Assembly (NCBI RefSeq): GCF_047555085.1
Contig: NZ_CP180230.1
Coordinates: 990,001-1,022,000, forward strand
Length of the DNA: 32,000 nt
From: Candidatus Saccharimonadota bacterium
Lineage (GTDB): Archaea; Nanohalarchaeota; Nanosalinia; Nanosalinales; Nanosalinaceae
Direction: 5' to 3'
Part shown: positions 1-32,000 of the stretch, piece by piece
How the letters are laid out: every line of letters begins with the position of its first letter
Position numbering within the stretch: the stretch's first letter is position 1
Made by a program: the position numbers and the translations under genes
The notes under the pieces: generated by a model
Database searches by the model: none
What the model saw: the letters and a program-made list of their open reading frames with translations, nothing else
What the model was told of the DNA's origin: nothing

Positions 1-531
1 CTGGATGGAGAGGAAGTTGACGCAGTAACCGATAAACAGGCCTTTCTGAACAATTACATCGACAGTATACACGGAAAAGACGTTTCTCCAGAGGAGAATG
101 AATCAGAAAATATCGCCTATGAAGCCGGCAGATTACTTGGAAGAGAACTTGATACCGAGATAGTAAGTGGTTACATGCAGGACTTCGTGGATATCGCAGT
201 CGAAGAGGACAAATCCAGTAAAGAAGGATACAAAAGCTACAGCAGAGGTATAAGCGCCTCAATAGGAGAATTAGTGGGAATGGCACTGACAGATCTTGAT
301 GACTTCGAGGCCGATGCAGACATACTCAACTTTGCGTACGACTTCGCATACCTTGGACAGGTAGCAGATGATAAACTGGACGCCGATACAGGCCTTGGAG
401 ACGATATAGATGAGTTCTACAGAGAAGCACAGGAAAGAATTTCAAGACATGGAGCCACCGGAAAGTTCATGGAGAAGGCCTCAAAAGTTTATCCACAGCT
501 ATACCGAGGCATGAAGGCCCTGAGAAAGTAG
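1..531 (+). CDS. hypothetical acidic protein, 5' end outside window
   Basis: Frame 1 is open from base 1 (LDGEEVDAVTDKQAF...) and runs into tracked ORF 175..531. It is D/E-rich like its neighbours. No motif recognised. Confidence 0.55.
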   Translation: MDGEEVDAVTDKQAFLNNYIDSIHGKDVSPEENESENIAYEAGRLLGRELDTEIVSGYMQDFVDIAVEEDKSSKEGYKSYSRGISASIGELVGMALTDLDDFEADADILNFAYDFAYLGQVADDKLDADTGLGDDIDEFYREAQERISRHGATGKFMEKASKVYPQLYRGMKALRK

Positions 532-532
532 T

Positions 533-1210
533 CTACTGTATGCCGAAAACAGCGTTCCTGTACATCTCACCTGCTCTATTATTAAACTCTTCTGCATCTA
601 CCTGTAGAACTTTCCCTCTCTCATCGTCGACAGAGTAAGAGACAAATCCCATATCAGGGCCTATATCTTCGCTCCAGCCGAGATAGACTCCTAATTCGCT
701 GCCTTTCATCTCCCATTCTATATGGATTTCCTCAATATTTTCTGCAACATAGCTTTCAGGCCTGTAAACAATATCTTCGGGAGTAATCGCATCTTTCTCT
801 GCCAGTTCATCCAGAGTTTTTTCCACGAAATCCGGCGCATCTATATCCCGATCATTCTGCTCCAGTTCTTCAGGATCCAAGAGATTGTCCTCGTAAACTC
901 TGGACGCCTCCTCGAAGTCTTCTCCGTTTCTTACAGATTCTGCCACATTGGAAATTCTTTCATCAACGGAGAAATTTTGCACACGATCCGCTAAATCTCT
1001 GTATACATCGCCGTTCTCATGCAGATAATTCATCGTTCTGTGGACATCAGAGGCCTCTACTCCAAGAGTTTCAGCGACATCCTCCGAGTCCAGGCCTCTA
1101 ACTTCATAATGCTCAAACACCTGGATCAACGGCAGAAAATTTTCTTCATCAATCTGCAGAAAAACATCTCCATCCTCCTCAACTATCGCGTCAAACTTTT
1201 CCCCGCTCAT
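533..1210 (-). CDS. hypothetical acidic protein, possible N-terminal helix-turn-helix
   Basis: 225-aa ORF with an ATG start, very acidic. The segment SEDVAETLGVEASDVHRTMNYLHENG looks HTH-like. It is convergent with the previous gene, with a 1-nt spacer. A/T box TTTTTAA (minus strand, 1236..1242) lies 26-32 nt upstream of the ATG. Confidence 0.6.
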   Translation of the reverse strand: MSGEKFDAIVEEDGDVFLQIDEENFLPLIQVFEHYEVRGLDSEDVAETLGVEASDVHRTMNYLHENGDVYRDLADRVQNFSVDERISNVAESVRNGEDFEEASRVYEDNLLDPEELEQNDRDIDAPDFVEKTLDELAEKDAITPEDIVYRPESYVAENIEEIHIEWEMKGSELGVYLGWSEDIGPDMGFVSYSVDDERGKVLQVDAEEFNNRAGEMYRNAVFGIQ

Positions 1211-1327
1211 CTAACTCGAACTTGAGATCCTAAAGTTAAAAATTTGGAGAGAACAGGCCTCTGAATAGAAAAATAGATGTAGAACGTGCGTATATGGAAA
1301 ATTAAATGAGAAGGATATGAGAATTTT

Positions 1328-1585
1328 TTACAGGCCTTCGGATACAATCACAAAGTCTCCGATGGACTTGACTGCGGAGAAAGGTACGATCGTACGGCCC
1401 TGAGAGTCTTCCTGCAGGTGCTCCTCGTTTAGATGGTCTGTGGTCTGGCTTACCAGGATGTTCATCAGTTCGCCAGTATCTGCGACGAATGATACGTCTT
1501 CAACATTTCCGTACTTCTTTCCGTGTTCTTCTGATACGATTGTCTTTCCGATTATTTCAGTTCCTCTCGGGTGATCTTCAGCCAT
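1328..1585 (-). CDS. PRC-barrel domain protein (small, stand-alone)
   Basis: 85 aa. The pattern IIGKTIVSEEHGKKYGNVEDVSF...GRTIVPFSAVKSIGDFVIV is typical of archaeal single-domain PRC-barrel proteins. Confidence 0.8.
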   Translation of the reverse strand: MAEDHPRGTEIIGKTIVSEEHGKKYGNVEDVSFVADTGELMNILVSQTTDHLNEEHLQEDSQGRTIVPFSAVKSIGDFVIVSEGL

Positions 1586-1636
1586 TTTTTGTGCACCTGT
1601 ATTTACTTATTGATGGATGCAACATTAAAAACTTGT

Positions 1637-2173
1637 ATGGCGCGAGTCTTCTCCGCGGTCGATATAGAAGATGAAGACGTTCTCGATCAACTGGAAAAAA
1701 CACAGGAGAGGCTGAATCTTGGATTCAACACGGTGCCACGCGAAAAAATGCATATCACTCTGGAGTTCTTCGAAGATGTGAACGAAAAACAGATAGACAA
1801 GATAAAGCGATCGATCAGGAACATCCAGATAGACTCTTTTCAGGCCTCTATCAACGGAGTTGGCGCTTTTCCTTCAGAGGATTACATGCGAGTTGTATGG
1901 GCGGGCCTCAAAGCTCCAGAGATTTTCCGGCTGAAGAAACAGGTTTCAACACACGGCGTCACAAGCCAGGATCAGAACAGCTTCACGCCACACATAACGC
2001 TGCTGCGTGTACAGGACATAAATCCGAAGCGAAAGAGAAAACTACAGAAACACATAGATGAATACAGAGAACATAGCATAGCAGATTTTGAAGTAAACAA
2101 AGTGAAACTTTTCGAGAGCGTTCTGACTGAAAACGGCTCTAAATACAGAATACTGGAGGAGAAAAAACTGTGA
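1637..2173 (+). CDS. thpR: 2H-phosphoesterase: RNA 2',3'-cyclic phosphodiesterase / 2'-5' RNA ligase family
   Basis: Two H-x-T-x motifs (HITLEF and HITLLR) at the expected spacing. I start at ATG 1637 (MARVFSAVD...) because the longer tracked ORF (1571) overlaps the divergent PRC gene. Confidence 0.85.
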   Translation: MARVFSAVDIEDEDVLDQLEKTQERLNLGFNTVPREKMHITLEFFEDVNEKQIDKIKRSIRNIQIDSFQASINGVGAFPSEDYMRVVWAGLKAPEIFRLKKQVSTHGVTSQDQNSFTPHITLLRVQDINPKRKRKLQKHIDEYREHSIADFEVNKVKLFESVLTENGSKYRILEEKKL

Positions 2174-2499
2174 AAGATATCGGACTGAAACTTTTCCTGG
2201 CCTCCACAGGCCTTGTAATACTTGGATTCTCAGCAGCTCAGACACCTCAAACACAGAAAATAGGAAGTATCGAGGCCTCAGATATAGGCGAAAAAGTGGC
2301 TGTAGAGGGAGATATATCTGATGTCTACAGTTCTGGAGAGGCCTGGTTCATGGAGATAAGCGACTCTACAGGCAGCATTTCCGGCGTCTCATTCTCTGGC
2401 AGCGGCTTCACATCAGGACAGGCTCTTCTTGTAGGAAGAGTTGAGATGTACGATGGCGATTTACAGCTGGTGATTGAAGACGCTTCTGTAGCACCATGA
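2170..2499 (+). CDS. membrane-anchored OB-fold protein
   Basis: GTG start overlaps the thpR stop (GTGA). It has an N-terminal hydrophobic helix (LKLFLASTGLVILGFSAA). This is followed by an OB-like pattern VAVEGDISDV...FMEISDSTGSISGVSF...GQALLVGRVEMYDGDLQLVIE. Confidence 0.55.
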   Translation: MKDIGLKLFLASTGLVILGFSAAQTPQTQKIGSIEASDIGEKVAVEGDISDVYSSGEAWFMEISDSTGSISGVSFSGSGFTSGQALLVGRVEMYDGDLQLVIEDASVAP

Positions 2500-2500
2500 G

Positions 2501-3223
2501 TCAACACGAGGCCCTGTAGGAAACGATTACAGAAGCACCGAAGACAGCAAGGCCTAGATTTGAAGGAATCTGAAGTCCGAACTGCGATAAAGCGATCAGC
2601 GTGAGGACAGCTGCCCCTCCTCTTCTTATGTAATGAAGGTTCAGCGATGAGCTATCTACATAAGCTGCCAGATACAGTGCTGCTACTGCTGAAAGAGATG
2701 TCAGAAGAGCAGGAACTATGTAAGATGCTGTAAGGGCTAAGGCCTGAGGACTTTTTATCGAAAGTACTGCACCTGTCAGTATTATAGCTGGGACAGGGAA
2801 AAGCTTGGCTTTTTCCATTCCAAGCATGTTAAGTGCTATAGACAGTAATGCCAGGCCTGCAACAGTTCTCATCATCTCAATATAGAATATTTGCTCGAAT
2901 ACAGGTGCTACTAAAGATGTTACCAGTGCTCCAGCCACAAGCACAGGTGCTGCTTTTGCAACTGTTCTTTTTGCTTCTTCTACCGTTTCAGAAGTCGAGT
3001 AAAGAACTGCAAGAGCTCCTGCACCAGTAAATATCGTCAGCGATACTGCTATTATATCTGAGAAAGTGGATACTGCTCCGCTGACAAGCAAAGTGGCGAA
3101 TACTCCATCTATCAATGGGAGACATAGTACAGTTACAAGTCTGCGCGTATCCTCATCGAAGAAATCAAGCATTTGCCCTGAAGCGCCACTAGTTAACGAG
3201 TCCAGATCCATGAAGAAAGACAC
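2501..3223 (-). CDS. polytopic membrane protein, unknown function
   Basis: 240 aa with about 6-7 hydrophobic helices. The GTG start is at 3223; an alternative ATG is at 3211. No catalytic motif recognised. Confidence 0.65.
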   Translation of the reverse strand: MSFFMDLDSLTSGASGQMLDFFDEDTRRLVTVLCLPLIDGVFATLLVSGAVSTFSDIIAVSLTIFTGAGALAVLYSTSETVEEAKRTVAKAAPVLVAGALVTSLVAPVFEQIFYIEMMRTVAGLALLSIALNMLGMEKAKLFPVPAIILTGAVLSIKSPQALALTASYIVPALLTSLSAVAALYLAAYVDSSSLNLHYIRRGGAAVLTLIALSQFGLQIPSNLGLAVFGASVIVSYRASC

Positions 3224-3438
3224 CGGGAAAACGCGCGGGACTCTGGACGATTAATTCCAGATAAACTTGGTCCCATTAAACATGAACTTTGACGACATAG
3301 TGGCGACTGCGCCCGTAGAGAAAACTGTTTCAACGCAGTAATCCGTCGCCATACAGTACTAAAACACTTGAACCATTATAAATCTTTCTTGCTTCCTCGG
3401 GATTACGTTTAAACAGGTTGCCGGAGAAGAAGTTTACC

Positions 3439-3816
3439 ATGATAGGCCTATTACTGCTGGCGATCGCAACAGTACCTTTCATCGACATATACATACTGGT
3501 GCAGATAGCAGGGATGATCGGCTTCTGGCAGACACTAGCACTGATCCTTCTCACAGGAGCTGTAGGCCTGGAAATCGTCAGAAGAGAAGGGATATACGTC
3601 CTTGTAAAGATGCAGAGATCAGTTACTGCCGGAGAGGCCTCAAGAAACGCACTTGAAATAGGATTCCTGGTGCTTGCAGGCCTTCTACTGATCCTTCCAG
3701 GTATCGTAACAGATGTAGCTGGATTTTTGCTTGTCTTCAGGCCTGTACGTGAAAGACTTGCTGCAAAATACAGCGGTGAAGGATTCAATGCAGAAGTAAG
3801 AACTTTTGGAATTTAA
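3439..3816 (+). CDS. fxsA: FxsA family membrane protein
   Basis: FIDIYILVQIAGMIGFWQTLALILLTGAVGLEIVRREG and LLILPGIVTDVAGFLLVFRPVR match the conserved FxsA blocks. The ATG at 3439 is preferred over the TTG at 3418. TTTAAA at 3408..3413 lies 26-31 nt upstream. Confidence 0.8.
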   Translation: MIGLLLLAIATVPFIDIYILVQIAGMIGFWQTLALILLTGAVGLEIVRREGIYVLVKMQRSVTAGEASRNALEIGFLVLAGLLLILPGIVTDVAGFLLVFRPVRERLAAKYSGEGFNAEVRTFGI

Positions 3817-5298
3817 CTATCTTTTATCATCGTTCAATCGATCTTGAAGCTCTGCAACGTTTCTCCTGAGACTCTGCATGCGGCCTTCAACGTTCTCCTC
3901 CCTCTGATGTACTCTTCTGATCTCTCTTTCCATCTTCCGGGCCTCTCTGCGCTCAATCACGTAAACTATCGCCACAACAAGCACAATAAGTGCAGCCACT
4001 GAACCAATTATGTAAAAAATCAGGTCTGATGAGTTGTCTTCGACCTGTAACTGTTGCCGTCTCCCTCCTATGCTGAAAGAGGCCTCTCCTGGTTCTACTT
4101 CTGTCTCGAAAGTTACAGTTCTGGTTTCTCCTGCTTCAAGAGATTCTGTATAAGTTTTTACAACTTCAGATCCCTGCATCAGATCGAAAGTTTTCTCACC
4201 AGCAATATTCCCGTTATTCGTTATAGAGGCCTGTACGCGGACTCTGGAAGTATTGGCTATCTGTTCAACTTTCATATCTGTTACCTGTAAATCTGCTCTT
4301 TCAGGAGGCTTCTCAGGAACACCTATTGCATATGATCCCGGTCTGAAATCTGCACTGTAGCGGTAGCTGTCAAAGTTCTGTGAGAGGAAGTTAATATCTA
4401 CATCACGCCACGAAGTGGAGGCCTGTCCCTTCAGGAATACATCTTCAGTCGACATCTGATCTTTGGAATCCAGCCAGGATTTATCGACTTTGAGGCCTAA
4501 CTCTCCGCCGCTGTAATCGGAGACTCCTGAAAGACTAACTACAATGTACGAGTATGCTCTGCCCGAATTTACTGAAACTCCTGCAAGAGGTGCGTCGCTA
4601 GTTGATAGCTCCATAGACGCATCCCTCACCGGCTCCTGTGCTGTGAAGCTGAGGCCTGTAAGGGACTTGCTGTTCTCCACAGTTACTACAAGCCTCTGGC
4701 CTCTTGATAGGGATCCTATGTCGACATCTGTGGCGCCGTCAAGAGTCACAGTTATACGTTTCGTGTTTGGTGGGGACAGAGATCCTGATGAATCGTTCTC
4801 GGAATCATTTTCCTGTGTTTCGTTGTCGTCTTCAGGCGGCAGGAAACCACCGCCGCCTCCGCCTCCAGAAGAACCGCCTCCAGAACTACCTGAGTCAGTT
4901 TCTTCCTCATTCTCTTCTTTGTTCTCTCCTGTATCCTCTTCAGTTTCATTGGATCCATCTTCTGCACCGGATTCGCTGAAATTACCGGCGTAATCGAGAT
5001 TTTCTGAAGCACCAGACACTATATCAATAAATTCAGAAGTATTCGATCCATTGACGAACATATAGGCCTCTTCTCCGCTCTCACCGGAAATTTTCACATC
5101 GTAGTATCCACTCGAATCAGTAGAGGTCTCTCCAACAATATTATCAGTCCTGAAACTTACATCCAGTCCTTCAACAGGATCGCCGGTACTGTATTCTGTT
5201 ATCTCTCCATATACCCTATGAGGCATCTCTGGCTGTGAAAAAGCGGGCGATGCCAGTAAAAACAGAAGTGTAATCAGAAAAACGTGCCGAGTATTCAA
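3817..5298 (-). CDS. membrane-anchored surface protein: signal peptide, carboxypeptidase-regulatory-like domain, acidic Gly/Ser linker, PGF-pre-PGF-like domain, CARDB-like domain, TM helix, charged cytoplasmic tail
   Basis: The TTG start preserves the signal peptide MNTRHVFLITLLFLLASPAFS. VYGEI...GYYDV is a CarboxypepD_reg-like pattern. KVDKSWLDSK...VFLKG...WRDVDI...YRYSADFRPGSYAIGV fits the PGF-pre-PGF pattern. LQVTDMKVEQ...ITNNGNIAGE...LEAGETRTVTFE fits CARDB. The C-terminus has helix LIFYIIGSVAALIVLVVAIVYVI followed by a 47-aa R/E-rich tail. Confidence 0.8.
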   Translation of the reverse strand: MNTRHVFLITLLFLLASPAFSQPEMPHRVYGEITEYSTGDPVEGLDVSFRTDNIVGETSTDSSGYYDVKISGESGEEAYMFVNGSNTSEFIDIVSGASENLDYAGNFSESGAEDGSNETEEDTGENKEENEEETDSGSSGGGSSGGGGGGGFLPPEDDNETQENDSENDSSGSLSPPNTKRITVTLDGATDVDIGSLSRGQRLVVTVENSKSLTGLSFTAQEPVRDASMELSTSDAPLAGVSVNSGRAYSYIVVSLSGVSDYSGGELGLKVDKSWLDSKDQMSTEDVFLKGQASTSWRDVDINFLSQNFDSYRYSADFRPGSYAIGVPEKPPERADLQVTDMKVEQIANTSRVRVQASITNNGNIAGEKTFDLMQGSEVVKTYTESLEAGETRTVTFETEVEPGEASFSIGGRRQQLQVEDNSSDLIFYIIGSVAALIVLVVAIVYVIERREARKMEREIRRVHQREENVEGRMQSLRRNVAELQDRLNDDKR

Positions 5299-5301
5299 TT
5301 T

Positions 5302-8300
5302 TTAGCCACCTCCATCGACCACAGGCTCAGAATAAGATGCTGAGTCCCCTTCCCAGTTCAGCCAGTAGGCCTCTCCAGGACTCATTTCTCCAGGACTATT
5401 TCCTGTGCTGTCTCTTACAGTATCTACCTGTCGGCTCCCTGCACTTGACTGTTCGTAAACAGTGTCGACATGTGTAGTGTCCAGTGCTCCAAATGCTCCT
5501 GTCTCGGAGTTATCAGCCGGTACCGTATGCTCCTGGAAAGTTCCAATCAAATTGTAGCCATTTGCAAGGCCTGTACTGGCATTTGCAAGATCTCTGCCCG
5601 TCATATGAGTTCTTACGGTATTGACGTTTGGATTCAACACGAAATCTTCTGAGGCCTTTATCATGTATCCTACTCCTCCTTCAAATTCAGTGAAATCGTT
5701 CTGTGAGGCCTCTGGATCATATGTCTGCCATTGGCTGTTCCTGTAAGTCCATACAACATCTATCTTGGAAGTATCGATAACTTTCTCGATTGCAGGAGTT
5801 GTCTCATCAGCTATCGGGAAGGAGACAAAGTTCCATCCCTCGACCATCTGCTTCCTGAAGCTGTTAACGGTTACATTGTCTGAGGCCTCCAATACTGCCG
5901 TGTTGCCGCTGGAATCTGTGATATTAGTTATACCTGTTACATTAGGACTGTTTCCTGTTGGCAGTATCTCTCCGTATTCAACTGTGTGTAGCTGTGCTGA
6001 ATCTGTGTTCTGGAACGCCAGTGCTTTACTGGAGAGATTGATCTGTTCTCTATCACCCTTCACCGGCTCGCTGAATCTTACATTGACGAAAGTGTTGGCG
6101 TAGGAGCTCTGTCCGTGATTTATCTGGGCGTTAAGAAGTACCGGATTTGTGGTGTCAACTGTTCCTGCGAAAACCTGTTCCTCGTCGATAGAGTTTCCGC
6201 TGGAGTCACGGATCGCCTCAGAGAACATTGTAACTGAAGGACTGCTGTCCGTGCCTCTTTCACTGCTTATCTCCAGATCAAGCTCCGAGTCATCAGATTC
6301 TCCTGAAACCACGCCCTCTACTTCACCGGCATCTCCTATGCTGAATGAGTCAGGGAGAAGTTCCGAGGCCTGATCATCAAGAGGCTCAGTAAAGTTCAGG
6401 CCTATCCTGTCTATCCTTGCATCCCTGTTATCGTCTCCAGTAGTTGCATTAAATATTACAGGTGCAGCCATATCTGCAAGAGTTCTATTGAAATCATTCA
6501 AAGTATTACCAGAGTTATCTACAACTGCATCGGCCTCGTAATCAAGGAACGGCTCACTTTCCTTAACACCAGTGATGTTTTCATCTGCGGAGGCCTCAAG
6601 TTCAAGAGTATCATTGTTTCCTGCGGTTCCGGAGTCAACTGTGAGGCCTGAAAGTTCTTCTTCAGTGACGTTCCAGTCATCGCTGCTGAATGCACTGTAA
6701 CTTATGTTCTCAGAGAAGTTCAGCTCTATAAGATCGACTTTTCCATCCTCATTGACGTCTCTGTAGACCTGTGTCTCCAGCTGCGGCTTGAGCCCATCCT
6801 GCGCGTACACAGAGTCATCGCTTCTGCTGTTAGCAGCATTGTCCTGAATGAATTCTCCTTCAGCGATTTCAACATCGAAAGTCTTGTTCGTCTGAACAGA
6901 CTCGTTCAACACAAGCACTATGTTGTTGCCATCCACCATGTTGGTGTCATCCGGTCCTAACGCCGAGTCCACAAGCAGGTCCTCTCCAACGATATTGAAT
7001 CTGCCTGGAGTGATATGGCTACCGTAGTCAAGGCCTGAATACTGCTCATTCGTCTTGACAAATACTTTAGACGTGGCAGTACTTTCCCCGCCGTTTCTGT
7101 TACCTGTCCAGGCCTCTACAAGTTCAGGTGCATGTCCATCGATCACCTGTACATCCTCGCTAGTTACAGTTCCGACAGATCCTCCTGCAAGAGAGATCTG
7201 TGACGTCTCTCCCTTGAAGCCGTGCAGCATATCACCTAGATCGCCTGCTGGCGCTGAATCAAACTCCACGGAGAACTTTGTATCATTTGTTATATTCTCG
7301 GAGACTCCTGAGCTCCATTTGAGGCCTCCATCGTATCCAAGTACTCCAACTTCTTCCCTGGTGTCCTCGTAATGCCTGTAGACTCTGAGGCCTGAATTTA
7401 TCGCCGTATCATTTGCTTCTGTGAAGAATTCAGGATAATCTGCAACATCGACTACGTTGCTTATCTCAATATCCTGTACAACGTTCTGGTAGACTCCGTT
7501 TCGATCAGTATCGTTTACTATCTTCTCTCCGTCGGAATAAGTTGCAGCAGTGTGTCGCGTTGAATCTGCAAAGTTGAATATTTCCTCACCATCGAATGAG
7601 TCCGAGGCGGATCCGTTTGTAACCAGCTCTACTTCGAGAATATCCTCTCCAGCGTTGTATACTCCTTCGTCAGCACCGGAGCTCTGTGAATCAAGGAACA
7701 CTGTTTTCTTCATCCCGGTCTCATTCAGAGATCTGTTGAAGTTCTGTAGATTGCCTTCAAACTCAGTATACACGTAATCATCAGAACCGGAAGTATCTGC
7801 CCTATCCAGCGATCCTTTACGCAGCAATCCGTCACGTCCTGCATCATGAACCAGAGGATCAACAGCAGGATCGAATCCTGTCGATCCCGTCTCCATATAC
7901 TTTGTCTCGGCCTGAAGAGCTGCAAAACCAGCGCTACCAGGAACTATTACATCGCTCCCGTCACCGAACCCGTTAGTGGCGTCTACGATGGCTTCACCTT
8001 CCTCGTACTCTGTAGAATCATCACTGTCGAAGTATCTTATGTTGCTGTCAAATCCTGCTGAAGGCATCCTTCCCTCTCTTATAATATCATCTGTATCGTT
8101 CAGGAACTCATCTGTCGTGGAAATCAAGGCCTCTCGTCCCTGCTCGTTATCTGAAAGCCTTCCTATACCTGCATCGTAGACATCCTTATTATTTCTATCA
8201 AGTGCTGCAACATTATCAGAGGCTGTGAAACTGTCAAGTACAGCTCCCTGATCAAGATCACCTTCCTCAACAGTACCGTTACCTGTATCCTTATCGCCTA

Positions 8301-9936
8301 ACTTCACTGTAGAGTTCCAGTGTCCAAGCCTGACATCGCCCGTGGAAACCTGGCCTGTATCATTCATCGCAACGTAGAGGCCGTCCTCAAAGACACTGTT
8401 CGAGGACGTGTCGACGTCCCAACGGGAAATATTTCCAAGAGTATCATTGTAATCATCAGAGATCAGAGTTCCTGCCTCACCTTCAGGCCCAAGAACGACA
8501 TAGTCCTGAGCAGAGTCAGAAATATTCAGAACAACCTGATCTCCAGCAGTGTAATATCCGTCCTCATCCGTATCATTGTAGCCTAACTCTCCTGATTTCG
8601 TGTAGTTCCCGGCAGGAGAATCAGTACTGTCAACATCGCTCTGCGTGAACTCTGTTCCAACAGAGGCCTCTACAGTACCGTTATCAGGATCCTGATTGTA
8701 CAGAAGGATATCGCCCTCGCTAAGGCCGTCGTCTTCTGTGTCATAGACAATGACGTCCTGATCAACGCTGTCTCCTGGATTCCAGGAGCCTGTGCTGGAG
8801 CCGTACTCAAGCACTCTGAAACTTCCACCACTGTAAACACTCAGGGATTTCCCGAGATCGTTCGTCTCAGGATGACTGTCAGAACTATTCATTACTGAAA
8901 GCAGATTCAGGCCTAGAGATATCCCTGTGGAAGAAGGCCTTGAAGAGACATCGTAGTTGCCAAGCCGGATATCGGAAGCGTTAACGTAGTTATTATTTTC
9001 CTGACTGTAGTATATCGGATCTCCGGACGTGAAAGCGCCATCGCCCTGATCTGCGTAAAGTAAAGTCGTCTCATTGGCCCACAGAAGATCAGCCTTTCCA
9101 TCCCTCTTGATGACATCGCCGCTTCTCTCAAGAGTATCATCCTTACTTCCCTCCTCACGCACTATAGCGGAGGAAGCAACGAATCCTATCTGTGAGCCGT
9201 TCTGCTCCAGATATCTCGTCGTATCGGCCTCAAACTGGCTTGGATAGAACTCCGATCCAAGATCAATCACTCTATCACTGCTGTCAAGCACGTTATCAGA
9301 GCTATTCACAAGAATCTCCGTTCCATAAACTCCTCCATCAAACTGTCCATTGCCGTTTGACTCCACGTACCGGACATCACTGTGAAGAGTCCTTGAAGAG
9401 AAGTTACCTGAAGCCAGTACCTCGGCACTTCTGTCAACGAGGCCTGAATCAGTACGCAAAACTATCTCTCCGGCGAATCCTGCTGTAGAATTATTTCCAT
9501 CAAAAACACTGTTGTTATCGACACCGCCATCCAAAAAGTAGACATCGGAAGAAAAGTTCGCTATCGCAGTACTGTTCAGCACAGAGGCCTTATCGCCCAC
9601 ATGCTCACGTACAACTCCAAGAATGTCCTCTCCATCACCGTATCCGTTGAGGCCTTTATCCTCTCCGGACTGATTCAGGAACATCGTACTGTTATCCTCA
9701 AAACTGTAGACAGCAGCTCCCGGTACAGGCGATCCCGAAATATTTTCGTCGCCCCCATAAGTAATATTGAAACTGAAAGCACCAACACCGGTAGAATCAG
9801 GCTGAACTGTCTCATCATTAGCCATTCCATCTCCAAGAGGAGTTATCGACGTCCCTGAAGCCAGGCCCGTCAGAAATACAGCTAAAGCTAAAACATAAAG
9901 TACATCAGCGATGTCCGAATTTTCTCTCGCTTTCAT
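5302..9936 (-). CDS. giant (1544 aa) acidic secreted surface protein, S-layer or adhesin candidate, with no recognisable membrane anchor
   Basis: Single uninterrupted ORF with an ATG start and signal-like N-terminus (VLYVLALAVFLTGLASG). It has more than 40 N-x-S/T sequons by eye. Degenerate D-x-[DN]-G-x-[YF]-x-x-G-[DE] repeats recur. The C-terminus has two GWNFVSFP...GYM / GYNLIGTF...AYWL modules. There is no C-terminal TM or PGF-CTERM. Confidence 0.85.
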   Translation of the reverse strand: MKARENSDIADVLYVLALAVFLTGLASGTSITPLGDGMANDETVQPDSTGVGAFSFNITYGGDENISGSPVPGAAVYSFEDNSTMFLNQSGEDKGLNGYGDGEDILGVVREHVGDKASVLNSTAIANFSSDVYFLDGGVDNNSVFDGNNSTAGFAGEIVLRTDSGLVDRSAEVLASGNFSSRTLHSDVRYVESNGNGQFDGGVYGTEILVNSSDNVLDSSDRVIDLGSEFYPSQFEADTTRYLEQNGSQIGFVASSAIVREEGSKDDTLERSGDVIKRDGKADLLWANETTLLYADQGDGAFTSGDPIYYSQENNNYVNASDIRLGNYDVSSRPSSTGISLGLNLLSVMNSSDSHPETNDLGKSLSVYSGGSFRVLEYGSSTGSWNPGDSVDQDVIVYDTEDDGLSEGDILLYNQDPDNGTVEASVGTEFTQSDVDSTDSPAGNYTKSGELGYNDTDEDGYYTAGDQVVLNISDSAQDYVVLGPEGEAGTLISDDYNDTLGNISRWDVDTSSNSVFEDGLYVAMNDTGQVSTGDVRLGHWNSTVKLGDKDTGNGTVEEGDLDQGAVLDSFTASDNVAALDRNNKDVYDAGIGRLSDNEQGREALISTTDEFLNDTDDIIREGRMPSAGFDSNIRYFDSDDSTEYEEGEAIVDATNGFGDGSDVIVPGSAGFAALQAETKYMETGSTGFDPAVDPLVHDAGRDGLLRKGSLDRADTSGSDDYVYTEFEGNLQNFNRSLNETGMKKTVFLDSQSSGADEGVYNAGEDILEVELVTNGSASDSFDGEEIFNFADSTRHTAATYSDGEKIVNDTDRNGVYQNVVQDIEISNVVDVADYPEFFTEANDTAINSGLRVYRHYEDTREEVGVLGYDGGLKWSSGVSENITNDTKFSVEFDSAPAGDLGDMLHGFKGETSQISLAGGSVGTVTSEDVQVIDGHAPELVEAWTGNRNGGESTATSKVFVKTNEQYSGLDYGSHITPGRFNIVGEDLLVDSALGPDDTNMVDGNNIVLVLNESVQTNKTFDVEIAEGEFIQDNAANSRSDDSVYAQDGLKPQLETQVYRDVNEDGKVDLIELNFSENISYSAFSSDDWNVTEEELSGLTVDSGTAGNNDTLELEASADENITGVKESEPFLDYEADAVVDNSGNTLNDFNRTLADMAAPVIFNATTGDDNRDARIDRIGLNFTEPLDDQASELLPDSFSIGDAGEVEGVVSGESDDSELDLEISSERGTDSSPSVTMFSEAIRDSSGNSIDEEQVFAGTVDTTNPVLLNAQINHGQSSYANTFVNVRFSEPVKGDREQINLSSKALAFQNTDSAQLHTVEYGEILPTGNSPNVTGITNITDSSGNTAVLEASDNVTVNSFRKQMVEGWNFVSFPIADETTPAIEKVIDTSKIDVVWTYRNSQWQTYDPEASQNDFTEFEGGVGYMIKASEDFVLNPNVNTVRTHMTGRDLANASTGLANGYNLIGTFQEHTVPADNSETGAFGALDTTHVDTVYEQSSAGSRQVDTVRDSTGNSPGEMSPGEAYWLNWEGDSASYSEPVVDGGG

Positions 9937-9955
9937 CTAGATCAGTACCTTTCCG

Positions 9956-9961
9956 AATTTA
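9956..9961 (-). promoter_or_regulatory. TATA-like box upstream of the giant surface-protein gene
   Basis: The minus strand reads TAAATT about 20-25 nt upstream of ATG 9936, consistent with a leaderless or very short-leader transcript. Confidence 0.3.
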
Positions 9962-10284
9962 GGCACACTACCGAGGCACAGTTCAAAGGCCTCAATAGTT
10001 CCTGGTCACTAAATAATGGGCCTAGCTGGTTTAAAAAATCACTTAATACGACAGCCATCAAAAAAGCCAGAAACACCTGTTGTTACCAAAAAGTATAAAA
10101 AAGTTTACTGTGATAGTTGTGTTACGGGTTGGCTACCCGAAGTGAAGCAACCTCTCTTCGACTCTTGTCAAACTTCATCTGTAGAAGAGGGGAAGATAAC
10201 TTGAGGGGGATCAACAGGGAGCGAGAGCTCCCCAAACAGGCCCTCCACAAAAATTTCCAGGAAAAATTTCTCCACAGTGCAGAA

Positions 10285-10290
10285 TTTAAA
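10285..10290 (+). promoter_or_regulatory. TATA-like box for tRNA-Thr
   Basis: TTTAAA lies 36-41 nt upstream of tRNA position +1 (10326), which would give a short 5' leader. Confidence 0.35.
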
Positions 10291-10325
10291 GAGTAAAGGC
10301 CTACACTACAAACACAGCGAAAAAG

Positions 10326-10478
10326 GCCTCGATGGCTCAGCTTGGTAGAGCGGTCCCCTCGTAGGCGTGGTTACTCTCGAGCCGGACGCAACAAGTCCAT
10401 CCAAAGAATGGCTTCCGGTATTGCAGCAAACTACACAGAGCTAGGGACAGATCCCGGGTTCAAATCCCGGTCGGGGCT
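10326..10478 (+). tRNA. tRNA-Thr (anticodon CGU) interrupted by a 79-nt intron
   Basis: Cloverleaf read by eye. Acceptor is GCCTCGA/TCGGGGC (one G-U). D arm is GCTC-AGCTTGGTA-GAGC. Anticodon stem is GTCCC/GGGAC with loop C-T-CGT-A-[intron]-A. Variable region is AGATC and T arm is CCGGG-TTCAAAT-CCCGG. Discriminator is T and no CCA is encoded. The mature length would be 74 nt. Confidence 0.85.
10364..10442 (+). other. tRNA intron at the canonical 37/38 position
   Basis: A bulge-helix-bulge can be drawn. C32-U33-C34 pairs with G10440-A10439-G10438, plus one G.A mismatch. Three-nt bulges TA|G and CT|A flank this helix. An outer helix GCGTGG/CTACAC has 5 of 6 pairs. An internal hairpin GCCGGA...TCCGGT is present. 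There is no TGATGA or CTGA box. Confidence 0.7.
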
Positions 10479-10619
10479 AAAAATTTCTCTTCCTGAAGAC
10501 ACCTAGAATTTATCCTGTGAAAAAATTCAGGAAGATGAGCTCCTTAACCTATATAGCCGGTTTTTGCGGGCCTAAAACCTCAAAAGAATTTTTTAATTAA
10601 AAACGCATAATTAGATCTT

Positions 10620-11417
10620 ATGAATTTATTTTATCGGCGGGTAAAATGGGTTCTTACTTTTCTGATCTCATTGCTGGCTGTCGTTCTCATACAGCAGATA
10701 AGTCCAAGCAGCTCTACTTCAGGTGGCATAAGCAACCTGGCACGAGTAGCAATTCTAGTTATGGGGATGTCGATACCTTTCTATACCGTCCGCACTTACA
10801 GACTGAAGAATCTGTGCGAAAATATTTCCGATCTTGATGAAAAAGAACTAGGCGAACTAAGACCAGGACTGAATGCTGTGAACGTGTATCTTGAATCAGA
10901 AAATCCTGTAAAAGCACCTATATCAGGCAATAACGTGGCTTTAGCTAAAGTCACCGTCAACAGTTTCAATTACTGGTCAATATTCGCTGAAAGAATCCTG
11001 GATTACAGCAGACTATTCCTAAGTAACGGGAGAAACAAGATAGCATTTTCTGTAGACCAGAACTGTAGAATCAAAATGCCTGGATTCGAAGAGGAAAGTG
11101 ATTACGTTTCGGGCCTAGGATCTCCAGAGGATAGCGTGAAACAGTTCGAGCAGAAAAACAGCGTAAACAACACTTCGTTCCGGCGCGGCTACGTTGAAAA
11201 AGGAGTCAAAAATAGCGAAGATCTGACGATCATCGGAGATTTCGAAGAAGGGAACAACGGGATACAGCTTACATCTTCAGAAAAACTTCCGGCAATAATC
11301 AGCAAAAAAGGGCTGAGCCAGCTGACTGAACACTACAAAAACAGGAAAAAACGGAATGCTGCAATCACATCCGTCCTTATCATAGCAGTAACTGCGGGAA
11401 CACTACTCCCGCTATAA
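10620..11417 (+). CDS. membrane protein (two N-terminal TM helices, one C-terminal TM helix), unknown function; weak resemblance to the GIDE-type architecture
   Basis: 265 aa with an ATG start. By my count it is net basic (about 31 K/R against 26 D/E), unlike the neighbouring acidic proteins. The GIDE-like call rests only on topology and on the pattern LRPGLNAVNVYLESENPVKAPISGNNVALAKV. Confidence 0.6.
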   Translation: MNLFYRRVKWVLTFLISLLAVVLIQQISPSSSTSGGISNLARVAILVMGMSIPFYTVRTYRLKNLCENISDLDEKELGELRPGLNAVNVYLESENPVKAPISGNNVALAKVTVNSFNYWSIFAERILDYSRLFLSNGRNKIAFSVDQNCRIKMPGFEEESDYVSGLGSPEDSVKQFEQKNSVNNTSFRRGYVEKGVKNSEDLTIIGDFEEGNNGIQLTSSEKLPAIISKKGLSQLTEHYKNRKKRNAAITSVLIIAVTAGTLLPL

Positions 11418-11448
11418 CAACATCCTTGTAGAGGCCTCTAAAACGAGA

Positions 11449-11856
11449 TTATTCTGTTACCGTGATTCTTCCGCCGGCTGCGAAAGGCCTGTGATTGTGG
11501 TAGCTCCAGTTGCCTGTCTTTTTGAACGTGAAAGAGTATTTTTCTCCTGTCTGGCATTGATCGAAGGCTGTTATCGAAGAGTTTCCGCAGTGTTCTCCTA
11601 TAGTTGTGTTGGAGTAGTCTGTATGTGTTGGATGGGGATCAGAGGCTATCCACATGCTGATGGAGGCCTTGTTGCGCCATACAACTGTATCGCCTTTTTC
11701 GATAGTCAGGACAGTTGGCTGGAAGCCTCTCTCCGTCATGTTGACTGTATAAGTCTCTGACTCATCCAGGTCTTCCTGCTGTTGTGGTGCGAAAAGTGCG
11801 ACGAGTGAGACAGCGAAGACTACCAGTGCCAGAGTCCTGATCTGTGGCTTCTCCAT
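11449..11856 (-). CDS. secreted or anchored cupredoxin-like domain protein
   Basis: N-terminal hydrophobic helix. GFQPTVLTIEKGDTVVWRNK...DPHPTHTDY...SYHNH fits the cupredoxin-like beta-sandwich pattern with His/Cys candidates. The metal site is not verified. Confidence 0.6.
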   Translation of the reverse strand: MEKPQIRTLALVVFAVSLVALFAPQQQEDLDESETYTVNMTERGFQPTVLTIEKGDTVVWRNKASISMWIASDPHPTHTDYSNTTIGEHCGNSSITAFDQCQTGEKYSFTFKKTGNWSYHNHRPFAAGGRITVTE

Positions 11857-11902
11857 GAATTGAAGATTTGTGGATCTCTGTATAAAAAATGCTTCAAAGT
11901 AT

Positions 11903-12646
11903 TCAGGCCTCTGCAGTTATGTGATCCCAGTATACTCCGACAAGCAGAAGTGATAGGAAAGTTATCGCGGCGAAGTACGAAGATGTTGCAAAGTAGTCTC
12001 CCTCTGTGAGAAGCATTCCGAACTCGTCCATGAATATTCCTAGGCCTGTCCCGTAGAGTACTGCAGCGTATTTCTTGGAGAATCCTTCGCGGAAGAGCAG
12101 AAGCCATCCTGCGGAGATCAGTGCTGCGAATCCGAAGAAGAAATGATGGATGTGATATCCGCTCACCCATATCTCGTTAACCGGTATAAAGAATGCAGGG
12201 CCTGCTGTTTCAGGGCCTACGATGCCGGAAAGTATAACTGCTACACGTGCAACAACGAATGACAGGAAAAAAGTGGAGAGAACTATCATACGGAGCTTGG
12301 ATTTTTCCGAGTACGATGAAACTTTCTCCAGTGATCCAAGATATATATCGAAGAGAAAGTGAAGTATTGCACTTGTAGAAAGCAGGAAGAATCCGGCTAT
12401 AATACTGAAAAGCTGTTCCTCAACGACTAAAGCAGACATAACTTCCTCTGCAAGATCTCCAAGCACAAAACTGTAGAAAGCTGCCGGGAAACGTGGAAAA
12501 AGCAGTGCAGAAACAGTAGCGGAGAATCCTACTACGACTCCAAGCGTGGATAAGCTTCGCAGAAGCTTCAGATCATCTTTTTCCAGGCCCAGAAAGGCAA
12601 ATACCCTCTTCAATAAAGATTTCAGGGCCTTAAAGCTTCTATCCAT
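11903..12646 (-). CDS. polytopic membrane protein, unknown function
   Basis: 247 aa with an ATG start, about 6-7 hydrophobic helices and a conserved-looking GYHIHHFFFG segment. Confidence 0.65.
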   Translation of the reverse strand: MDRSFKALKSLLKRVFAFLGLEKDDLKLLRSLSTLGVVVGFSATVSALLFPRFPAAFYSFVLGDLAEEVMSALVVEEQLFSIIAGFFLLSTSAILHFLFDIYLGSLEKVSSYSEKSKLRMIVLSTFFLSFVVARVAVILSGIVGPETAGPAFFIPVNEIWVSGYHIHHFFFGFAALISAGWLLLFREGFSKKYAAVLYGTGLGIFMDEFGMLLTEGDYFATSSYFAAITFLSLLLVGVYWDHITAEA

Positions 12647-12687
12647 AAACAGGAACAGTTTTTTGACTGAAAATTTATAGAACTGTC

Positions 12688-13158
12688 TCAGTGAAATGTA
12701 GGATCATCATCAGGATCCTTGAATCTTTCTACACCTGTCCCGAGATCGCTCTCCGGCCAGGGATGATTTAACACAGTCAGCGCCCGCTCCTCGTAAGTTT
12801 CTCTATCCAGGCCTGAAAGCTGATCCTCGTACTCACGGAACACGGCTCTAGTCTTCTTCGCAAGCAGGATTTCATTTCCATCATCGAGGAAAGCCGTCGC
12901 CATAGCCAGATCGAGTTCCTCATCCCCGAGATAATCACTTCTCAAAATCTTCCTCGTCTGATGCGCGTATAGAGCTGCACCTACCTCAGCAAGCTCGTCA
13001 CGTACCTGTTCAGGAACTTCATCCAGCTGATGATCCAAGTTCTTCTCCAGGAGATCCTCGTAGGCCTCTTCCACTTCATCTCCAACAGCCTCTCCCACAA
13101 CTTCCTGGAAGTACTCCTGAAGCTCGTCAACAAGCTCCTCTCGATCCTTATCCTCCAT
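12688..13158 (-). CDS. hypothetical highly acidic protein
   Basis: The ORF is open to 13170 (TTG). The ATG at 13158 (MEDKDREEL...) is preferred. No motif recognised. Confidence 0.6.
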   Translation of the reverse strand: MEDKDREELVDELQEYFQEVVGEAVGDEVEEAYEDLLEKNLDHQLDEVPEQVRDELAEVGAALYAHQTRKILRSDYLGDEELDLAMATAFLDDGNEILLAKKTRAVFREYEDQLSGLDRETYEERALTVLNHPWPESDLGTGVERFKDPDDDPTFH

Positions 13159-13212
13159 AGGCCTCAACAACGAGATTAAAAGTTATAATTTTCCCGGAAG
13201 AAAAGCTTTAGT

Positions 13213-13413
13213 ATGAAACTGGAAAGCTGGAAAGGCATCACATTACTCTGGATTGCTTCATATATCACAGCCATAGTGGCCGCATCTATAACCTGTAGGC
13301 TATTCCAGTGTGCCAGTCAGGCCCGGATAGGAGGAATATTTTTACAAACACTTATGGTTCTATCACTGCTATTCTGGTTCTACCTACGTGGGAAAAGAAA
13401 GGAACAAGAGTAG
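13213..13413 (+). CDS. possible small two-helix membrane protein
   Basis: 66-aa ORF with two hydrophobic stretches that fills an otherwise empty spacer. No other support. Confidence 0.3.
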   Translation: MKLESWKGITLLWIASYITAIVAASITCRLFQCASQARIGGIFLQTLMVLSLLFWFYLRGKRKEQE

Positions 13414-13444
13414 CTCTCAAAATTGGAAAAAGTAGAGAAAGATG

Positions 13445-13532
13445 CGCCGGGGCCGGGATTTGAACCCGGGAGGGCGGTGAAGCCCAGTAGCTTAGCAAGC
13501 TACCGCGATAAACCATACTCTGCCACCCCGAC
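13445..13532 (-). tRNA. tRNA-Ser (anticodon GCU), class II with long variable arm
   Basis: The reverse strand reads GTCGGGG TG GCAG AGTATGGTTTA TCGC G GTAGC TTGCTAA GCTAC. This is followed by a 17-nt variable arm (GGGC/GCCC stem), CCGGG TTCAAAT CCCGG, CCCCGGC and G. There is one A-C mismatch in the D stem and no encoded CCA. Confidence 0.88.
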
Positions 13533-13651
13533 ATTTGAGGCCTGTATGTTATCTGTTTCACGGTAAACAACTTAAAAACAAGTGTAGGCCTGTCCGGGCA
13601 AACTATTTAAGTTTCTGGCGGGAAGTTTTGCATTATAAAGTGGTAAACTCG

Positions 13652-13924
13652 ATGGCAGAAAATATTATCGACTTCTCGGATATAGTGGACAAGCAGGTTT
13701 ACACGGAGAAAGGCTCCTACTGCGGTGAAATCAAAGATGTAGAGATGCAGCTCGGCAAGTTCGCAGTTAGAGCTGTAGTAGTAGCTGCTGAGAAAGGCTC
13801 TTACCTTGCCGAGAAAGTTGGAGGCGCAAAGAACGTTGTCATCCCGTACCGGATGATTGACTCCATCGACGACATCATCATCATGAAGGATTTCGAGACA
13901 AATAACGCAGAAGAAGAGGAGTAA
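13652..13924 (+). CDS. PRC-barrel domain protein (second small paralog)
   Basis: MAENIIDFSDIVDKQVYTEKGSYCGEIKDVEM...VVIPYRMIDSIDDIIIMKDF fits the PRC-barrel pattern. The longer tracked ORF (from 13535) would run through the tRNA-Ser promoter region, so the ATG at 13652 is preferred. Confidence 0.8.
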   Translation: MAENIIDFSDIVDKQVYTEKGSYCGEIKDVEMQLGKFAVRAVVVAAEKGSYLAEKVGGAKNVVIPYRMIDSIDDIIIMKDFETNNAEEEE

Positions 13925-13930
13925 AAAAGA

Positions 13931-13955
13931 GGAGAAAAACACCATATTTTTCTCC
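13931..13955 (+). terminator. perfect 9-bp hairpin followed by a T-rich tract
   Basis: GGAGAAAAA (13931..13939), a 7-nt loop, then TTTTTCTCC (13947..13955), followed by AAAAAATTTTTTCT. It lies directly after the PRC-barrel stop codon. Confidence 0.4.
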
Positions 13956-14002
13956 CAAAAAATTTTTTCTAAAAAGATTTGATCCTGAGGCCTCAACAAT
14001 CA

Positions 14003-14299
14003 ATGATTAATGCAGTTGTAGGCCTTGGATACGAAGTAGTGAGGGAGACATGGTACGTCACCAGTATACTGGCCAAGTACTTTCTGGCGGCTACACTGGC
14101 TCTTTTGATCTATCAGAAAAACTTTTCAGTGGAAAAAGTTGAAGAGAAACTTCTTGAAAACGGTAAAGAATTCGTACTCGCGTGTACAGGCCTTGGAGTC
14201 ATATCATTCGTTCTCAGCCTGGAGTTGAGGCCTTTCCTGCCTTTTGTCAGCCAGTTTATCGCGGTAGCCTATCTAGGTTTCCTTTTCTGGAAGTACTGA
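14003..14299 (+). CDS. small membrane protein (about 3 TM helices)
   Basis: ORF from TTG 13979. The ATG at 14003 (MINAVVGLGY...) is preferred. Hydrophobic helices; no motif recognised. Confidence 0.5.
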   Translation: MINAVVGLGYEVVRETWYVTSILAKYFLAATLALLIYQKNFSVEKVEEKLLENGKEFVLACTGLGVISFVLSLELRPFLPFVSQFIAVAYLGFLFWKY

Positions 14300-14346
14300 A
14301 AAGAAATTTCTGCGAAACAAAATTTTTGAGGCCTGGAAAAAATTTT

Positions 14347-14673
14347 TCAGGAAAGTTTTTCGTCCACTTCCTCGTACCATTCCGATATAGTCTGGCGTGT
14401 AAGTTCCTTGATATCCTCCCATGGAAGAGTTGTGTACACGTAGTAGACTGTTTTCTCGGTCTTGCCTTCTCTCAAGATCAGATCTTTTTCCAGCATTTCC
14501 TGTAAAGCTCTCTGGACTGTTGAACGGCTTCTTTCTACCTGATTCCCGATCTGTTTTACAGTCAACTGGTCGTTGCGTAGTTCCTGAAATATCTCCTTCT
14601 GGAGGTCGTTCAGTTGAAAAGTCTCGAAAACAATCTCGTCAGAATCCTTCCCCTCCAGATCAAGCACACTCAT
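14347..14673 (-). CDS. winged-helix (TrmB/MarR-like) transcriptional regulator
   Basis: LQKEIFQELRNDQLTVKQIGNQVERSRSTVQRALQEMLEKDLILREGKTEKTVYYVYT fits the helix-turn-helix plus wing pattern. Confidence 0.75.
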   Translation of the reverse strand: MSVLDLEGKDSDEIVFETFQLNDLQKEIFQELRNDQLTVKQIGNQVERSRSTVQRALQEMLEKDLILREGKTEKTVYYVYTTLPWEDIKELTRQTISEWYEEVDEKLS

Positions 14674-14693
14674 ACACTAGAGAGGATAAACAA

Positions 14694-14769
14694 CAGTAAA
14701 AAATGTTTCACTCCTCAGAAAGAAAAAGGCAGGAAACAGTAGAGAAAAAACAGTAAAAAATTGTTTCAC
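14694..14769. repeat. two copies of an 18/19-nt direct repeat between the MazG-like gene and the wHTH gene
   Basis: CAGTAAAAAATGTTTCAC (14694..14711) and CAGTAAAAAATTGTTTCAC (14751..14769) differ by one inserted T. Copy 1 sits 21-38 nt upstream of the regulator ATG (14673). Copy 2 overlaps the MazG-like stop codon. Confidence 0.6.
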
Positions 14770-15068
14770 CCTGAAGTCGGCGAGCCTTTCTCAGAAATCC
14801 GGGACCGGTACTTTTCCAGGGCCTCATCCAAGGCCTCTTCAGCATCGATATCCAGTGACTCTGCCACAGCCAGTAGCGAGAAAAATACGTCACCGATCTC
14901 ATCCTTTTTGACATCCAGTTTTTCAGGCCTCTCACCGTATCCCGCAGATTCCGTGGCATCCTTCGCAACTTCCCCAACTTCTGATACAAGATCCAGAATC
15001 CTGAACTCTGCCGTCCCATCCAGTTCATGCTTCTGTATGAACTCAGCTACTTTCTCCTGCTCCTTCAT
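14766..15068 (-). CDS. MazG-like nucleoside triphosphate pyrophosphohydrolase (single-domain)
   Basis: The EVGEVAKD ... DEIGDVFFSLLAVAESLDIDAEEAL blocks are the E-x-x-E / D-x-x-D helices typical of the MazG/all-alpha NTP-PPase fold. The start lies 3 nt after the ribH stop. Confidence 0.8.
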   Translation of the reverse strand: MKEQEKVAEFIQKHELDGTAEFRILDLVSEVGEVAKDATESAGYGERPEKLDVKKDEIGDVFFSLLAVAESLDIDAEEALDEALEKYRSRISEKGSPTSG

Positions 15069-15071
15069 ACT

Positions 15072-15479
15072 TCAGGCCTCCGGCAGATCCTTCACAAGAT
15101 TTACAGCGGCCTCTACAGCTGCAGCACCGTAGTCAGTTCTTTCCGAGGCCTCCTTTGAATTCATCCCGGGGCCTGTTACGCCAAGTGTCACAGGAGTATC
15201 ACGTTCAACACTGATATCTGAAAGCTTGTCGGCTATAGCATCCCCTATCACTTTATCGTGATCAGTATCGCCTTCAATTATCGCTCCAAGGACAGCTACT
15301 GCATCTATTTCTTCTTTTCGAGCTAATCTGTCCGCTGCCAGCGGCGCATCGTATGCTCCCGGAACTAAAACTTTTTCAGCGATTTCTGCATCAAGTTCAT
15401 CTGCTTTTTGCTCGGCCTCTTCTTCCATCTTCTCCGTCACTCCACGATTAAATTTTGCAACTACAAGCCCTAGTTTCAT
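15072..15479 (-). CDS. ribH: 6,7-dimethyl-8-ribityllumazine synthase
   Basis: LGLVVAKFNRGVTEKM, VPGAYDAPLAA, AVAVLGAIIEGDTDHD and TLGVTGPGM align block by block with archaeal lumazine synthases as I recall them. Confidence 0.88.
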   Translation of the reverse strand: MKLGLVVAKFNRGVTEKMEEEAEQKADELDAEIAEKVLVPGAYDAPLAADRLARKEEIDAVAVLGAIIEGDTDHDKVIGDAIADKLSDISVERDTPVTLGVTGPGMNSKEASERTDYGAAAVEAAVNLVKDLPEA

Positions 15480-15508
15480 ACAGAAACTTTTGCCGCTGTA
15501 ATCTTAAA

Positions 15509-16372
15509 TCACGTTTCCAGTATACCCTTCCTGGCCGCGTGGAAAAGATACTCCTGCGCGTATCCGGCATCCTCCCCGAAGTACTCCCGTACATTTTTGG
15601 AAATCTCCTCGTAATCATCGGAAAAAAGTTCAGGATACTGTTCCTCAATCAACTGGGAGGCCCACGTATCTATCGGATAGGCCTCGTAGAATCCGAGCGA
15701 AAACAAAAGTACACAGTCAGCTACTTTGTCTCCGACGCCGTAAAGATTCTTCATCTCCTCACGGGCCTCCTCGTATTCCATACCTCTTACTTCTTCCGGA
15801 TCGAAATCTGTCTCCTGTAAAATCTTCACTGTCTCAACGATGTACTTCGCCCTGTATCCGATCCCGAGATCCCTTAAGTCGTCTTCAGAGGCCTCTGCAA
15901 GTTCCTCCAACGTCGGGAATCTTCTCATCTCGATGCCATCGATCATTCTTGTCTCGCCAAATTTTTCAGCCATCTTGTTATGCATCTCCTTGATCCTTGG
16001 AATCCTCATCTGAGGAGAACAGAGATACGAGATCAGACACGGGAAAAATTCGTCCTGTATAATTCTCAGGCCCCATAGCTCTTCCCTGGCCTTCTCCAGC
16101 TTCCGATCATCTGGAAAAGTGGAGAAAATTTCCTGGAGATCTCTGTCAAGGCCTACAGCCTCTTCAACTTCCTCTCTCGGTAGTTCTGTCCTGGCGACAA
16201 GGCCTTCATCCGTATCTTCGATTATTATCGGCTTGTTTTTTCTGAAAGTATAGAAATGCGGCTCTCCGTCCTCGTAAAGAGTTCCAGCGACACGATGCCA
16301 GCAAAAGGTCTGGCCACACGTCATCGTCAATTCAAGATCAAAATCTTCATCATCAAGAACGTATCTTTCCAC
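15509..16372 (-). CDS. ogg: 8-oxoguanine DNA glycosylase / AP lyase (OGG1-type, HhH-GPD)
   Basis: An OGG_N-like TMTCGQTFCWHR block is present. The HhH-GPD block YGVGDKVADCVLLFSLGFYEAYPIDTW carries the catalytic Lys and Asp. GTG start. Confidence 0.85.
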   Translation of the reverse strand: MERYVLDDEDFDLELTMTCGQTFCWHRVAGTLYEDGEPHFYTFRKNKPIIIEDTDEGLVARTELPREEVEEAVGLDRDLQEIFSTFPDDRKLEKAREELWGLRIIQDEFFPCLISYLCSPQMRIPRIKEMHNKMAEKFGETRMIDGIEMRRFPTLEELAEASEDDLRDLGIGYRAKYIVETVKILQETDFDPEEVRGMEYEEAREEMKNLYGVGDKVADCVLLFSLGFYEAYPIDTWASQLIEEQYPELFSDDYEEISKNVREYFGEDAGYAQEYLFHAARKGILET

Positions 16373-16412
16373 AGAAAACAGTTGGAACAGGAAACTATTT
16401 TTACCTGAGGCC

Positions 16413-17105
16413 TCAGGAAGATTTCCTTGAAGTCACGTGGAGGCCTCTCTTTCCTGTCCTGTAGATGTACTGTATCTCAGATACTGTTAGAGGCCTGTTG
16501 TACAGTCTTATTTCACTGAGTTCTCCGCTGTAGTATGCTGTGGTCTCGTTTGTCGTCGAATCATTGGACTGAGCCATTCTTCCGAACTGTAGGTTGCCGC
16601 CGGTATCATGGTTCTGGGCGTTCCAGTTCCATGTATCAACTAGTTCTCCGTCAACGAAAGCTCTGGCCGTTGAACCGGAATCGTTGAAAGTGGCTGCGAT
16701 GTGATGTAATTCTCCGTCGTTCACAGTTATCGTGCTTACTGTGTGTTCATAGGTCGAGTCGCCGTTCATAAATCGTAGATAACCATTGCCATCCCTGTTG
16801 ACCTCCGCTTCGTACACCGGCTGCCAGTCGTTGACAGGATTTTTCCTGATAAAACCTCCTCTACCGGAAGTCGAAGTTCTGATCCAGAAAGACATTGTCA
16901 GCTCTCTTCCTTCAAGAGAAAGCTCTGGAGAGTCAGACACCTCAACGAAATCGTCCGATCCATCAAAGCTGTATGCGTTCTGGCCGTGGAGGCCTGAAGC
17001 CGTTCTCGTAATACCTCCGTTCAAAGTGCCATGATTCTCATTAGATGAAAAATCCTTTGCGTCCCCGGAGCCCTCATTTAGAGGCCAGTATCCAACTAAC
17101 ACCAT
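16413..17105 (-). CDS. LamG / concanavalin-A-like lectin-fold protein without an obvious signal peptide
   Basis: LVGYWPLNEGSGDAKDFSSNENHGTLNG...YSFDGSDDFVEV...SFWI...HHIAATF...FVDGELV...SEIRLYNRPLTVSEI is the classic Laminin_G_3 pattern. Confidence 0.8.
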   Translation of the reverse strand: MVLVGYWPLNEGSGDAKDFSSNENHGTLNGGITRTASGLHGQNAYSFDGSDDFVEVSDSPELSLEGRELTMSFWIRTSTSGRGGFIRKNPVNDWQPVYEAEVNRDGNGYLRFMNGDSTYEHTVSTITVNDGELHHIAATFNDSGSTARAFVDGELVDTWNWNAQNHDTGGNLQFGRMAQSNDSTTNETTAYYSGELSEIRLYNRPLTVSEIQYIYRTGKRGLHVTSRKSS

Positions 17106-17141
17106 ATCAACGGAATCGCAGAATATTTTTCATAGAGGTTT

Positions 17142-19067
17142 TCACGTCACGTTTATGACTATACTATCGTTTTCAGGCCTGAACTTTGCGCCTTCCTTTA
17201 TAGTCACTTTTTCAGCTGTTATAGTGAATCCTCCTGTCCACAGGCCTGAAATTGCGGATTTATTGAATATGTTAAGTTGTGCAGGAGCTGATAAAGCACC
17301 TACATCAGCTTTTTGCTTCGCCTGGAAGATTTCCTGTATTGAAAAGCTCTTGTCTGAAATCTGTTTTGAACTGTTCAAAATACATTCATTTCTTGGGCCT
17401 CTCAAGTCGCATAAACTGGAGACAACGGTTGAAAATTCCCAGTAAGGTGACTGGATGCTGGAGAAGCCGTCTGTAACTTCTACATACCAGTAGTATGTTT
17501 CATTTGTTTCAAAATCAGCGTAGTTTACTTCAGGCCTTGTGTCAGATTCAACATTTGTCTTGCTTCCAAGAGAGTATGTTTCTGGCTTTTTTTCGCATAA
17601 AACTGTCTGTTCTGCGGAGTTGCTGCACTGGTAGTCGTTCCATTTACCTCCCGAGTACATCTCTGCACAGTCTTCACCGTTCTGATTGTTAGGTTCGTTG
17701 CTGCCCCAGTTCACGTAGCTTGAGGAGCCGTTCTCCCATTCAAAGTTTCCTTCTGATGCTCTGTCATTGTATCCTATCCATAGATCTCCGCCGAACTCCT
17801 GATTTATCGCATCATTTTCCTCGGCATCGTTGATAGTTACGATATGGCCTCCCTGAGCTTTGCAGTAGTCTACTCCATTTGTCCAGCTCTGAGTTGATTC
17901 GCTTTCATTATAGCAGACTTCATCTATACGCGTCCAGCCGGAAGGACAGTCTCCAAGCGCCTTGAAACTTACATTCAGCTGTTCTCCATCCGGATCCGAG
18001 ACGTTAACCGAGAAATCTACAGGCATAGAAAGATTTTCTGCCCCGTCCTGAGGACCTGGATCAAAAACGTCAGGAACGCCAATAGTTATACTTGGTTCCG
18101 GTTCCGCCCTGTCAACACTGTATCTAAGGCCTGAACTGCCGGATGAAATCCTCCACTGGCCTCCCCATCCGCCTGTATCTTCGTTCACCATCATCAGGAC
18201 AAGATTCCTGCCCTGATCCAGCGTAGCTGAGAAAGTACTGTCATCTACGGTGAGGCCTTGATCATCACACTCCTGATGCTCCAGATTCCCATTAATCCAT
18301 ACTTTTCTCGTGTCATCTGAACCTACAGAGAAATCAACAGTACGAGTATCAGGACTCCATATGTAGGCCCCTATAAATCCTTCTGAGCTGGACTGATCGC
18401 TGCCCCATACAGTATCGAAGTCAACCTGGTACTGGCTGTAACCTCCGTACACACCGGAATTAGTTGTATCAATCGCTTTCCAGAAACTTCCAGAATCCCA
18501 GTTAGAGCTTCCTAGAGTGGAGGATGCATGAGGCCTGTCTGTTGCAGGATCAAAGTTGGCATCTAGCGTACAATCTACATTTCCTCCTGCCCATTTCATC
18601 CCTATGAACTGGTCTCTCGTGTATCCTCCGGAAGTAAGAGTTCCTGAAGGAACTGTCTGGCTGAAGCTTGTCTTTGAAGATGCCTGCGGATTATCGTAGT
18701 AAACATATACGTTCTCTGTTGCACCTGCACCAATATCCTGCACATTAACTACAAGATCCGTGGAATCAGTGTTACAGCCTGATTTTATCCAGTAGTCAAG
18801 TGATGTGCTGTCATCAGTGTCAACGAACCTGAGATCGCTGCAGTCGTTCTGAAGACTACCTGAATCCACAAGAGTCGCTGTATCTATAGTCATCCTCACC
18901 GGATAGTTGGAAAGTGTTCTCCCAGAGTTCTCTGTAATCTCTATTGTTTTCCTGTCGTTCCAGCTATCATTCCACCAGGAAGCAGATAGAGGCAGAACTA
19001 GAAGTAGTAAAATCATAACCAAGAATATTCTCGGGAATTTCTGCAGTATTTTCCGGCTGTACGACAT
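17142..19067 (-). CDS. secreted multi-lectin protein: signal peptide, DUF2341, PA14-like domain, Fn3-like domain interrupted by a C-type lectin domain, conserved C-terminal module
   Basis: Residues 31-135 carry the DUF2341 pattern (WWNDSWNDRK...DLRFVD...LDYWI...VYVYYDNP). Residues about 150-320 look like PA14 (FIGAYIWSPDTRTVDFSVGSDDTRKVWINGN...LDQGRNLVLMMVNEDTGGWGGQWRIS). Residues 374-491 are the C-type lectin domain. Residues 552-641 are shared with the 20436 gene. Confidence 0.85.
   Translation of the reverse strand: MSYSRKILQKFPRIFLVMILLLLVLPLSASWWNDSWNDRKTIEITENSGRTLSNYPVRMTIDTATLVDSGSLQNDCSDLRFVDTDDSTSLDYWIKSGCNTDSTDLVVNVQDIGAGATENVYVYYDNPQASSKTSFSQTVPSGTLTSGGYTRDQFIGMKWAGGNVDCTLDANFDPATDRPHASSTLGSSNWDSGSFWKAIDTTNSGVYGGYSQYQVDFDTVWGSDQSSSEGFIGAYIWSPDTRTVDFSVGSDDTRKVWINGNLEHQECDDQGLTVDDSTFSATLDQGRNLVLMMVNEDTGGWGGQWRISSGSSGLRYSVDRAEPEPSITIGVPDVFDPGPQDGAENLSMPVDFSVNVSDPDGEQLNVSFKALGDCPSGWTRIDEVCYNESESTQSWTNGVDYCKAQGGHIVTINDAEENDAINQEFGGDLWIGYNDRASEGNFEWENGSSSYVNWGSNEPNNQNGEDCAEMYSGGKWNDYQCSNSAEQTVLCEKKPETYSLGSKTNVESDTRPEVNYADFETNETYYWYVEVTDGFSSIQSPYWEFSTVVSSLCDLRGPRNECILNSSKQISDKSFSIQEIFQAKQKADVGALSAPAQLNIFNKSAISGLWTGGFTITAEKVTIKEGAKFRPENDSIVINVT
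17145..17414 (-). other. conserved about 90-aa C-terminal module, copy 1
   Basis: LCDLRGPRNECILNSS..IS...F....IF.A...AD...N.S.ISGLW.G.....GA.FRPE...I..NV aligns without gaps to the C-terminus of the 20436 gene, at roughly 40 percent identity by eye. Confidence 0.7.
17595..17948 (-). other. canonical long-form C-type lectin domain (protein residues 374-491)
   Basis: CPSGWTRIDEVC...SWTNGVDYC...HIVTINDAEEN...WIGYND...NEPNN..GEDCAEM...KWNDYQC.....LC. Six Cys sit at the positions of the three CTLD disulfides. The WIG motif, an EPN triplet and a WND triplet are all present. Confidence 0.8.
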
Positions 19068-19068
19068 T

Positions 19069-19248
19069 TTAATCCTTCTTGCTGTATTTCTTGAATCCTG
19101 TCTTTCCTTCCTTCTCCTCTGAGGCCTTGCTTTTAGTCTTCTTGGCCTTTCTTTTGAGATAGCTCCGGCCGCATTTATGGCATTTCACACGCTTCTGGGC
19201 CTTACTTCTCTGGCGGTACCCGCAGTCAGGACACTGGTAGTACACCAT
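19069..19248 (-). CDS. small zinc-ribbon protein with lysine-rich tail (59 aa; below the ORF-track cutoff)
   Basis: My translation of the minus strand is MVYYQCPDCGYRQRSKAQKRVKCHKCGRSYLKRKAKKTKSKASEEKEGKTGFKKYSKKD. It carries a CxxC...CxxC motif. Its TAA stop is separated by 1 nt from the ATG of the multi-lectin gene. Confidence 0.55.
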   Translation of the reverse strand: MVYYQCPDCGYRQRSKAQKRVKCHKCGRSYLKRKAKKTKSKASEEKEGKTGFKKYSKKD

Positions 19249-19339
19249 GTAGAGAGATTTAATTCGGAACTGTAAAAACGTAGCGGTGAGTTACAGGAAA
19301 TCCGAAATATTTTTCCCGGATGCGGAAGAAATACCAGTT

Positions 19340-19618
19340 ATGGACCAGAAAATCAAGAAAGGAGGCCTGATAGGAGTAATATTTGCGTTAATAGCATATG
19401 TGATCGCGCTCCGTAACGGATTCAACCAGTCAACTTTCACACTTTTTCTCTACCTGTATGTAGGCCTTGGCGTAATCGCTTCCCTGGAATTTTCTGATCT
19501 CCAGGCCCGTGGATTTCTGGACAGAATAGTTATAGTGGCAGAGGATGAGGAAAAGAAGCTGAAGAAGCTTTTCAGCGACGAAGAATACAGAATCGACGGC
19601 ACTGTAGAGAAAGTCTAG
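19340..19618 (+). CDS. small two-helix membrane protein
   Basis: The ATG at 19340 (MDQKIKKGGLIGVIFALIAYVIAL...) is preferred over the GTG at 19286. An A/T box at about 19306..19315 lies 25-34 nt upstream. Its stop shares the tetranucleotide CTAG with the convergent gene. Confidence 0.5.
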   Translation: MDQKIKKGGLIGVIFALIAYVIALRNGFNQSTFTLFLYLYVGLGVIASLEFSDLQARGFLDRIVIVAEDEEKKLKKLFSDEEYRIDGTVEKV

Positions 19619-20400
19619 TGACTATCCCTATCGATGACAACACCGTCACTGTCCTCAAGAACTGCTCTATCCGATGTCTCATCCCAGTCAACACCTGTAC
19701 CGTACACATACCCTGAGTCCTCTTCCTCGGAGACATTAAGCGCGTCTTCGGCAGCAGTGTACACGAACAACTGTTCTCCTGGCTCCAGAACAATATTTTC
19801 AAACGTATAGGAATCCGGATCAGAGTTTGTCAACGTCCAGCCATCAAGATCTATCTCCCTGTTCTCATCATTGTCTATAACAGCTCTTTCATCTTCATCG
19901 GAGGCCTTTGAACGTGTTATCCTTACATCGACTTCAGGAGTCATCTCGTTTCTTACTCTGGCTCTGTAATCATCCATACTTTCCTTCATAGACTGCATCC
20001 TGTTTTCAAGAACAGTCCTGTTCGCTCCCTTGAAACGGGAGACAGATAATCCATCTTTCAGGCCTTCGACAAGAGTTCCTGCCGCCATCTCCAGAGTATA
20101 TATTCTTGAAGTATTGTTGACTTTCAGAGTCAAAGTTCCTCGCGGAGTAGAAAGTTTCTCGATCCTCTGGAACGGATTTTCTTTAACAGTATAAAGAGAG
20201 TCGCTTTCCTCTATAGAGGCCTTTGAGAAATCCTCTGCCTCAATATCCACATCGGTCTGGAGATTTGAGGTATCAGAAACCATAGGCGTTGATTCAGAGC
20301 CGAAATCAACGTTTTGAGATGCCGTAGGAAAAGCTAGAAGAGCTGTAAGGATAAAGGCAGATATGATAGCTCCTGTTCTATCCGAAGCCATCTCTAACAT
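19615..20400 (-). CDS. secreted protein with C-terminal lamin-tail domain (LTD)
   Basis: Signal-like N-terminus (AIISAFILTALLAFPTASQ). The C-terminal VIDNDENREIDLDGWTLTNSDPDSYTFENIVLEPGEQLFVYT...WDETSDRAVLEDSDGVVIDRDS fits the LTD pattern. Confidence 0.75.
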   Translation of the reverse strand: MLEMASDRTGAIISAFILTALLAFPTASQNVDFGSESTPMVSDTSNLQTDVDIEAEDFSKASIEESDSLYTVKENPFQRIEKLSTPRGTLTLKVNNTSRIYTLEMAAGTLVEGLKDGLSVSRFKGANRTVLENRMQSMKESMDDYRARVRNEMTPEVDVRITRSKASDEDERAVIDNDENREIDLDGWTLTNSDPDSYTFENIVLEPGEQLFVYTAAEDALNVSEEEDSGYVYGTGVDWDETSDRAVLEDSDGVVIDRDSH

Positions 20401-20435
20401 TAAAACAGAGTTTCCTGATTAAAAATTATTGGCCT

Positions 20436-21728
20436 CTACTCAACTACGTTGAGAGAAATCCTGCCGTCTTCAGGCCTGAAATATGCACCAGAAGTGAGAA
20501 CCAGTTCCCGGGATGAGAGATTGATGCTGCCTCTCCACAGGCCCGAGATCGTGGATCTGTTATCGACATTTATCGCTCCTGAGGCCTCTGTTGAGCTTAT
20601 ATCAGCTGATTCTCTGGCAATAAATATAGAGTTGAATGTGAAGTCTTCCCCTGATATATCTCTTGAACTGTTTATTATGCATTCGTTCACAGGGCCTCTG
20701 GCATCACATATATCCACAGAGGCCTCAGATCCTATCTCTATCTGAGGTTTGCTGGCCACATAGTTTCTTGTTCTCACCCAGTCATAGGATGTGTCCGTGG
20801 TTGTTGGGTCAGAATCCAGTGAGAAATGTCCGAGGCCTATGACAAAGTTTGAATGCTGTGAGGTGAGATCTCCTGTGCACGAGACACGGTTATCATAGTT
20901 TAGAGCTGTCTGGACTTGTGATCCTGTATCAGTTATACTGTAGATGTAGTTTTCTCCAGTAGTGGCTGTGAAAGTGCTGACTCCAGAACAGATATTGTAT
21001 GAAGTTGTATCGCCGTTCCCTGTCCATGTTGAAACTTGTCCAGATGTCTCATCCGTAATGAAAAGTACATTTGCATTGCCGTTGCTGTTGCTTCCTGACA
21101 TAGTGCCGCTGTCAGCTATCATAAGGCCTGAGTGATCTCCAGAGATGCTTGAAGTATATTTTAGCCGGGCCTCTACTACAGTTCCTGGCTGTGAGACTTC
21201 TTCAGTAGCCGAGTGAACGTTTCCTGTAGTTATTTCCAGTCTGCCGTTTGATTCTGTAAGTGCATCGCCGCTGTTGTAGTCAGTCCACTGGTCTGAAAGC
21301 GTACCGTCATTGAAACCGTCGAAAACAGGGAAAGTTGCCTTGCCGTTGCTTCCTGGAGAGGCCTCCGGATTGCCGTAGTATGCGTATATTGTTTTCTCGG
21401 CTCCTGCCTTTAGTTCAGGGAGTTCTACCCATACCGTGGTAGATTCTGTGTTGCAGCCGGATTCTATCCAGTAATCCATGGATGTATCGTTATTTCCTGC
21501 AAACCTCAAATCCTGACACGAGGCCCGCATATTACCGCTGGATATCATTTCAGAAGTATTTAACTCCAGTTTAATCTGGTGATTACTGAGATCCTGTCCT
21601 GAAGTCTCTGTAACTGTGATATTTTTCCTGTAATCCCAGCTGGAATCCCACCACGCTGCAGATACAGGAACGGAAAGCATCAGCACAGCAACCAAGGCAA
21701 AAATCGCTGAAATTTTCCTGTTATTCAT
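20436..21728 (-). CDS. secreted DUF2341 plus ConA/LamG-like lectin-fold protein with conserved C-terminal module
   Basis: The ATG at 21728 (MNNRKISAIFALVAVLMLSVPVSA) is preferred over the GTG at 21755. It has a DUF2341 block (WWDSSWDYRK...DLRFAG...MDYWIESG...IYAYYGNP). A jelly-roll region ends in the typical YDWVRTRNYV. The C-terminal module is paralogous to that of the 17142 gene. Confidence 0.8.
   Translation of the reverse strand: MNNRKISAIFALVAVLMLSVPVSAAWWDSSWDYRKNITVTETSGQDLSNHQIKLELNTSEMISSGNMRASCQDLRFAGNNDTSMDYWIESGCNTESTTVWVELPELKAGAEKTIYAYYGNPEASPGSNGKATFPVFDGFNDGTLSDQWTDYNSGDALTESNGRLEITTGNVHSATEEVSQPGTVVEARLKYTSSISGDHSGLMIADSGTMSGSNSNGNANVLFITDETSGQVSTWTGNGDTTSYNICSGVSTFTATTGENYIYSITDTGSQVQTALNYDNRVSCTGDLTSQHSNFVIGLGHFSLDSDPTTTDTSYDWVRTRNYVASKPQIEIGSEASVDICDARGPVNECIINSSRDISGEDFTFNSIFIARESADISSTEASGAINVDNRSTISGLWRGSINLSSRELVLTSGAYFRPEDGRISLNVVE
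20439..20711 (-). other. conserved about 90-aa C-terminal module, copy 2
   Basis: ICDARGPVNECIINSSRDISGEDFTFNSIFIARESADIS...NRSTISGLWRGS...SGAYFRPEDGRISLNV. See copy 1 at 17145..17414. Confidence 0.7.
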
Positions 21729-21794
21729 GGAACACACGGATATAGAAGAGATCACTACAGCTTAATGATTTTTCCCTATACCTTTGAGACTTCA

Positions 21795-22793
21795 TTAGAG
21801 ATCTTGATAGTTCTCCATAAATACCGTGAGAATCGACTTCATCACTCCGAATATCACGGGGCCTATGAACAGGCCTGGAGCACCGAGGAGCACCACCCCA
21901 CCTATAACACCGAGTATAATCAGAGCAGGATGTAGATCAGCCGAGCTCTCGACAAAAAGAGGCCTCAGGAAGTTATCACTCAGGCCTACAGCTATGAATC
22001 CGTAAAGTGCAAGCATTATACCTGAAACAGGATCTGTTAAAGCCAGATACCCTGCTGCAGGAAGCCATACCAGCATAGATCCTACTATAGGCAGGAGGCC
22101 CAGTATCATCATTATGAAAGTCCAGAACACATAGTTTGGAACACCGAAGAAAGCCAGTCCTACACCTGCTATGATTCCCTGTGCTATAGCTACAAGTATA
22201 TGGCCTTTCATAACAGCTGAAGTAGTCACTGACACTTCTCTAAGCAGACTGTTTTCAAGACTCTCCGGTAAAGGTGAAACATCTTTCACCCATCTTACAA
22301 GCCTTCTTCCATCTTTCAAAAAGTAGTAAACAAGGAAAAGCATCAGTGAAAGGCCTATCCCAACGTTTGCAACTATGTTGACCACTCTTGAGAAGCTTCC
22401 CAGTGTTGCAGAGCTGAATTCCTCTACTGCGCGGGCAAGATTGGATTCTATATCGATCTCCTGGCCTGTAAGCCTCTCAATTTCATCCTCTATAGATGTG
22501 AGATTTATTGTATCTGTAGTATTGATATTGTCAACAAGATCTGTCGCATCGTCTGCTACAGCCATTCCTCCAAAAATTATCGGCAATACCGCCAAAAGTA
22601 TAGCTGAGACTGTAAGAACTGCTGCCGAAGGCCTTGCACCTATCTTCTCCTGTAGGATGAAATGAGGCCTTCTCAGTATAAATGCCAGGATTGTTGCGCC
22701 CAGTATGTAAGTGAGAAATGGCATAAGCATGAGGCCTACAACAGTTCCAAAAATACCGATAAGGAACAGCAGGAAGCCTTTTCGCTCGTTCAT
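21795..22793 (-). CDS. AI-2E family transporter (PerM/UPF0118-type permease)
   Basis: LPIVGSMLVWLPAAGYLAL...GLSDNFLRPLFV...HPALIILGVIGGVVLLGAPGLFIGPVI matches the conserved C-terminal blocks. The ATG at 22793 is preferred because the longer ORF overlaps the upstream gene. Confidence 0.85.
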   Translation of the reverse strand: MNERKGFLLFLIGIFGTVVGLMLMPFLTYILGATILAFILRRPHFILQEKIGARPSAAVLTVSAILLAVLPIIFGGMAVADDATDLVDNINTTDTINLTSIEDEIERLTGQEIDIESNLARAVEEFSSATLGSFSRVVNIVANVGIGLSLMLFLVYYFLKDGRRLVRWVKDVSPLPESLENSLLREVSVTTSAVMKGHILVAIAQGIIAGVGLAFFGVPNYVFWTFIMMILGLLPIVGSMLVWLPAAGYLALTDPVSGIMLALYGFIAVGLSDNFLRPLFVESSADLHPALIILGVIGGVVLLGAPGLFIGPVIFGVMKSILTVFMENYQDL

Positions 22794-22815
22794 ACATGAT
22801 TTTTTGATGTCTAAG

Positions 22816-23958
22816 CTAAATAAAGACTCCGATACCTGAGAAAAACAGTATAGATGGAACAAGCAGAACTGCCATACAGACTCTTCTGTTACCTGTCTCC
22901 AGAGCAGCGTAACCGATCATAGAGGCTGTAAAAATTACAACAAGACCTGTAAATCCTGTCACGGCCGCAGAAATAGCTACCAGAATTACAAGAATTGTAG
23001 GGAAGATTTTTGACAGCGAAATATTCTCCAGCAAATCCGTGTAGAGGCCTGAAATCTTCAGGGCCAGTAAGGCAGATACAGGAACGGAAATCAAAGTCAC
23101 CAATATCACGAGATCTATATTTACCTGTGTTGAGAAAAGCTGGAGCGCCACAGAGACCCCGGAGCGTGCATTCCCAAGTATCTGTAGAGTAAAGATGGAG
23201 AAGATGATATCAGTAGTATTCACGGCTCCCATGGAAGACATGAATTTTCCTGATGAATCATTCATGAAAGGTGATACGAAAGCTGTCGATACAGCAGCGC
23301 CTATACCAGGGACCACTCCTGCAAGAAATCCTGCTGCTGTTCCGAAAATACCTCCGGAGAATGCGTTAATTTTATCGATTTCAGGTCTGTCCTGATCCGG
23401 TATCTCAAAACTTTCCTCCATAGATCGGATTATGGCAGGTACTGCGAAAAGGCCTGAAAACAGCGGTATGAAGATGAAATTCTGATTAACAGGTACTTCA
23501 AAACTGAGGACTCCAAGGACACCAGAGAAAAGTGCTATTAGAAATGCTTCAGGCCTGTCATCCGAGTCCAGGACTACGAACAAAAGGAAGAAGACCAGGA
23601 TATACTCCATAAATGACTCTATACTCGAGTAAAGGCCTTCAAGGAAGAAAAAAGAAAGCAGAGCAACAGCCAGCACAGGTACAACAGCTGAGAGAGCTCC
23701 GTACACCGTGTAGTGAAATGATTCAAGGCCTTTTCCCTGCTGTACTGCGGATTTTCCGTTTATAGTGGAAAGTGCGGACTCTGCATCAGGCGATGAGAGA
23801 AAAATCGCCGGCAGAAAATCATGGAAAGTATGGGACACAGATATAGCAGACAGGAATACGGCATAGGCACCGAGGCCTGTTCCAGAGCCAAGATAGAAAG
23901 GTACGGTAGTAAATATCACAGTGTTTGGATGTATTCCCGGGATAAGGCCTGTTGCCAC
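22816..23958 (-). CDS. TctA/DUF112-family membrane transporter subunit (start uncertain)
   Basis: Many TM helices with the repeated G-x-x-PG-x-G pattern (GLIPGIHPN, GFLAGVVPGIGAAVS). The first canonical start is GTG 23958. The frame stays open and TM-like upstream, back to an in-frame TAA at about 24019..24021. Confidence 0.7.
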   Translation of the reverse strand: MATGLIPGIHPNTVIFTTVPFYLGSGTGLGAYAVFLSAISVSHTFHDFLPAIFLSSPDAESALSTINGKSAVQQGKGLESFHYTVYGALSAVVPVLAVALLSFFFLEGLYSSIESFMEYILVFFLLFVVLDSDDRPEAFLIALFSGVLGVLSFEVPVNQNFIFIPLFSGLFAVPAIIRSMEESFEIPDQDRPEIDKINAFSGGIFGTAAGFLAGVVPGIGAAVSTAFVSPFMNDSSGKFMSSMGAVNTTDIIFSIFTLQILGNARSGVSVALQLFSTQVNIDLVILVTLISVPVSALLALKISGLYTDLLENISLSKIFPTILVILVAISAAVTGFTGLVVIFTASMIGYAALETGNRRVCMAVLLVPSILFFSGIGVFI

Positions 23959-24035
23959 TCCCGCTGCGATCCCCAGTGCCGAGAAAAGCAGTAGCGTTAC
24001 AGGTTCCGTGATAAACTGTTTTTATCTATCGCCGA

Positions 24036-24045
24036 TTTAAAAAAA
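24036..24045. promoter_or_regulatory. A/T box (TTTAAAAAAA) in the divergent spacer between the TctA-like gene and nac
   Basis: It lies 22-31 nt upstream of the nac ATG at 24067. Read on the other strand, it is about 25 nt upstream of the extended TctA-like frame. Confidence 0.3.
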
Positions 24046-24066
24046 GTGCGTGAACAGTTCTCTAGT

Positions 24067-24381
24067 ATGTTCGGCGGAAACGACATGGCGAAGATGATGA
24101 AGCAGATGGGCGTCGATATGGACGAGTTAGACGCTGAAAAAGTCGAAGTTCATCTTGGAGGCAAAAAGCTTGTCTTCAAGAATCCTGAGCTCTCAAAGAT
24201 CGATGCACAGGGCAACGAAATCTTCCAGTTAAGAGGAAGTTACAGCACTGAAGAAAAAAGCAGTGTAGAAGAGGAAGACATCGATCTTGTAGTCGAGAAG
24301 ACAGGTGCTTCAAGGGAAGAAGCAGAGCAGGCTCTTGAAGAAAACGACGACGTTGCAGGCGCAGTAATGAGCCTCAACTAG
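24067..24381 (+). CDS. nac: nascent polypeptide-associated complex protein (NAC domain plus UBA)
   Basis: MFGGNDMAKMMKQMGVDMDEL..EKVEVHLGGKKLVFKNPELSKIDAQGNEIFQLRG is the NAC domain. The C-terminal EEDIDLVVEKTGASREEAEQALEENDDVAGAVMSL is the UBA domain. The ATG at 24067 fits the upstream A/T box better than the GTG at 24046. Confidence 0.85.
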   Translation: MFGGNDMAKMMKQMGVDMDELDAEKVEVHLGGKKLVFKNPELSKIDAQGNEIFQLRGSYSTEEKSSVEEEDIDLVVEKTGASREEAEQALEENDDVAGAVMSLN

Positions 24382-24433
24382 TCACCCATCACAGATCCAA
24401 ATTCTTTTCTTTTCAAAAATATTCTGAAGGCCT

Positions 24434-26071
24434 CTACTTCTCCATATGTTCAAGGATCTTGGAGTATGCAGGCCTTGTGATAGTTATTCCTACAAGGATT
24501 CCAAGTATTGTTGTAGTTGCGAACTCTGTAATCTGCTGTAGAGATGAAAGAGGGAATGTTGTAGCGAATGCTCCTACTGTAAGCGCCATTGCTCCTACGG
24601 CAATATAGTGCCTTCCAGCGCTGCTTTTGTACTGGCTGTATCCTATCAAGCCTAGTCCTGCTGCTCCCACCATCATTGCAGAGAATCTTGGTGAGAGTAT
24701 TGGCACCATCGCTCCGATTGTGGAGGCTGCAGAAGTGAATATAACGAAGAAAGCTGTCTTCATCCTCTGCTTCCAGTCCTTGACTGTTTTCCTGTCGGAT
24801 TCATCTGTTATAATTATCTGGTCGTCTACTCCCGTACCTACCGCAGCGATTATTCCTGCTATCGCTGAGAGGCTGAGTGTTGCAAAGCTTGTGAACCAAA
24901 GGCCTAGAAGTATGAATACCTCTGAAGCACCCGTCAGGACTATAGGTGCGACAAGCTTTGGATTGCGGTATCTTACAAAGATGAGCACTCCTACAGCGAG
25001 CAGTGCTCCGATTATCGATAGAATTGAAGCTGCCATGAACTGGCCTCCGAGCGAGCTTCCGAGGCTTGATGTGCTGACGATTTCAACAGGCTCTGGAAGC
25101 CTTCCGGACTGAAGTAAGGCCTCGATCCTGTTCATTTCCTCTCTGGCAGCTCCTCCAGAATCTCTTGAGATGGTTATACTTGGATTGGTTATTGTGTTTC
25201 TCTGGAATTCTTGAGATACTGTGAATCCTGTGATGGCTTCGCTGTCGATGAATATCGTCAGTTCTGCCGGGCGACCGTTCTTCATCTGAAGGGAACCGCC
25301 ACCGCTTGCTGAAGGAGACACATCATAATTATTGGCTACATCCATCAGTCTCTGGGCGGACGTCTGTGAAACAGTTAGAGGTATCTGCCCCTGATATGTA
25401 TTCTGTGCTACCTGGCGGACAGCAGACTGTGAAGTCCTTACATTGAGTATATCTGTGTTATCGTAGATCTGGAACTCCATTCTTGTGTATGAACCGTTCT
25501 GACCGGCGTAGTATACTCTTGTGTCCCCGAGCTCCTGATGATCTCCCTGTTCCAGAGTCTTATTGTAGTATTCCAGGCCTGAATCTGTGTAACGACCTAT
25601 ACTTACTGTTGAATCATTGTTCTTGACGAAACGGTATGTATCAGATAAAGTGAAGTTGCCCGAGTCTGAGAAAAGATATGGCATCCGGGCCTCAAACGCT
25701 CCTTCTCGGGAGATAAGCTGCTGCAAACGAGTGTTGTTCTGTTCAGAAGTTGTAACGCTGATTCGATGTCCTGTACCGATGTCTATAGTATTAATAGTGG
25801 TTTCTCCGAATCCTATCTCATTTACACGTGTTCTGAGGATTGATGCGATGTTCTCAACCAGTTCCTCCGATTGATTCTCGGACTGAACCTTTAGAAGGAG
25901 CTGTGAACCTCCAGAAAAGTCTATACCCATGTTATCTTCAAGGCCTGTGAACTCCAGATTGTAGTTGCCGTTGTTCGATGTGTATGTTGGCTGGAGGCCT
26001 GCTACGGAGAAAGCAAGGACTACAAGCAACAGTATTACACGCCATTCCTTGAGCATATTTTTTACGGCCAT
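24434..26071 (-). CDS. secD: protein-export membrane protein SecD
   Basis: 545 aa with an N-terminal TM helix, a large extracytoplasmic domain and a C-terminal 5-TM bundle carrying GTGVDDQIIITDE. It overlaps the secF stop by 10 nt. Confidence 0.85.
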   Translation of the reverse strand: MAVKNMLKEWRVILLLVVLAFSVAGLQPTYTSNNGNYNLEFTGLEDNMGIDFSGGSQLLLKVQSENQSEELVENIASILRTRVNEIGFGETTINTIDIGTGHRISVTTSEQNNTRLQQLISREGAFEARMPYLFSDSGNFTLSDTYRFVKNNDSTVSIGRYTDSGLEYYNKTLEQGDHQELGDTRVYYAGQNGSYTRMEFQIYDNTDILNVRTSQSAVRQVAQNTYQGQIPLTVSQTSAQRLMDVANNYDVSPSASGGGSLQMKNGRPAELTIFIDSEAITGFTVSQEFQRNTITNPSITISRDSGGAAREEMNRIEALLQSGRLPEPVEIVSTSSLGSSLGGQFMAASILSIIGALLAVGVLIFVRYRNPKLVAPIVLTGASEVFILLGLWFTSFATLSLSAIAGIIAAVGTGVDDQIIITDESDRKTVKDWKQRMKTAFFVIFTSAASTIGAMVPILSPRFSAMMVGAAGLGLIGYSQYKSSAGRHYIAVGAMALTVGAFATTFPLSSLQQITEFATTTILGILVGITITRPAYSKILEHMEK

Positions 26072-26994
26072 GGGATCACCTCACGAAGATCAGGTACATT
26101 GAAGTCTCCTTCAACATACTTTTTCAGTATGAATGCGTTGCCGAACCAAGTGAACGGCATATCTGCCAGAAGGCCTATCACCATGACTGATGCAACGGCT
26201 GAAAGTTCTGAAGGCCCTACAAGAGCCATGGAGATAAAGTACAGAAGTGTGAAAGCTGCTATACCTCCCGAACTCATAGTTACTCCCGTCTTGACTGAGC
26301 TCCAGATCCTGTCACGCAGAGAACCTCTCTTCTGCTTCAGAACTCTTGAAGACAGAACAATATCGGTATCAACAGAGTATCCGATAAGCATCAGTAACGC
26401 CGATAGAGAACCGAGCGTCATCGGAATATCAAGAAGCGACATAGCCGCTATAGTAAATATTATATCTGCAGACGCCGCAAGGACGACAGCAAATGCTGGC
26501 ACAAGATCTCTGAACGAGGTGAAAATCACCAGGCTCATGATTGTAAACGCTAGTATAAAAGCCCATACGGCCTGTATGAAAAATGTTTCAGCTACTGCAC
26601 TGGTGGCAAAGTAGAACTGCTGGACATCGACATTAAAGTTCTTTATCGAGTTGTTCTCAAGGAAAGATTCGGCTACAGACTCGTTTTCCAGCTGTGGAGG
26701 CGGCACTGTAACTCTAAGTATAGGCCCGCTTTCAGTTTCCTCTCTCAAAGCACTTGTACCAGGCCTTCCCTGAGAGGCAAAAATCTCTTCTATCTGTACC
26801 GTATCGAACTCTTCCTGTATATTATATGTTACTTCTGTTCCTCCCGAAAAGACTACTCCTCTGTCGACAACGTTACCGTTAGCTGCGTACTGGCCTCCTA
26901 TAACAGCTAGAGACAGCACGAAAAGTAGAACCGGGATGATAAACCAGCGATCATAATCCGCATAGATCCTGTTAAAATATTCCTCTACGTTCAC
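26062..26994 (-). CDS. secF: protein-export membrane protein SecF
   Basis: 310 aa with an N-terminal TM helix, a periplasmic-type domain and a 5-TM bundle carrying GYSVDTDIVLSSRVLKQKRGS. GTG start. Confidence 0.85.
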   Translation of the reverse strand: MNVEEYFNRIYADYDRWFIIPVLLFVLSLAVIGGQYAANGNVVDRGVVFSGGTEVTYNIQEEFDTVQIEEIFASQGRPGTSALREETESGPILRVTVPPPQLENESVAESFLENNSIKNFNVDVQQFYFATSAVAETFFIQAVWAFILAFTIMSLVIFTSFRDLVPAFAVVLAASADIIFTIAAMSLLDIPMTLGSLSALLMLIGYSVDTDIVLSSRVLKQKRGSLRDRIWSSVKTGVTMSSGGIAAFTLLYFISMALVGPSELSAVASVMVIGLLADMPFTWFGNAFILKKYVEGDFNVPDLREVIPWP

Positions 26995-27086
26995 TAAACG
27001 AAATTTTCTCCTGTAAACATTTTAAACTCACCGGAGATTTTGAGGCCTCTGAAGAAAAATCTCGGCAAATTATTTTTCCGATGGAC

Positions 27087-27094
27087 TAAAAAAT
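27087..27094 (+). promoter_or_regulatory. TATA-like box upstream of aglB
   Basis: TAAAAAAT lies 26-33 nt upstream of ATG 27120, the same geometry as at several other genes in the window. Confidence 0.3.
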
Positions 27095-27119
27095 GTGAAG
27101 ACTAATTTAGCGAATAAGT

Positions 27120-29783
27120 ATGAGTCTGGAGCGATACAAGGAAAAAGTAAAGGATAATTTTTCAAGAGAAGGCCTCAAAAATAACTGGGCGTTTCTAGCC
27201 GTTGCAGCAGTTTTCGGAGTCGCTCTATGGCTCAGATATCTTCCTGAACAGGGAATGCAGAATCTTCAGGCCCTGGATCCATACATGATCTTCAGGATGT
27301 CCCAGCATCTGGCATACGAAGGAGCTATGCCTGTAGCAGACTTTATGAGGTACTTCCCTTACAGCGCTCCAACTTACCTACTTAATATAGGAGATATCGT
27401 CTTCCCTGCTATACTTTACTGGATGGGGCCTTCGATGATTTTCGAGAACTATCTTGAGTGGGCGCAGTTCTATCCTGCTCTTATGGGTGCTCTATCTACT
27501 GTTGTAATGTACTTTTTCGGTAAAGAAGTTGCAAACAAGCGTGTAGGAATTTTCTCAGCCTTTTTCCTAGCTGTAATCCCTGGCGTGATGCGTCGTTCAT
27601 CCGCAGGATTCTTCGAGAAAGAGCCTATCGGGACGTTCTTCATGATGCTGACACTGCTCTTCTTCGCAAGAGCATGGAAGCGTGAAAGCTACATTTCGGG
27701 AATACTTTCAGGCCTCTCACTTGCATTCTTCACAATCTCCTGGGGAGGATCCCGGATGCTATGGCTGCTTCTTCCTCTCGTAGTCGGCTCCCTGATATTC
27801 ATAGACGAGGAAGTCCACGAACTGATCGTTGCTTACACGCCGACAGTGCTTGTAGGAGGCGGAGTGGCAGCAGCACTCAACTACAATCGTTACTGGATCA
27901 CAGGAACACTTTTCGTCGCAAACATCGGCCTCTTGGGCCTGCTGTGGAGCAGATACCTGATCGAGGAACTTGATCTCGTCAAGGAAAAGAATCTGAAGTA
28001 CTACGTTCCAACAGTCTCAATAACAGGCCTCATCTTTGTACTGCTTTCACCACTCTACTCCAACTTCATCGCCTCCAAACTGATGAGCATTATTAACATG
28101 GTGACTCAGACGACAGGAGGAGATGTCATCGGAGGAACAGTCGCAGAAAACACAGCTCCAGGCCTCTCAAATCTTATAACAAGCCTTGGAGCAGAGACAG
28201 CTGGCAGCATCCATCCTGTTCTCGGAACTTTGGCCAGCATAGTAGGTTCATGGCCTATGATGATGCTGGGAATAGGATTCATGGGCTCAACAGTTGCTTT
28301 CATGCTTCTAAAGAAATACGGCCTTGTAGAAAGCGAGGTAAGCGACAAGATCTACTTTGCAGGCTTTGAAACAGTTTTCCTATCCTGGATGCTTCTTGTA
28401 ACAGGCTTCTTTGAGCAACTGCTGATCTTCAGCGCTCTAGCCGCATTAACAGTTATCGGAATGTTCATAGCGTTCACAAAGTACCTCGACGACGACTACA
28501 CGTTCAAGCTTGTGACAATGGTGACCGGAACAGGCCTCGTGCTTGAGATACTGATGCTTTTCTCCGGTGCACAGATAGCGTACACCGTCATCCCTGCAAC
28601 AGCTCTCGTGCTGGCAGGCCTTGTAGCACTTTACTACAACGACAGGCTTGGAAGCAGAGAAATCGAGATGGAGTGGATAATCGTGCTCCCTCTTGCATGG
28701 GTGATCACAAATCTGCTGGGATCAGTTGCGAAAAGCAGGATAATCTTCCTTTCAACCTTTGCAGTGGCATTCGCAGCAGGATACGGCCTCGCCAAGATTA
28801 TCGGAGGCCTCGAAAACATGGATCTCAACGAAGTGTTCGAGTTCGAGAACACTGAAAGACTTAAGTACGCTGCAATAGCGATCATACTAATTTTAACTGT
28901 TGCAGTGAACTTTTCAGCAGGATTTATCAACGTTCAGAGTGTTAGCGGATCCCCTAACCAGGCCTGGGATCAGAGCCTGAACTACATGGATGAACAGACT
29001 CCTGACGGATCAGTAGTCATGTCCTGGTGGGATTACGGATACCATTTCCAGACAATCGGGAGAACTGCCTCTGTAGCGGACGGAGGAAACGCTGGATACT
29101 ACTCGAACGAAGTTAGAGCAACGAACATGCCTCTGGCTGATTTCCTGACTTCCGATGATCCTATGAATACTCCAGGCCTTGACAGTTTCCTGGAGCAACA
29201 TTCCGTGGATTACATACTGCTCGATAATACAATGATCGGGAAGTACAGTGCAGTGAGCACAATTTCAAACGGAGCAGCCAATCTCCCTAACGAGTCCACA
29301 GGAGATCCTAGCTCAATGCTTACACTGTCCACTTCAGCAAACATACAGGACTCCATAAGCCAGAGCGGAAACACGACAACAGTAACATTCACAAGCTCTA
29401 GAGGCCTGCAGATCTATGCACCAGTACAGATCTCCAACAACAGCATCTCTCTATCAGATGAACAGGCCCCGACACTACAACAAACGACAGGCAGAGGAAC
29501 AGTCAGACAGCCTATTGACTGCATACTTACAGAAAACGGAAAGATAGAGTTCGATGTCGACACCCAGATCCCTTACTGTCTCGCAGAGGATCCTTACTTC
29601 AATCTGGAAAGAGGATTCCAGACACGACTACAGGCCCAGTCAGTGCTTGTACCGAAGGAGATCTCGGACTCCCAGCTTGTAGAGCTTTACATCCAGGATG
29701 GAGAACAGCTTGACTACGTTGAAAAAGTAGAAGAGGCCTCTAACGACTACGTCAAGATGTGGAAAGTGACTAAGACAGAATGA
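27120..29783 (+). CDS. aglB: dolichyl-phosphooligosaccharide-protein glycosyltransferase (archaeal oligosaccharyltransferase, STT3 family)
   Basis: The WWDYG motif is encoded at 29026..29040 (VVMSWWDYGYHF). The first external loop has an LDPYMIFR motif. A 13-TM-type N-terminal half is followed by a soluble C-terminal domain. Confidence 0.9.
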   Translation: MSLERYKEKVKDNFSREGLKNNWAFLAVAAVFGVALWLRYLPEQGMQNLQALDPYMIFRMSQHLAYEGAMPVADFMRYFPYSAPTYLLNIGDIVFPAILYWMGPSMIFENYLEWAQFYPALMGALSTVVMYFFGKEVANKRVGIFSAFFLAVIPGVMRRSSAGFFEKEPIGTFFMMLTLLFFARAWKRESYISGILSGLSLAFFTISWGGSRMLWLLLPLVVGSLIFIDEEVHELIVAYTPTVLVGGGVAAALNYNRYWITGTLFVANIGLLGLLWSRYLIEELDLVKEKNLKYYVPTVSITGLIFVLLSPLYSNFIASKLMSIINMVTQTTGGDVIGGTVAENTAPGLSNLITSLGAETAGSIHPVLGTLASIVGSWPMMMLGIGFMGSTVAFMLLKKYGLVESEVSDKIYFAGFETVFLSWMLLVTGFFEQLLIFSALAALTVIGMFIAFTKYLDDDYTFKLVTMVTGTGLVLEILMLFSGAQIAYTVIPATALVLAGLVALYYNDRLGSREIEMEWIIVLPLAWVITNLLGSVAKSRIIFLSTFAVAFAAGYGLAKIIGGLENMDLNEVFEFENTERLKYAAIAIILILTVAVNFSAGFINVQSVSGSPNQAWDQSLNYMDEQTPDGSVVMSWWDYGYHFQTIGRTASVADGGNAGYYSNEVRATNMPLADFLTSDDPMNTPGLDSFLEQHSVDYILLDNTMIGKYSAVSTISNGAANLPNESTGDPSSMLTLSTSANIQDSISQSGNTTTVTFTSSRGLQIYAPVQISNNSISLSDEQAPTLQQTTGRGTVRQPIDCILTENGKIEFDVDTQIPYCLAEDPYFNLERGFQTRLQAQSVLVPKEISDSQLVELYIQDGEQLDYVEKVEEASNDYVKMWKVTKTE

Positions 29784-30904
29784 TCTTCCTTGCTGTATCC
29801 CTGGCACTAGGATTCCTGACGACGTTCGTAGGAACACCATATGCCAGGAAATACCTCCTCAGCTCCGGAATATACGGGGTAGATCAGCAAAAGAAGGAAA
29901 AGCCAAAACTGGCGACATCCGGAGGAATAAGCGTAGTCTTCGGATTTATAGTATCGCTTACAGTGTACCTAGGCCTTATATCTTTCTCAAGCGCTCCTGC
30001 CTCGAATATAACTCTGATACTCGCTGCCTTAAGCTCTGTATGCATAATCACGTTGATAGGCCTAGTTGACGACATACACATCAACATAGAGAAGTATGTG
30101 CAGGACGAACTTGAGATAGAGGAGTTTGAACTTGATCTCTCAAATGAAAAAGAAAGTAAAACCCCTTTTGCAAAGATATGGGAACGCATCACAGTATTTG
30201 AGGAGAATGAAAGGGAACAGGAAGTACACCGTGAAGGCCTCAAACAGAACCTGAAAATGCTTTTCGTACTTCCAGCAGCGCTTCCGTTGATCTCCGTAGG
30301 AGCCGGCTCATCAGTAATGACTCTTCCAGTAATCGGGACAATCGAATGGGGAATCCTTTACCCTCTTCTACTGCTTCCGGTAGGCCTATTGTTCGTATCA
30401 AACGTGGTAAACATGCTTGCAGGGACTAACGGGCTCTCCGGAGGGATGAGCCTCGTAGCTTCATTCTATCTTGGCCTCTTCGCGTACCTTAACGGAGAAA
30501 CAGCTGCAATGCTGATAGCATGGAGCCTTACAGCATCACTGCTTGCTTTCATGTACTACAACTTTTATCCTGCCTCGATACTTCCAGGAGATTCTCTAAC
30601 ATACCTGTGTGGTGCAGCACTTTTCGCAGCGATGGTGATAGGAAACATGGAGAAATTCGGCGTATTCCTATTCATCCCATGGATTACAGAGTTCCTTCTG
30701 AAACTCAGAAGCGGATTTCAGGCACATTCCTGGGGAATACTTCAAGATGATGGAAGTCTGAGGCCTCAGCACGAGAAAATTTACTCTTTAACTCATCCGC
30801 TAATGAATAAAGGCCTGAATGAAAAACAGATAACTGTGGCTCTAATGAGTGCCGAGATAGTTATAGGTGCTGTTGGTATTTTGCTTTTCTCGGGGATTCT
30901 GTAA
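29780..30904 (+). CDS. glycosyltransferase family 4 (MraY/WecA/AglH-like polyprenyl-phosphate HexNAc-1-phosphate transferase)
   Basis: GLVDDIH and NMLAGTNGLSGG motifs in a polytopic membrane protein. The start overlaps the aglB stop (ATGA). An acidic insert of about 55 aa follows the DD motif (about 30080..30253). Confidence 0.8.
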   Translation: MIFLAVSLALGFLTTFVGTPYARKYLLSSGIYGVDQQKKEKPKLATSGGISVVFGFIVSLTVYLGLISFSSAPASNITLILAALSSVCIITLIGLVDDIHINIEKYVQDELEIEEFELDLSNEKESKTPFAKIWERITVFEENEREQEVHREGLKQNLKMLFVLPAALPLISVGAGSSVMTLPVIGTIEWGILYPLLLLPVGLLFVSNVVNMLAGTNGLSGGMSLVASFYLGLFAYLNGETAAMLIAWSLTASLLAFMYYNFYPASILPGDSLTYLCGAALFAAMVIGNMEKFGVFLFIPWITEFLLKLRSGFQAHSWGILQDDGSLRPQHEKIYSLTHPLMNKGLNEKQITVALMSAEIVIGAVGILLFSGIL

Positions 30905-30933
30905 AGTTCAAATAGAAGTTTACGGGAAAATGT

Positions 30934-31311
30934 TTATTCCTCGTCTTCTTCACGCTCTTCCTTGTAAGGATCTTCTACGCGCGTGATATCTCCCGGTACG
31001 TAAGGGAACGAGATCTCAAGAATTTTGGCAACTTCGCTATCGATATTCTGGATCTGATGCCTTTCATTCGAACGGATAACCATGGCATTGCCCTTTTCAA
31101 TATCCTTCATATCTTCTTCATGACGGATAACGACGTTACCTTCCTCCAGATAAATTATATCGGCCTGACGCTCGTGATAGGCGTAGGAAGTCATCTCATC
31201 TGCATCTATAACAAGTCTTCTGATTCCTAGCATACCTGTCTGGTCGCCGACATCGACCTGAGTCATGAGAACCTGTTCCTCAAATCCCCAGGGCTTGTCA
31301 ATACGTCCCAT
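30934..31311 (-). CDS. cupin-domain protein (sugar-nucleotide or mannose-6-phosphate isomerase-like small barrel)
   Basis: KPWGFEE...RRLVIDADEMTSYAYHERQADIIYLEEGNVVI...ERHQIQN fits the cupin motifs. The substrate is not inferable. Confidence 0.65.
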   Translation of the reverse strand: MGRIDKPWGFEEQVLMTQVDVGDQTGMLGIRRLVIDADEMTSYAYHERQADIIYLEEGNVVIRHEEDMKDIEKGNAMVIRSNERHQIQNIDSEVAKILEISFPYVPGDITRVEDPYKEEREEDEE

Positions 31312-31336
31312 ACCTACCTTATGGAATTAAAACTTC

Positions 31337-32000
31337 TTATACGTGTTTACTGTAGTACTCCACAGTCTTCTCAAGGCCTTCCTCGAAGCTGTAAGAAGGA
31401 GACCAGTCCAGAAGACGCTGAGCCTTTGAATTATCCGCATTATGCTGATGCACATACTTGTCACGCGGATTTTCAATTCTCTCGGCATCAATATCCGTTC
31501 CCAGAGCATCGTTAAGCTTCTCAACAACTTCATTGAAAGTTACAGGATCACCGCGTCCAACATTGAACACTTCTCCATCAAGCTCATCCTTTCTCTTAGA
31601 GGCCTTGATCAAGGCATCCACAACATCTTCAACGAAGACGAAGTCTCTCTCCTGAGATCCATCTCCCCATATGACAGGCTGCTCATCATCCATCATCTTC
31701 CAGAGGAACTGAGTAACCACGTTAGCATACTTTCCTTTAGCTCTTTCATGAGGCCCGAAAACAGAGAAAAATCTCAGGCCTGTGGTCTCCATCTGATTAT
31801 TGTAACTGTAGGCCTCCGCATACTTTTCACGCGACATCTTCGAAGCAGTATAAAGATTCGAAGGCACAGGATTCTGATCCTCCCTGTGAGGCGGCTCCAC
31901 GCTTCCATACATCGAAGAAGTGGATGCGTAGACAACTTTCTCGACTTCTTCATCCTTTGCAGCTTCAACTGTCTTGATGAATCCTTCGATATTTACTCGC
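31337..32000 (-). CDS. NAD-dependent nucleotide-sugar epimerase/dehydratase (extended SDR), N-terminus outside window
   Basis: The frame is open to the window edge (RVNIEGFIKTVEAAKDEEVEKVVYASTSSMYG...). The catalytic YTASK (Y-x-x-x-K) is present. RFFSVFGP and the C-terminal WSPSYSFEEGL are typical of UDP-sugar 4-epimerases. Confidence 0.85.
   Translation of the reverse strand, partial: RVNIEGFIKTVEAAKDEEVEKVVYASTSSMYGSVEPPHREDQNPVPSNLYTASKMSREKYAEAYSYNNQMETTGLRFFSVFGPHERAKGKYANVVTQFLWKMMDDEQPVIWGDGSQERDFVFVEDVVDALIKASKRKDELDGEVFNVGRGDPVTFNEVVEKLNDALGTDIDAERIENPRDKYVHQHNADNSKAQRLLDWSPSYSFEEGLEKTVEYYSKHV

Follow-up and report, generated by a model that had tools for sequence, protein, structure and literature searches.

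Why does a single palindromic hexamer, AGGCCT, recur about once per 230 bp along a stretch of archaeal DNA, and at which level does the responsible pressure act? The window, that is the whole stretch of 32,000 bp analyzed here, matches Candidatus Nanosalina sp. VS9-1, a DPANN nanohaloarchaeon (tiny, salt-loving and symbiotic), and all data on AGGCCT refer to this one region of about 32 kb, its orthologues and their flanks, not to whole genomes. Exact counting revealed 139 copies of AGGCCT, compared to 6.4 or 7.6 expected from order 0 or order 1 models, respectively. Dinucleotide-preserving shuffles contained 7.3 copies on average and 14 at most, and none of 100 shuffles got to 139. The original prediction had estimated about 139 sites against about 6 expected, which is in close agreement with these values. 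Its tallies of related words were similarly accurate, with about 220 GGCC tetramers of which about 6 in 10 lie within AGGCCT (exact values 224 and 62%), about 39 copies of GGGCCT plus AGGCCC (40), about 15 of TGGCCT plus AGGCCA (15) and about 14 of CGGCCT plus AGGCCG (14). No other palindromic hexamer exceeded about 3x, and AGGCCT is the only one that is enriched.

When Markov models of increasing order were employed, the expectation rose further to 21.5, 58.7 and finally 133.9. The last, 4th-order value formally brings observed/expected to about 1, an outcome that the original prediction had named as speaking against an excess, but the test is circular at this order, because the pentamers AGGCC (163 copies) and GGCCT (184) are almost confined to the hexamer and the model therefore absorbs the word. 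Sites are evenly distributed among 12 spacers and about 33 genes of both strands, with densities of 2-12 per kb in individual genes, and 29 of the 31 genes that offer a synonymous opportunity contain at least one. Beyond ±4 nt the flanks have background composition and the unit is therefore the hexamer itself and not a longer repeat. Occurrence in genes of both orientations and in spacers had been predicted. A palindrome carries no orientation and hence no polar (Chi/KOPS-like) signal, a role that the original prediction had rightly called unlikely.

The excess is independent of the proteins encoded. Synonymous-codon shuffles, which preserve the proteins as well as codon usage (the latter itself already inflated), led to 15.1 ± 3.4 copies of AGGCCT and, over 1000 shuffles, never to more than 29, as compared to 127 observed. 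Among codon contexts in which AGGCCT could be written synonymously, 125 of 157 (80%) realize it, while 12 control palindromes use 0-20% of their opportunities and AGGCCT itself uses 2-19% in non-enriched relatives. All three reading phases are occupied (66/38/22 sites, plus 12 non-coding ones), which together with the codon-aware null bears out the claim that the word is not a codon artefact; a restriction to one or two codon pairs in a single phase, which would have argued otherwise, is not what we find. Arg-Pro dipeptides are written AGGCCT in 23 of 28 cases, alanine is encoded by GCC in 38 of the 40 xAG GCN Txx contexts (compared to 23% GCC overall), and 80 of 95 Gly-Leu dipeptides are encoded as GGC-CTN, with A as the third base of the preceding codon in 66 of these 80. 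The log-odds boost amounts to 3.6 in coding DNA and to 3.53 (ln) in non-coding DNA, where 12 sites in 2,332 nt are found and 0.35 would be expected (34x). Clearly, the excess reflects a phase-independent pressure at the DNA level, which favors the complete hexamer by about e^3.5 (about 35-fold odds) at all places where the encoded protein allows it and to the same extent in spacers, and which is strong enough to lift the frequency of Arg-Pro dipeptides to 2.2x expectation.

Table 1. Representative AGGCCT sites, neighboring features and unused opportunities in the window.
Feature	Position	Strand	Remarks
Phase 0 example, AGG-CCT (Arg-Pro)	13159..13164	-	22 such sites
Phase 1 example, xAG-GCC-Txx (Gln-Ala-Phe)	38..43	+	38 such sites; ORF open to window start
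Phase 2 example, xxA-GGC-CTx (Thr-Gly-Leu)	390..395	+	66 such sites
Non-coding example	1255..1260	.	One of 12 non-coding sites
All non-coding sites (n = 12)	1255, 9987, 10297, 10324, 11432, 13538, 13586, 14329, 16408, 19122, 24428, 27043		
AGGCCT over tRNA 5' end	10324..10329	+	Covers first four tRNA bases
Intron-containing tRNA, putative tRNA-Thr(CGU)	10326-10478		Rfam tRNA match, 47.1 bits; 81-nt insertion in anticodon arm
Only sizeable gene without AGGCCT	10620..11417	+	0/4 synonymous opportunities used
Two adjacent synonymous opportunities, 6 bp apart	24648..24659	-	Both unused
Close opportunity pairs left unused	24648/24654, 27926/27935, 10860/10865		

The three phase examples had been read correctly in the original prediction, and the spacer sites that it listed are indeed non-coding, with the one at 19122 to be added. 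Also, the site said to overlap the 5' end of a tRNA-Thr does so; this tRNA was detected by Rfam and missed by ARAGORN, and its anticodon, as read from the sequence, would be CGU and specify threonine. The only sizeable gene devoid of the word lies within the longest gap between sites (1,108 bp) and adjoins this tRNA. At 80% usage the probability of realizing none of its four opportunities is about 0.002, and the gene may be a recent acquisition that has yet to adjust to the pressure.

Across lineages, the enrichment is patchy and graded within Nanohaloarchaeota, with three nanohaloarchaeal clades at 5-22x and close relatives unenriched. Independent assemblies (NCBI, ENA, Logan and JGI) show the same signal, and so does the cultivated Ca. 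Nanohalovita haloferacivicina BNXNv, a strain amenable to laboratory culture. At 77% nucleotide identity, 28 of 36 AGGCCT positions are kept (compared to 24% of all hexamers), although for two genomes close to saturation this does not tell selection and continuing drive apart. The preferred flanking bases vary from lineage to lineage, and the preference is weak. The word is also 9x enriched, at 53% saturation, in the contig of an unrelated Firmicutes-type phage; this suggests a transferable specificity rather than a nanohaloarchaeal peculiarity. The trait is lineage-specific, and its patchy, graded distribution would suit a determinant that can be dispensed with, such as a methyltransferase.

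The pressure acts on the whole hexamer. At each of the six positions the base of the site is found in 88-100% of cases where it is the sole free synonymous base (for example, A at position 1 in 65/74, T at position 6 in 22/22, and C at position 4 in 65/72, the latter with A, G and T as alternatives). One-off words altered in the core are drained (O/E 0.6-0.8), as is GGCC with both flanks wrong (O/E 0.5-0.65), while one-off words altered at an outer position are enriched 2.3-2.8x.

A distance of less than about 22 bp between two AGGCCT sites is hardly ever tolerated. In the window no gap shorter than 22 bp was found where 12 were expected, whereas 52 tetramers of like abundance showed 12.5 such gaps on average and 4 at least; pooled over 7 loci, there were 2 compared to 26.6 expected. 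In enriched lineages, both members of an opportunity pair 6-21 bp apart were realized in only 1 of 26 cases, as compared to 42-53% of pairs at least 22 bp apart. The sharpness of this exclusion hints at a protein footprint, and we have not met anything like it in those parts of the HIP1 literature that we examined.

We favor, with a probability of roughly 45%, the interpretation that AGGCCT is a hyper-iterated palindrome comparable in kind to cyanobacterial HIP1, on which a lineage-encoded factor acts that recognizes the whole hexamer, probably a methyltransferase whose mark is used by a reader, with an advantage at the level of the site. Such a factor would read the duplex hexamer as a symmetric site, its footprint possibly covering about two helical turns. 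By analogy with HIP1 and alternate HIPs it would most likely be a cytosine methyltransferase that recognizes the StuI site (AGGCCT), and this enzyme would probably be an orphan. The methyl mark might be read by a second function in recombination or DNA exchange, in strand-directed repair or in nucleoid organization. Complete sites would then confer a small advantage each, by selection or by gene conversion biased to the marked allele, and over time nearly every synonymous opportunity could be filled. Methyltransferases specific for AGGCCT do exist, as Alcanivorax methylates AgGCcT (PMC12128166), and methylated HIP1 is described to boost transformation and recombination (bioRxiv 2024.09.10.611283). 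Genes for a methyltransferase, a StuI-like nuclease or Vsr/Mig, for which the original prediction had suggested a search, were found neither in the window nor in about 150 kb of related loci, and of R-M systems the published description of BNXNv mentions one of type III only (PMC10266531). On its own, the transient action of a methyltransferase predicts no sharp 22-bp exclusion, to which a stably bound protein is better fitted.

A DNA uptake or self-recognition sequence, likewise an option of the original prediction, is a less likely explanation. In this case a receptor or recombination machinery would prefer fragments carrying AGGCCT and the motif would build up by molecular drive, with methylation not needed. 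The pressure on all six positions, its equal strength in coding and non-coding DNA and the tolerance of outer but not of core variants, as if mirroring receptor specificity, are all compatible with this idea. Sites are also more evenly spaced than random (CV 0.80 compared to 0.99), as in USS, for which even spacing is a known property. HIP1 itself is now proposed as an uptake sequence (bioRxiv 2026.06.24.733823 and 2024.09.10.611283), and discrimination of DNA sources is documented in hypersaline communities (PMC8443641). However, known uptake sequences have 9-12 nt, form no palindrome and are about five times less dense, the specificity offered by a 6-mer is low, the literature searched contained no account of DPANN archaea with natural competence or with a DNA receptor, and diminishing returns would predict a gradual spacing effect and not a sharp cut-off at 22 bp.

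Equally doubtful is another option of the original prediction, a dense array of sites bound by a protein that would be abundant, dimeric and sequence-specific and would function in the nucleoid or in segregation, where selection would keep one site per about 200 bp and footprints would not overlap. The exclusion below about 22 bp, with minimum gaps of 21-25 bp recurring in independent lineages, speaks for it, as do the dyad symmetry of AGGCCT and the enrichment of GGCC with half-correct flanks next to the depletion of fully wrong ones, pointing to graded recognition. Furthermore, enriched lineages are short of close opportunity pairs (27 compared to 50 expected) and non-enriched ones are not (63 compared to 58.5). 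Against this stand the weak, lineage-dependent flank preferences and the lack of helical (10-11 bp) phasing among the sites, and to our knowledge there is no archaeal nucleoid protein with a specific 6-bp site at thousands of copies. Enrichment in an unrelated Firmicutes-type phage is more easily explained by the specificity of a mobile enzyme.

The original prediction had given first place to very-short-patch-type repair, in which a StuI-type m5C methyltransferase and an enzyme acting on T:G mismatches, either a nuclease or a glycosylase (Vsr or archaeal Mig-type), would together convert deamination-type neighbors into AGGCCT. Archaea do provide a precedent, a GGCC methyltransferase paired with the T/G glycosylase Mig.MthI. 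The latter is named in PMC2714593. As predicted, the transition neighbors AGACCT/AGGTCT are the most depleted (7 compared to 22.3 expected), and AAGCCT/AGGCTT are mildly so (15 compared to 20). Core positions decay less than outer ones. However, the transversion pair AGCCCT/AGGGCT is as depleted (5 compared to 15.5), no draining is seen for other A-R-R-Y-Y-T words (AGATCT 22 compared to 20.5; AAATTT 18 compared to 11.6), and the cytosines are fixed no more strongly than the outer A/T positions, also where the alternatives are transversions. As T:G repair cannot yield such changes, this mechanism is insufficient alone and, as sole cause, quite improbable. In addition, the sole glycosylase in the window is OGG-like and also occurs in non-enriched relatives, and over-represented R-M sites reach only about 1.4-1.5x in a systematic survey (PMC4687349), restriction targets normally being avoided. 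A function in RNA, with AGGCCU as a modification, cleavage or pairing motif, is less probable still. As AGGCCT equals its reverse complement, transcripts from either strand would carry AGGCCU, so that sites in both gene orientations do not speak against this idea, and most spacers of this compact genome are probably transcribed. But sites are just as dense in spacers, among them convergent gene ends such as 11432, as in any of the three phases, one site spans the tRNA 5' boundary, thousands of self-complementary GC-rich mRNA hexamers would presumably be costly at molar intracellular salt, and an RNA role for HIP1 was looked for without evidence being obtained (PMC5861425). An artefact of composition, codon or amino-acid usage, of a longer dispersed repeat (REP/MITE-like) or of assembly, in favor of which one might quote the 4th-order Markov expectation and the commonness of GGC, CCT, GCC and AGG codons in the window, is refuted by the circularity of that expectation, the synonymous shuffles, the occupation of three phases and spacers, the background flanks and the independent assemblies.

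Although we found no earlier report of a hyperabundant palindrome of this kind in Archaea, the original prediction, which knew of no description at all, overlooked a precedent in cyanobacterial HIP1 (GCGATCGC) and the alternate HIPs (PMC4390886 and PMC5861425). HIP1 is the closest known case to AGGCCT, being likewise a short GC-rich palindrome, 15-300x over-represented (same sources), found between genes as well as in all phases inside them, non-randomly spaced and absent from some lineages within its clade. Its positions are conserved between related genomes (PMC5861425), and its one-letter deviants concentrate at outer positions, a bias reported by Elhai (PMC4390886). In contrast, AGGCCT has 6 bp and not 8 bp, is archaeal (DPANN), lacks a GATC or CGATCG core and is denser, with about 4,300 sites per Mb compared to 300-2,700 per Mb; HIP1 also has the cognate methyltransferases DmtA/DmtC, whose AGGCCT counterpart is hypothetical. 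The alternate HIPs, for example GGCGCC in Calothrix PCC 7103 (Elhai, 2015; PMC4390886), are palindromes that replace HIP1 in a lineage at O/E of about 15 or more, in this example likewise a hexamer, and a methyltransferase of matching specificity is reported for such genomes (same source), but word and domain of life differ and AGGCCT is enriched, to different degrees, in as many as three nanohaloarchaeal clades. USS of Pasteurellaceae and DUS of Neisseriaceae resemble AGGCCT as short, evenly spaced words over-represented in coding and non-coding DNA, which build up by site-level drive and whose variants reflect the specificity of the recognizer; unlike AGGCCT, they are asymmetric, 9-12 nt long and present about once per kb. 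For USS and DUS the competence machinery on which they depend is known. Dcm/Vsr of E. coli and archaeal M.MthTI (GGCC)/Mig.MthI combine cytosine methylation in a short palindrome with biased repair protecting the core, and core (GGCC) variants of AGGCCT are similarly the most depleted, but these systems act on T:G mismatches only and cause small word biases, whereas here six positions are fixed at an excess of about 20x. Finally, the StuI-type R-M system of Alcanivorax borkumensis SK2 shares the recognition word, methylated as AgGCcT, yet only 1,674 sites occur in that whole genome (PMC12128166).

Exact counting gave 139 AGGCCT in the 32,000-bp window (4,344 per Mb, or one per 230 bp), in full agreement with the count, the secondary counts and the examples of the original prediction. 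Expected numbers amount to 6.4 from base composition and to 7.6 from a first-order model, corresponding to an excess of 18-23×, and dinucleotide-preserving shuffles of the window (n = 100) averaged 7.3 sites and never exceeded 14. AGGCCT is the top hexamer of the window, ranks 2-5 are occupied by its overlapping extensions, and all other palindromic hexamers reach at most about 3×. The word thereby has the abundance of the highly iterated palindromes (HIPs) of cyanobacteria, GC-rich palindromes in excess by at least ~15× that occur hundreds to thousands of times per Mb. It does not behave like a type II restriction target avoided by its host, being about 20× in excess instead; in systematic surveys, restriction-modification sites were rarely over-represented, and at most about 1.4-1.5× (PMC4687349).

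The original prediction had named an observed/expected ratio (O/E) of about 1 under a fourth- to fifth-order Markov model as evidence against it, and formally this ratio was obtained, as the expectation changes with model order from 6.4 to 7.6, 21.5, 58.7 and 133.9. However, the maximal-order test is circular because AGGCC and GGCCT are almost absent outside the hexamer (139/163 AGGCC and 139/184 GGCCT lie inside it), and it was therefore discarded. The proper control is a codon-aware null, in which synonymous codons are shuffled among all genes while the proteins and the already inflated codon usage are kept. Such shuffles (n = 1000) gave 15.1 ± 3.4 AGGCCT with a maximum of 29, compared to 127 observed. 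In window genes, 66 sites are found in the phase xxA-GGC-CTx, 38 in xAG-GCC-Txx and 22 in AGG-CCT, and a further 12 lie in spacers. Codon, peptide and compositional artefacts are excluded by the shuffles and by the occurrence in three phases and in spacers, and AGGCCT shares with HIPs a presence in genes in all phases and between genes that is independent of codon and peptide.

Codon contexts able to spell AGGCCT with the protein unchanged (synonymous opportunities) were realised in 125 of 157 cases, a saturation of 80%, while the same measure for 12 control palindromes ranged from 0 to 20%. Arg-Pro was written AGGCCT in 23 of 28 dipeptides, and the frequency of this dipeptide was itself 2.2× expected. 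Similarly, Gly-Leu appeared as GGC-CTN in 80/95 cases, with A as the preceding base in 66 of these 80, and the Ala codon in the context xAG-GCN-Txx was GCC in 38/40. As every one of the six site positions is the third codon base in some phase, the pressure could be read position by position. When the other five bases match, the site base is present at positions 1 to 6 in 65/74, 38/38, 22/23, 65/72, 38/40 and 22/22 cases, respectively. Non-coding DNA of the window contains 12 AGGCCT in 2,332 nt where 0.35 would be expected, and the log-odds boost over neutral expectation is 3.53 there and 3.6 at synonymous opportunities, so that one parameter, a ~35-fold odds advantage of the complete hexamer, describes both compartments. 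Clearly, the force works at the level of DNA, takes the hexamer as a whole and is equally strong in and out of genes.

Very-short-patch repair of the Vsr/Mig type coupled to cytosine methylation, the lead mechanism of the original prediction, is refuted as the sole cause. T:G repair produces only C/T (G/A) transitions at the methylated cytosine and is unable to fix outer A/T positions or transversion alternatives, and both are included in the 88-100% fixation seen at all six positions of AGGCCT; in the window, the transversion neighbour of the word is depleted as strongly as the transition neighbour. A funnel from all A-R-R-Y-Y-T words via transition repair predicts a tempting ~146 sites, yet those words are undepleted. 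No gene for a Vsr or T:G glycosylase beside a cytosine methyltransferase is present in the 32-kb window. Its sole glycosylase is an OGG-like 8-oxoguanine glycosylase, which was rejected as determinant since it is conserved in enriched and non-enriched nanohaloarchaea alike.

One-off variants of the GGCC core are depleted, with O/E of 0.6-0.8 (middle positions 0.7-0.8, inner positions 0.6-0.7), and GGCC with neither flank correct has an O/E of 0.5-0.65. At the outer positions, one-off variants are in excess (O/E 2.3-2.8), the bias of one-letter deviants to the first and last position that is typical of HIPs. Beyond ±4 nt, site flanks have background composition, the strongest flank preference being 44% T at -3, and nearer preferences are weak and lineage-variable, so that the hexamer itself, not a longer repeat, forms the unit. 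A longer true motif was rejected, as 8-mers occur at Markov expectation and the weak flank preferences vary by lineage, and conservation of core-flanking sequence, as in dispersed repeat elements (REP/MITE), was not found.

Within the window no two AGGCCT sites are separated by a gap of <22 bp, where 12 such gaps would be expected; 52 control tetramers of similar abundance had a mean of 12.5 and a minimum of 4. Minimum gaps were 21-25 bp in 5/7 enriched loci examined, and pooling all seven gave 2 gaps <22 bp compared to 26.6 expected. Both members of adjacent synonymous opportunities 6-21 bp apart were realised in only 1/26 pairs, while at ≥22 bp both were realised in 42-53% at every distance. 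Close opportunity pairs were themselves reduced to half in enriched lineages (27 vs 50 expected) and were as expected in non-enriched lineages (63 vs 58.5). Among sites, no helical or other spacing periodicity was detected, the sole period being the 3-nt codon. The sharp ~22-bp threshold looks like a steric footprint spanning some two helical turns, not like gradual diminishing returns, and constitutes a new quantitative constraint for any mechanism. A stably bound protein explains a sharp exclusion zone more naturally than a methyl mark does, and an array of binding sites for a nucleoid protein is a live alternative.

Two metagenomic contigs with a SecF 87% identical to that of the window (77% nucleotide identity) showed saturations of 84-86%. 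At this nucleotide identity, the aligned position was kept for 28/36 window sites compared to 24% of all hexamers, a positional conservation beyond background as known for HIPs, which cannot separate selection from drive as both genomes are near saturation. Among comparison loci, enrichment of 12-22× was found in L081, L203, L001, L216 and L283, and a SecF tree placed AGGCCT enrichment in three separate clades. The first comprises the window, L081, L203 and L001 (14-22×; sisters 2-3×), the second M3_22 (CP046106.1) and L212 (7-8.5×), and the third L216, L213 and L215 (19×, 9× and 5×), with L211 (1.9×) nested inside and L209 and L210 (0.4×) as sister. Close relatives within one clade thus differ as 19× versus 0.4-2×. 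L283 is the cultivated Ca. Nanohalovita haloferacivicina BNXNv, with 66 AGGCCT in 20.9 kb compared to 5.4 expected (12×) and a saturation of 64/89 synonymous opportunities (72%). AGGCCT is near expectation in the remaining nanohaloarchaea and, further away, in every DPANN and methanogen locus examined. Less-enriched relatives, at ~70% identity, are too diverged for gains and losses to be read as a decay spectrum. In several lineages the force is still at work or was so until recently, and it is coupled to the exclusion zone.

When viral contigs were searched for dense AGGCCT, most hits were due to chance or were satellites. One hit, L142, is the structural module of a Firmicutes-type siphovirus, whose terminase shares 52% identity with its counterparts in Lactobacillus delbrueckii phages; a close relative was not found. 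It carries 26 AGGCCT in 11.9 kb compared to 2.8 expected (9×), in all phases and at a saturation of 53%, so that hyperabundance of AGGCCT can arise in an unrelated, bacterial-virus system as well. Another hit, in an IMG/VR contig filed as viral, was due to chance and looks like eukaryotic subtelomeric DNA. Regarding other palindromes, CTGCAG is 5-10× over first-order expectation in L045, L047, L055 and other Woese-/Pacearchaeota loci, but was rejected as a parallel HIP in DPANN because it occurs in nearly one phase only (xCT-GCA-Gxx, Ala GCA), a codon-context effect. In two nanohaloarchaeal contigs, moderate excesses of CCGCGG (25 vs ~6.7; JBDGSJ010000038.1) and of ACCGGT (11 vs ~2.2; JALIDO010000010.1) were noted, which might be alternative iterated palindromes.

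The genes of the window, among them AglB/STT3, archaeal SecDF, cell-surface lectin/CARDB/DUF2341 proteins and an intron-bearing tRNA, fit a DPANN nanohaloarchaeon. The SecF of the window matches, at 100% identity, a protein of Candidatus Nanosalina sp. VS9-1 located on a 1.05-Mb contig. The tRNA-Thr named in the original prediction was recovered by Rfam and missed by ARAGORN. The gene adjoining it used 0/4 opportunities and is the only sizeable window gene without AGGCCT; it may be a recent insertion, still unadjusted to the palindrome pressure. The surface-protein clusters include a 1,544-aa ORF without Pfam match, and their C-type lectin domain is unusual for an archaeon.

Features of the window and of comparison sequences
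Sequence	Feature	Coordinates	Strand	Remarks
Window	Surface-protein cluster (predicted)	3817-9936	-	CARDB, DUF2341, C-type lectin, LamG, lamin-tail domains (the two clusters combined)
Window	tRNA-Thr(CGU)	10326-10478	+	anticodon by reading; ~81-nt intron in anticodon arm; Rfam 47 bits
Window	265-aa gene	10620-11417	+	weak GIDE-like Pfam match
Window	OGG-like 8-oxoguanine glycosylase	15509-16372	-	OGG_N + HhH-GPD
Window	Surface-protein cluster (predicted)	16413-21755	-	see 3817-9936
CP107255.1	BNXNv locus (L283)	1-20924		
IMGVR_UViG_2791354938_000002	Siphovirus module (L142)	1-11862		
L186	Satellite	6300-8800		73-bp unit of TTAGGG runs + AGGCCTAGGCCT pair

Neither Pfam searches on all window ORFs nor motif scans of related loci revealed a methyltransferase or Vsr, and the published description of BNXNv mentions a type III restriction-modification system only (PMC10266531). 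The orphan Dcm-like SVXNc_0487, to which no motif is assigned, is a candidate methyltransferase whose orthologues might be encoded in enriched genomes. High-frequency palindromes of cyanobacteria are found together with methyltransferases that have the corresponding specificity (PMC4390886), sites of the palindrome HIP1 are positionally conserved (PMC5861425), and methylated HIP1 sites enhance transformation and recombination (bioRxiv 2024.09.10.611283; 2026.06.24.733823). In Alcanivorax, cytosine methylation specific for AGGCCT has been documented (PMC12128166). In view of the HIP precedents and of the methylation in Alcanivorax, we favour a reading in which a lineage-encoded factor would recognise AGGCCT, the site would be methyl-marked and then read by a protein, and a site-level advantage, either selection or a conversion bias to the marked allele, would hold it in place. 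An uptake or self-recognition signal is the second live alternative; however, uptake signals (USS/DUS) are asymmetric motifs of 9-12 nt at about one per kb, in contrast to a 6-bp palindrome every 230 bp, and no report of competence in nanohaloarchaea was found in the literature searched. A bolder version, which we consider unlikely, is that AGGCCT serves as an archaeal 'self' tag, protein-read and possibly methylated, every ~200 bp, by which the host-dependent nanohaloarchaeon would tell its own chromosome or kin DNA from the haloarchaeal host DNA around it when it exchanges or recombines DNA or scavenges nucleotides. If true, no uptake or self-recognition-sequence system would have been seen in Archaea before, and HIP1 would have an independent counterpart there.

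For ~30 years hyperabundant palindromes have posed an open problem, and a single phylum, the cyanobacteria, has been the subject of nearly all work on them. The literature searched describes neither AGGCCT nor another palindrome as hyperabundant in nanohaloarchaea or elsewhere in Archaea. The phenomenon is now placed in Archaea, in DPANN genomes of roughly 1 Mb with few genes to sift, where natural on/off contrasts between close relatives mean that phylogenetic profiling could pinpoint the responsible gene(s) and where cultivated BNXNv allows direct tests of methylation, binding and DNA exchange. With the patchy distribution and a cultivated strain, what such palindromes do becomes directly testable. 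A pressure that fixes about 80% of the synonymous choices open to eligible codons and shifts dipeptide usage is strong enough to be relevant to codon-usage models, to the binning of metagenomes from hypersaline habitats and their k-mer taxonomy, and to cloning, as a StuI site, whether cleaved or blocked, would be encountered every ~230 bp. Among known systems, AGGCCT of the window comes closest to HIP1 and to the alternate HIPs found in cyanobacteria. The parts of the HIP1 literature consulted do not describe a short-range exclusion like that of AGGCCT and, compared to HIP1, the word described here is a hexamer, is archaeal and is denser.

Follow-up and report, generated by a model that had tools for sequence, protein, structure and literature searches.

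In the cohesin-dockerin system of the cellulosome scaffoldins, many different secreted proteins carry a docking domain that binds to a module of a partner attached to the cell. The haloarchaeal ArtA-dependent S-layer glycoprotein (NF041335, TIGR04126) carries its exposed domains and its anchor signal on one polypeptide. In Sulfolobus acidocaldarius, SlaA (1424 aa) is soluble, beta-rich and contains 31 sequons, and SlaB (475 aa) displays a signal peptide, three beta-sandwich domains and a C-terminal transmembrane (TM) helix; the large Sulfolobus protein is proposed to touch, through its C-terminal domains, the beta domains at the N-terminus of the anchor (PMC10903991). The SPEARE proteins of Nanohaloarchaeota are reported to have their own transmembrane and cytoplasmic portions, and SVXNc_0300, encoded by a 28-kb gene, includes a cytoplasmic VirB4/TraG-like ATPase domain (PMC6642349, PMC10266531).

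We analysed a window of 32,000 nucleotides (assembly GCF_047555085.1, contig NZ_CP180230.1, positions 990,001-1,022,000 of the forward strand). Two adjacent genes of this window encode a very large protein (the giant) and a smaller one (the partner), which probably make up a surface-display cassette conserved in halophilic archaea, where one gene specifies an anchorless cargo and the other its dedicated anchor. The features of the locus are the following:

5302..9936 (-): gene of the giant, a putative anchorless surface glycoprotein ("cargo"), 1544 aa followed by TAA; homologues at 32-64% identity
9850..9936 (-): signal peptide of the giant, aa 1 to ~29; sole hydrophobic stretch, kept in the homologue consensus
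5875..6858 (-): three tandem Ig-like repeats of ~105 aa, aa 1027-1354, from a sub-profile self-search
5305..5874 (-): all-beta "dock" domain, aa 1355-1544 (last 190 residues), from conservation, AF2 model and cassette adjacency
5306..5313 (-): Shine-Dalgarno-like GGAGGTGG in the last Gly codons of the giant, 7 nt 5' of the partner TTG
3817..5298 (-): gene of the membrane-anchored partner ("anchor"), 493 aa and a stop, TTG start; architecture shared by homologues at 30-60% identity
5233..5298 (-): signal peptide of the partner, aa 1-22 (...ASPAFSQ), read from the sequence with a probable cleavage site
4984..5232 (-): "PHRVYG" N-terminal beta domain, CarboxypepD_reg/TTR-like, aa 23-105, from conservation and PF13620
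4774..4983 (-): acidic Gly-rich linker including GGGSSGGGGGGG, aa 106-175, from the sequence
4309..4773 (-): PGF-pre-PGF domain, aa ~176-330 (TIGR04213, HMM match 197-318)
4039..4308 (-): CARDB-like domain, aa ~331-420 (PF07705, HMM match 335-401)
3958..4026 (-): single TM helix, aa ~425-447 (Kyte-Doolittle windows up to 2.97, residues 422-453)
3820..3957 (-): basic heptad-patterned tail, aa 448-493 (46 aa), from composition and sequence

Like SlaA, the giant is large (1544 versus 1424 aa), anchorless, beta-rich and provided with many N-glycosylation sequons. Like SlaB, the partner is encoded by the adjacent gene (493 versus 475 aa) and runs from a signal peptide through three beta-sandwich domains to a C-terminal TM helix. 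As proposed in Sulfolobus, the C-terminus of the cargo would meet the N-terminal domain of the anchor. However, no sequence or fold relationship to SlaA or SlaB was detected in the giant or the partner. SlaB has an extracellular helix of 132 aa forming a trimeric coiled-coil stalk, whereas the partner has an acidic Gly-rich linker, and its heptad helix comes after the TM helix, on the presumed cytoplasmic side. Unlike SlaA/SlaB, the present cassette is also modular: it combines cargo of many types with anchors of several. It is thus best read as resembling SlaA/SlaB in its working, without homology.

The terminal dock domain, usually C-terminal, found on varied cargo recalls cohesin-dockerin display, with a binding that is here presumed; the folds and sequences are unrelated, and a partner gene stands beside each cargo gene, where the cellulosome has a shared scaffoldin. 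The giant has in common with the SPEARE proteins, whose role is thought to lie at the surface or the host interface, that it is a large secreted or surface protein of the same phylum, but it has no anchor, and the Ig-like repeats are the only known domains detected in it.

The giant, its partner and their junction

The 1544-aa ORF starts with ATG and ends with TAA (5304..5302), which is followed by a 3-nt AAA spacer (5301..5299) and by the TTG (5298..5296) that opens the 493-aa ORF (...GGA GGT GGC TAA AAA TTG AAT...), exactly as an earlier note on this DNA had described. The same note held that only this TTG preserves the signal peptide of the partner. Indeed, no other in-frame ATG, GTG or TTG occurs before the ATG at codon 25, so the TTG is the sole start that retains the hydrophobic N-terminus, and the ATG chosen by the source gene caller (P0011, 469 aa) leads to the loss of the signal peptide. 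Several relatives also use TTG or GTG starts. The GGAGGTGG motif may be the ribosome-binding signal of the partner, and its location 7 nt ahead of the TTG is consistent with co-translation from a single mRNA. GGAGGT, GGTGA or GGTGG is present upstream of the partner start in nine loci (L001, L003, L005, L008, L010, L020, L023, L024 and L026). Both are real genes, with full-length homologues (49-64% identity for the giant, 30-60% for the partner).

The giant has no match in Pfam or NCBIfam at E<=1. Its hydrophobic 19-mers are confined to residues 7-32, with a signal-peptide cleavage site probably near residue 29, and hydropathy reveals no TM helix or hydrophobic segment beyond the signal peptide. 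The protein contains no Cys, which makes a lipobox impossible, and its C-terminus (...EPVVDGGG) is not a PGF-CTERM. These data bear out the earlier description of a protein with a signal peptide but without TM helix, PGF-CTERM or lipobox. The composition is acidic (D+E 18.3%, pI 4.05), and 47 N-x-S/T sequons are found, compared with ~20 expected from the composition. The self-search connects the segments 1027-1147, 1134-1250 and 1240-1350. This Ig-like repeat is present in many copies in very large proteins, the longest reaching 7565 aa, and matches to Big_5 and Big_13 were obtained in relatives. In an 800-aa model of the giant, a single segment reached a pLDDT near 70, inside the Ig-like repeats.

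The dock domain is characterised by the motifs GWNFVSFPI, GGxGY, GYNLIG and GEAYW. It is the best-conserved part of the giant (mean pairwise identity of 58% versus 49-53% across the rest) and its AF2 model is of high quality (pLDDT 88.5, pTM 0.85). A comparison of this model with the PDB gave no structural neighbour (best E 0.08, TM below 0.25).

In the partner family, a leader precedes the PHRVYG motif in nine of ten aligned homologues, two of these nine being short and beginning inside the leader; the tenth begins at the motif. The PHRVYG domain is the best-conserved region (54% identity versus 41-44% in the remaining ectodomain). PF13620 matches four of 11 family members, as well as all three shorter high-GC partners scanned. 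This domain is the single module common to every partner across all cassettes, and we propose it as the candidate receptor of the dock domain. In the linker, the poly-Gly run is kept among homologues and the acidic flanks are variable. TIGR04213 (PGF_pre_PGF) gives 18 bits on the partner of the window, under the cut-off of 28, but is matched by all 11 aligned family members (best 1.9e-8) and scores 41-93 bits in three of the four high-GC homologues scanned. PF07705 reaches 23.1 bits (cut-off 22.7) and matches six of 11 family members. Both profiles agree with the PGF-pre-PGF-like and CARDB-like domains previously noticed. Over the CARDB-like stretch, a PDB profile match was found with 3idu/2kl6, deposited as "Uncharacterized protein".

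The single TM helix, expected from the earlier reading, occurs at the equivalent position across the partner family; the tail, formerly counted as 47 residues, has 46. The 47-residue stretch made of the tail and the last TM residue has a pI of 10.6, and its hydrophobic residues at positions 10, 14, 17, 24, 28, 31, 35, 38 and 42 follow, as read by eye, an a/d heptad pattern. E449, A453 and E457 are invariant among aligned homologues (mean pairwise identity of the tail 49%). The signal peptide, the single TM helix and the positive-inside rule suggest that the tail is cytoplasmic. Elsewhere, some partners lack a tail, and others carry a PGF-CTERM, an acidic tail or one of ~165 aa with two Zn-finger-like motifs. 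Since the C-termini differ between cassettes, a cytoplasmic contact of the tail is not general to the cassette. The 46-aa heptad tail looks like a lineage-specific (nanohaloarchaeal) addition, possibly serving oligomerisation or cytoplasmic contact.

Recurrence of the gene pair in halophilic archaea

In the orthologous loci (L001-L006, L008-L010 and L017-L019), a protein of ~490-565 aa is encoded after the giant, at a gap of -4 to +55 nt; conservation of the pair, a check suggested with the earlier note, is therefore observed with no loss of synteny in these loci. The pair lies at the same locus, upstream of FxsA, DUF5794 and an OB-fold gene, and in most loci LigT as well. The synteny persists when the giant is only 32-34% identical, including in Ca. 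Nanosalina J07AB43. In Ca. Nanohalococcus SVXNc, the pair is absent at the syntenic FxsA locus.

The association was examined systematically in 88 loci, where an ORF counted as a strong dock match when it had E<=1e-20 and was followed by 300 nt or more of sequence. Directly downstream of 31 of the 32 distinct strong dock-domain ORFs, at -24..+136 nt, lies an ORF bearing the partner N-domain; this is the case for only one of 22 weak dock matches. Conversely, 54 of 57 N-domain ORFs are directly downstream of a dock-domain ORF, a proportion that is not independent because the loci were gathered via the dock domain. The adjacency holds for unrelated cargo architectures, in sequences with a GC content of 32-65%, and with either of two anchor chemistries. 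Cargos of 830-864 aa with Ig repeats accompany partners of 676-685 aa (L020, L021, L023); a cargo of 1040 aa (Glug, Flg_new_2) accompanies a partner of 435 aa (L022), one of 575 aa (Big_5) a partner of 506 aa (L024), and one of 509 aa (CARDB, Flg_new_2) a partner of 397 aa (L025). The partner of L017 contains PKD. The dock domain ends a few residues from the cargo C-terminus in most cassettes, with the exceptions of L026, L039 and L041; in L026, it is near the N-terminus of an 821-aa cargo, and the 214-aa partner has no clear TM helix.

The anchor is on the partner rather than on the cargo. No membrane anchor was detected in the cargo ORFs of the 31 paired cassettes, whereas 28 of the 31 partners have a C-terminal TM helix or a PGF-CTERM. 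The three others are one frameshifted partner, one cut by a contig end and that of L026. In high-GC, Halobacteria-like contigs, several partners end in a clear PGF-CTERM and not in a TM helix with a tail, and the cargo bears the haloarchaeal surface-glycoprotein signal peptide TIGR04207; with their PGF-pre-PGF domains, these cassettes are similar to the PGF-CTERM anchoring system. The giant and its partner share with the haloarchaeal S-layer glycoprotein the character of acidic, N-glycosylated halophile surface proteins, but neither protein of the window matches NF041335 or PGF-CTERM, in line with the lack of resemblance pointed out earlier.

Proposed function and alternative readings

In the proposed cassette, the giant would be exported by its Sec-type signal peptide, would be heavily N-glycosylated and would have no membrane anchor of its own. 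The partner would be translated from the mRNA of the giant, using the TTG and the SD-like motif embedded in the last codons of the latter. It would form a type-I membrane protein with the PHRVYG domain in a membrane-distal position atop the flexible linker and, beneath it, the PGF-pre-PGF and CARDB beta-sandwich domains and the TM helix. The dock domain would dock on the partner, most likely on its N-terminal domain, and so hold the giant on the cell, where it would form a canopy or outer layer of glycoprotein. The earlier idea that the partner is the anchor displaying the giant is thereby strengthened by synteny, by the adjacency and by the location of the anchor; the binding itself we infer.

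A specific version of this explanation, adding lattice formation, is that the pair constitutes the S-layer of the nanohaloarchaeon, the giant being a SlaA-like 2-D lattice and the partner a SlaB-like membrane stalk. We regard this version as possible but rather unlikely. The sizes, layout and sequons mirror those of SlaA/SlaB, and an S-layer has been seen on nanohaloarchaea by EM and cryo-ET (PMC7443923, PMC11291902), where candidate S-layer proteins in the literature examined are based on annotation or prediction only. In the relatives examined, the pair occupies a single conserved locus amid housekeeping genes, and N-glycosylation genes are close by in the window (AglB/STT3 at 27120-29783, GT4 at 29780-30904). 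However, the same cassette is found in Halobacteria-like contigs, and the S-layer glycoprotein of Halobacteria is itself anchored by PGF-CTERM (NF041335), so the cassette per se is not an S-layer device. In nanohaloarchaea-like contigs, there are also several cassettes whose cargo is smaller. A preprint (10.1101/2024.05.28.596244, Table S1) predicts other proteins, 839, 1015 and 1069 aa long, to be S-layer proteins of Nanohaloarchaeota and to form p6 lattices, and no homology was found to SlaA, SlaB, csg or the S-layer domain PF07752.

It is less probable that the two proteins are co-transcribed yet independent, the giant either being released or attaching by its C-terminal domain to surface glycans, to lipid or to a further layer of the envelope, and the partner having a function of its own. 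In MAGs of halophilic Thermoplasmata, subtilases and an FG-GAP protein indeed end in distant dock-like domains but have no partner gene in the vicinity, and L062 combines a strong dock match with the lack of a partner gene. The Thermoplasmata matches are nevertheless weak (23-27% identity, E 1e-5 to 1e-11 with the broad domain profile), and the adjacency over so many cargo types, GC contents and anchor chemistries is hard to explain for uncoupled proteins.

The adjacency shows a functional coupling rather than binding, and the partner could alternatively serve maturation or assembly. That it helps dock-domain proteins, in the manner of an usher or a chaperone, with their export, folding or assembly and is not a permanent anchor seems improbable: strict adjacency and SD-like coupling would suit a dedicated helper equally, as would the L026 partner, but partners are built solely of non-enzymatic beta-sandwich modules and an anchor of membrane or lipid type, as is usual for structural surface proteins, and nothing characteristic of an ATPase, a protease or a channel was found in them.

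For the cassette of anchorless cargo and dedicated anchor, the near-universal pairing in the related loci sampled from halophilic archaea points to an undescribed mode of protein attachment at the cell surface.

The gene pair and its setting

The gene pair on the reverse strand of the window is best read as a two-gene surface-display cassette, in which the gene of a cargo protein with a dock domain adjoins a downstream gene of a partner protein with a PHRVYG domain. The cargo is here a 1544-aa giant, whose C-terminal all-beta domain (aa 1355-1544) is the dock domain, and the partner is a 493-aa protein, whose N-terminal beta domain (aa 23-105) is the PHRVYG domain.

Features of the gene pair
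3418..3816, + strand: FxsA gene, abutting the stop of the partner gene
3817..5298, - strand: partner gene, 493 aa, TTG start
5302..9936, - strand: giant gene, 1544 aa, ATG start
5306-5313, - strand: Shine-Dalgarno (SD)-like motif GGAGGTGG, inside the last Gly codons of the giant, 7 nt before the TTG

The junction reads GGA GGT GGC TAA AAA TTG, the stop codon of the giant (5304..5302) being followed by three bases and then by the TTG at 5298. The gene caller of the source assembly took an internal ATG, which gives 469 aa and removes the signal peptide with its hydrophobic N-terminus. On comparative grounds the TTG is well supported as the start, because no further in-frame start lies between it and the ATG at codon 25, because 9 of 10 aligned homologues have an N-terminal leader upstream of the invariant PHRVYG motif, and because several relatives use TTG or GTG starts for the partner gene. 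The start called for L018, a locus from a relative, gives 'MSLAQPDFPEQPHRVYGE', without signal peptide, which is the same miscall as that of the window gene; non-ATG starts appear to be systematic for the partner gene. The motifs GGAGGT, GGTGA or GGTGG are found upstream of the partner start in loci L001, L003, L005, L008, L010, L020, L023, L024 and L026. In archaea, SD motifs typically mark the distal cistrons of an operon, and the motif of the window would fit a single mRNA carrying giant and partner. The earlier note had described a 3-nt junction, a TTG start, both ORFs and their anatomy, and sequence reading upheld this description in every particular.

The giant is anchorless, as first proposed: hydropathy and composition analysis places its one hydrophobic stretch at the N-terminus, it has 0 Cys (pI 4.05), and its C-terminus reads ...VVDGGG, with no PGF-CTERM. 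It combines a signal peptide with a dock domain at the extreme C-terminus (1355-1543 of 1544 aa), as defines a cassette cargo. N-x-S/T sequons number 47, against about 20 expected from composition, and no match to Pfam or NCBIfam was found at E<=1. Repeats, not seen by BLASTP of the giant against itself, were detected by sub-profile scanning, with three tandem Ig-like repeats of about 105 aa each at aa 1027-1354. Diverged repeats are also present within the N-terminal half (150-285 similar to 582-690, and 80-130 similar to 742-795). A HMMER search found the Ig repeats again in very large proteins, the longest of which has 7565 aa. An AF2 model of the C-terminal 800 aa from a 5-sequence alignment had a mean pLDDT of 34 and was left out of the fold comparison. 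Upstream of the gene, a TATA-like TTTTTATAC is located at window positions ~10093-10103 (- strand), about 160 nt from the ATG and within an intergenic region of 390 nt; if it is the promoter of the giant, the 5' leader would be long. About 390 nt upstream of the giant start, on the opposite strand, there is a tRNA at 10326-10478 (+), with an Rfam score of 47.1 bits, a length of 153 nt that implies an intron, and no ARAGORN report.

The partner, lying on the same strand after a 3-nt gap, has a signal peptide, a PHRVYG domain (E 1.4e-29 with the N-domain profile) and a single TM helix (aa ~425-447) without PGF motif, and so has the composition of a cassette partner. Its ectodomains had been called PGF-pre-PGF-like and CARDB-like, and family data agree. 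The CARDB match (PF07705, aa 335-401) scores 23.1 bits, marginally above the gathering score of 22.7, and 6 of the 11 family members match CARDB. With TIGR04213 (PGF-pre-PGF) the window protein reaches 18 bits, under the curated cut-off of 28, and all 11 members match at E<=0.01 (best 1.9e-8), which supports a predicted homology to PGF-pre-PGF domain proteins at the level of the family, the window protein alone staying below threshold. The family alignment (A1) displays the order signal peptide, ~80-aa PHRVYG domain, acidic linker with a conserved poly-Gly run, PGF-pre-PGF, CARDB, TM helix and conserved tail; the PHRVYG domain is CarboxypepD_reg-like in 4 of 11 members. The C-terminus reads ...LNDDKR, and no PGF-CTERM follows the PGF-pre-PGF domain. 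The tail of 46 aa (448-493) is basic, with hydrophobic residues at a/d heptad spacing, and its residues E449, A453 and E457 are invariant in A1. This heptad tail is kept in nanohaloarchaeal orthologues and is missing or different in other cassettes; it lies outside the core mechanism.

The window, of 45% GC, is archaeal because it encodes the intron-containing tRNA, AglB/STT3, SecD/SecF and a GT4 glycosyltransferase, and the organism is a nanohaloarchaeon. The cluster at 27120-31912 is plausibly the machinery that would glycosylate the 47-sequon giant.

N-glycosylation cluster
27120-29783, + strand: AglB/STT3
29780-30904, + strand: GT4 family glycosyltransferase
30934-31311, - strand: cupin
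31337-31912, - strand: NAD-dependent epimerase/dehydratase

At 16413-21755 (- strand), four further predicted surface proteins follow each other: Laminin_G_3 (230 aa), DUF2341 with C-type lectin (641 aa), Lamin-tail domain (261 aa) and DUF2341 (439 aa). Neither the dock domain nor the PHRVYG domain was found in any of the four.

Conservation of the pair and recurrence of the cassette

Synteny was compared in the orthologous loci L001-L006, L008-L010 and L017-L019, including Ca. Nanosalina J07AB43; the relatives carry the annotation Ca. Nanosalina or Nanohaloarchaea. The giant has full-length homologues at 32-64% identity. The earlier note would have been contradicted by a loss of synteny; a homologue of the small protein follows the giant directly in every contig examined (gaps of -4 to +55 nt). 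The pair is always upstream of a housekeeping block (FxsA, DUF5794, OB-fold gene), followed in most loci by LigT, PRC, RadA, RPA and a histone gene. In the SVXNc genome, whose transcriptome table (PMC10266531) was consulted for expression of the pair, the pair is absent from the syntenic FxsA locus. Conservation has two peaks: mean pairwise identity is 58% in the dock domain against 49-53% in the rest of the giant, and 54% in the PHRVYG domain against 41-44% in the remaining partner ectodomain.

Two neighbouring genes were observed in these loci. After the pair of L017 (Ca. Nanosalina MAG), a gene of 516 aa (11767-13317) without signal peptide has a charged, coiled-coil-like C-terminus, and its product is a candidate cytoplasmic partner for the anchor tail. 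In L003 (467-2218) and L004 (597-2348), about 1.9 kb upstream of the giant, a second protein of small-family type (583 aa) has PKD domains, a weak N-domain match and a match in the CARDB/TM region; no dock-domain gene lies directly upstream of it.

The dock domain contains the motifs GWNFVSFPI, GGxGY, GYNLIG and GEAYW. When the C-terminal 800 aa of the giant were used as query, an exhaustive HMMER search recovered 1006 cluster representatives at E<=1e-3. The domain is mostly at the extreme C-terminus, in proteins of many sizes, and the names that were looked up are all either 'hypothetical' or uninformative. AlphaFold2 predicts an all-beta domain (pLDDT 88.5, pTM 0.85, 41-sequence alignment). 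Foldseek of this model against the PDB gave no neighbour (best E 0.08, TM <0.25). In BFVD, the model of aa 1340-1544 matched one protein of an uncultured marine phage, 587 aa long and named 'putative hemin binding protein' (E 2.7e-4, TMq 0.52); this is the only structural neighbour with TM >0.5 and is not interpretable.

Seven dock-domain proteins with differing N-terminal architectures (L020-L026) were then considered. Each of them is directly followed, on its own strand, by a gene for a protein with a signal peptide and a PHRVYG-type N-domain.

Cassettes with other cargo architectures
L020, L021, L023: cargo 830-864 aa, Ig repeats; partner 676-685 aa, TM and ~165-aa tail with two C2H2-like motifs
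L022: cargo 1040 aa, Glug / CarboxypepD_reg / Flg_new_2; partner 435 aa, TM, almost tailless
L024: cargo 575 aa, Big_5; partner 506 aa, TM and acidic tail
L025: cargo 509 aa, CARDB / Flg_new_2; partner 397 aa, TM, short tail
L026 (1558-4664): cargo 821 aa, dock domain near the N-terminus (121-286); partner 214 aa, no clear TM

L026 is atypical: its partner is made up of signal peptide, PHRVFG domain and acidic linker, and the two genes overlap by 4 nt. The paralogous partners of L020 (5047-7086), L021 (7624-9654) and L023 (4469-6526) have cytoplasmic tails of ~165 aa after the TM, ending in the two C2H2-like motifs CSICMEEF...HIHQSFSH and CxVCGxxF...HIHQGMxH. Such a cytoplasmic Zn-finger module is unusual on a surface anchor and could serve in signalling or in tethering to a cytoplasmic partner.

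A metagenome scan with a 7-sequence dock-domain alignment as query added 62 loci, giving 88 in total with 55 distinct dock-domain ORFs (mutual identity <90%). A partner N-domain ORF comes next (-24..+136 nt) after 31 of 32 strong dock ORFs (E<=1e-20 with >=300 nt downstream) and after 1 of 22 weak matches. Conversely, 54 of the 57 N-domain ORFs in the 88 loci are directly downstream of a dock-domain ORF. Neither deep divergence nor a change of cargo type breaks this adjacency. The anchor is on the partner rather than on the cargo: no anchor was detected on the cargo ORFs of the 31 paired cassettes, and 28 of the 31 partners have a C-terminal TM or PGF-CTERM. The three partners without anchor call are L026, a frameshifted gene (L008) and a gene ended by the contig end (L039).

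The cassette contigs span 32 to 65% GC. Those of high GC encode cargo of 1180-1360 aa with TIGR04207, the haloarchaeal surface-glycoprotein signal peptide. Their partners have a PHRVYG-type N-domain (CarboxypepD_reg-like by Pfam in 3 of 4 scanned), PGF-pre-PGF at 41-93 bits in 3 of 4 scanned, and a C-terminal anchor, which in several is a clear PGF-CTERM (e.g. ...IPGFGVTVALIALLSFAMLALRRQS). Judging from such contigs, Halobacteria-like genomes carry the same cassette, a lipid-type anchor signal replacing the TM and tail. What emerges is a previously undescribed cassette, widespread among halophilic archaea, that combines an anchorless cargo with a dedicated anchor. The literature searched described neither the cassette nor the dock domain, and mentioned the PGF-pre-PGF family only as a domain count (PMC5244752).

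Comparison with S-layer systems and distant dock-like domains

As in SlaA/SlaB, the gene of a large anchorless glycoprotein stands beside that of a small membrane-anchored protein, with 1544 and 493 aa here and 1424 and 475 aa there (PMC10903991). No sequence or fold relationship was found: profile searches of PDB chains with alignments A2 and A1 returned no S-layer protein, and the fold comparison rests on the dock domain, the sole part modelled with confidence. The SlaB anchor reaches its TM through a long extracellular coiled-coil stalk, whereas the window partner has an acidic Gly-rich linker outside and its heptad segment (448-493) after the TM, which places the coiled-coil segments on opposite sides of the membrane. 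The pair would function like SlaA/SlaB, and more loosely like cohesin-dockerin, and is a member of neither.

The identification of the pair as the nanohaloarchaeal S-layer itself seems to us unlikely. Nanohaloarchaea do show an S-layer by EM and cryo-ET (PMC7443923, PMC11291902), and the pair is strikingly similar to SlaA/SlaB in size and layout (PMC10903991). However, the cassette is also present in Halobacteria-like contigs, whose known S-layer glycoprotein is itself PGF-CTERM-anchored, several cassettes have smaller cargo, and a preprint (10.1101/2024.05.28.596244) names other predicted nanohaloarchaeal S-layer proteins, of 839-1069 aa, to which the cargo family of 819-864 aa is similar in size. 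As for known S-layer families, the earlier statement that neither protein resembles the haloarchaeal S-layer glycoprotein stands: the giant has no match at E<=1 to the ArtA-dependent glycoprotein NF041335, and the small protein matches neither NF041335 nor TIGR04126. The MSTP-like S-layer proteins proposed for DPANN phyla (PF07752) are also unmatched, by the giant in Pfam at E<=1 and by the small protein. The matches of Methanosarcina PF07752 proteins cover only 17-26% of the small protein, and both sides contain CARDB and CarboxypepD_reg-type Pfam families.

In halophilic Thermoplasmata MAGs (L011-L016), a distant form of the dock domain (23-27% identity; E 1e-5 to 1e-11 with a broad profile) is found as the C-terminal part of Peptidase_S8 subtilases (1373 and 1766 aa) and of an FG-GAP protein (680 aa), with no PHRVYG-domain gene nearby. 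A free-standing portable anchor domain, first suggested by these matches, was set aside, and since they are weak and without partners we treat them as distant relatives rather than as counter-examples to the cassette; they may reflect an older use of the domain, independent of a partner.

Proposed docking mechanism and its meaning

According to the surface-display cassette reading, the giant would be secreted, glycosylated and then retained on the cell by the partner encoded next to it. The partner would provide the membrane anchor and hold its receptor domain away from the membrane by a flexible linker. We propose that the dock domain binds the PHRVYG domain, because these are the only modules common to all cassettes. 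The giant would form an outer canopy. The earlier note had interpreted an anchorless giant and a membrane-anchored small protein as a two-component envelope or adhesin module; the core of this interpretation gains strong comparative support from the adjacency at 31 of 32 strong dock ORFs and from the anchor on the partner, the binding itself being inferred.

A wider reading, tentative and rather unlikely, is a general undescribed docking system of Nanohaloarchaeota and Halobacteria. A ~190-aa all-beta domain, usually C-terminal, would mark otherwise unrelated secreted glycoproteins for a neighbour-encoded partner, and this membrane- or lipid-anchored partner would recognise its cargo through the N-terminal PHRVYG domain. 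The system would be an archaeal counterpart of SlaA/SlaB or cohesin-dockerin, its largest nanohaloarchaeal cargo would build the S-layer, and the varied anchor tails (coiled coil, Zn fingers) would link the envelope with the inside of the cell.

In wall-less archaea, molecular detail on how anchorless surface proteins are retained comes mainly from SlaA/SlaB of Sulfolobales, and the accepted route in halophiles is PGF-CTERM/ArtA lipidation of the surface protein itself. A dedicated anchor-partner cassette would add a second, modular anchoring route in halophiles. It would also assign a function to the uncharacterised PGF-pre-PGF domain family and define a new docking domain, whose unsolved fold is predicted confidently. 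Since Halobacteria-like contigs carry the same cassette, the mechanism would be open to genetics where a tractable haloarchaeon carries one. Nanohaloarchaea are obligate symbionts whose contact with the host occurs at the cell surface, and in the literature searched their envelope proteins are assigned by annotation or prediction only; the pair is a candidate for the main outer layer of this envelope.

Follow-up and report, generated by a model that had tools for sequence, protein, structure and literature searches.

A content-variable island of putative surface glycan-binding adhesin genes in the nanohaloarchaeon Candidatus Nanosalina

The locus described here lies within a 32,000-nt stretch of DNA (the window) and is probably a lineage-specific, content-variable island in the Ca. 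Nanosalina genome that encodes glycan-binding adhesins of the cell surface, rather than an obligate five-gene machine. All six ORFs, namely five genes on the same strand and a short divergent gene for a membrane protein, were found with the coordinates and strands reported in an earlier note on this DNA, and the close spacing was reproduced as well, with spacers of 36, 1 and 35 nt (Table 1). The product sequences are 100% identical to proteins of the nanohaloarchaeon Ca. Nanosalina sp. VS9-1; the note had spoken of a small halophilic archaeon. Judging from the sequences, the island is real and non-random, since it includes a pair of paralogous genes and relatives show the arrangement again.

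Table 1. Features of the locus, with positions counted from the first nucleotide of the window
Feature	Position	Strand	Basis
LamG (Laminin_G_3) protein, 230 aa, single domain, leaderless	16413..17105	-	Pfam
641-aa modular lectin: leader, DUF2341, PA14-like, FN3-like with inserted CTLD, C-terminal module	17142..19067	-	
C-terminal module of 641-aa protein (aa 552-641)	17145..17414	-	paralogue alignment
C-type lectin domain (CTLD) of 641-aa protein (aa 372-494)	17586..17954	-	Pfam Lectin_C, phmmer, Foldseek
PA14-like middle region of 641-aa protein (aa 141-325)	18093..18647	-	weak profile match
DUF2341 domain of 641-aa protein (aa 31-140)	18648..18977	-	Pfam PF10102
Zn-ribbon protein, 59 aa, CxxC...CxxC	19069..19248	-	cysteine pattern, sub-threshold matches
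Small membrane protein	19286..19618 (conserved part from ~19340, 92 aa)	+	two hydrophobic helices
Lamin-tail domain (LTD) protein, 261 aa	19615..20400	-	Pfam LTD
430-aa modular lectin: leader (aa 1-25), DUF2341, ConA-like, C-terminal module	20436..21728	-	
C-terminal module of 430-aa protein (aa 336-430)	20439-20723	-	
ConA-like jelly roll of 430-aa protein (aa 136-335)	20724-21323	-	AF2 + Foldseek
DUF2341 of 430-aa protein (aa 26-135)	21324-21653	-	Pfam

The two DUF2341 proteins are, by alignment, paralogues which resemble each other at their N- and C-terminal ends and differ in the middle: they are 43% identical over aa 9-140, the region including the DUF2341 domain, and 44% identical in the C-terminal module. 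Both DUF2341 domains exceed the Pfam cut-off of 23.4 bits, with 80.8 bits (E 1e-22) for the 430-aa protein and 44.8 bits (E 1.7e-11) for the 641-aa protein, where the domain contains Cys76 and Cys98; the 641-aa protein is annotated by NCBI as a 624-aa version starting at Met18. In a related protein (P0007) the same ends surround a fibrinogen/COLFI-like head. N-terminal hydrophobic leaders were found in three of the five same-strand products, namely both DUF2341 proteins and the LTD protein, so the proposal that the locus encodes secreted proteins holds for these three but not for the LamG and Zn-ribbon proteins, which have none. Each extracellular-type domain of the window proteins possesses paired cysteines. 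Under the preferred reading, both DUF2341 proteins would be built on one chassis consisting of a Sec-type leader and a DUF2341 β-sandwich at the N-terminus, an interchangeable lectin head in the centre (ConA-like in the 430-aa protein; in the 641-aa protein a PA14-like region together with a CTLD inserted into an FN3-like domain), and the common module at the C-terminus. They would be exported via Sec and then folded with disulfides outside the cell, where they may be cell-associated or oligomeric through their conserved ends.

The CTLD is nested within the FN3-like domain of the 641-aa protein and matches Lectin_C (PF00059) over aa 392-493 with 73.2 bits against a cut-off of 22.6 (E 3.5e-20). 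It has the six cysteines of the long form (Cys374, 385, 402, 467, 481 and 491), a WIGL-type motif (WIGYND at 430) and a complete set of Ca2+ site-2/sugar ligands, E458-P-N460, E465 and W476-N-D478. A phmmer search matched it to human MRC2/Endo180 with an E value of 1e-27, and in the second of the MRC2 stretches so matched (chain residues 353-479) EPN, EDC and WND align with the residues of the CTLD. Foldseek with the AF2 model found the carbohydrate-recognition domains (CRDs) of ASGR, CD23 and DC-SIGN; the sugar-binding loop itself (aa 434-462) is modelled with low confidence (pLDDT <50). The motifs are kept in the orthologues P0002 and P0004, with overall identity of 68-83%, and the identity of the CTLD among orthologues is 63-86%. 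The domain thus resembles the CRDs of animal C-type lectins (the mannose receptor family/Endo180, DC-SIGN, CD23, mannose-binding protein) in its predicted fold, its six-cysteine long form and its WIGxxD and EPN/E/WND motifs, but it comes from an archaeon and is inserted into an FN3-like domain, in a protein where DUF2341 and a PA14-like region precede it and the C-terminal module follows. By its sequence it is a canonical CTLD with the textbook Ca2+/sugar site intact. Since it keeps the EPN/E/WND site, Ca2+-dependent binding of mannose-, GlcNAc-, glucose- or fucose-type sugars is predicted, and because all the canonical site residues are retained, glycan recognition at the cell surface is the most reasonable function to suggest for the lectin proteins of the locus.

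The DGR-diversified variable proteins of DPANN archaea share the C-type lectin superfamily fold with this domain and are likewise thought to serve host interaction, but they have FGE-subclass CLec folds varied by a reverse transcriptase, whereas the CTLD of the window is by its sequence of the canonical Ca2+ type. DGR diversification was ruled out here, as there is no Pfam reverse-transcriptase match among the scanned window ORFs of at least 100 aa and the CTLD is conserved among orthologues.

The region preceding the CTLD, which includes 'VGSDDTRKVWINGN', had been assigned to PA14 in the earlier note, and this assignment found no statistical support: neither PA14 (PF07691) nor GLEYA was matched by Pfam in the 641-aa protein at E<=1. 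The only PDB matches of the middle-region profile are to the PA14 lectin domain of MpIBP, a Marinomonas adhesin (5j6y and others), at a non-significant E value of 0.15, in an alignment which places SDD of the query opposite ADD, the DD motif of PA14. The AF2 model of the region has a pLDDT of 35-70. It behaves as a mobile module, being found also inside a LamG protein (P0006), and is the best-conserved part of the 641-aa protein among orthologues (85-88%). The other lectin-type or associated folds proposed for the locus, LamG, CTLD, ConA-like, two DUF2341 and LTD, were supported by the profile and fold searches.

The ConA-like domain of the 430-aa protein has no match in Pfam, and the proposed fold was confirmed with the AF2 model (pLDDT 80), for which Foldseek returned 131 PDB matches at E<=1e-3, the best 50 of them being almost all GH16, CBM66, DUF1080 or legume-lectin structures. 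Orthologues of the protein are 54-68% identical, with 62-79% for the ConA-like domain. Its best structural neighbours, GH16 glycanases, CBM66 and GH43-associated modules among those best 50 of 131, would fit nutritional capture, in which CBM-like binders or cryptic glycanases retain exopolysaccharide of algae or bacteria, or else glycogen or starch, close to the cell with no host recognition involved. Cultured nanohaloarchaea do live in polysaccharide-degrading consortia and use α-glucans (PMC7443923, PMC10266531), and the strong conservation of the heads among orthologues would fit a chemically constant ligand. We nevertheless regard this explanation as unlikely: a cryptic GH16 enzyme was rejected as the 430-aa protein does not have the catalytic E-x-D-x(x)-E motif, there is no glycoside hydrolase or sugar transporter gene in the cluster, and CTLD, fibrinogen-like and pentaxin-like heads typify glycoconjugate recognition and not polymer degradation.

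The C-terminal module is a beta-rich sequence of about 90 residues with two cysteines and the pattern CDxRGPxNEC ... SGLWxG ... GAxFRPE..I, which is modelled in the 641-aa protein with a pLDDT of 85-96 and has no Pfam, NCBIfam or PDB sequence match. A search of 1.84 billion proteins at E<=1e-10 gave 120 cluster representatives that contain it. In the 104 proteins scanned it is placed almost always at the extreme C-terminus, behind heads including Laminin_G_3 (22), DUF2341 (16), ALK/LTK Gly-rich (12), Fibrinogen_C (6) and pentaxin (4) domains as well as beta-propellers and a sialidase-N lectin. The module-bearing proteins are mostly acidic (median pI 4.4), and an N-terminal hydrophobic leader is present in 78 of the 94 that start with Met. 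Repeated weak matches of the module in giant proteins were judged spurious because one of them, P0153, is a bacterial CBM_X2/SLH protein. Compared with other DUF2341 proteins, the module is an addition restricted to this lineage. It carries no membrane or sortase-type signal, and a role in anchoring or oligomerization is pure conjecture on our part. Among orthologues it is the least conserved part (45-51%), and because the heads are the most conserved and the module the least, the pattern does not match an arms-race receptor whose anchor stays constant. The island would have diversified as whole genes and heads were gained, lost or exchanged, and not through fast divergence of the heads.

The LamG domain proposed for the gene at 16413..17105 was verified by Pfam (Laminin_G_3, E 4e-20, 72.9 bits against 27.6). 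The protein has neither an N-terminal hydrophobic segment nor cysteines and ends with the basic tail GKRGLHVTSRKSS. By its sequence it is a member of a separate, hypervariable LamG family of leaderless proteins of 213-243 aa, whose ends are conserved (mean pairwise identity 66% and 60%) and whose core is not (17%); a leaderless homologue of the window protein is encoded in Ca. Nanohalobium constans. In the window and in the related loci L001 and L003, the gene downstream of the CTLD gene, 0-36 nt away, encodes a leaderless LamG protein. Stop-codon read-through fusing the CTLD protein to LamG would be in frame in the window (36 nt) and in L001 (0 nt) and was rejected because the gap in L003 is 34 nt.

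The module and the LamG family could also be read together as a combinatorial surface kit, in which the module, often with DUF2341, would serve as a universal handle for interchangeable heads, and the leaderless LamG proteins, exported unconventionally, would be plug-in exchangeable tips; we consider this a decidedly doubtful extension. CTLD, PA14-like, ConA-like, LamG, fibrinogen-like, pentaxin-like and beta-propeller heads would then be mounted on a common envelope structure, and Tat hitch-hiking or docking to pilin-like partners may be suggested as export routes for LamG. If true, such a kit would be comparable to the cassettes of phage receptor-binding proteins in its logic, but in a cellular symbiont.

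The remaining three products form the invariant core and are probably not lectins. The Zn-ribbon protein, whose gene lies 1 nt upstream of the 641-aa gene, is basic (pI 10) and probably a cytoplasmic nucleic-acid binding protein. The Zn ribbon named in the note follows only from the CxxC...CxxC pattern and from sub-threshold matches to DUF7129 and S27e-like families. It is 75% conserved in the same position in L001, L002 and L006, and its first 16 residues are found at the contig end of L004. The membrane protein has two hydrophobic helices and a charged C-terminal tail without any Pfam family match, its gene overlaps the 3′ end of the LTD gene by 4 nt, and its orthologues are 61-67% identical and located in the same position. 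The LTD protein consists of an N-terminal leader or anchor (…LTALLAFPTASQN…) hydrophobic at aa 9-29, an acidic linker and a C-terminal LTD (PF00932, aa 171-258, 45.0 bits against 34.3, E 1.5e-11); this domain and the two DUF2341 domains, all named in the note, are above threshold in Pfam. LTD orthologues, 52-55% identical, occur in every relative covering the locus. PADLOC gave only a weak match of the LTD (E 1.5e-4) to a candidate 'SNc+LTD' model, and a defence system was rejected.

The cluster as such recurs in relatives. In close relatives, only the LTD, membrane protein and Zn-ribbon genes are invariant, and the lectin genes come and go independently of one another: L006 has no CTLD gene, so that LamG directly follows the Zn-ribbon gene there, and L001 has no DUF2341/ConA gene. 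The housekeeping flanks are identical in kind across all relatives, and because synteny extends to them equally, conservation of the cluster alone is no proof of functional linkage. In a DUF2341 genome scan with a single peptide pattern, which returned 18 loci, two of them nanohaloarchaeal, no comparable cluster was found around DUF2341 genes in other genomes, be they nanohaloarchaeal, DPANN or CPR, and no LTD, Zn-ribbon or TM homologues are located near them. A metagenome scan with LTD gave only two loci, one of which was already known.

These data bear on the proposal, made in the earlier note, of an integrated multi-lectin apparatus, that is, one host-recognising surface complex formed by the five or six products. 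One could imagine, for instance, that the DUF2341 proteins form scaffolds onto which leaderless LamG docks as a swappable tip, with the LTD protein tethering the complex to the membrane. The close spacing (1-36 nt) in two same-strand runs, the LTD-TM-Zn core having a lectin gene on at least one side in every relative covering the locus, the repeated position of leaderless LamG behind the CTLD gene and the conserved LamG termini, which could form a docking face, are all consistent with it. Still, a fixed apparatus is quite unlikely and the claim could not be upheld, given that the lectin genes vary independently, module-bearing proteins are also encoded singly amid housekeeping genes, the flanks are equally syntenic, the LamG and Zn-ribbon proteins are leaderless and the core has no homologues beside the DUF2341 genes of the other genomes scanned. 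A variable island embedded in an otherwise conserved housekeeping backbone would account for the locus better.

As for the flanks, the genes for SecDF (24434-26994) and AglB (27120-29783) named in the note are real, but an AI-2E transporter gene and a TctA-like gene separate the cluster from them. The giant surface protein of the note, of 1544 aa (5302-9936), lies 6.5 kb from the cluster with about 12 unrelated genes between. No integrase, capsid or terminase gene, att-like or other flanking repeat or adjacent tRNA was detected at the locus, the only direct repeats there being the two module-coding DNA copies with 70-78% identity, and a reading as a prophage or integrated island was rejected on the lack of integrase, flanking repeats and adjacent tRNA. 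Some of the products do have viral matches. The DUF2341+ConA unit of the 430-aa protein matches archaeal-virus proteins in BFVD at E 1e-14, aligning as a two-domain unit over about 330-370 columns; the matches include Sulfolobales virus and CroV proteins, one match is annotated as a structural protein and the best one is unannotated. Bacterial proteins share the same unit with about 30% identity over about 320-350 residues. The LamG protein has matches in the LamG portions of virion structural PHROGs and, with 27% identity, in a protein of HVTV-1, and in L026 a module-bearing LamG gene is located near an integrase and many small HTH genes. That the genes came from an integrated virus or mobile element, with products serving it in receptor binding or as structural proteins, or that they encode decoys against such viruses, is nevertheless extremely improbable: besides the missing mobility genes, the GC content resembles that of the rest of the window, scans of IMG/VR found no relatives, and the housekeeping flanks are constant.

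Another possibility is that the DUF2341 proteins are PilY1-like tip adhesins on a filament, type IV pilus-like or fimbrial, whose genes lie in another part of the genome. DUF2341 proteins occur in archaeal type IV pilus loci and have been proposed as tip adhesins (PMC4858521), those of arCOG03508, such as M. maripaludis MMJJ_08210, having been compared with PilY1 by Makarova in 2016; a screen of M. maripaludis for transformation defects yielded transposon insertions in a DUF2341 gene of the epd pilus locus (PMC10133366). DUF2341+ConA-like units are also found in type IV pilus loci and in pilin-fused proteins, P0010 joining a class III (pilin) signal peptide to them, and in Ca. Nanohalobium constans several consecutive leaderless LamG genes lie behind a pilin-like gene. 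Moreover, TafC, a LamG protein of haloarchaeal Tat-fimbriae, is proposed as a tip adhesin, likewise in a halophilic archaeon (PMC11821415). The window proteins differ from those of pilus loci in their Sec-type rather than class III leaders and their extra C-terminal module, and the 32-kb window, scanned for ORFs of at least 100 aa, contains no pilin, prepilin peptidase or assembly ATPase/platform gene. The window LamG reaches only 30.4 bits (E 2e-7) against the cut-off of 410 of the TafC model (NCBIfam NF052521), over the LamG part alone; it lacks a twin-arginine motif, a Tat signal and a FimA-like N-terminal domain, and its gene has no taf neighbours. A filament-tip role is very unlikely.

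The closest known counterparts of the island are the strain-specific, partly operon-organised LamG/ConA-like lectins of nanohaloarchaea, predicted to be a host-attachment system (La Cono 2020, PMC7443923; Reva 2023, PMC10266531), and the statement of the earlier note that such a combination had not been described as a system was therefore overstated. The locus would belong with these lectin-like attachment proteins, sharing with those of the cultured Ca. Nanohalobium constans, Ca. Nanohalococcus occultus and Ca. Nanohalovita the phylum, the LamG/ConA-like folds, partial clustering and strain variability; for both, host attachment is a prediction. The window locus adds a canonical CTLD, a PA14-like region and the chassis of DUF2341 plus module, which are not mentioned in those two papers, and its proteins are small (230-641 aa) in comparison with the giant lectins of the cultured nanohaloarchaea, with several LamG members being leaderless. 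The sugars bound may be those of exopolysaccharide or those on the surface of a partner, for example on a haloarchaeal S-layer glycoprotein.

The candidate adhesins by which DPANN episymbionts would recognise and hold their hosts have so far been bioinformatic predictions only. The locus supplies small, tractable candidates, namely the 641-aa CTLD protein with its predicted mannose/GlcNAc-type specificity and its 430-aa ConA-like paralogue. Should these proteins be unimportant for attachment, it is just one more patch of variable surface-protein genes. The most interesting by-products are the previously undescribed C-terminal module and the leaderless LamG family, both usable as markers when genomes and metagenomes are surveyed to catalogue what nanohaloarchaea possess as a recognition repertoire.

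All six open reading frames proposed for the lectin-fold cluster proved to be present at the coordinates given, and the GC content across the cluster is unremarkable. The window is from Candidatus Nanosalina sp. VS9-1, with the 641-aa, 430-aa and 230-aa products being 100% identical to NCBI proteins of that organism. The start codon of the Zn-ribbon gene is preceded, at a distance of about 24-31 nt, by a TATA-like element, TTTTTACA (window 19249-19300), which suggests a near-leaderless transcript, possibly also spanning the 641-aa and LamG genes.

Coordinates of the cluster genes, their flanks, the C-terminal module and the LamG family (window positions unless another locus is named; L001, L030 and L031 are loci in other genomes or metagenomes)
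Feature	Length	Position	Strand	Remark
DUF2341 protein	430 aa	20436-21728	−	ORF listing
Lamin-tail domain (LTD) protein	261 aa	19615-20400	−	35 nt past the 430-aa gene
Small membrane protein		19286-19618	+	3' end reaches 4 nt into the LTD gene
CxxC...CxxC (Zn-ribbon) protein	59 aa	19069-19248	−	ORF listing
DUF2341/C-type lectin domain protein	641 aa	17142-19067	−	1 nt past the 59-aa gene
LamG protein	230 aa	16413-17105	−	36 nt past the 641-aa gene
OGG DNA glycosylase		15509-16372		immediate flank, LamG side
AI-2E-family transporter and TctA-like membrane protein		21795-23958		immediate flank, other side
SecD/SecF, AglB, GT4 glycosyltransferase		24434-30904		beyond the AI-2E/TctA-like genes
C-terminal module	~90 residues	17145-17414 and 20439-20723		in the 641-aa and 430-aa proteins, respectively
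LamG family sites		16413-17105; L001 7892-8527, 11846-12499, 13462-15561; L030 5516-10666; L031 218-2333

Laminin_G_3, both DUF2341 domains, Lectin_C and the LTD were borne out by Pfam above the curated thresholds. The middle domain of the 430-aa protein has no match in Pfam; the AF2 model of this protein (pLDDT 80) gave 131 Foldseek matches in the PDB at E≤1e-3, nearly all of those listed being ConA-like jelly rolls (GH16, CBM66, DUF1080, legume lectins and ERGIC-53), in agreement with the ConA-like domain proposed, and the GH16 catalytic motif is absent. The PA14 domain claimed for the 641-aa protein was not detected by Pfam and is unproven: the sole match to a profile of residues ~141-325, with a DD motif aligned, is the PA14 lectin domain of a Marinomonas ice-binding adhesin (E 0.15, not significant), and the model of the protein is poor in this region. 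The PA14-like region is a mobile module, which is also embedded in a LamG protein from the homology searches (P0006).

The predicted C-type lectin domain (CTLD) of the 641-aa protein is the strongest domain call, matching human Endo180/MRC2 with an E of 1e-27 and possessing six cysteines and a WIGYND motif. E458-P-N460, E465 and W476-N-D478 are aligned with EPN, EDC and WND in the second matched MRC2 CTLD stretch, and these motifs are kept in orthologues with 68-71% overall identity. A CTLD with an EPN motif is expected to bind sugars of the mannose, GlcNAc, glucose or fucose type in a Ca2+-dependent manner. Judged from the sequence, the CTLD appears to be nested in a loop of an FN3-like domain (window 17415-18092, aa 326-551), "DPDGEQLNVSF" preceding it and "ETYYWYVEVTDG...SPYWEFST" following it. 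For the Zn-ribbon protein, which is basic (pI 10), all matches were sub-threshold; it is most likely a cytoplasmic, nucleic-acid-binding protein.

Of the five products described as secreted, three show a possible leader: both DUF2341 proteins and the LTD protein have a strongly hydrophobic N-terminal segment but the LamG and Zn-ribbon proteins do not, the 230-aa LamG ORF being the longest one possible at the locus. In the two DUF2341 proteins, the DUF2341 domain, the C-terminal module and, in the 641-aa protein, the CTLD have their cysteines in pairs, which would fit an extracellular, oxidising location. The NCBI start of the 641-aa protein is Met18 (624 aa), which drops the positively charged n-region of the leader (window 19018-19067), and the longer ORF has a more typical Sec-type signal than the NCBI version. 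The orthologue P0004 likewise lacks the leader in its annotation but can be extended upstream by tblastn (L001 9917).

At both ends the DUF2341 proteins are paralogues (43% identity over the leader and DUF2341, 44% over the final 89 residues), and their middles are unrelated. The same ends with a fibrinogen/COLFI-like head between them were found in the metagenomic protein P0007, whose gene stands alone between eIF, MCM and TBP genes. The C-terminal module follows the pattern CDxRGPxNEC...N.S..SGLWxG...GAxFRPE..RI with two invariant cysteines, is modelled as an all-beta unit (pLDDT 85-96) and has no sequence match in Pfam, NCBIfam or the PDB. When 1.84 billion representatives were searched exhaustively with HMMER, it was detected in 132 proteins (120 at E≤1e-10), nearly always at the extreme C-terminus, and just past the signal peptide in a few (P0098, P0122, P0144, P0147, P0149). 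The heads among the 104 module proteins scanned include Laminin_G_3 (22), DUF2341 (16), ALK/LTK glycine-rich (12), Fibrinogen_C (6) and pentaxin (4) domains as well as beta-propellers, sialidase-N lectin and FN3, with Lectin_C occurring once, in the 641-aa protein. The median pI is 4.4, and an N-terminal hydrophobic leader is present in 78 of the 94 members starting with Met. Contigs with readable context are archaeal, resembling small nanohaloarchaeal genomes, and carry the module genes among housekeeping genes, one of them adjoining an integrase-containing region. No copy of the module was found in the DUF2341 loci of two further nanohaloarchaeal MAGs or in those of Aenigmatarchaeota, Undinarchaeota, CPR bacteria, Chloroflexus and Phycisphaerales. 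Joined to many binding heads and not found in the DUF2341 loci of other lineages, it is therefore a lineage-restricted handle, which may function in anchoring, oligomerisation or sorting.

Related loci (n=5; L001/L002, L003, L004 and L006/L028) were recovered with proteins 52-92% identical to those of the window. The LTD, opposite-strand membrane protein and Zn-ribbon genes are present in every locus covering them. The DUF2341/ConA gene is found in the window, L004 and L006/L028 and is absent from L001, and the DUF2341/CTLD gene is found in the window, L001 and L003 and is absent from L006, where LamG directly follows the Zn-ribbon gene. A 211-aa LamG gene between AI-2E and the next gene is restricted to L001 and L006/L028, and L001 has two extra LamG genes past OGG. 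The LamG protein past the position of the CTLD gene comes in two very different forms (69% vs 35% identity), with the flanking OGG being 88% vs 77% identical in these comparisons. The best conserved domains among orthologues are the PA14-like (85-88%) and ConA-like (62-79%) ones, and the least conserved is the C-terminal module (45-51%). The diversity comes from gain, loss or swap of genes and heads rather than from fast evolution of the heads.

The AglB, SecDF, NAC, TctA, AI-2E, OGG, lumazine synthase, MazG and TrmB flanks are collinear in all loci, so synteny alone is no argument for a functional unit. The cluster had been described as flanked by envelope biogenesis genes and by a giant surface protein. 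SecD/SecF and AglB are indeed present, but the AI-2E and TctA-like genes intervene, and the 1544-aa acidic protein (5302-9936) lies 6.5 kb off with about a dozen unrelated genes between; hence the statement on envelope biogenesis genes is only loosely true, and the flanks are incidental. The 1544-aa protein, possibly an S-layer protein or a giant surface protein, is very acidic (pI 4.05), has 47 N-glycosylation sequons, no Cys, a hydrophobic N-terminal segment and no Pfam match, and its gene adjoins that of a 493-aa CARDB protein (3817-5298), which bears a leader as well as a membrane anchor at its C-terminus. A probable glycan-biosynthesis cluster (27120-31912) comprises an AglB/STT3 oligosaccharyltransferase, a GT4-family glycosyltransferase, a cupin and an NAD-dependent sugar epimerase/dehydratase, the last truncated by the window end. 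The sole tRNA in the window, tRNA-Ser (GCT) at 13444-13532, does not adjoin the lectin-fold cluster. No pilus genes (among ORFs of at least 100 aa), prophage features or defence-system matches were detected in the window, and no relatives of the cluster were found in IMG/VR. A LigT-like 2',5'-RNA-ligase/phosphoesterase (1571-2173) is weakly similar to the Acb1 family of anti-CBASS proteins (E 1e-6, slightly over the cut-off).

The 230-aa LamG protein is one of a family of leaderless proteins of 213-243 aa, whose sequences all open directly on M[VT]L[VI]GYWPLNE and close on G[KR]RG..V[TS]S.K[ST]S, the tail being basic. The mean pairwise identity is 66% over residues 1-56, 17% over 57-190 and 60% over 191-230, the conservation of the ends being in part a general Laminin_G_3 signature. 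There are three paralogues in VS9-1 and one member in Ca. Nanohalobium constans, the last of a six-gene run which is opened by a pilin-like protein with a class III signal (KGQ|SAIEYL) and continues with a Tat-signal protein (SRRKFLK), a 156-aa protein and two leaderless double-LamG proteins. A ~470-aa double LamG and a ~225-aa LamG often form a pair, which is seen again in L001 and L031.

Organism-specific secreted LamG/ConA-like lectin proteins, some in operons, have been described in nanohaloarchaea (PMC7443923, PMC10266531), and haloarchaeal Tat-fimbriae carry a LamG tip adhesin (PMC11821415). DUF2341 has been tied to type IV pilus loci and likened to PilY1 adhesins (PMC4858521), a DUF2341 gene of the M. 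maripaludis epd locus was repeatedly struck in a transposon screen for transformation defects (PMC10133366), and large DUF2341 proteins have been noted in Patescibacteria. Proteins of Sulfolobales viruses and CroV resemble the whole DUF2341+ConA unit (BFVD, E down to 1e-14). The metagenomic protein P0010 joins DUF2341 and a ConA-like domain directly to a pilin-like N-domain with a class III (type IV pilin) signal peptide of archaeal type, and so ties this adhesin unit to pilus-like filaments in the manner of a "Rosetta stone". Tandem DUF2341 arrays (loci L010 5974-11325, L013 and L014) have five copies in a Phycisphaerales MAG and three in each of the Aenigmatarchaeota MAGs, and the lineages recovered by a single-pattern DUF2341 genome scan were mainly episymbionts (DPANN, CPR/Patescibacteria), together with Chloroflexus and Gammaproteobacteria. 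No description of a canonical CTLD or PA14-like domain in a nanohaloarchaeon was found in the searchable literature, where mentions of C-type lectins for DPANN refer to DGR variable proteins.

The observation in the earlier note is largely right, and the glycan recognition or attachment suggested there is reasonable and agrees with published predictions, although it is still a predicted function. Instead of a multi-lectin apparatus, the locus is better described as an island in which a variable set of modular adhesin genes surrounds a non-lectin core that is invariant. Its novelty, which is moderate, has three bases: an intact canonical CTLD with predicted sugar binding in an archaeal symbiont, an undescribed C-terminal module common to ~120 protein clusters, and a leaderless LamG family with a hypervariable core.

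Follow-up and report, generated by a model that had tools for sequence, protein, structure and literature searches.

What would a canonical C-type lectin domain (CTLD) be doing inside another domain of a nanohaloarchaeal surface protein, and from where was it acquired? We addressed these questions for a gene lying in a 32,000-nucleotide stretch of DNA (hereafter, the window), whose features are collected in Table 1. The translation of the 641-aa open reading frame quoted in an earlier note on this DNA proved correct, and the nucleotides in which that note had placed an animal-type CTLD (17595-17948) encode exactly residues 374-491. The product is 100% identical to a database protein (P0001), and the NCBI version of it, 624 aa long, is named 'DUF2341 domain-containing protein' and assigned to Candidatus Nanosalina sp. 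VS9-1.

The first 30 residues comprise a basic n-region, a hydrophobic core and an SAS motif. The DUF2341 module that follows is also found in the adjoining paralogue (43% identity by BLASTP) and in a further protein, P0007 (50%). The middle module, which the LamG-rich protein P0006 also carries, appears to be beta-rich and had no match in Pfam or the PDB, even at E<=10; a PA14 identity was considered for it from resemblance by eye, and neither Pfam nor PDB profiles gave it support. The conserved C-terminal tail contains a cysteine pair (C553/C562), is basic (pI 8.7), had no match in Pfam and is possibly an anchoring module. Reading of the 641-aa sequence revealed no recognisable membrane or S-layer anchor (no transmembrane segment and none of PGF-CTERM type), and the protein contains 11 N-x-S/T sequons. 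The sole direct DNA repeat of at least 40 nt in the window joins the C-terminal tails of the CTLD gene and the paralogue.

Table 1. Features of the CTLD gene and its paralogue, in window coordinates
Feature	Position	Strand	Basis or remark
Whole gene, 641-aa multi-module protein, predicted secreted	17142..19067	(-)	ORF list
Sec-type signal peptide, residues 1-30 (MSYSRKILQKFPRIFLVMILLLLVLPLSAS / WWNDSW)	18978..19067	(-)	Predicted, by reading the sequence
DUF2341 module, residues ~31-140	18648..18977	(-)	Pfam PF10102, E 1.7e-11
Middle module of ~175 aa, residues ~144-320	18108..18638	(-)	61% identity to P0006
Fn3-type host domain, N-terminal half, residues 337-373, strands A (weak), B, C	17949..18059	(-)	AF2, hhalign
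Inserted long-form CTLD, residues 374-491	17595..17948	(-)	Pfam Lectin_C, AF2, Foldseek
EPN triplet, residues 458-460, predicted Ca2+ site 2 ligands	17688..17696	(-)	Translation; MBP-A alignment
E465 and D466 of 'GEDC'	17670-17675	(-)	Upstream of the WND triplet
WND triplet, residues 476-478, predicted Ca2+ site 2 ligands N477 and D478	17634..17642	(-)	Translation; MBP-A alignment
Fn3-type host domain, C-terminal half, residues 492-547, strands C', E, F (TYYWYVEVT), G (YWEF)	17427..17594	(-)	AF2, profile alignments
Conserved C-terminal tail, residues 548-641	17145..17426	(-)	BLASTP, 44-46% identity to paralogue and P0007
Paralogue: signal peptide, DUF2341, different middle 'cargo' and C-terminal tail, without CTLD	20436..21755	(-)	ORF list, Pfam, BLASTP

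The CTLD and its predicted Ca2+/sugar site

The Lectin_C profile (PF00059) matched residues 392-493 with an E-value of 3.5e-20 and 73.2 bits (gathering cut-off, 22.6), and positions 2-107 of its 107 were covered. A phmmer search of PDB sequences returned 216 matches, every one a CTLD protein, with single CRDs at ~1e-19, values that chance could not account for. When AF2 was run with the five orthologues alone, the pLDDT was 43.8; a later, deeper alignment gave a model in which the CTLD had a pLDDT of 94-98 and the whole piece a pTM of 0.79. The elements of the predicted structure follow the order beta0-beta1-alpha1-alpha2-beta2-long loop-beta3-beta4-beta5, and Foldseek matched it in the PDB to the CRDs of SRCL, CD23, ASGPR and DC-SIGN at TM 0.85-0.89, with an rmsd of 1.5-2.1 A over ~130 columns. 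Both the profile search and the structural comparison, which the earlier note had proposed as checks, bore out its assignment. The long-form hallmarks that it had listed were likewise found at the claimed positions (cysteines 374, 385, 402, 467, 481 and 491, WIG at 430, E-D-C at 465 and WND at 476), except that the EPN triplet, placed at 457, occupies residues 458-460 in the translation. The six cysteines and all of the CTLD motifs are invariant across five orthologues, namely the target and four others of 63-83% identity from independent metagenomes. From the family pattern, the cysteines would pair as C374-C385, C402-C491 and C467-C481.

The domain aligned without gaps to rat MBP-A at the EPN, E-D-C, WND and D..E motifs, the loop between EPN and E-D-C being one residue shorter in Nanosalina. 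In this alignment, E458/N460, E465 and N477/D478 of predicted site 2 correspond to E185/N187, E193 and N205/D206 of MBP-A, and D435, E439, N461 and D466 of predicted site 1 correspond to D161, E165, D188 and D194; the predicted site 1 ligands also include E465, which is shared with site 2. We take E185-P-N187 of MBP-A to be the counterpart of the Nanosalina EPN, a triplet that is the determinant for mannose-, glucose- and GlcNAc-type sugars. Sequence and predicted structure together confirmed residues 374-491 as a canonical long-form CTLD with a complete set of Ca2+/sugar site residues, and from its EPN the domain is predicted to bind, in a Ca2+-dependent manner, sugars whose 3- and 4-OH groups are equatorial (mannose, glucose, GlcNAc, fucose). 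In some CTLDs whose motifs are intact, however, the ligand is a protein or another molecule.

Animal EPN-type CRDs (MBP-A, DC-SIGN/DC-SIGNR, SRCL/CL-P1, CD23 and the mannose-receptor family) belong to the same Pfam family, with ~30-35% identity to the Nanosalina domain, and share with it the six-cysteine long form, the WIG motif, EPN/E-D-C/WND and the D/E ligands of site 1. In contrast to them, the Nanosalina CTLD is archaeal, highly acidic (pI 4.05) and devoid of a neck, coiled coil or transmembrane anchor; instead of forming a terminal or tandem module, it is embedded in a loop of a second domain, and its sugar binding is predicted.

We also considered whether this protein might be a DGR variable protein. 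Such proteins owe their diversity to a template repeat acting with a reverse transcriptase. Variable proteins of the CLec fold (Mtd, TvpA and archaeal examples, of FGE type) have been reported in DPANN and in Ca. Nanohalobium. They belong to the same broad fold superfamily and have also been proposed as ligand-binding surface proteins of DPANN (PMC7443923; PMC5006420); however, they are divergent and lack both a Ca2+/sugar site and the Lectin_C signature, whereas the Nanosalina domain is a canonical Lectin_C member. The DGR identity was rejected: the protein had no FGE-sulfatase match, the window contained no template-like repeat of the CTLD, its only long repeat being the one between the paralogue tails, and no reverse transcriptase was found among the window ORFs scanned, a set that did not include every small ORF.

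Genomic context and candidate ligands

Nanohaloarchaea are obligate episymbionts of haloarchaea. The CTLD gene has LamG_3, LTD, SecD/SecF, AglB/STT3 and GT4 genes and the DUF2341 paralogue as neighbours, with AglB/STT3 and the GT4 glycosyltransferase ~8 kb away. Lectin-like surface proteins of nanohaloarchaea have been proposed as host-attachment factors (PMC7443923; PMC10266531). Building on the identity of the domain, the conservation of its site residues, its nesting and its prokaryotic affinity, we consider it likely that the gene encodes a multi-module surface adhesin, predicted to be Sec-secreted and N-glycosylated, whose CTLD, nested in an Fn3-type domain, would bind glycans, probably those of the haloarchaeal host. 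Through its EPN triplet, the lectin would bind Man/Glc/GlcNAc-type glycans in a Ca2+-dependent manner, with the host's S-layer glycoprotein or exopolysaccharide as the foremost candidate target.

The glycans bound might instead be the cell's own, in which case the CTLD would act in cis, anchoring the protein to the N-glycosylated S-layer of the nanohaloarchaeon while DUF2341 and the middle module face outward and recognise the host. This arrangement, which we regard as unlikely, would accord with the lack of a visible transmembrane or PGF-CTERM-type anchor, with the nearby AglB/STT3 and GT4 genes and with the reported N-glycosylation of nanohaloarchaeal S-layer proteins (PMC10266531). However, the conserved basic C-terminal tail is common to CTLD-less paralogues, which makes it more plausible as a shared anchoring module, and self and host glycans are indistinguishable in silico. 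A nutritional role, in which the CTLD would serve as a carbohydrate-binding module that keeps polysaccharides such as glucans close to the cell, in keeping with nanohaloarchaeal polysaccharide metabolism, is more doubtful still. EPN-type sites accept glucose, and cultivated nanohaloarchaea live on polysaccharides in consortia (PMC7443923; PMC10266531), but no glycoside hydrolase or transporter domain is present in the protein or its immediate neighbours, and the neighbourhood is one of adhesin-like proteins (LamG, LTD). We favour a surface adhesin directed at host glycans.

Nesting in an Fn3-type domain

The earlier note had read the sequences on either side of the CTLD as two halves of one Fn3-like module, with the CTLD inserted in a loop, and both parts of this reading were upheld. 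The halves that it quoted correspond to residues 337-373 and 495-547. When the flanks were spliced and compared with 12 uninterrupted domains, hhalign returned 98.6% (E 1.3e-15) in an alignment of 91 columns that runs across the junction. With an HMM built from 13 uninterrupted domains, the spliced flanks gave a single 40-bit alignment, whereas none of 1000 shuffles exceeded 7.2 bits; the C-half score is inflated because these domains (L084-L097) had been retrieved with a pattern drawn from the target's own C half. The N half alone outscored 1000 of 1000 shuffles; the pattern match by which the comparison loci were retrieved did not involve this half, although it may have entered their tblastn confirmation. 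In the uninterrupted homologues, 25-35 residues stand in place of the 118-residue CTLD of the target, and their profile matched solved Fn3 domains, those of titin, RPTP-delta, 7jgt and 3mpc, with single-domain E-values of 6e-5 to 1e-3. The AF2 model placed strands B and C ahead of the CTLD (residues 350-353 and 364-371; pLDDT 74-94) and strands C', E, F and G after it (pLDDT 83-94), with strand A at low confidence. Alignment depth was added only in the CTLD columns, the uninterrupted Fn3 homologues being left out because MAFFT placed them, whole or halved, in those columns; the model of the flanks therefore rests on five orthologues.

It could be supposed instead that the CTLD lies between two short beta-rich linkers or degenerate domains and that the Fn3 motifs (DPDG, TYYW) are coincidental. 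Curated Fn3-type Pfam profiles gave no above-threshold match to the spliced flanks of the five orthologues (sub-threshold, Ig_Rha78A_N in 5/5, best E 0.005, and fn3 in 1/5, E 0.027, together with Pur_ac_phosph_N, Big_9 and Big_5), the spliced-flank profile matched no PDB sequence, and strand A was poorly modelled, all of which would suit such an arrangement. Against this stand the junction-spanning alignment, the score of the N half by itself, the AF2 confidence on either side of the CTLD (pLDDT 83-94 in a model of pTM 0.79) and the restoration of above-threshold fn3 or HYR matches by independent CTLD excisions (see below), and we judge coincidence to be very improbable. No CTLD-less orthologue was found in the same lineage; one candidate (L081), which matched query residues 5-100, was discarded when its translation was seen to contain the CTLD. 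The 'Ig_Rha78A_N'-type repeats of P0013 and P0014 were also tried as a model of the host domain (hhalign 34%) and were superseded by the L084-L097 family.

By profile alignment and predicted structure, the CTLD holds as a nested insertion in the C-C' loop of a single Fn3-type domain. The C-C' hairpin of the beta-sandwich would have been opened and a complete long-form CTLD inserted. Because the two termini of a CTLD are adjacent, and in Nanosalina would be held together by the C374-C385 hairpin and by the C402-C491 disulfide, the Fn3 fold would be left intact. The Fn3 domain may thereby serve as a pedestal holding the lectin out from the protein.

Origin and recurrence of nested CTLDs

Prokaryotic CTLDs had been assumed in the earlier note usually to lack the Ca2+/sugar site. 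This did not survive a scan in which each prokaryotic species was represented by one genome and which yielded at least 526 confirmed loci with the WIGYND.. and EPN..ED motifs in many bacterial phyla and some archaea; the occurrence of the CLECT domain in some bacteria had already been published (PMC2651865). The result corrects a common assumption, since CTLDs that are canonical and, by motif, site-competent are widely distributed among bacteria and also occur in several lineages of archaea, Asgard among them. Prokaryotic Lectin_C members (Myxococcota, Planctomycetota, Bacteroidota, Cyanobacteria and others) resemble the Nanosalina domain in their 'WIGYNDR..EG.W.W' and 'EPNN.G.EDC' signatures. 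Most of the bacterial ones, however, are short-form, matching from query residue ~17-25 onwards, and cysteine-poor, whereas the Nanosalina CTLD is long-form; and bacterial CTLDs occur in tandem or adjoining Cys-rich or HYR modules, whereas that of Nanosalina lies inside an Fn3 loop.

The closest non-orthologous CTLD was that of an archaeal MAG (archaeon Bin_444, MBD3312755.1; 51-52% identity). The other nearest relatives were a Hodarchaeales member (MHA2296059.1) and long-form CTLDs of Myxococcota/deltaproteobacteria, with bacteria at 39-47% identity and animal domains more distant. Per-domain scores gave the same picture, with 111 bits for the archaeal MAG, 77-93 for metagenomic and bacterial domains and at most 76.5 for animals. 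Animal multi-CTLD receptors come out on top when scores are summed, an artefact of the many CTLDs in each protein. In neighbour-joining (NJ) bootstraps, run on a representative list biased toward multi-CTLD proteins, animal sequences were absent from the smallest clade enclosing the Nanosalina group in 435 of 500 replicates. The term 'animal-type', in the sense of animal-derived, was not supported for the domain. Its GC content (0.48 versus 0.45 for the whole gene) and its acidity agree with those of the host gene, and the gene is syntenic in related genomes at ~70% protein identity, with the neighbourhood kept in related contigs. Recent acquisition from an animal, eukaryotic contamination or a chimeric assembly is hardly credible, for beyond the artefactual summed-score ranking that would favour it, the CTLD is acidic and in frame inside an archaeal gene that recurs in five independent assemblies with conserved synteny. 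The suggestion of a modular, possibly horizontal acquisition was thus sustained in part: modular acquisition at some earlier time is plausible, whereas the sequences give no sign of a recent or animal-derived transfer, which is not supported.

Nesting was also found in bacteria. Of 79 bacterial loci, 13 had a CTLD nested in an HYR domain, and one metagenomic protein (P0015) had it in a canonical fn3 domain; in independent bacterial and metagenomic cases, excision of the CTLD restored a Pfam match to HYR or fn3 that was full-length and above threshold. These proteins (P0023 of a Flavobacteriales MAG, L034 of Winogradskyella and P0015) share with Nanosalina an EPN-type CTLD in a beta-sandwich loop. 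The hosts differ, being HYR or canonical fn3 in bacteria and an Fn3 subfamily of the pattern 'P.P.DGA...VYFG...TYYWRV...W.F.T' in Nanosalina, and none of 122 bacterial CTLD flanks matched this subfamily; the Nanosalina and bacterial nestings are therefore probably independent insertion events. Nested CTLDs were seen in three unrelated host domains, namely the Fn3 subfamily of Nanosalina, the HYR domain of many Bacteroidota and, in a metagenomic bacterium, canonical fn3. We tentatively propose that an EPN-type CTLD in the loop of an Ig-like or Fn3 domain may be a general, repeatedly evolved and hitherto undescribed design of prokaryotic adhesins, and that the Nanosalina 'lectin on a pedestal' may be the specificity determinant for N-glycans of the haloarchaeal host.

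That CTLDs are repeatedly nested in loops of beta-sandwiches is a natural example of domain insertion exploiting adjacent termini, and has a bearing on protein evolution as well as on the engineering of binders for display. Among the factors put forward in the literature for recognition of specific hosts by DPANN episymbionts such as nanohaloarchaea, most are large LamG/PKD proteins with a ligand that is not predictable. The Fn3[CTLD] unit, by comparison, is a module of ~210 residues whose binding chemistry (Ca2+, EPN and sugars with equatorial 3,4-OH groups) can be fully predicted and could be tested by point mutants. If the proposed role is true, one small recombinant domain would suffice for a direct test of host choice in DPANN.

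A C-type lectin domain with a complete calcium and sugar site

The earlier note had read residues 374-491 of the 641-aa protein as a Ca2+-dependent C-type lectin domain (CTLD), and this assignment stands, since a significant profile match was found and the predicted structure shows the CTLD fold. Lectin_C (Pfam) matched the protein over profile positions 2-107 of 107 (E 3.5e-20; 73.2 bits, cut-off 22.6), and a phmmer search of all PDB sequences returned 216 chains, every one a CTLD protein, including PLA2R, DEC-205, the mannose-receptor family, CD23, DC-SIGN, aggrecan, SRCL and MBP, with single CRDs at about 1e-19 to 1e-13. With the protein and its four relatives alone (n=5), AlphaFold2 (AF2) modelled residues 317-565 at a pLDDT of 43.8; rerun with the alignment enlarged by 70 CTLD segments, it gave a pLDDT of 86 and a pTM of 0.79 (pLDDT 94-98 in the CTLD part), with the CTLD elements in the canonical order beta0-beta1-alpha1-alpha2-beta2-long loop-beta3-beta4-beta5. 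Foldseek against the PDB placed this model at a target-normalised TM of 0.85-0.89 and an rmsd of 1.5-2.1 A from the CRDs of SRCL, CD23, ASGPR, MGL, DC-SIGN(R) and Endo180.

The translation contains all of the residues named previously (Cys 374/385/402/467/481/491, W430-I-G, E465-D-C and W476-N-D); the EPN triplet is also present, at 458-460 and not at 457 as first given. The six Cys and every motif are invariant across the orthologue set (n=5). When aligned with rat mannose-binding protein A (MBP-A), the ligands of Ca2+ site 2 (E458, N460, E465, N477 and D478, equivalent to E185, N187, E193, N205 and D206) and of site 1 (D435, E439, N461 and D466, equivalent to D161, E165, D188 and D194) are retained, and the sole difference is that the loop from EPN to E-D-C is one residue shorter in the Nanosalina CTLD. 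Residues 374-491 are a CTLD with a complete, conserved Ca2+/sugar site. A DGR-type CLec reading was rejected, as a Pfam scan gave no FGE-sulfatase match and a window-wide DNA repeat search showed no template-like copy of the CTLD.

An Fn3-type domain split by the lectin domain

The suggestion that the flanks are two halves of one Fn3-type domain was borne out by four agreeing lines of evidence: the trend of Pfam matches, an uninterrupted family, solved Fn3 structures and the AF2 strands. When residues 374-494 were removed and the flanks spliced in the five orthologues, the Pfam matches were consistent, all below threshold and exclusively to Ig/Fn3-type sandwiches (Ig_Rha78A_N in all five, and also Pur_ac_phosph_N, Big_9, Big_5 and fn3). 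When metagenomes were scanned with the spliced alignment, domains without the insert came up that have the pattern P-x-P-A-D-G-A ... V-Y-F-G ... L-E-A-N-K-T-Y-Y-W-R-V ... V-W-S-F-T-T, of the Fn3-like kind cited in the earlier note. An HMM of 13 uninterrupted domains aligned with the spliced target in one stretch (HMM 4-91 against 5-96) at 40 bits, against 7.2 for the best of 1000 shuffles, the C-half share of this score being partly circular because the uninterrupted loci were retrieved with a pattern taken from the C half of the target itself. The N half alone, which lies outside that pattern match and may have entered the tblastn confirmation, scored 4.7 bits, a value reached by none of 1000 shuffles. 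Comparison of the spliced-flank and uninterrupted-family alignments with hhalign gave a probability of 98.6% (E 1.3e-15) over 91 columns spanning the junction.

The uninterrupted-family profile matched solved Fn3 domains (titin, RPTP-delta, 7jgt, 3mpc, tenascin-R and FN3con), which by a transitive link places the host domain in the Fn3 superfamily. Its modelled strands (pLDDT 74-94; Table) lie on both sides of the insert, and the C-C' hairpin of this Fn3-type domain presents the CTLD, in a protein of surface type.

Features of the window and of related loci
Feature	Position	Strand	Basis or remark
CTLD gene, 641 aa	17142-19067	-	ORF list
CTLD, residues 374-491	17595-17948	-	translation, exact codon match
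DUF2341, residues about 31-140			Pfam
Module of ~175 aa, residues about 144-320 (…GSDDTRKVWINGNL…GGWGGQWRIS)	18108-18638	-	
Host-domain strands upstream of CTLD	residues B 350-353, C 364-371		AF2 model
Host-domain strands downstream of CTLD	residues C' 497-506, E 513-516, F 524-532 (TYYWYVEVT), G 537-546		AF2 model
Conserved C-terminal tail, residues 548-641	17145-17426	-	
LamG_3 protein	16413-17105	-	immediate neighbour of CTLD gene
LTD protein	19615-20400	-	immediate neighbour of CTLD gene
Scaffold paralogue, 439 aa	20436-21755	-	sequence identity to CTLD protein
CARDB-domain protein	3817-5298		adjoins 1544-aa ORF
1544-aa ORF	5302-9936	-	
SecD/SecF	24434-26994	-	
AglB/STT3 oligosaccharyltransferase	27120-29783	+	
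GT4 glycosyltransferase	29780-30904	+	start overlaps AglB stop
HYR[CTLD] loci L022, L007, L034, L036, L037, L055, L058, L061, L068, L072, L073, L075, L025	CTLD near 4001-4300 in most		

Relatives, recurrent nesting and origin

The protein comes from a nanohaloarchaeon (DPANN) with acidic proteins and a window GC of 45-48%. A 100% identical record is named 'DUF2341 domain-containing protein [Candidatus Nanosalina sp. VS9-1]', and UniRef already labels the identical protein 'C-type lectin domain'. Four more orthologues (63-83% identity) come from independent metagenomes, and the metagenome scan added three further loci.

Canonical CTLDs are common in prokaryotes, contradicting the earlier expectation that prokaryotic forms usually lack the Ca2+/sugar site. 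An exhaustive representative search gave 26,770 clusters at E<=1e-3, and when one genome of each prokaryotic species was scanned, at least 526 loci with WIGYND.. and EPN..ED motifs were confirmed; those listed include Myxococcota, Planctomycetota, Bacteroidota, Verrucomicrobiota, Cyanobacteria, Proteobacteria, Actinomycetes and Clostridia, together with one unclassified archaeon and one Promethearchaeota MAG. CLECT domains in some bacteria are already in print (PMC2651865). Asgard archaea also have EPN/WND CTLDs, in the Promethearchaeota MAG (L017, 378-635) and in the 646-aa Hodarchaeales protein P0165, whose three tandem copies are each highly acidic (pI 4.05).

Spliced sequences show that EPN-type CTLDs are nested in beta-sandwich loops in other prokaryotes as well. 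In P0015, a 542-aa JGI metagenome protein, an fn3 domain is split in the same kind of loop (residues about 150-380), and excision of the CTLD restores a full-length match to canonical fn3, above threshold (profile 3-83 of 84, E 1.8e-8); this is a second, independent Fn3[CTLD] example. Excision likewise restored HYR in Flavobacteriales P0023 and several Bacteroidota loci, with matches such as 10-81 of 81 (E 6e-9), 4-81 of 81 (E 2e-11) and 2-81 of 81. A spliced-HYR HMM found flanks forming one HYR over the junction in 20 of 122 CTLD instances (13 of 79 loci), a census that is partly circular because seven of the counted sequences trained the HMM. L034 (Winogradskyella) has a single ORF with four HYR[CTLD] units. 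None of the 122 bacterial CTLDs has flanks that matched the Nanosalina Fn3 type, and the nesting events therefore look independent. No description of CTLD nesting in beta-sandwich loops was found in the open-access literature; the CTLD family was known before and the CTLD of this protein had been annotated automatically; the novelty lies in finding a nested Fn3[CTLD] in an archaeal episymbiont and in recognising such nesting as recurrent in bacteria.

The term 'animal-type' does not hold as a statement of closeness to animals, as the nearest domains are prokaryotic both by per-domain score and in a neighbour-joining (NJ) tree; animal proteins head the database list because multi-CTLD receptors add up their scores. 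The best non-orthologue per domain is from the archaeon Bin_444 (MBD3312755.1; 111.6 and 93.2 bits, about 50% identity), followed by metagenomic P0008 (92.9 bits) and bacterial loci (75-85), and the top animal domains (Mytilus and Branchiostoma) reach 76.5 bits. The Bin_444 CTLDs form a tandem pair in a protein of 1123 aa (L001, WJKC01000058.1, 2635-6006) that is extremely rich in cysteine and comes from this unclassified archaeon, whose proteome is not of the halophile type, since the proteins beside it are lysine-rich. In the NJ tree of 64 domains, a simple method on a short domain from which deep branching order is not to be read, the Nanosalina group was monophyletic in 99% of bootstraps with Bin_444 as its sister in 51%, fell among long-form Myxococcota and deltaproteobacterial domains, and had an animal-free smallest surrounding clade in 435 of 500.

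Horizontal acquisition had also been raised; composition (GC, GC3, pI) and synteny give no sign of a recent transfer. The CTLD has GC 0.48 and GC3 0.52 versus 0.45 and 0.44 for the gene, and its pI of 4.05 resembles the rest of the protein. In two related contigs (protein identity about 70%) the gene lies in the same backbone, with the order STT3-SecF-SecD-NAC-TctA-AI-2E ... LTD - CTLD gene - LamG_3 - OGG ... DMRL synthase. Neither the protein homologue search nor the metagenome scan found a CTLD-less orthologue. It is plausible that the module was acquired earlier in the history of this lineage; eukaryotic contamination as the source was rejected.

Surface-protein setting and proposed function

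By eye, the N-terminus resembles a Sec signal peptide; the sequence of the CTLD protein contains 11 N-x-S/T sequons. The module at residues about 144-320 is 61% identical to part of the LamG-rich metagenomic protein P0006 and matched no Pfam or PDB profile even at E<=10, giving no support to a PA14-like reading made by eye. The tail of about 90 aa, with no Pfam match and a conserved C-x8-C pair, is unusually basic (pI 8.7) in a protein that is otherwise very acidic (pI about 4.1), and may be a cell-surface anchoring module. The scaffold of putative signal peptide, DUF2341 and tail is common to the CTLD protein, the 439-aa neighbour and the metagenomic protein P0007 (43-50% identity), the middle 'cargo' being swapped between members; that of P0007 is a COLFI-like (fibrillar-collagen C-terminal, PF01410) domain. 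The sole long DNA repeat within the window connects the tails of the CTLD gene and this neighbour.

Genes nearby encode LamG_3, lamin-tail-domain (LTD) and CARDB proteins, SecD/SecF, AglB/STT3 and a GT4 transferase, the last three entries all about 8 kb or less from surface-protein genes. The LamG_3 neighbour showed a weak similarity to the NCBIfam TafC fimbrial protein at E 2e-7 (30 bits, far below the cut-off of 410). The 1544-aa ORF, with zero Pfam or NCBIfam matches, could belong with the large orphan surface proteins reported in nanohaloarchaea. Compared with window 15000-24000, L098 and L099 (JGI 3300007616 and 3300007668) keep synteny and differ in surface genes: in a related genome a LamG_3 gene replaces the DUF2341 paralogue, and two extra LamG_3 genes lie between OGG and DMRL synthase. 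The region therefore combines a conserved backbone with an island of surface-protein genes that vary.

In CTLDs, EPN with WND confers Ca2+-ligated binding of equatorial 3,4-diols, as in mannose, glucose, GlcNAc and fucose, and the Nanosalina CTLD would, by analogy, bind sugars of these types in a Ca2+-dependent manner. The nanohaloarchaeal lifestyle and published proposals on lectin-like surface proteins in nanohaloarchaea (PMC7443923; PMC10266531; PMC9563170) suggest that the target would be glycans on the haloarchaeal host surface. We give modest weight to two alternatives: cis-anchoring, in which the CTLD would fix the protein to the glycosylated S-layer of the symbiont itself, and polysaccharide capture.
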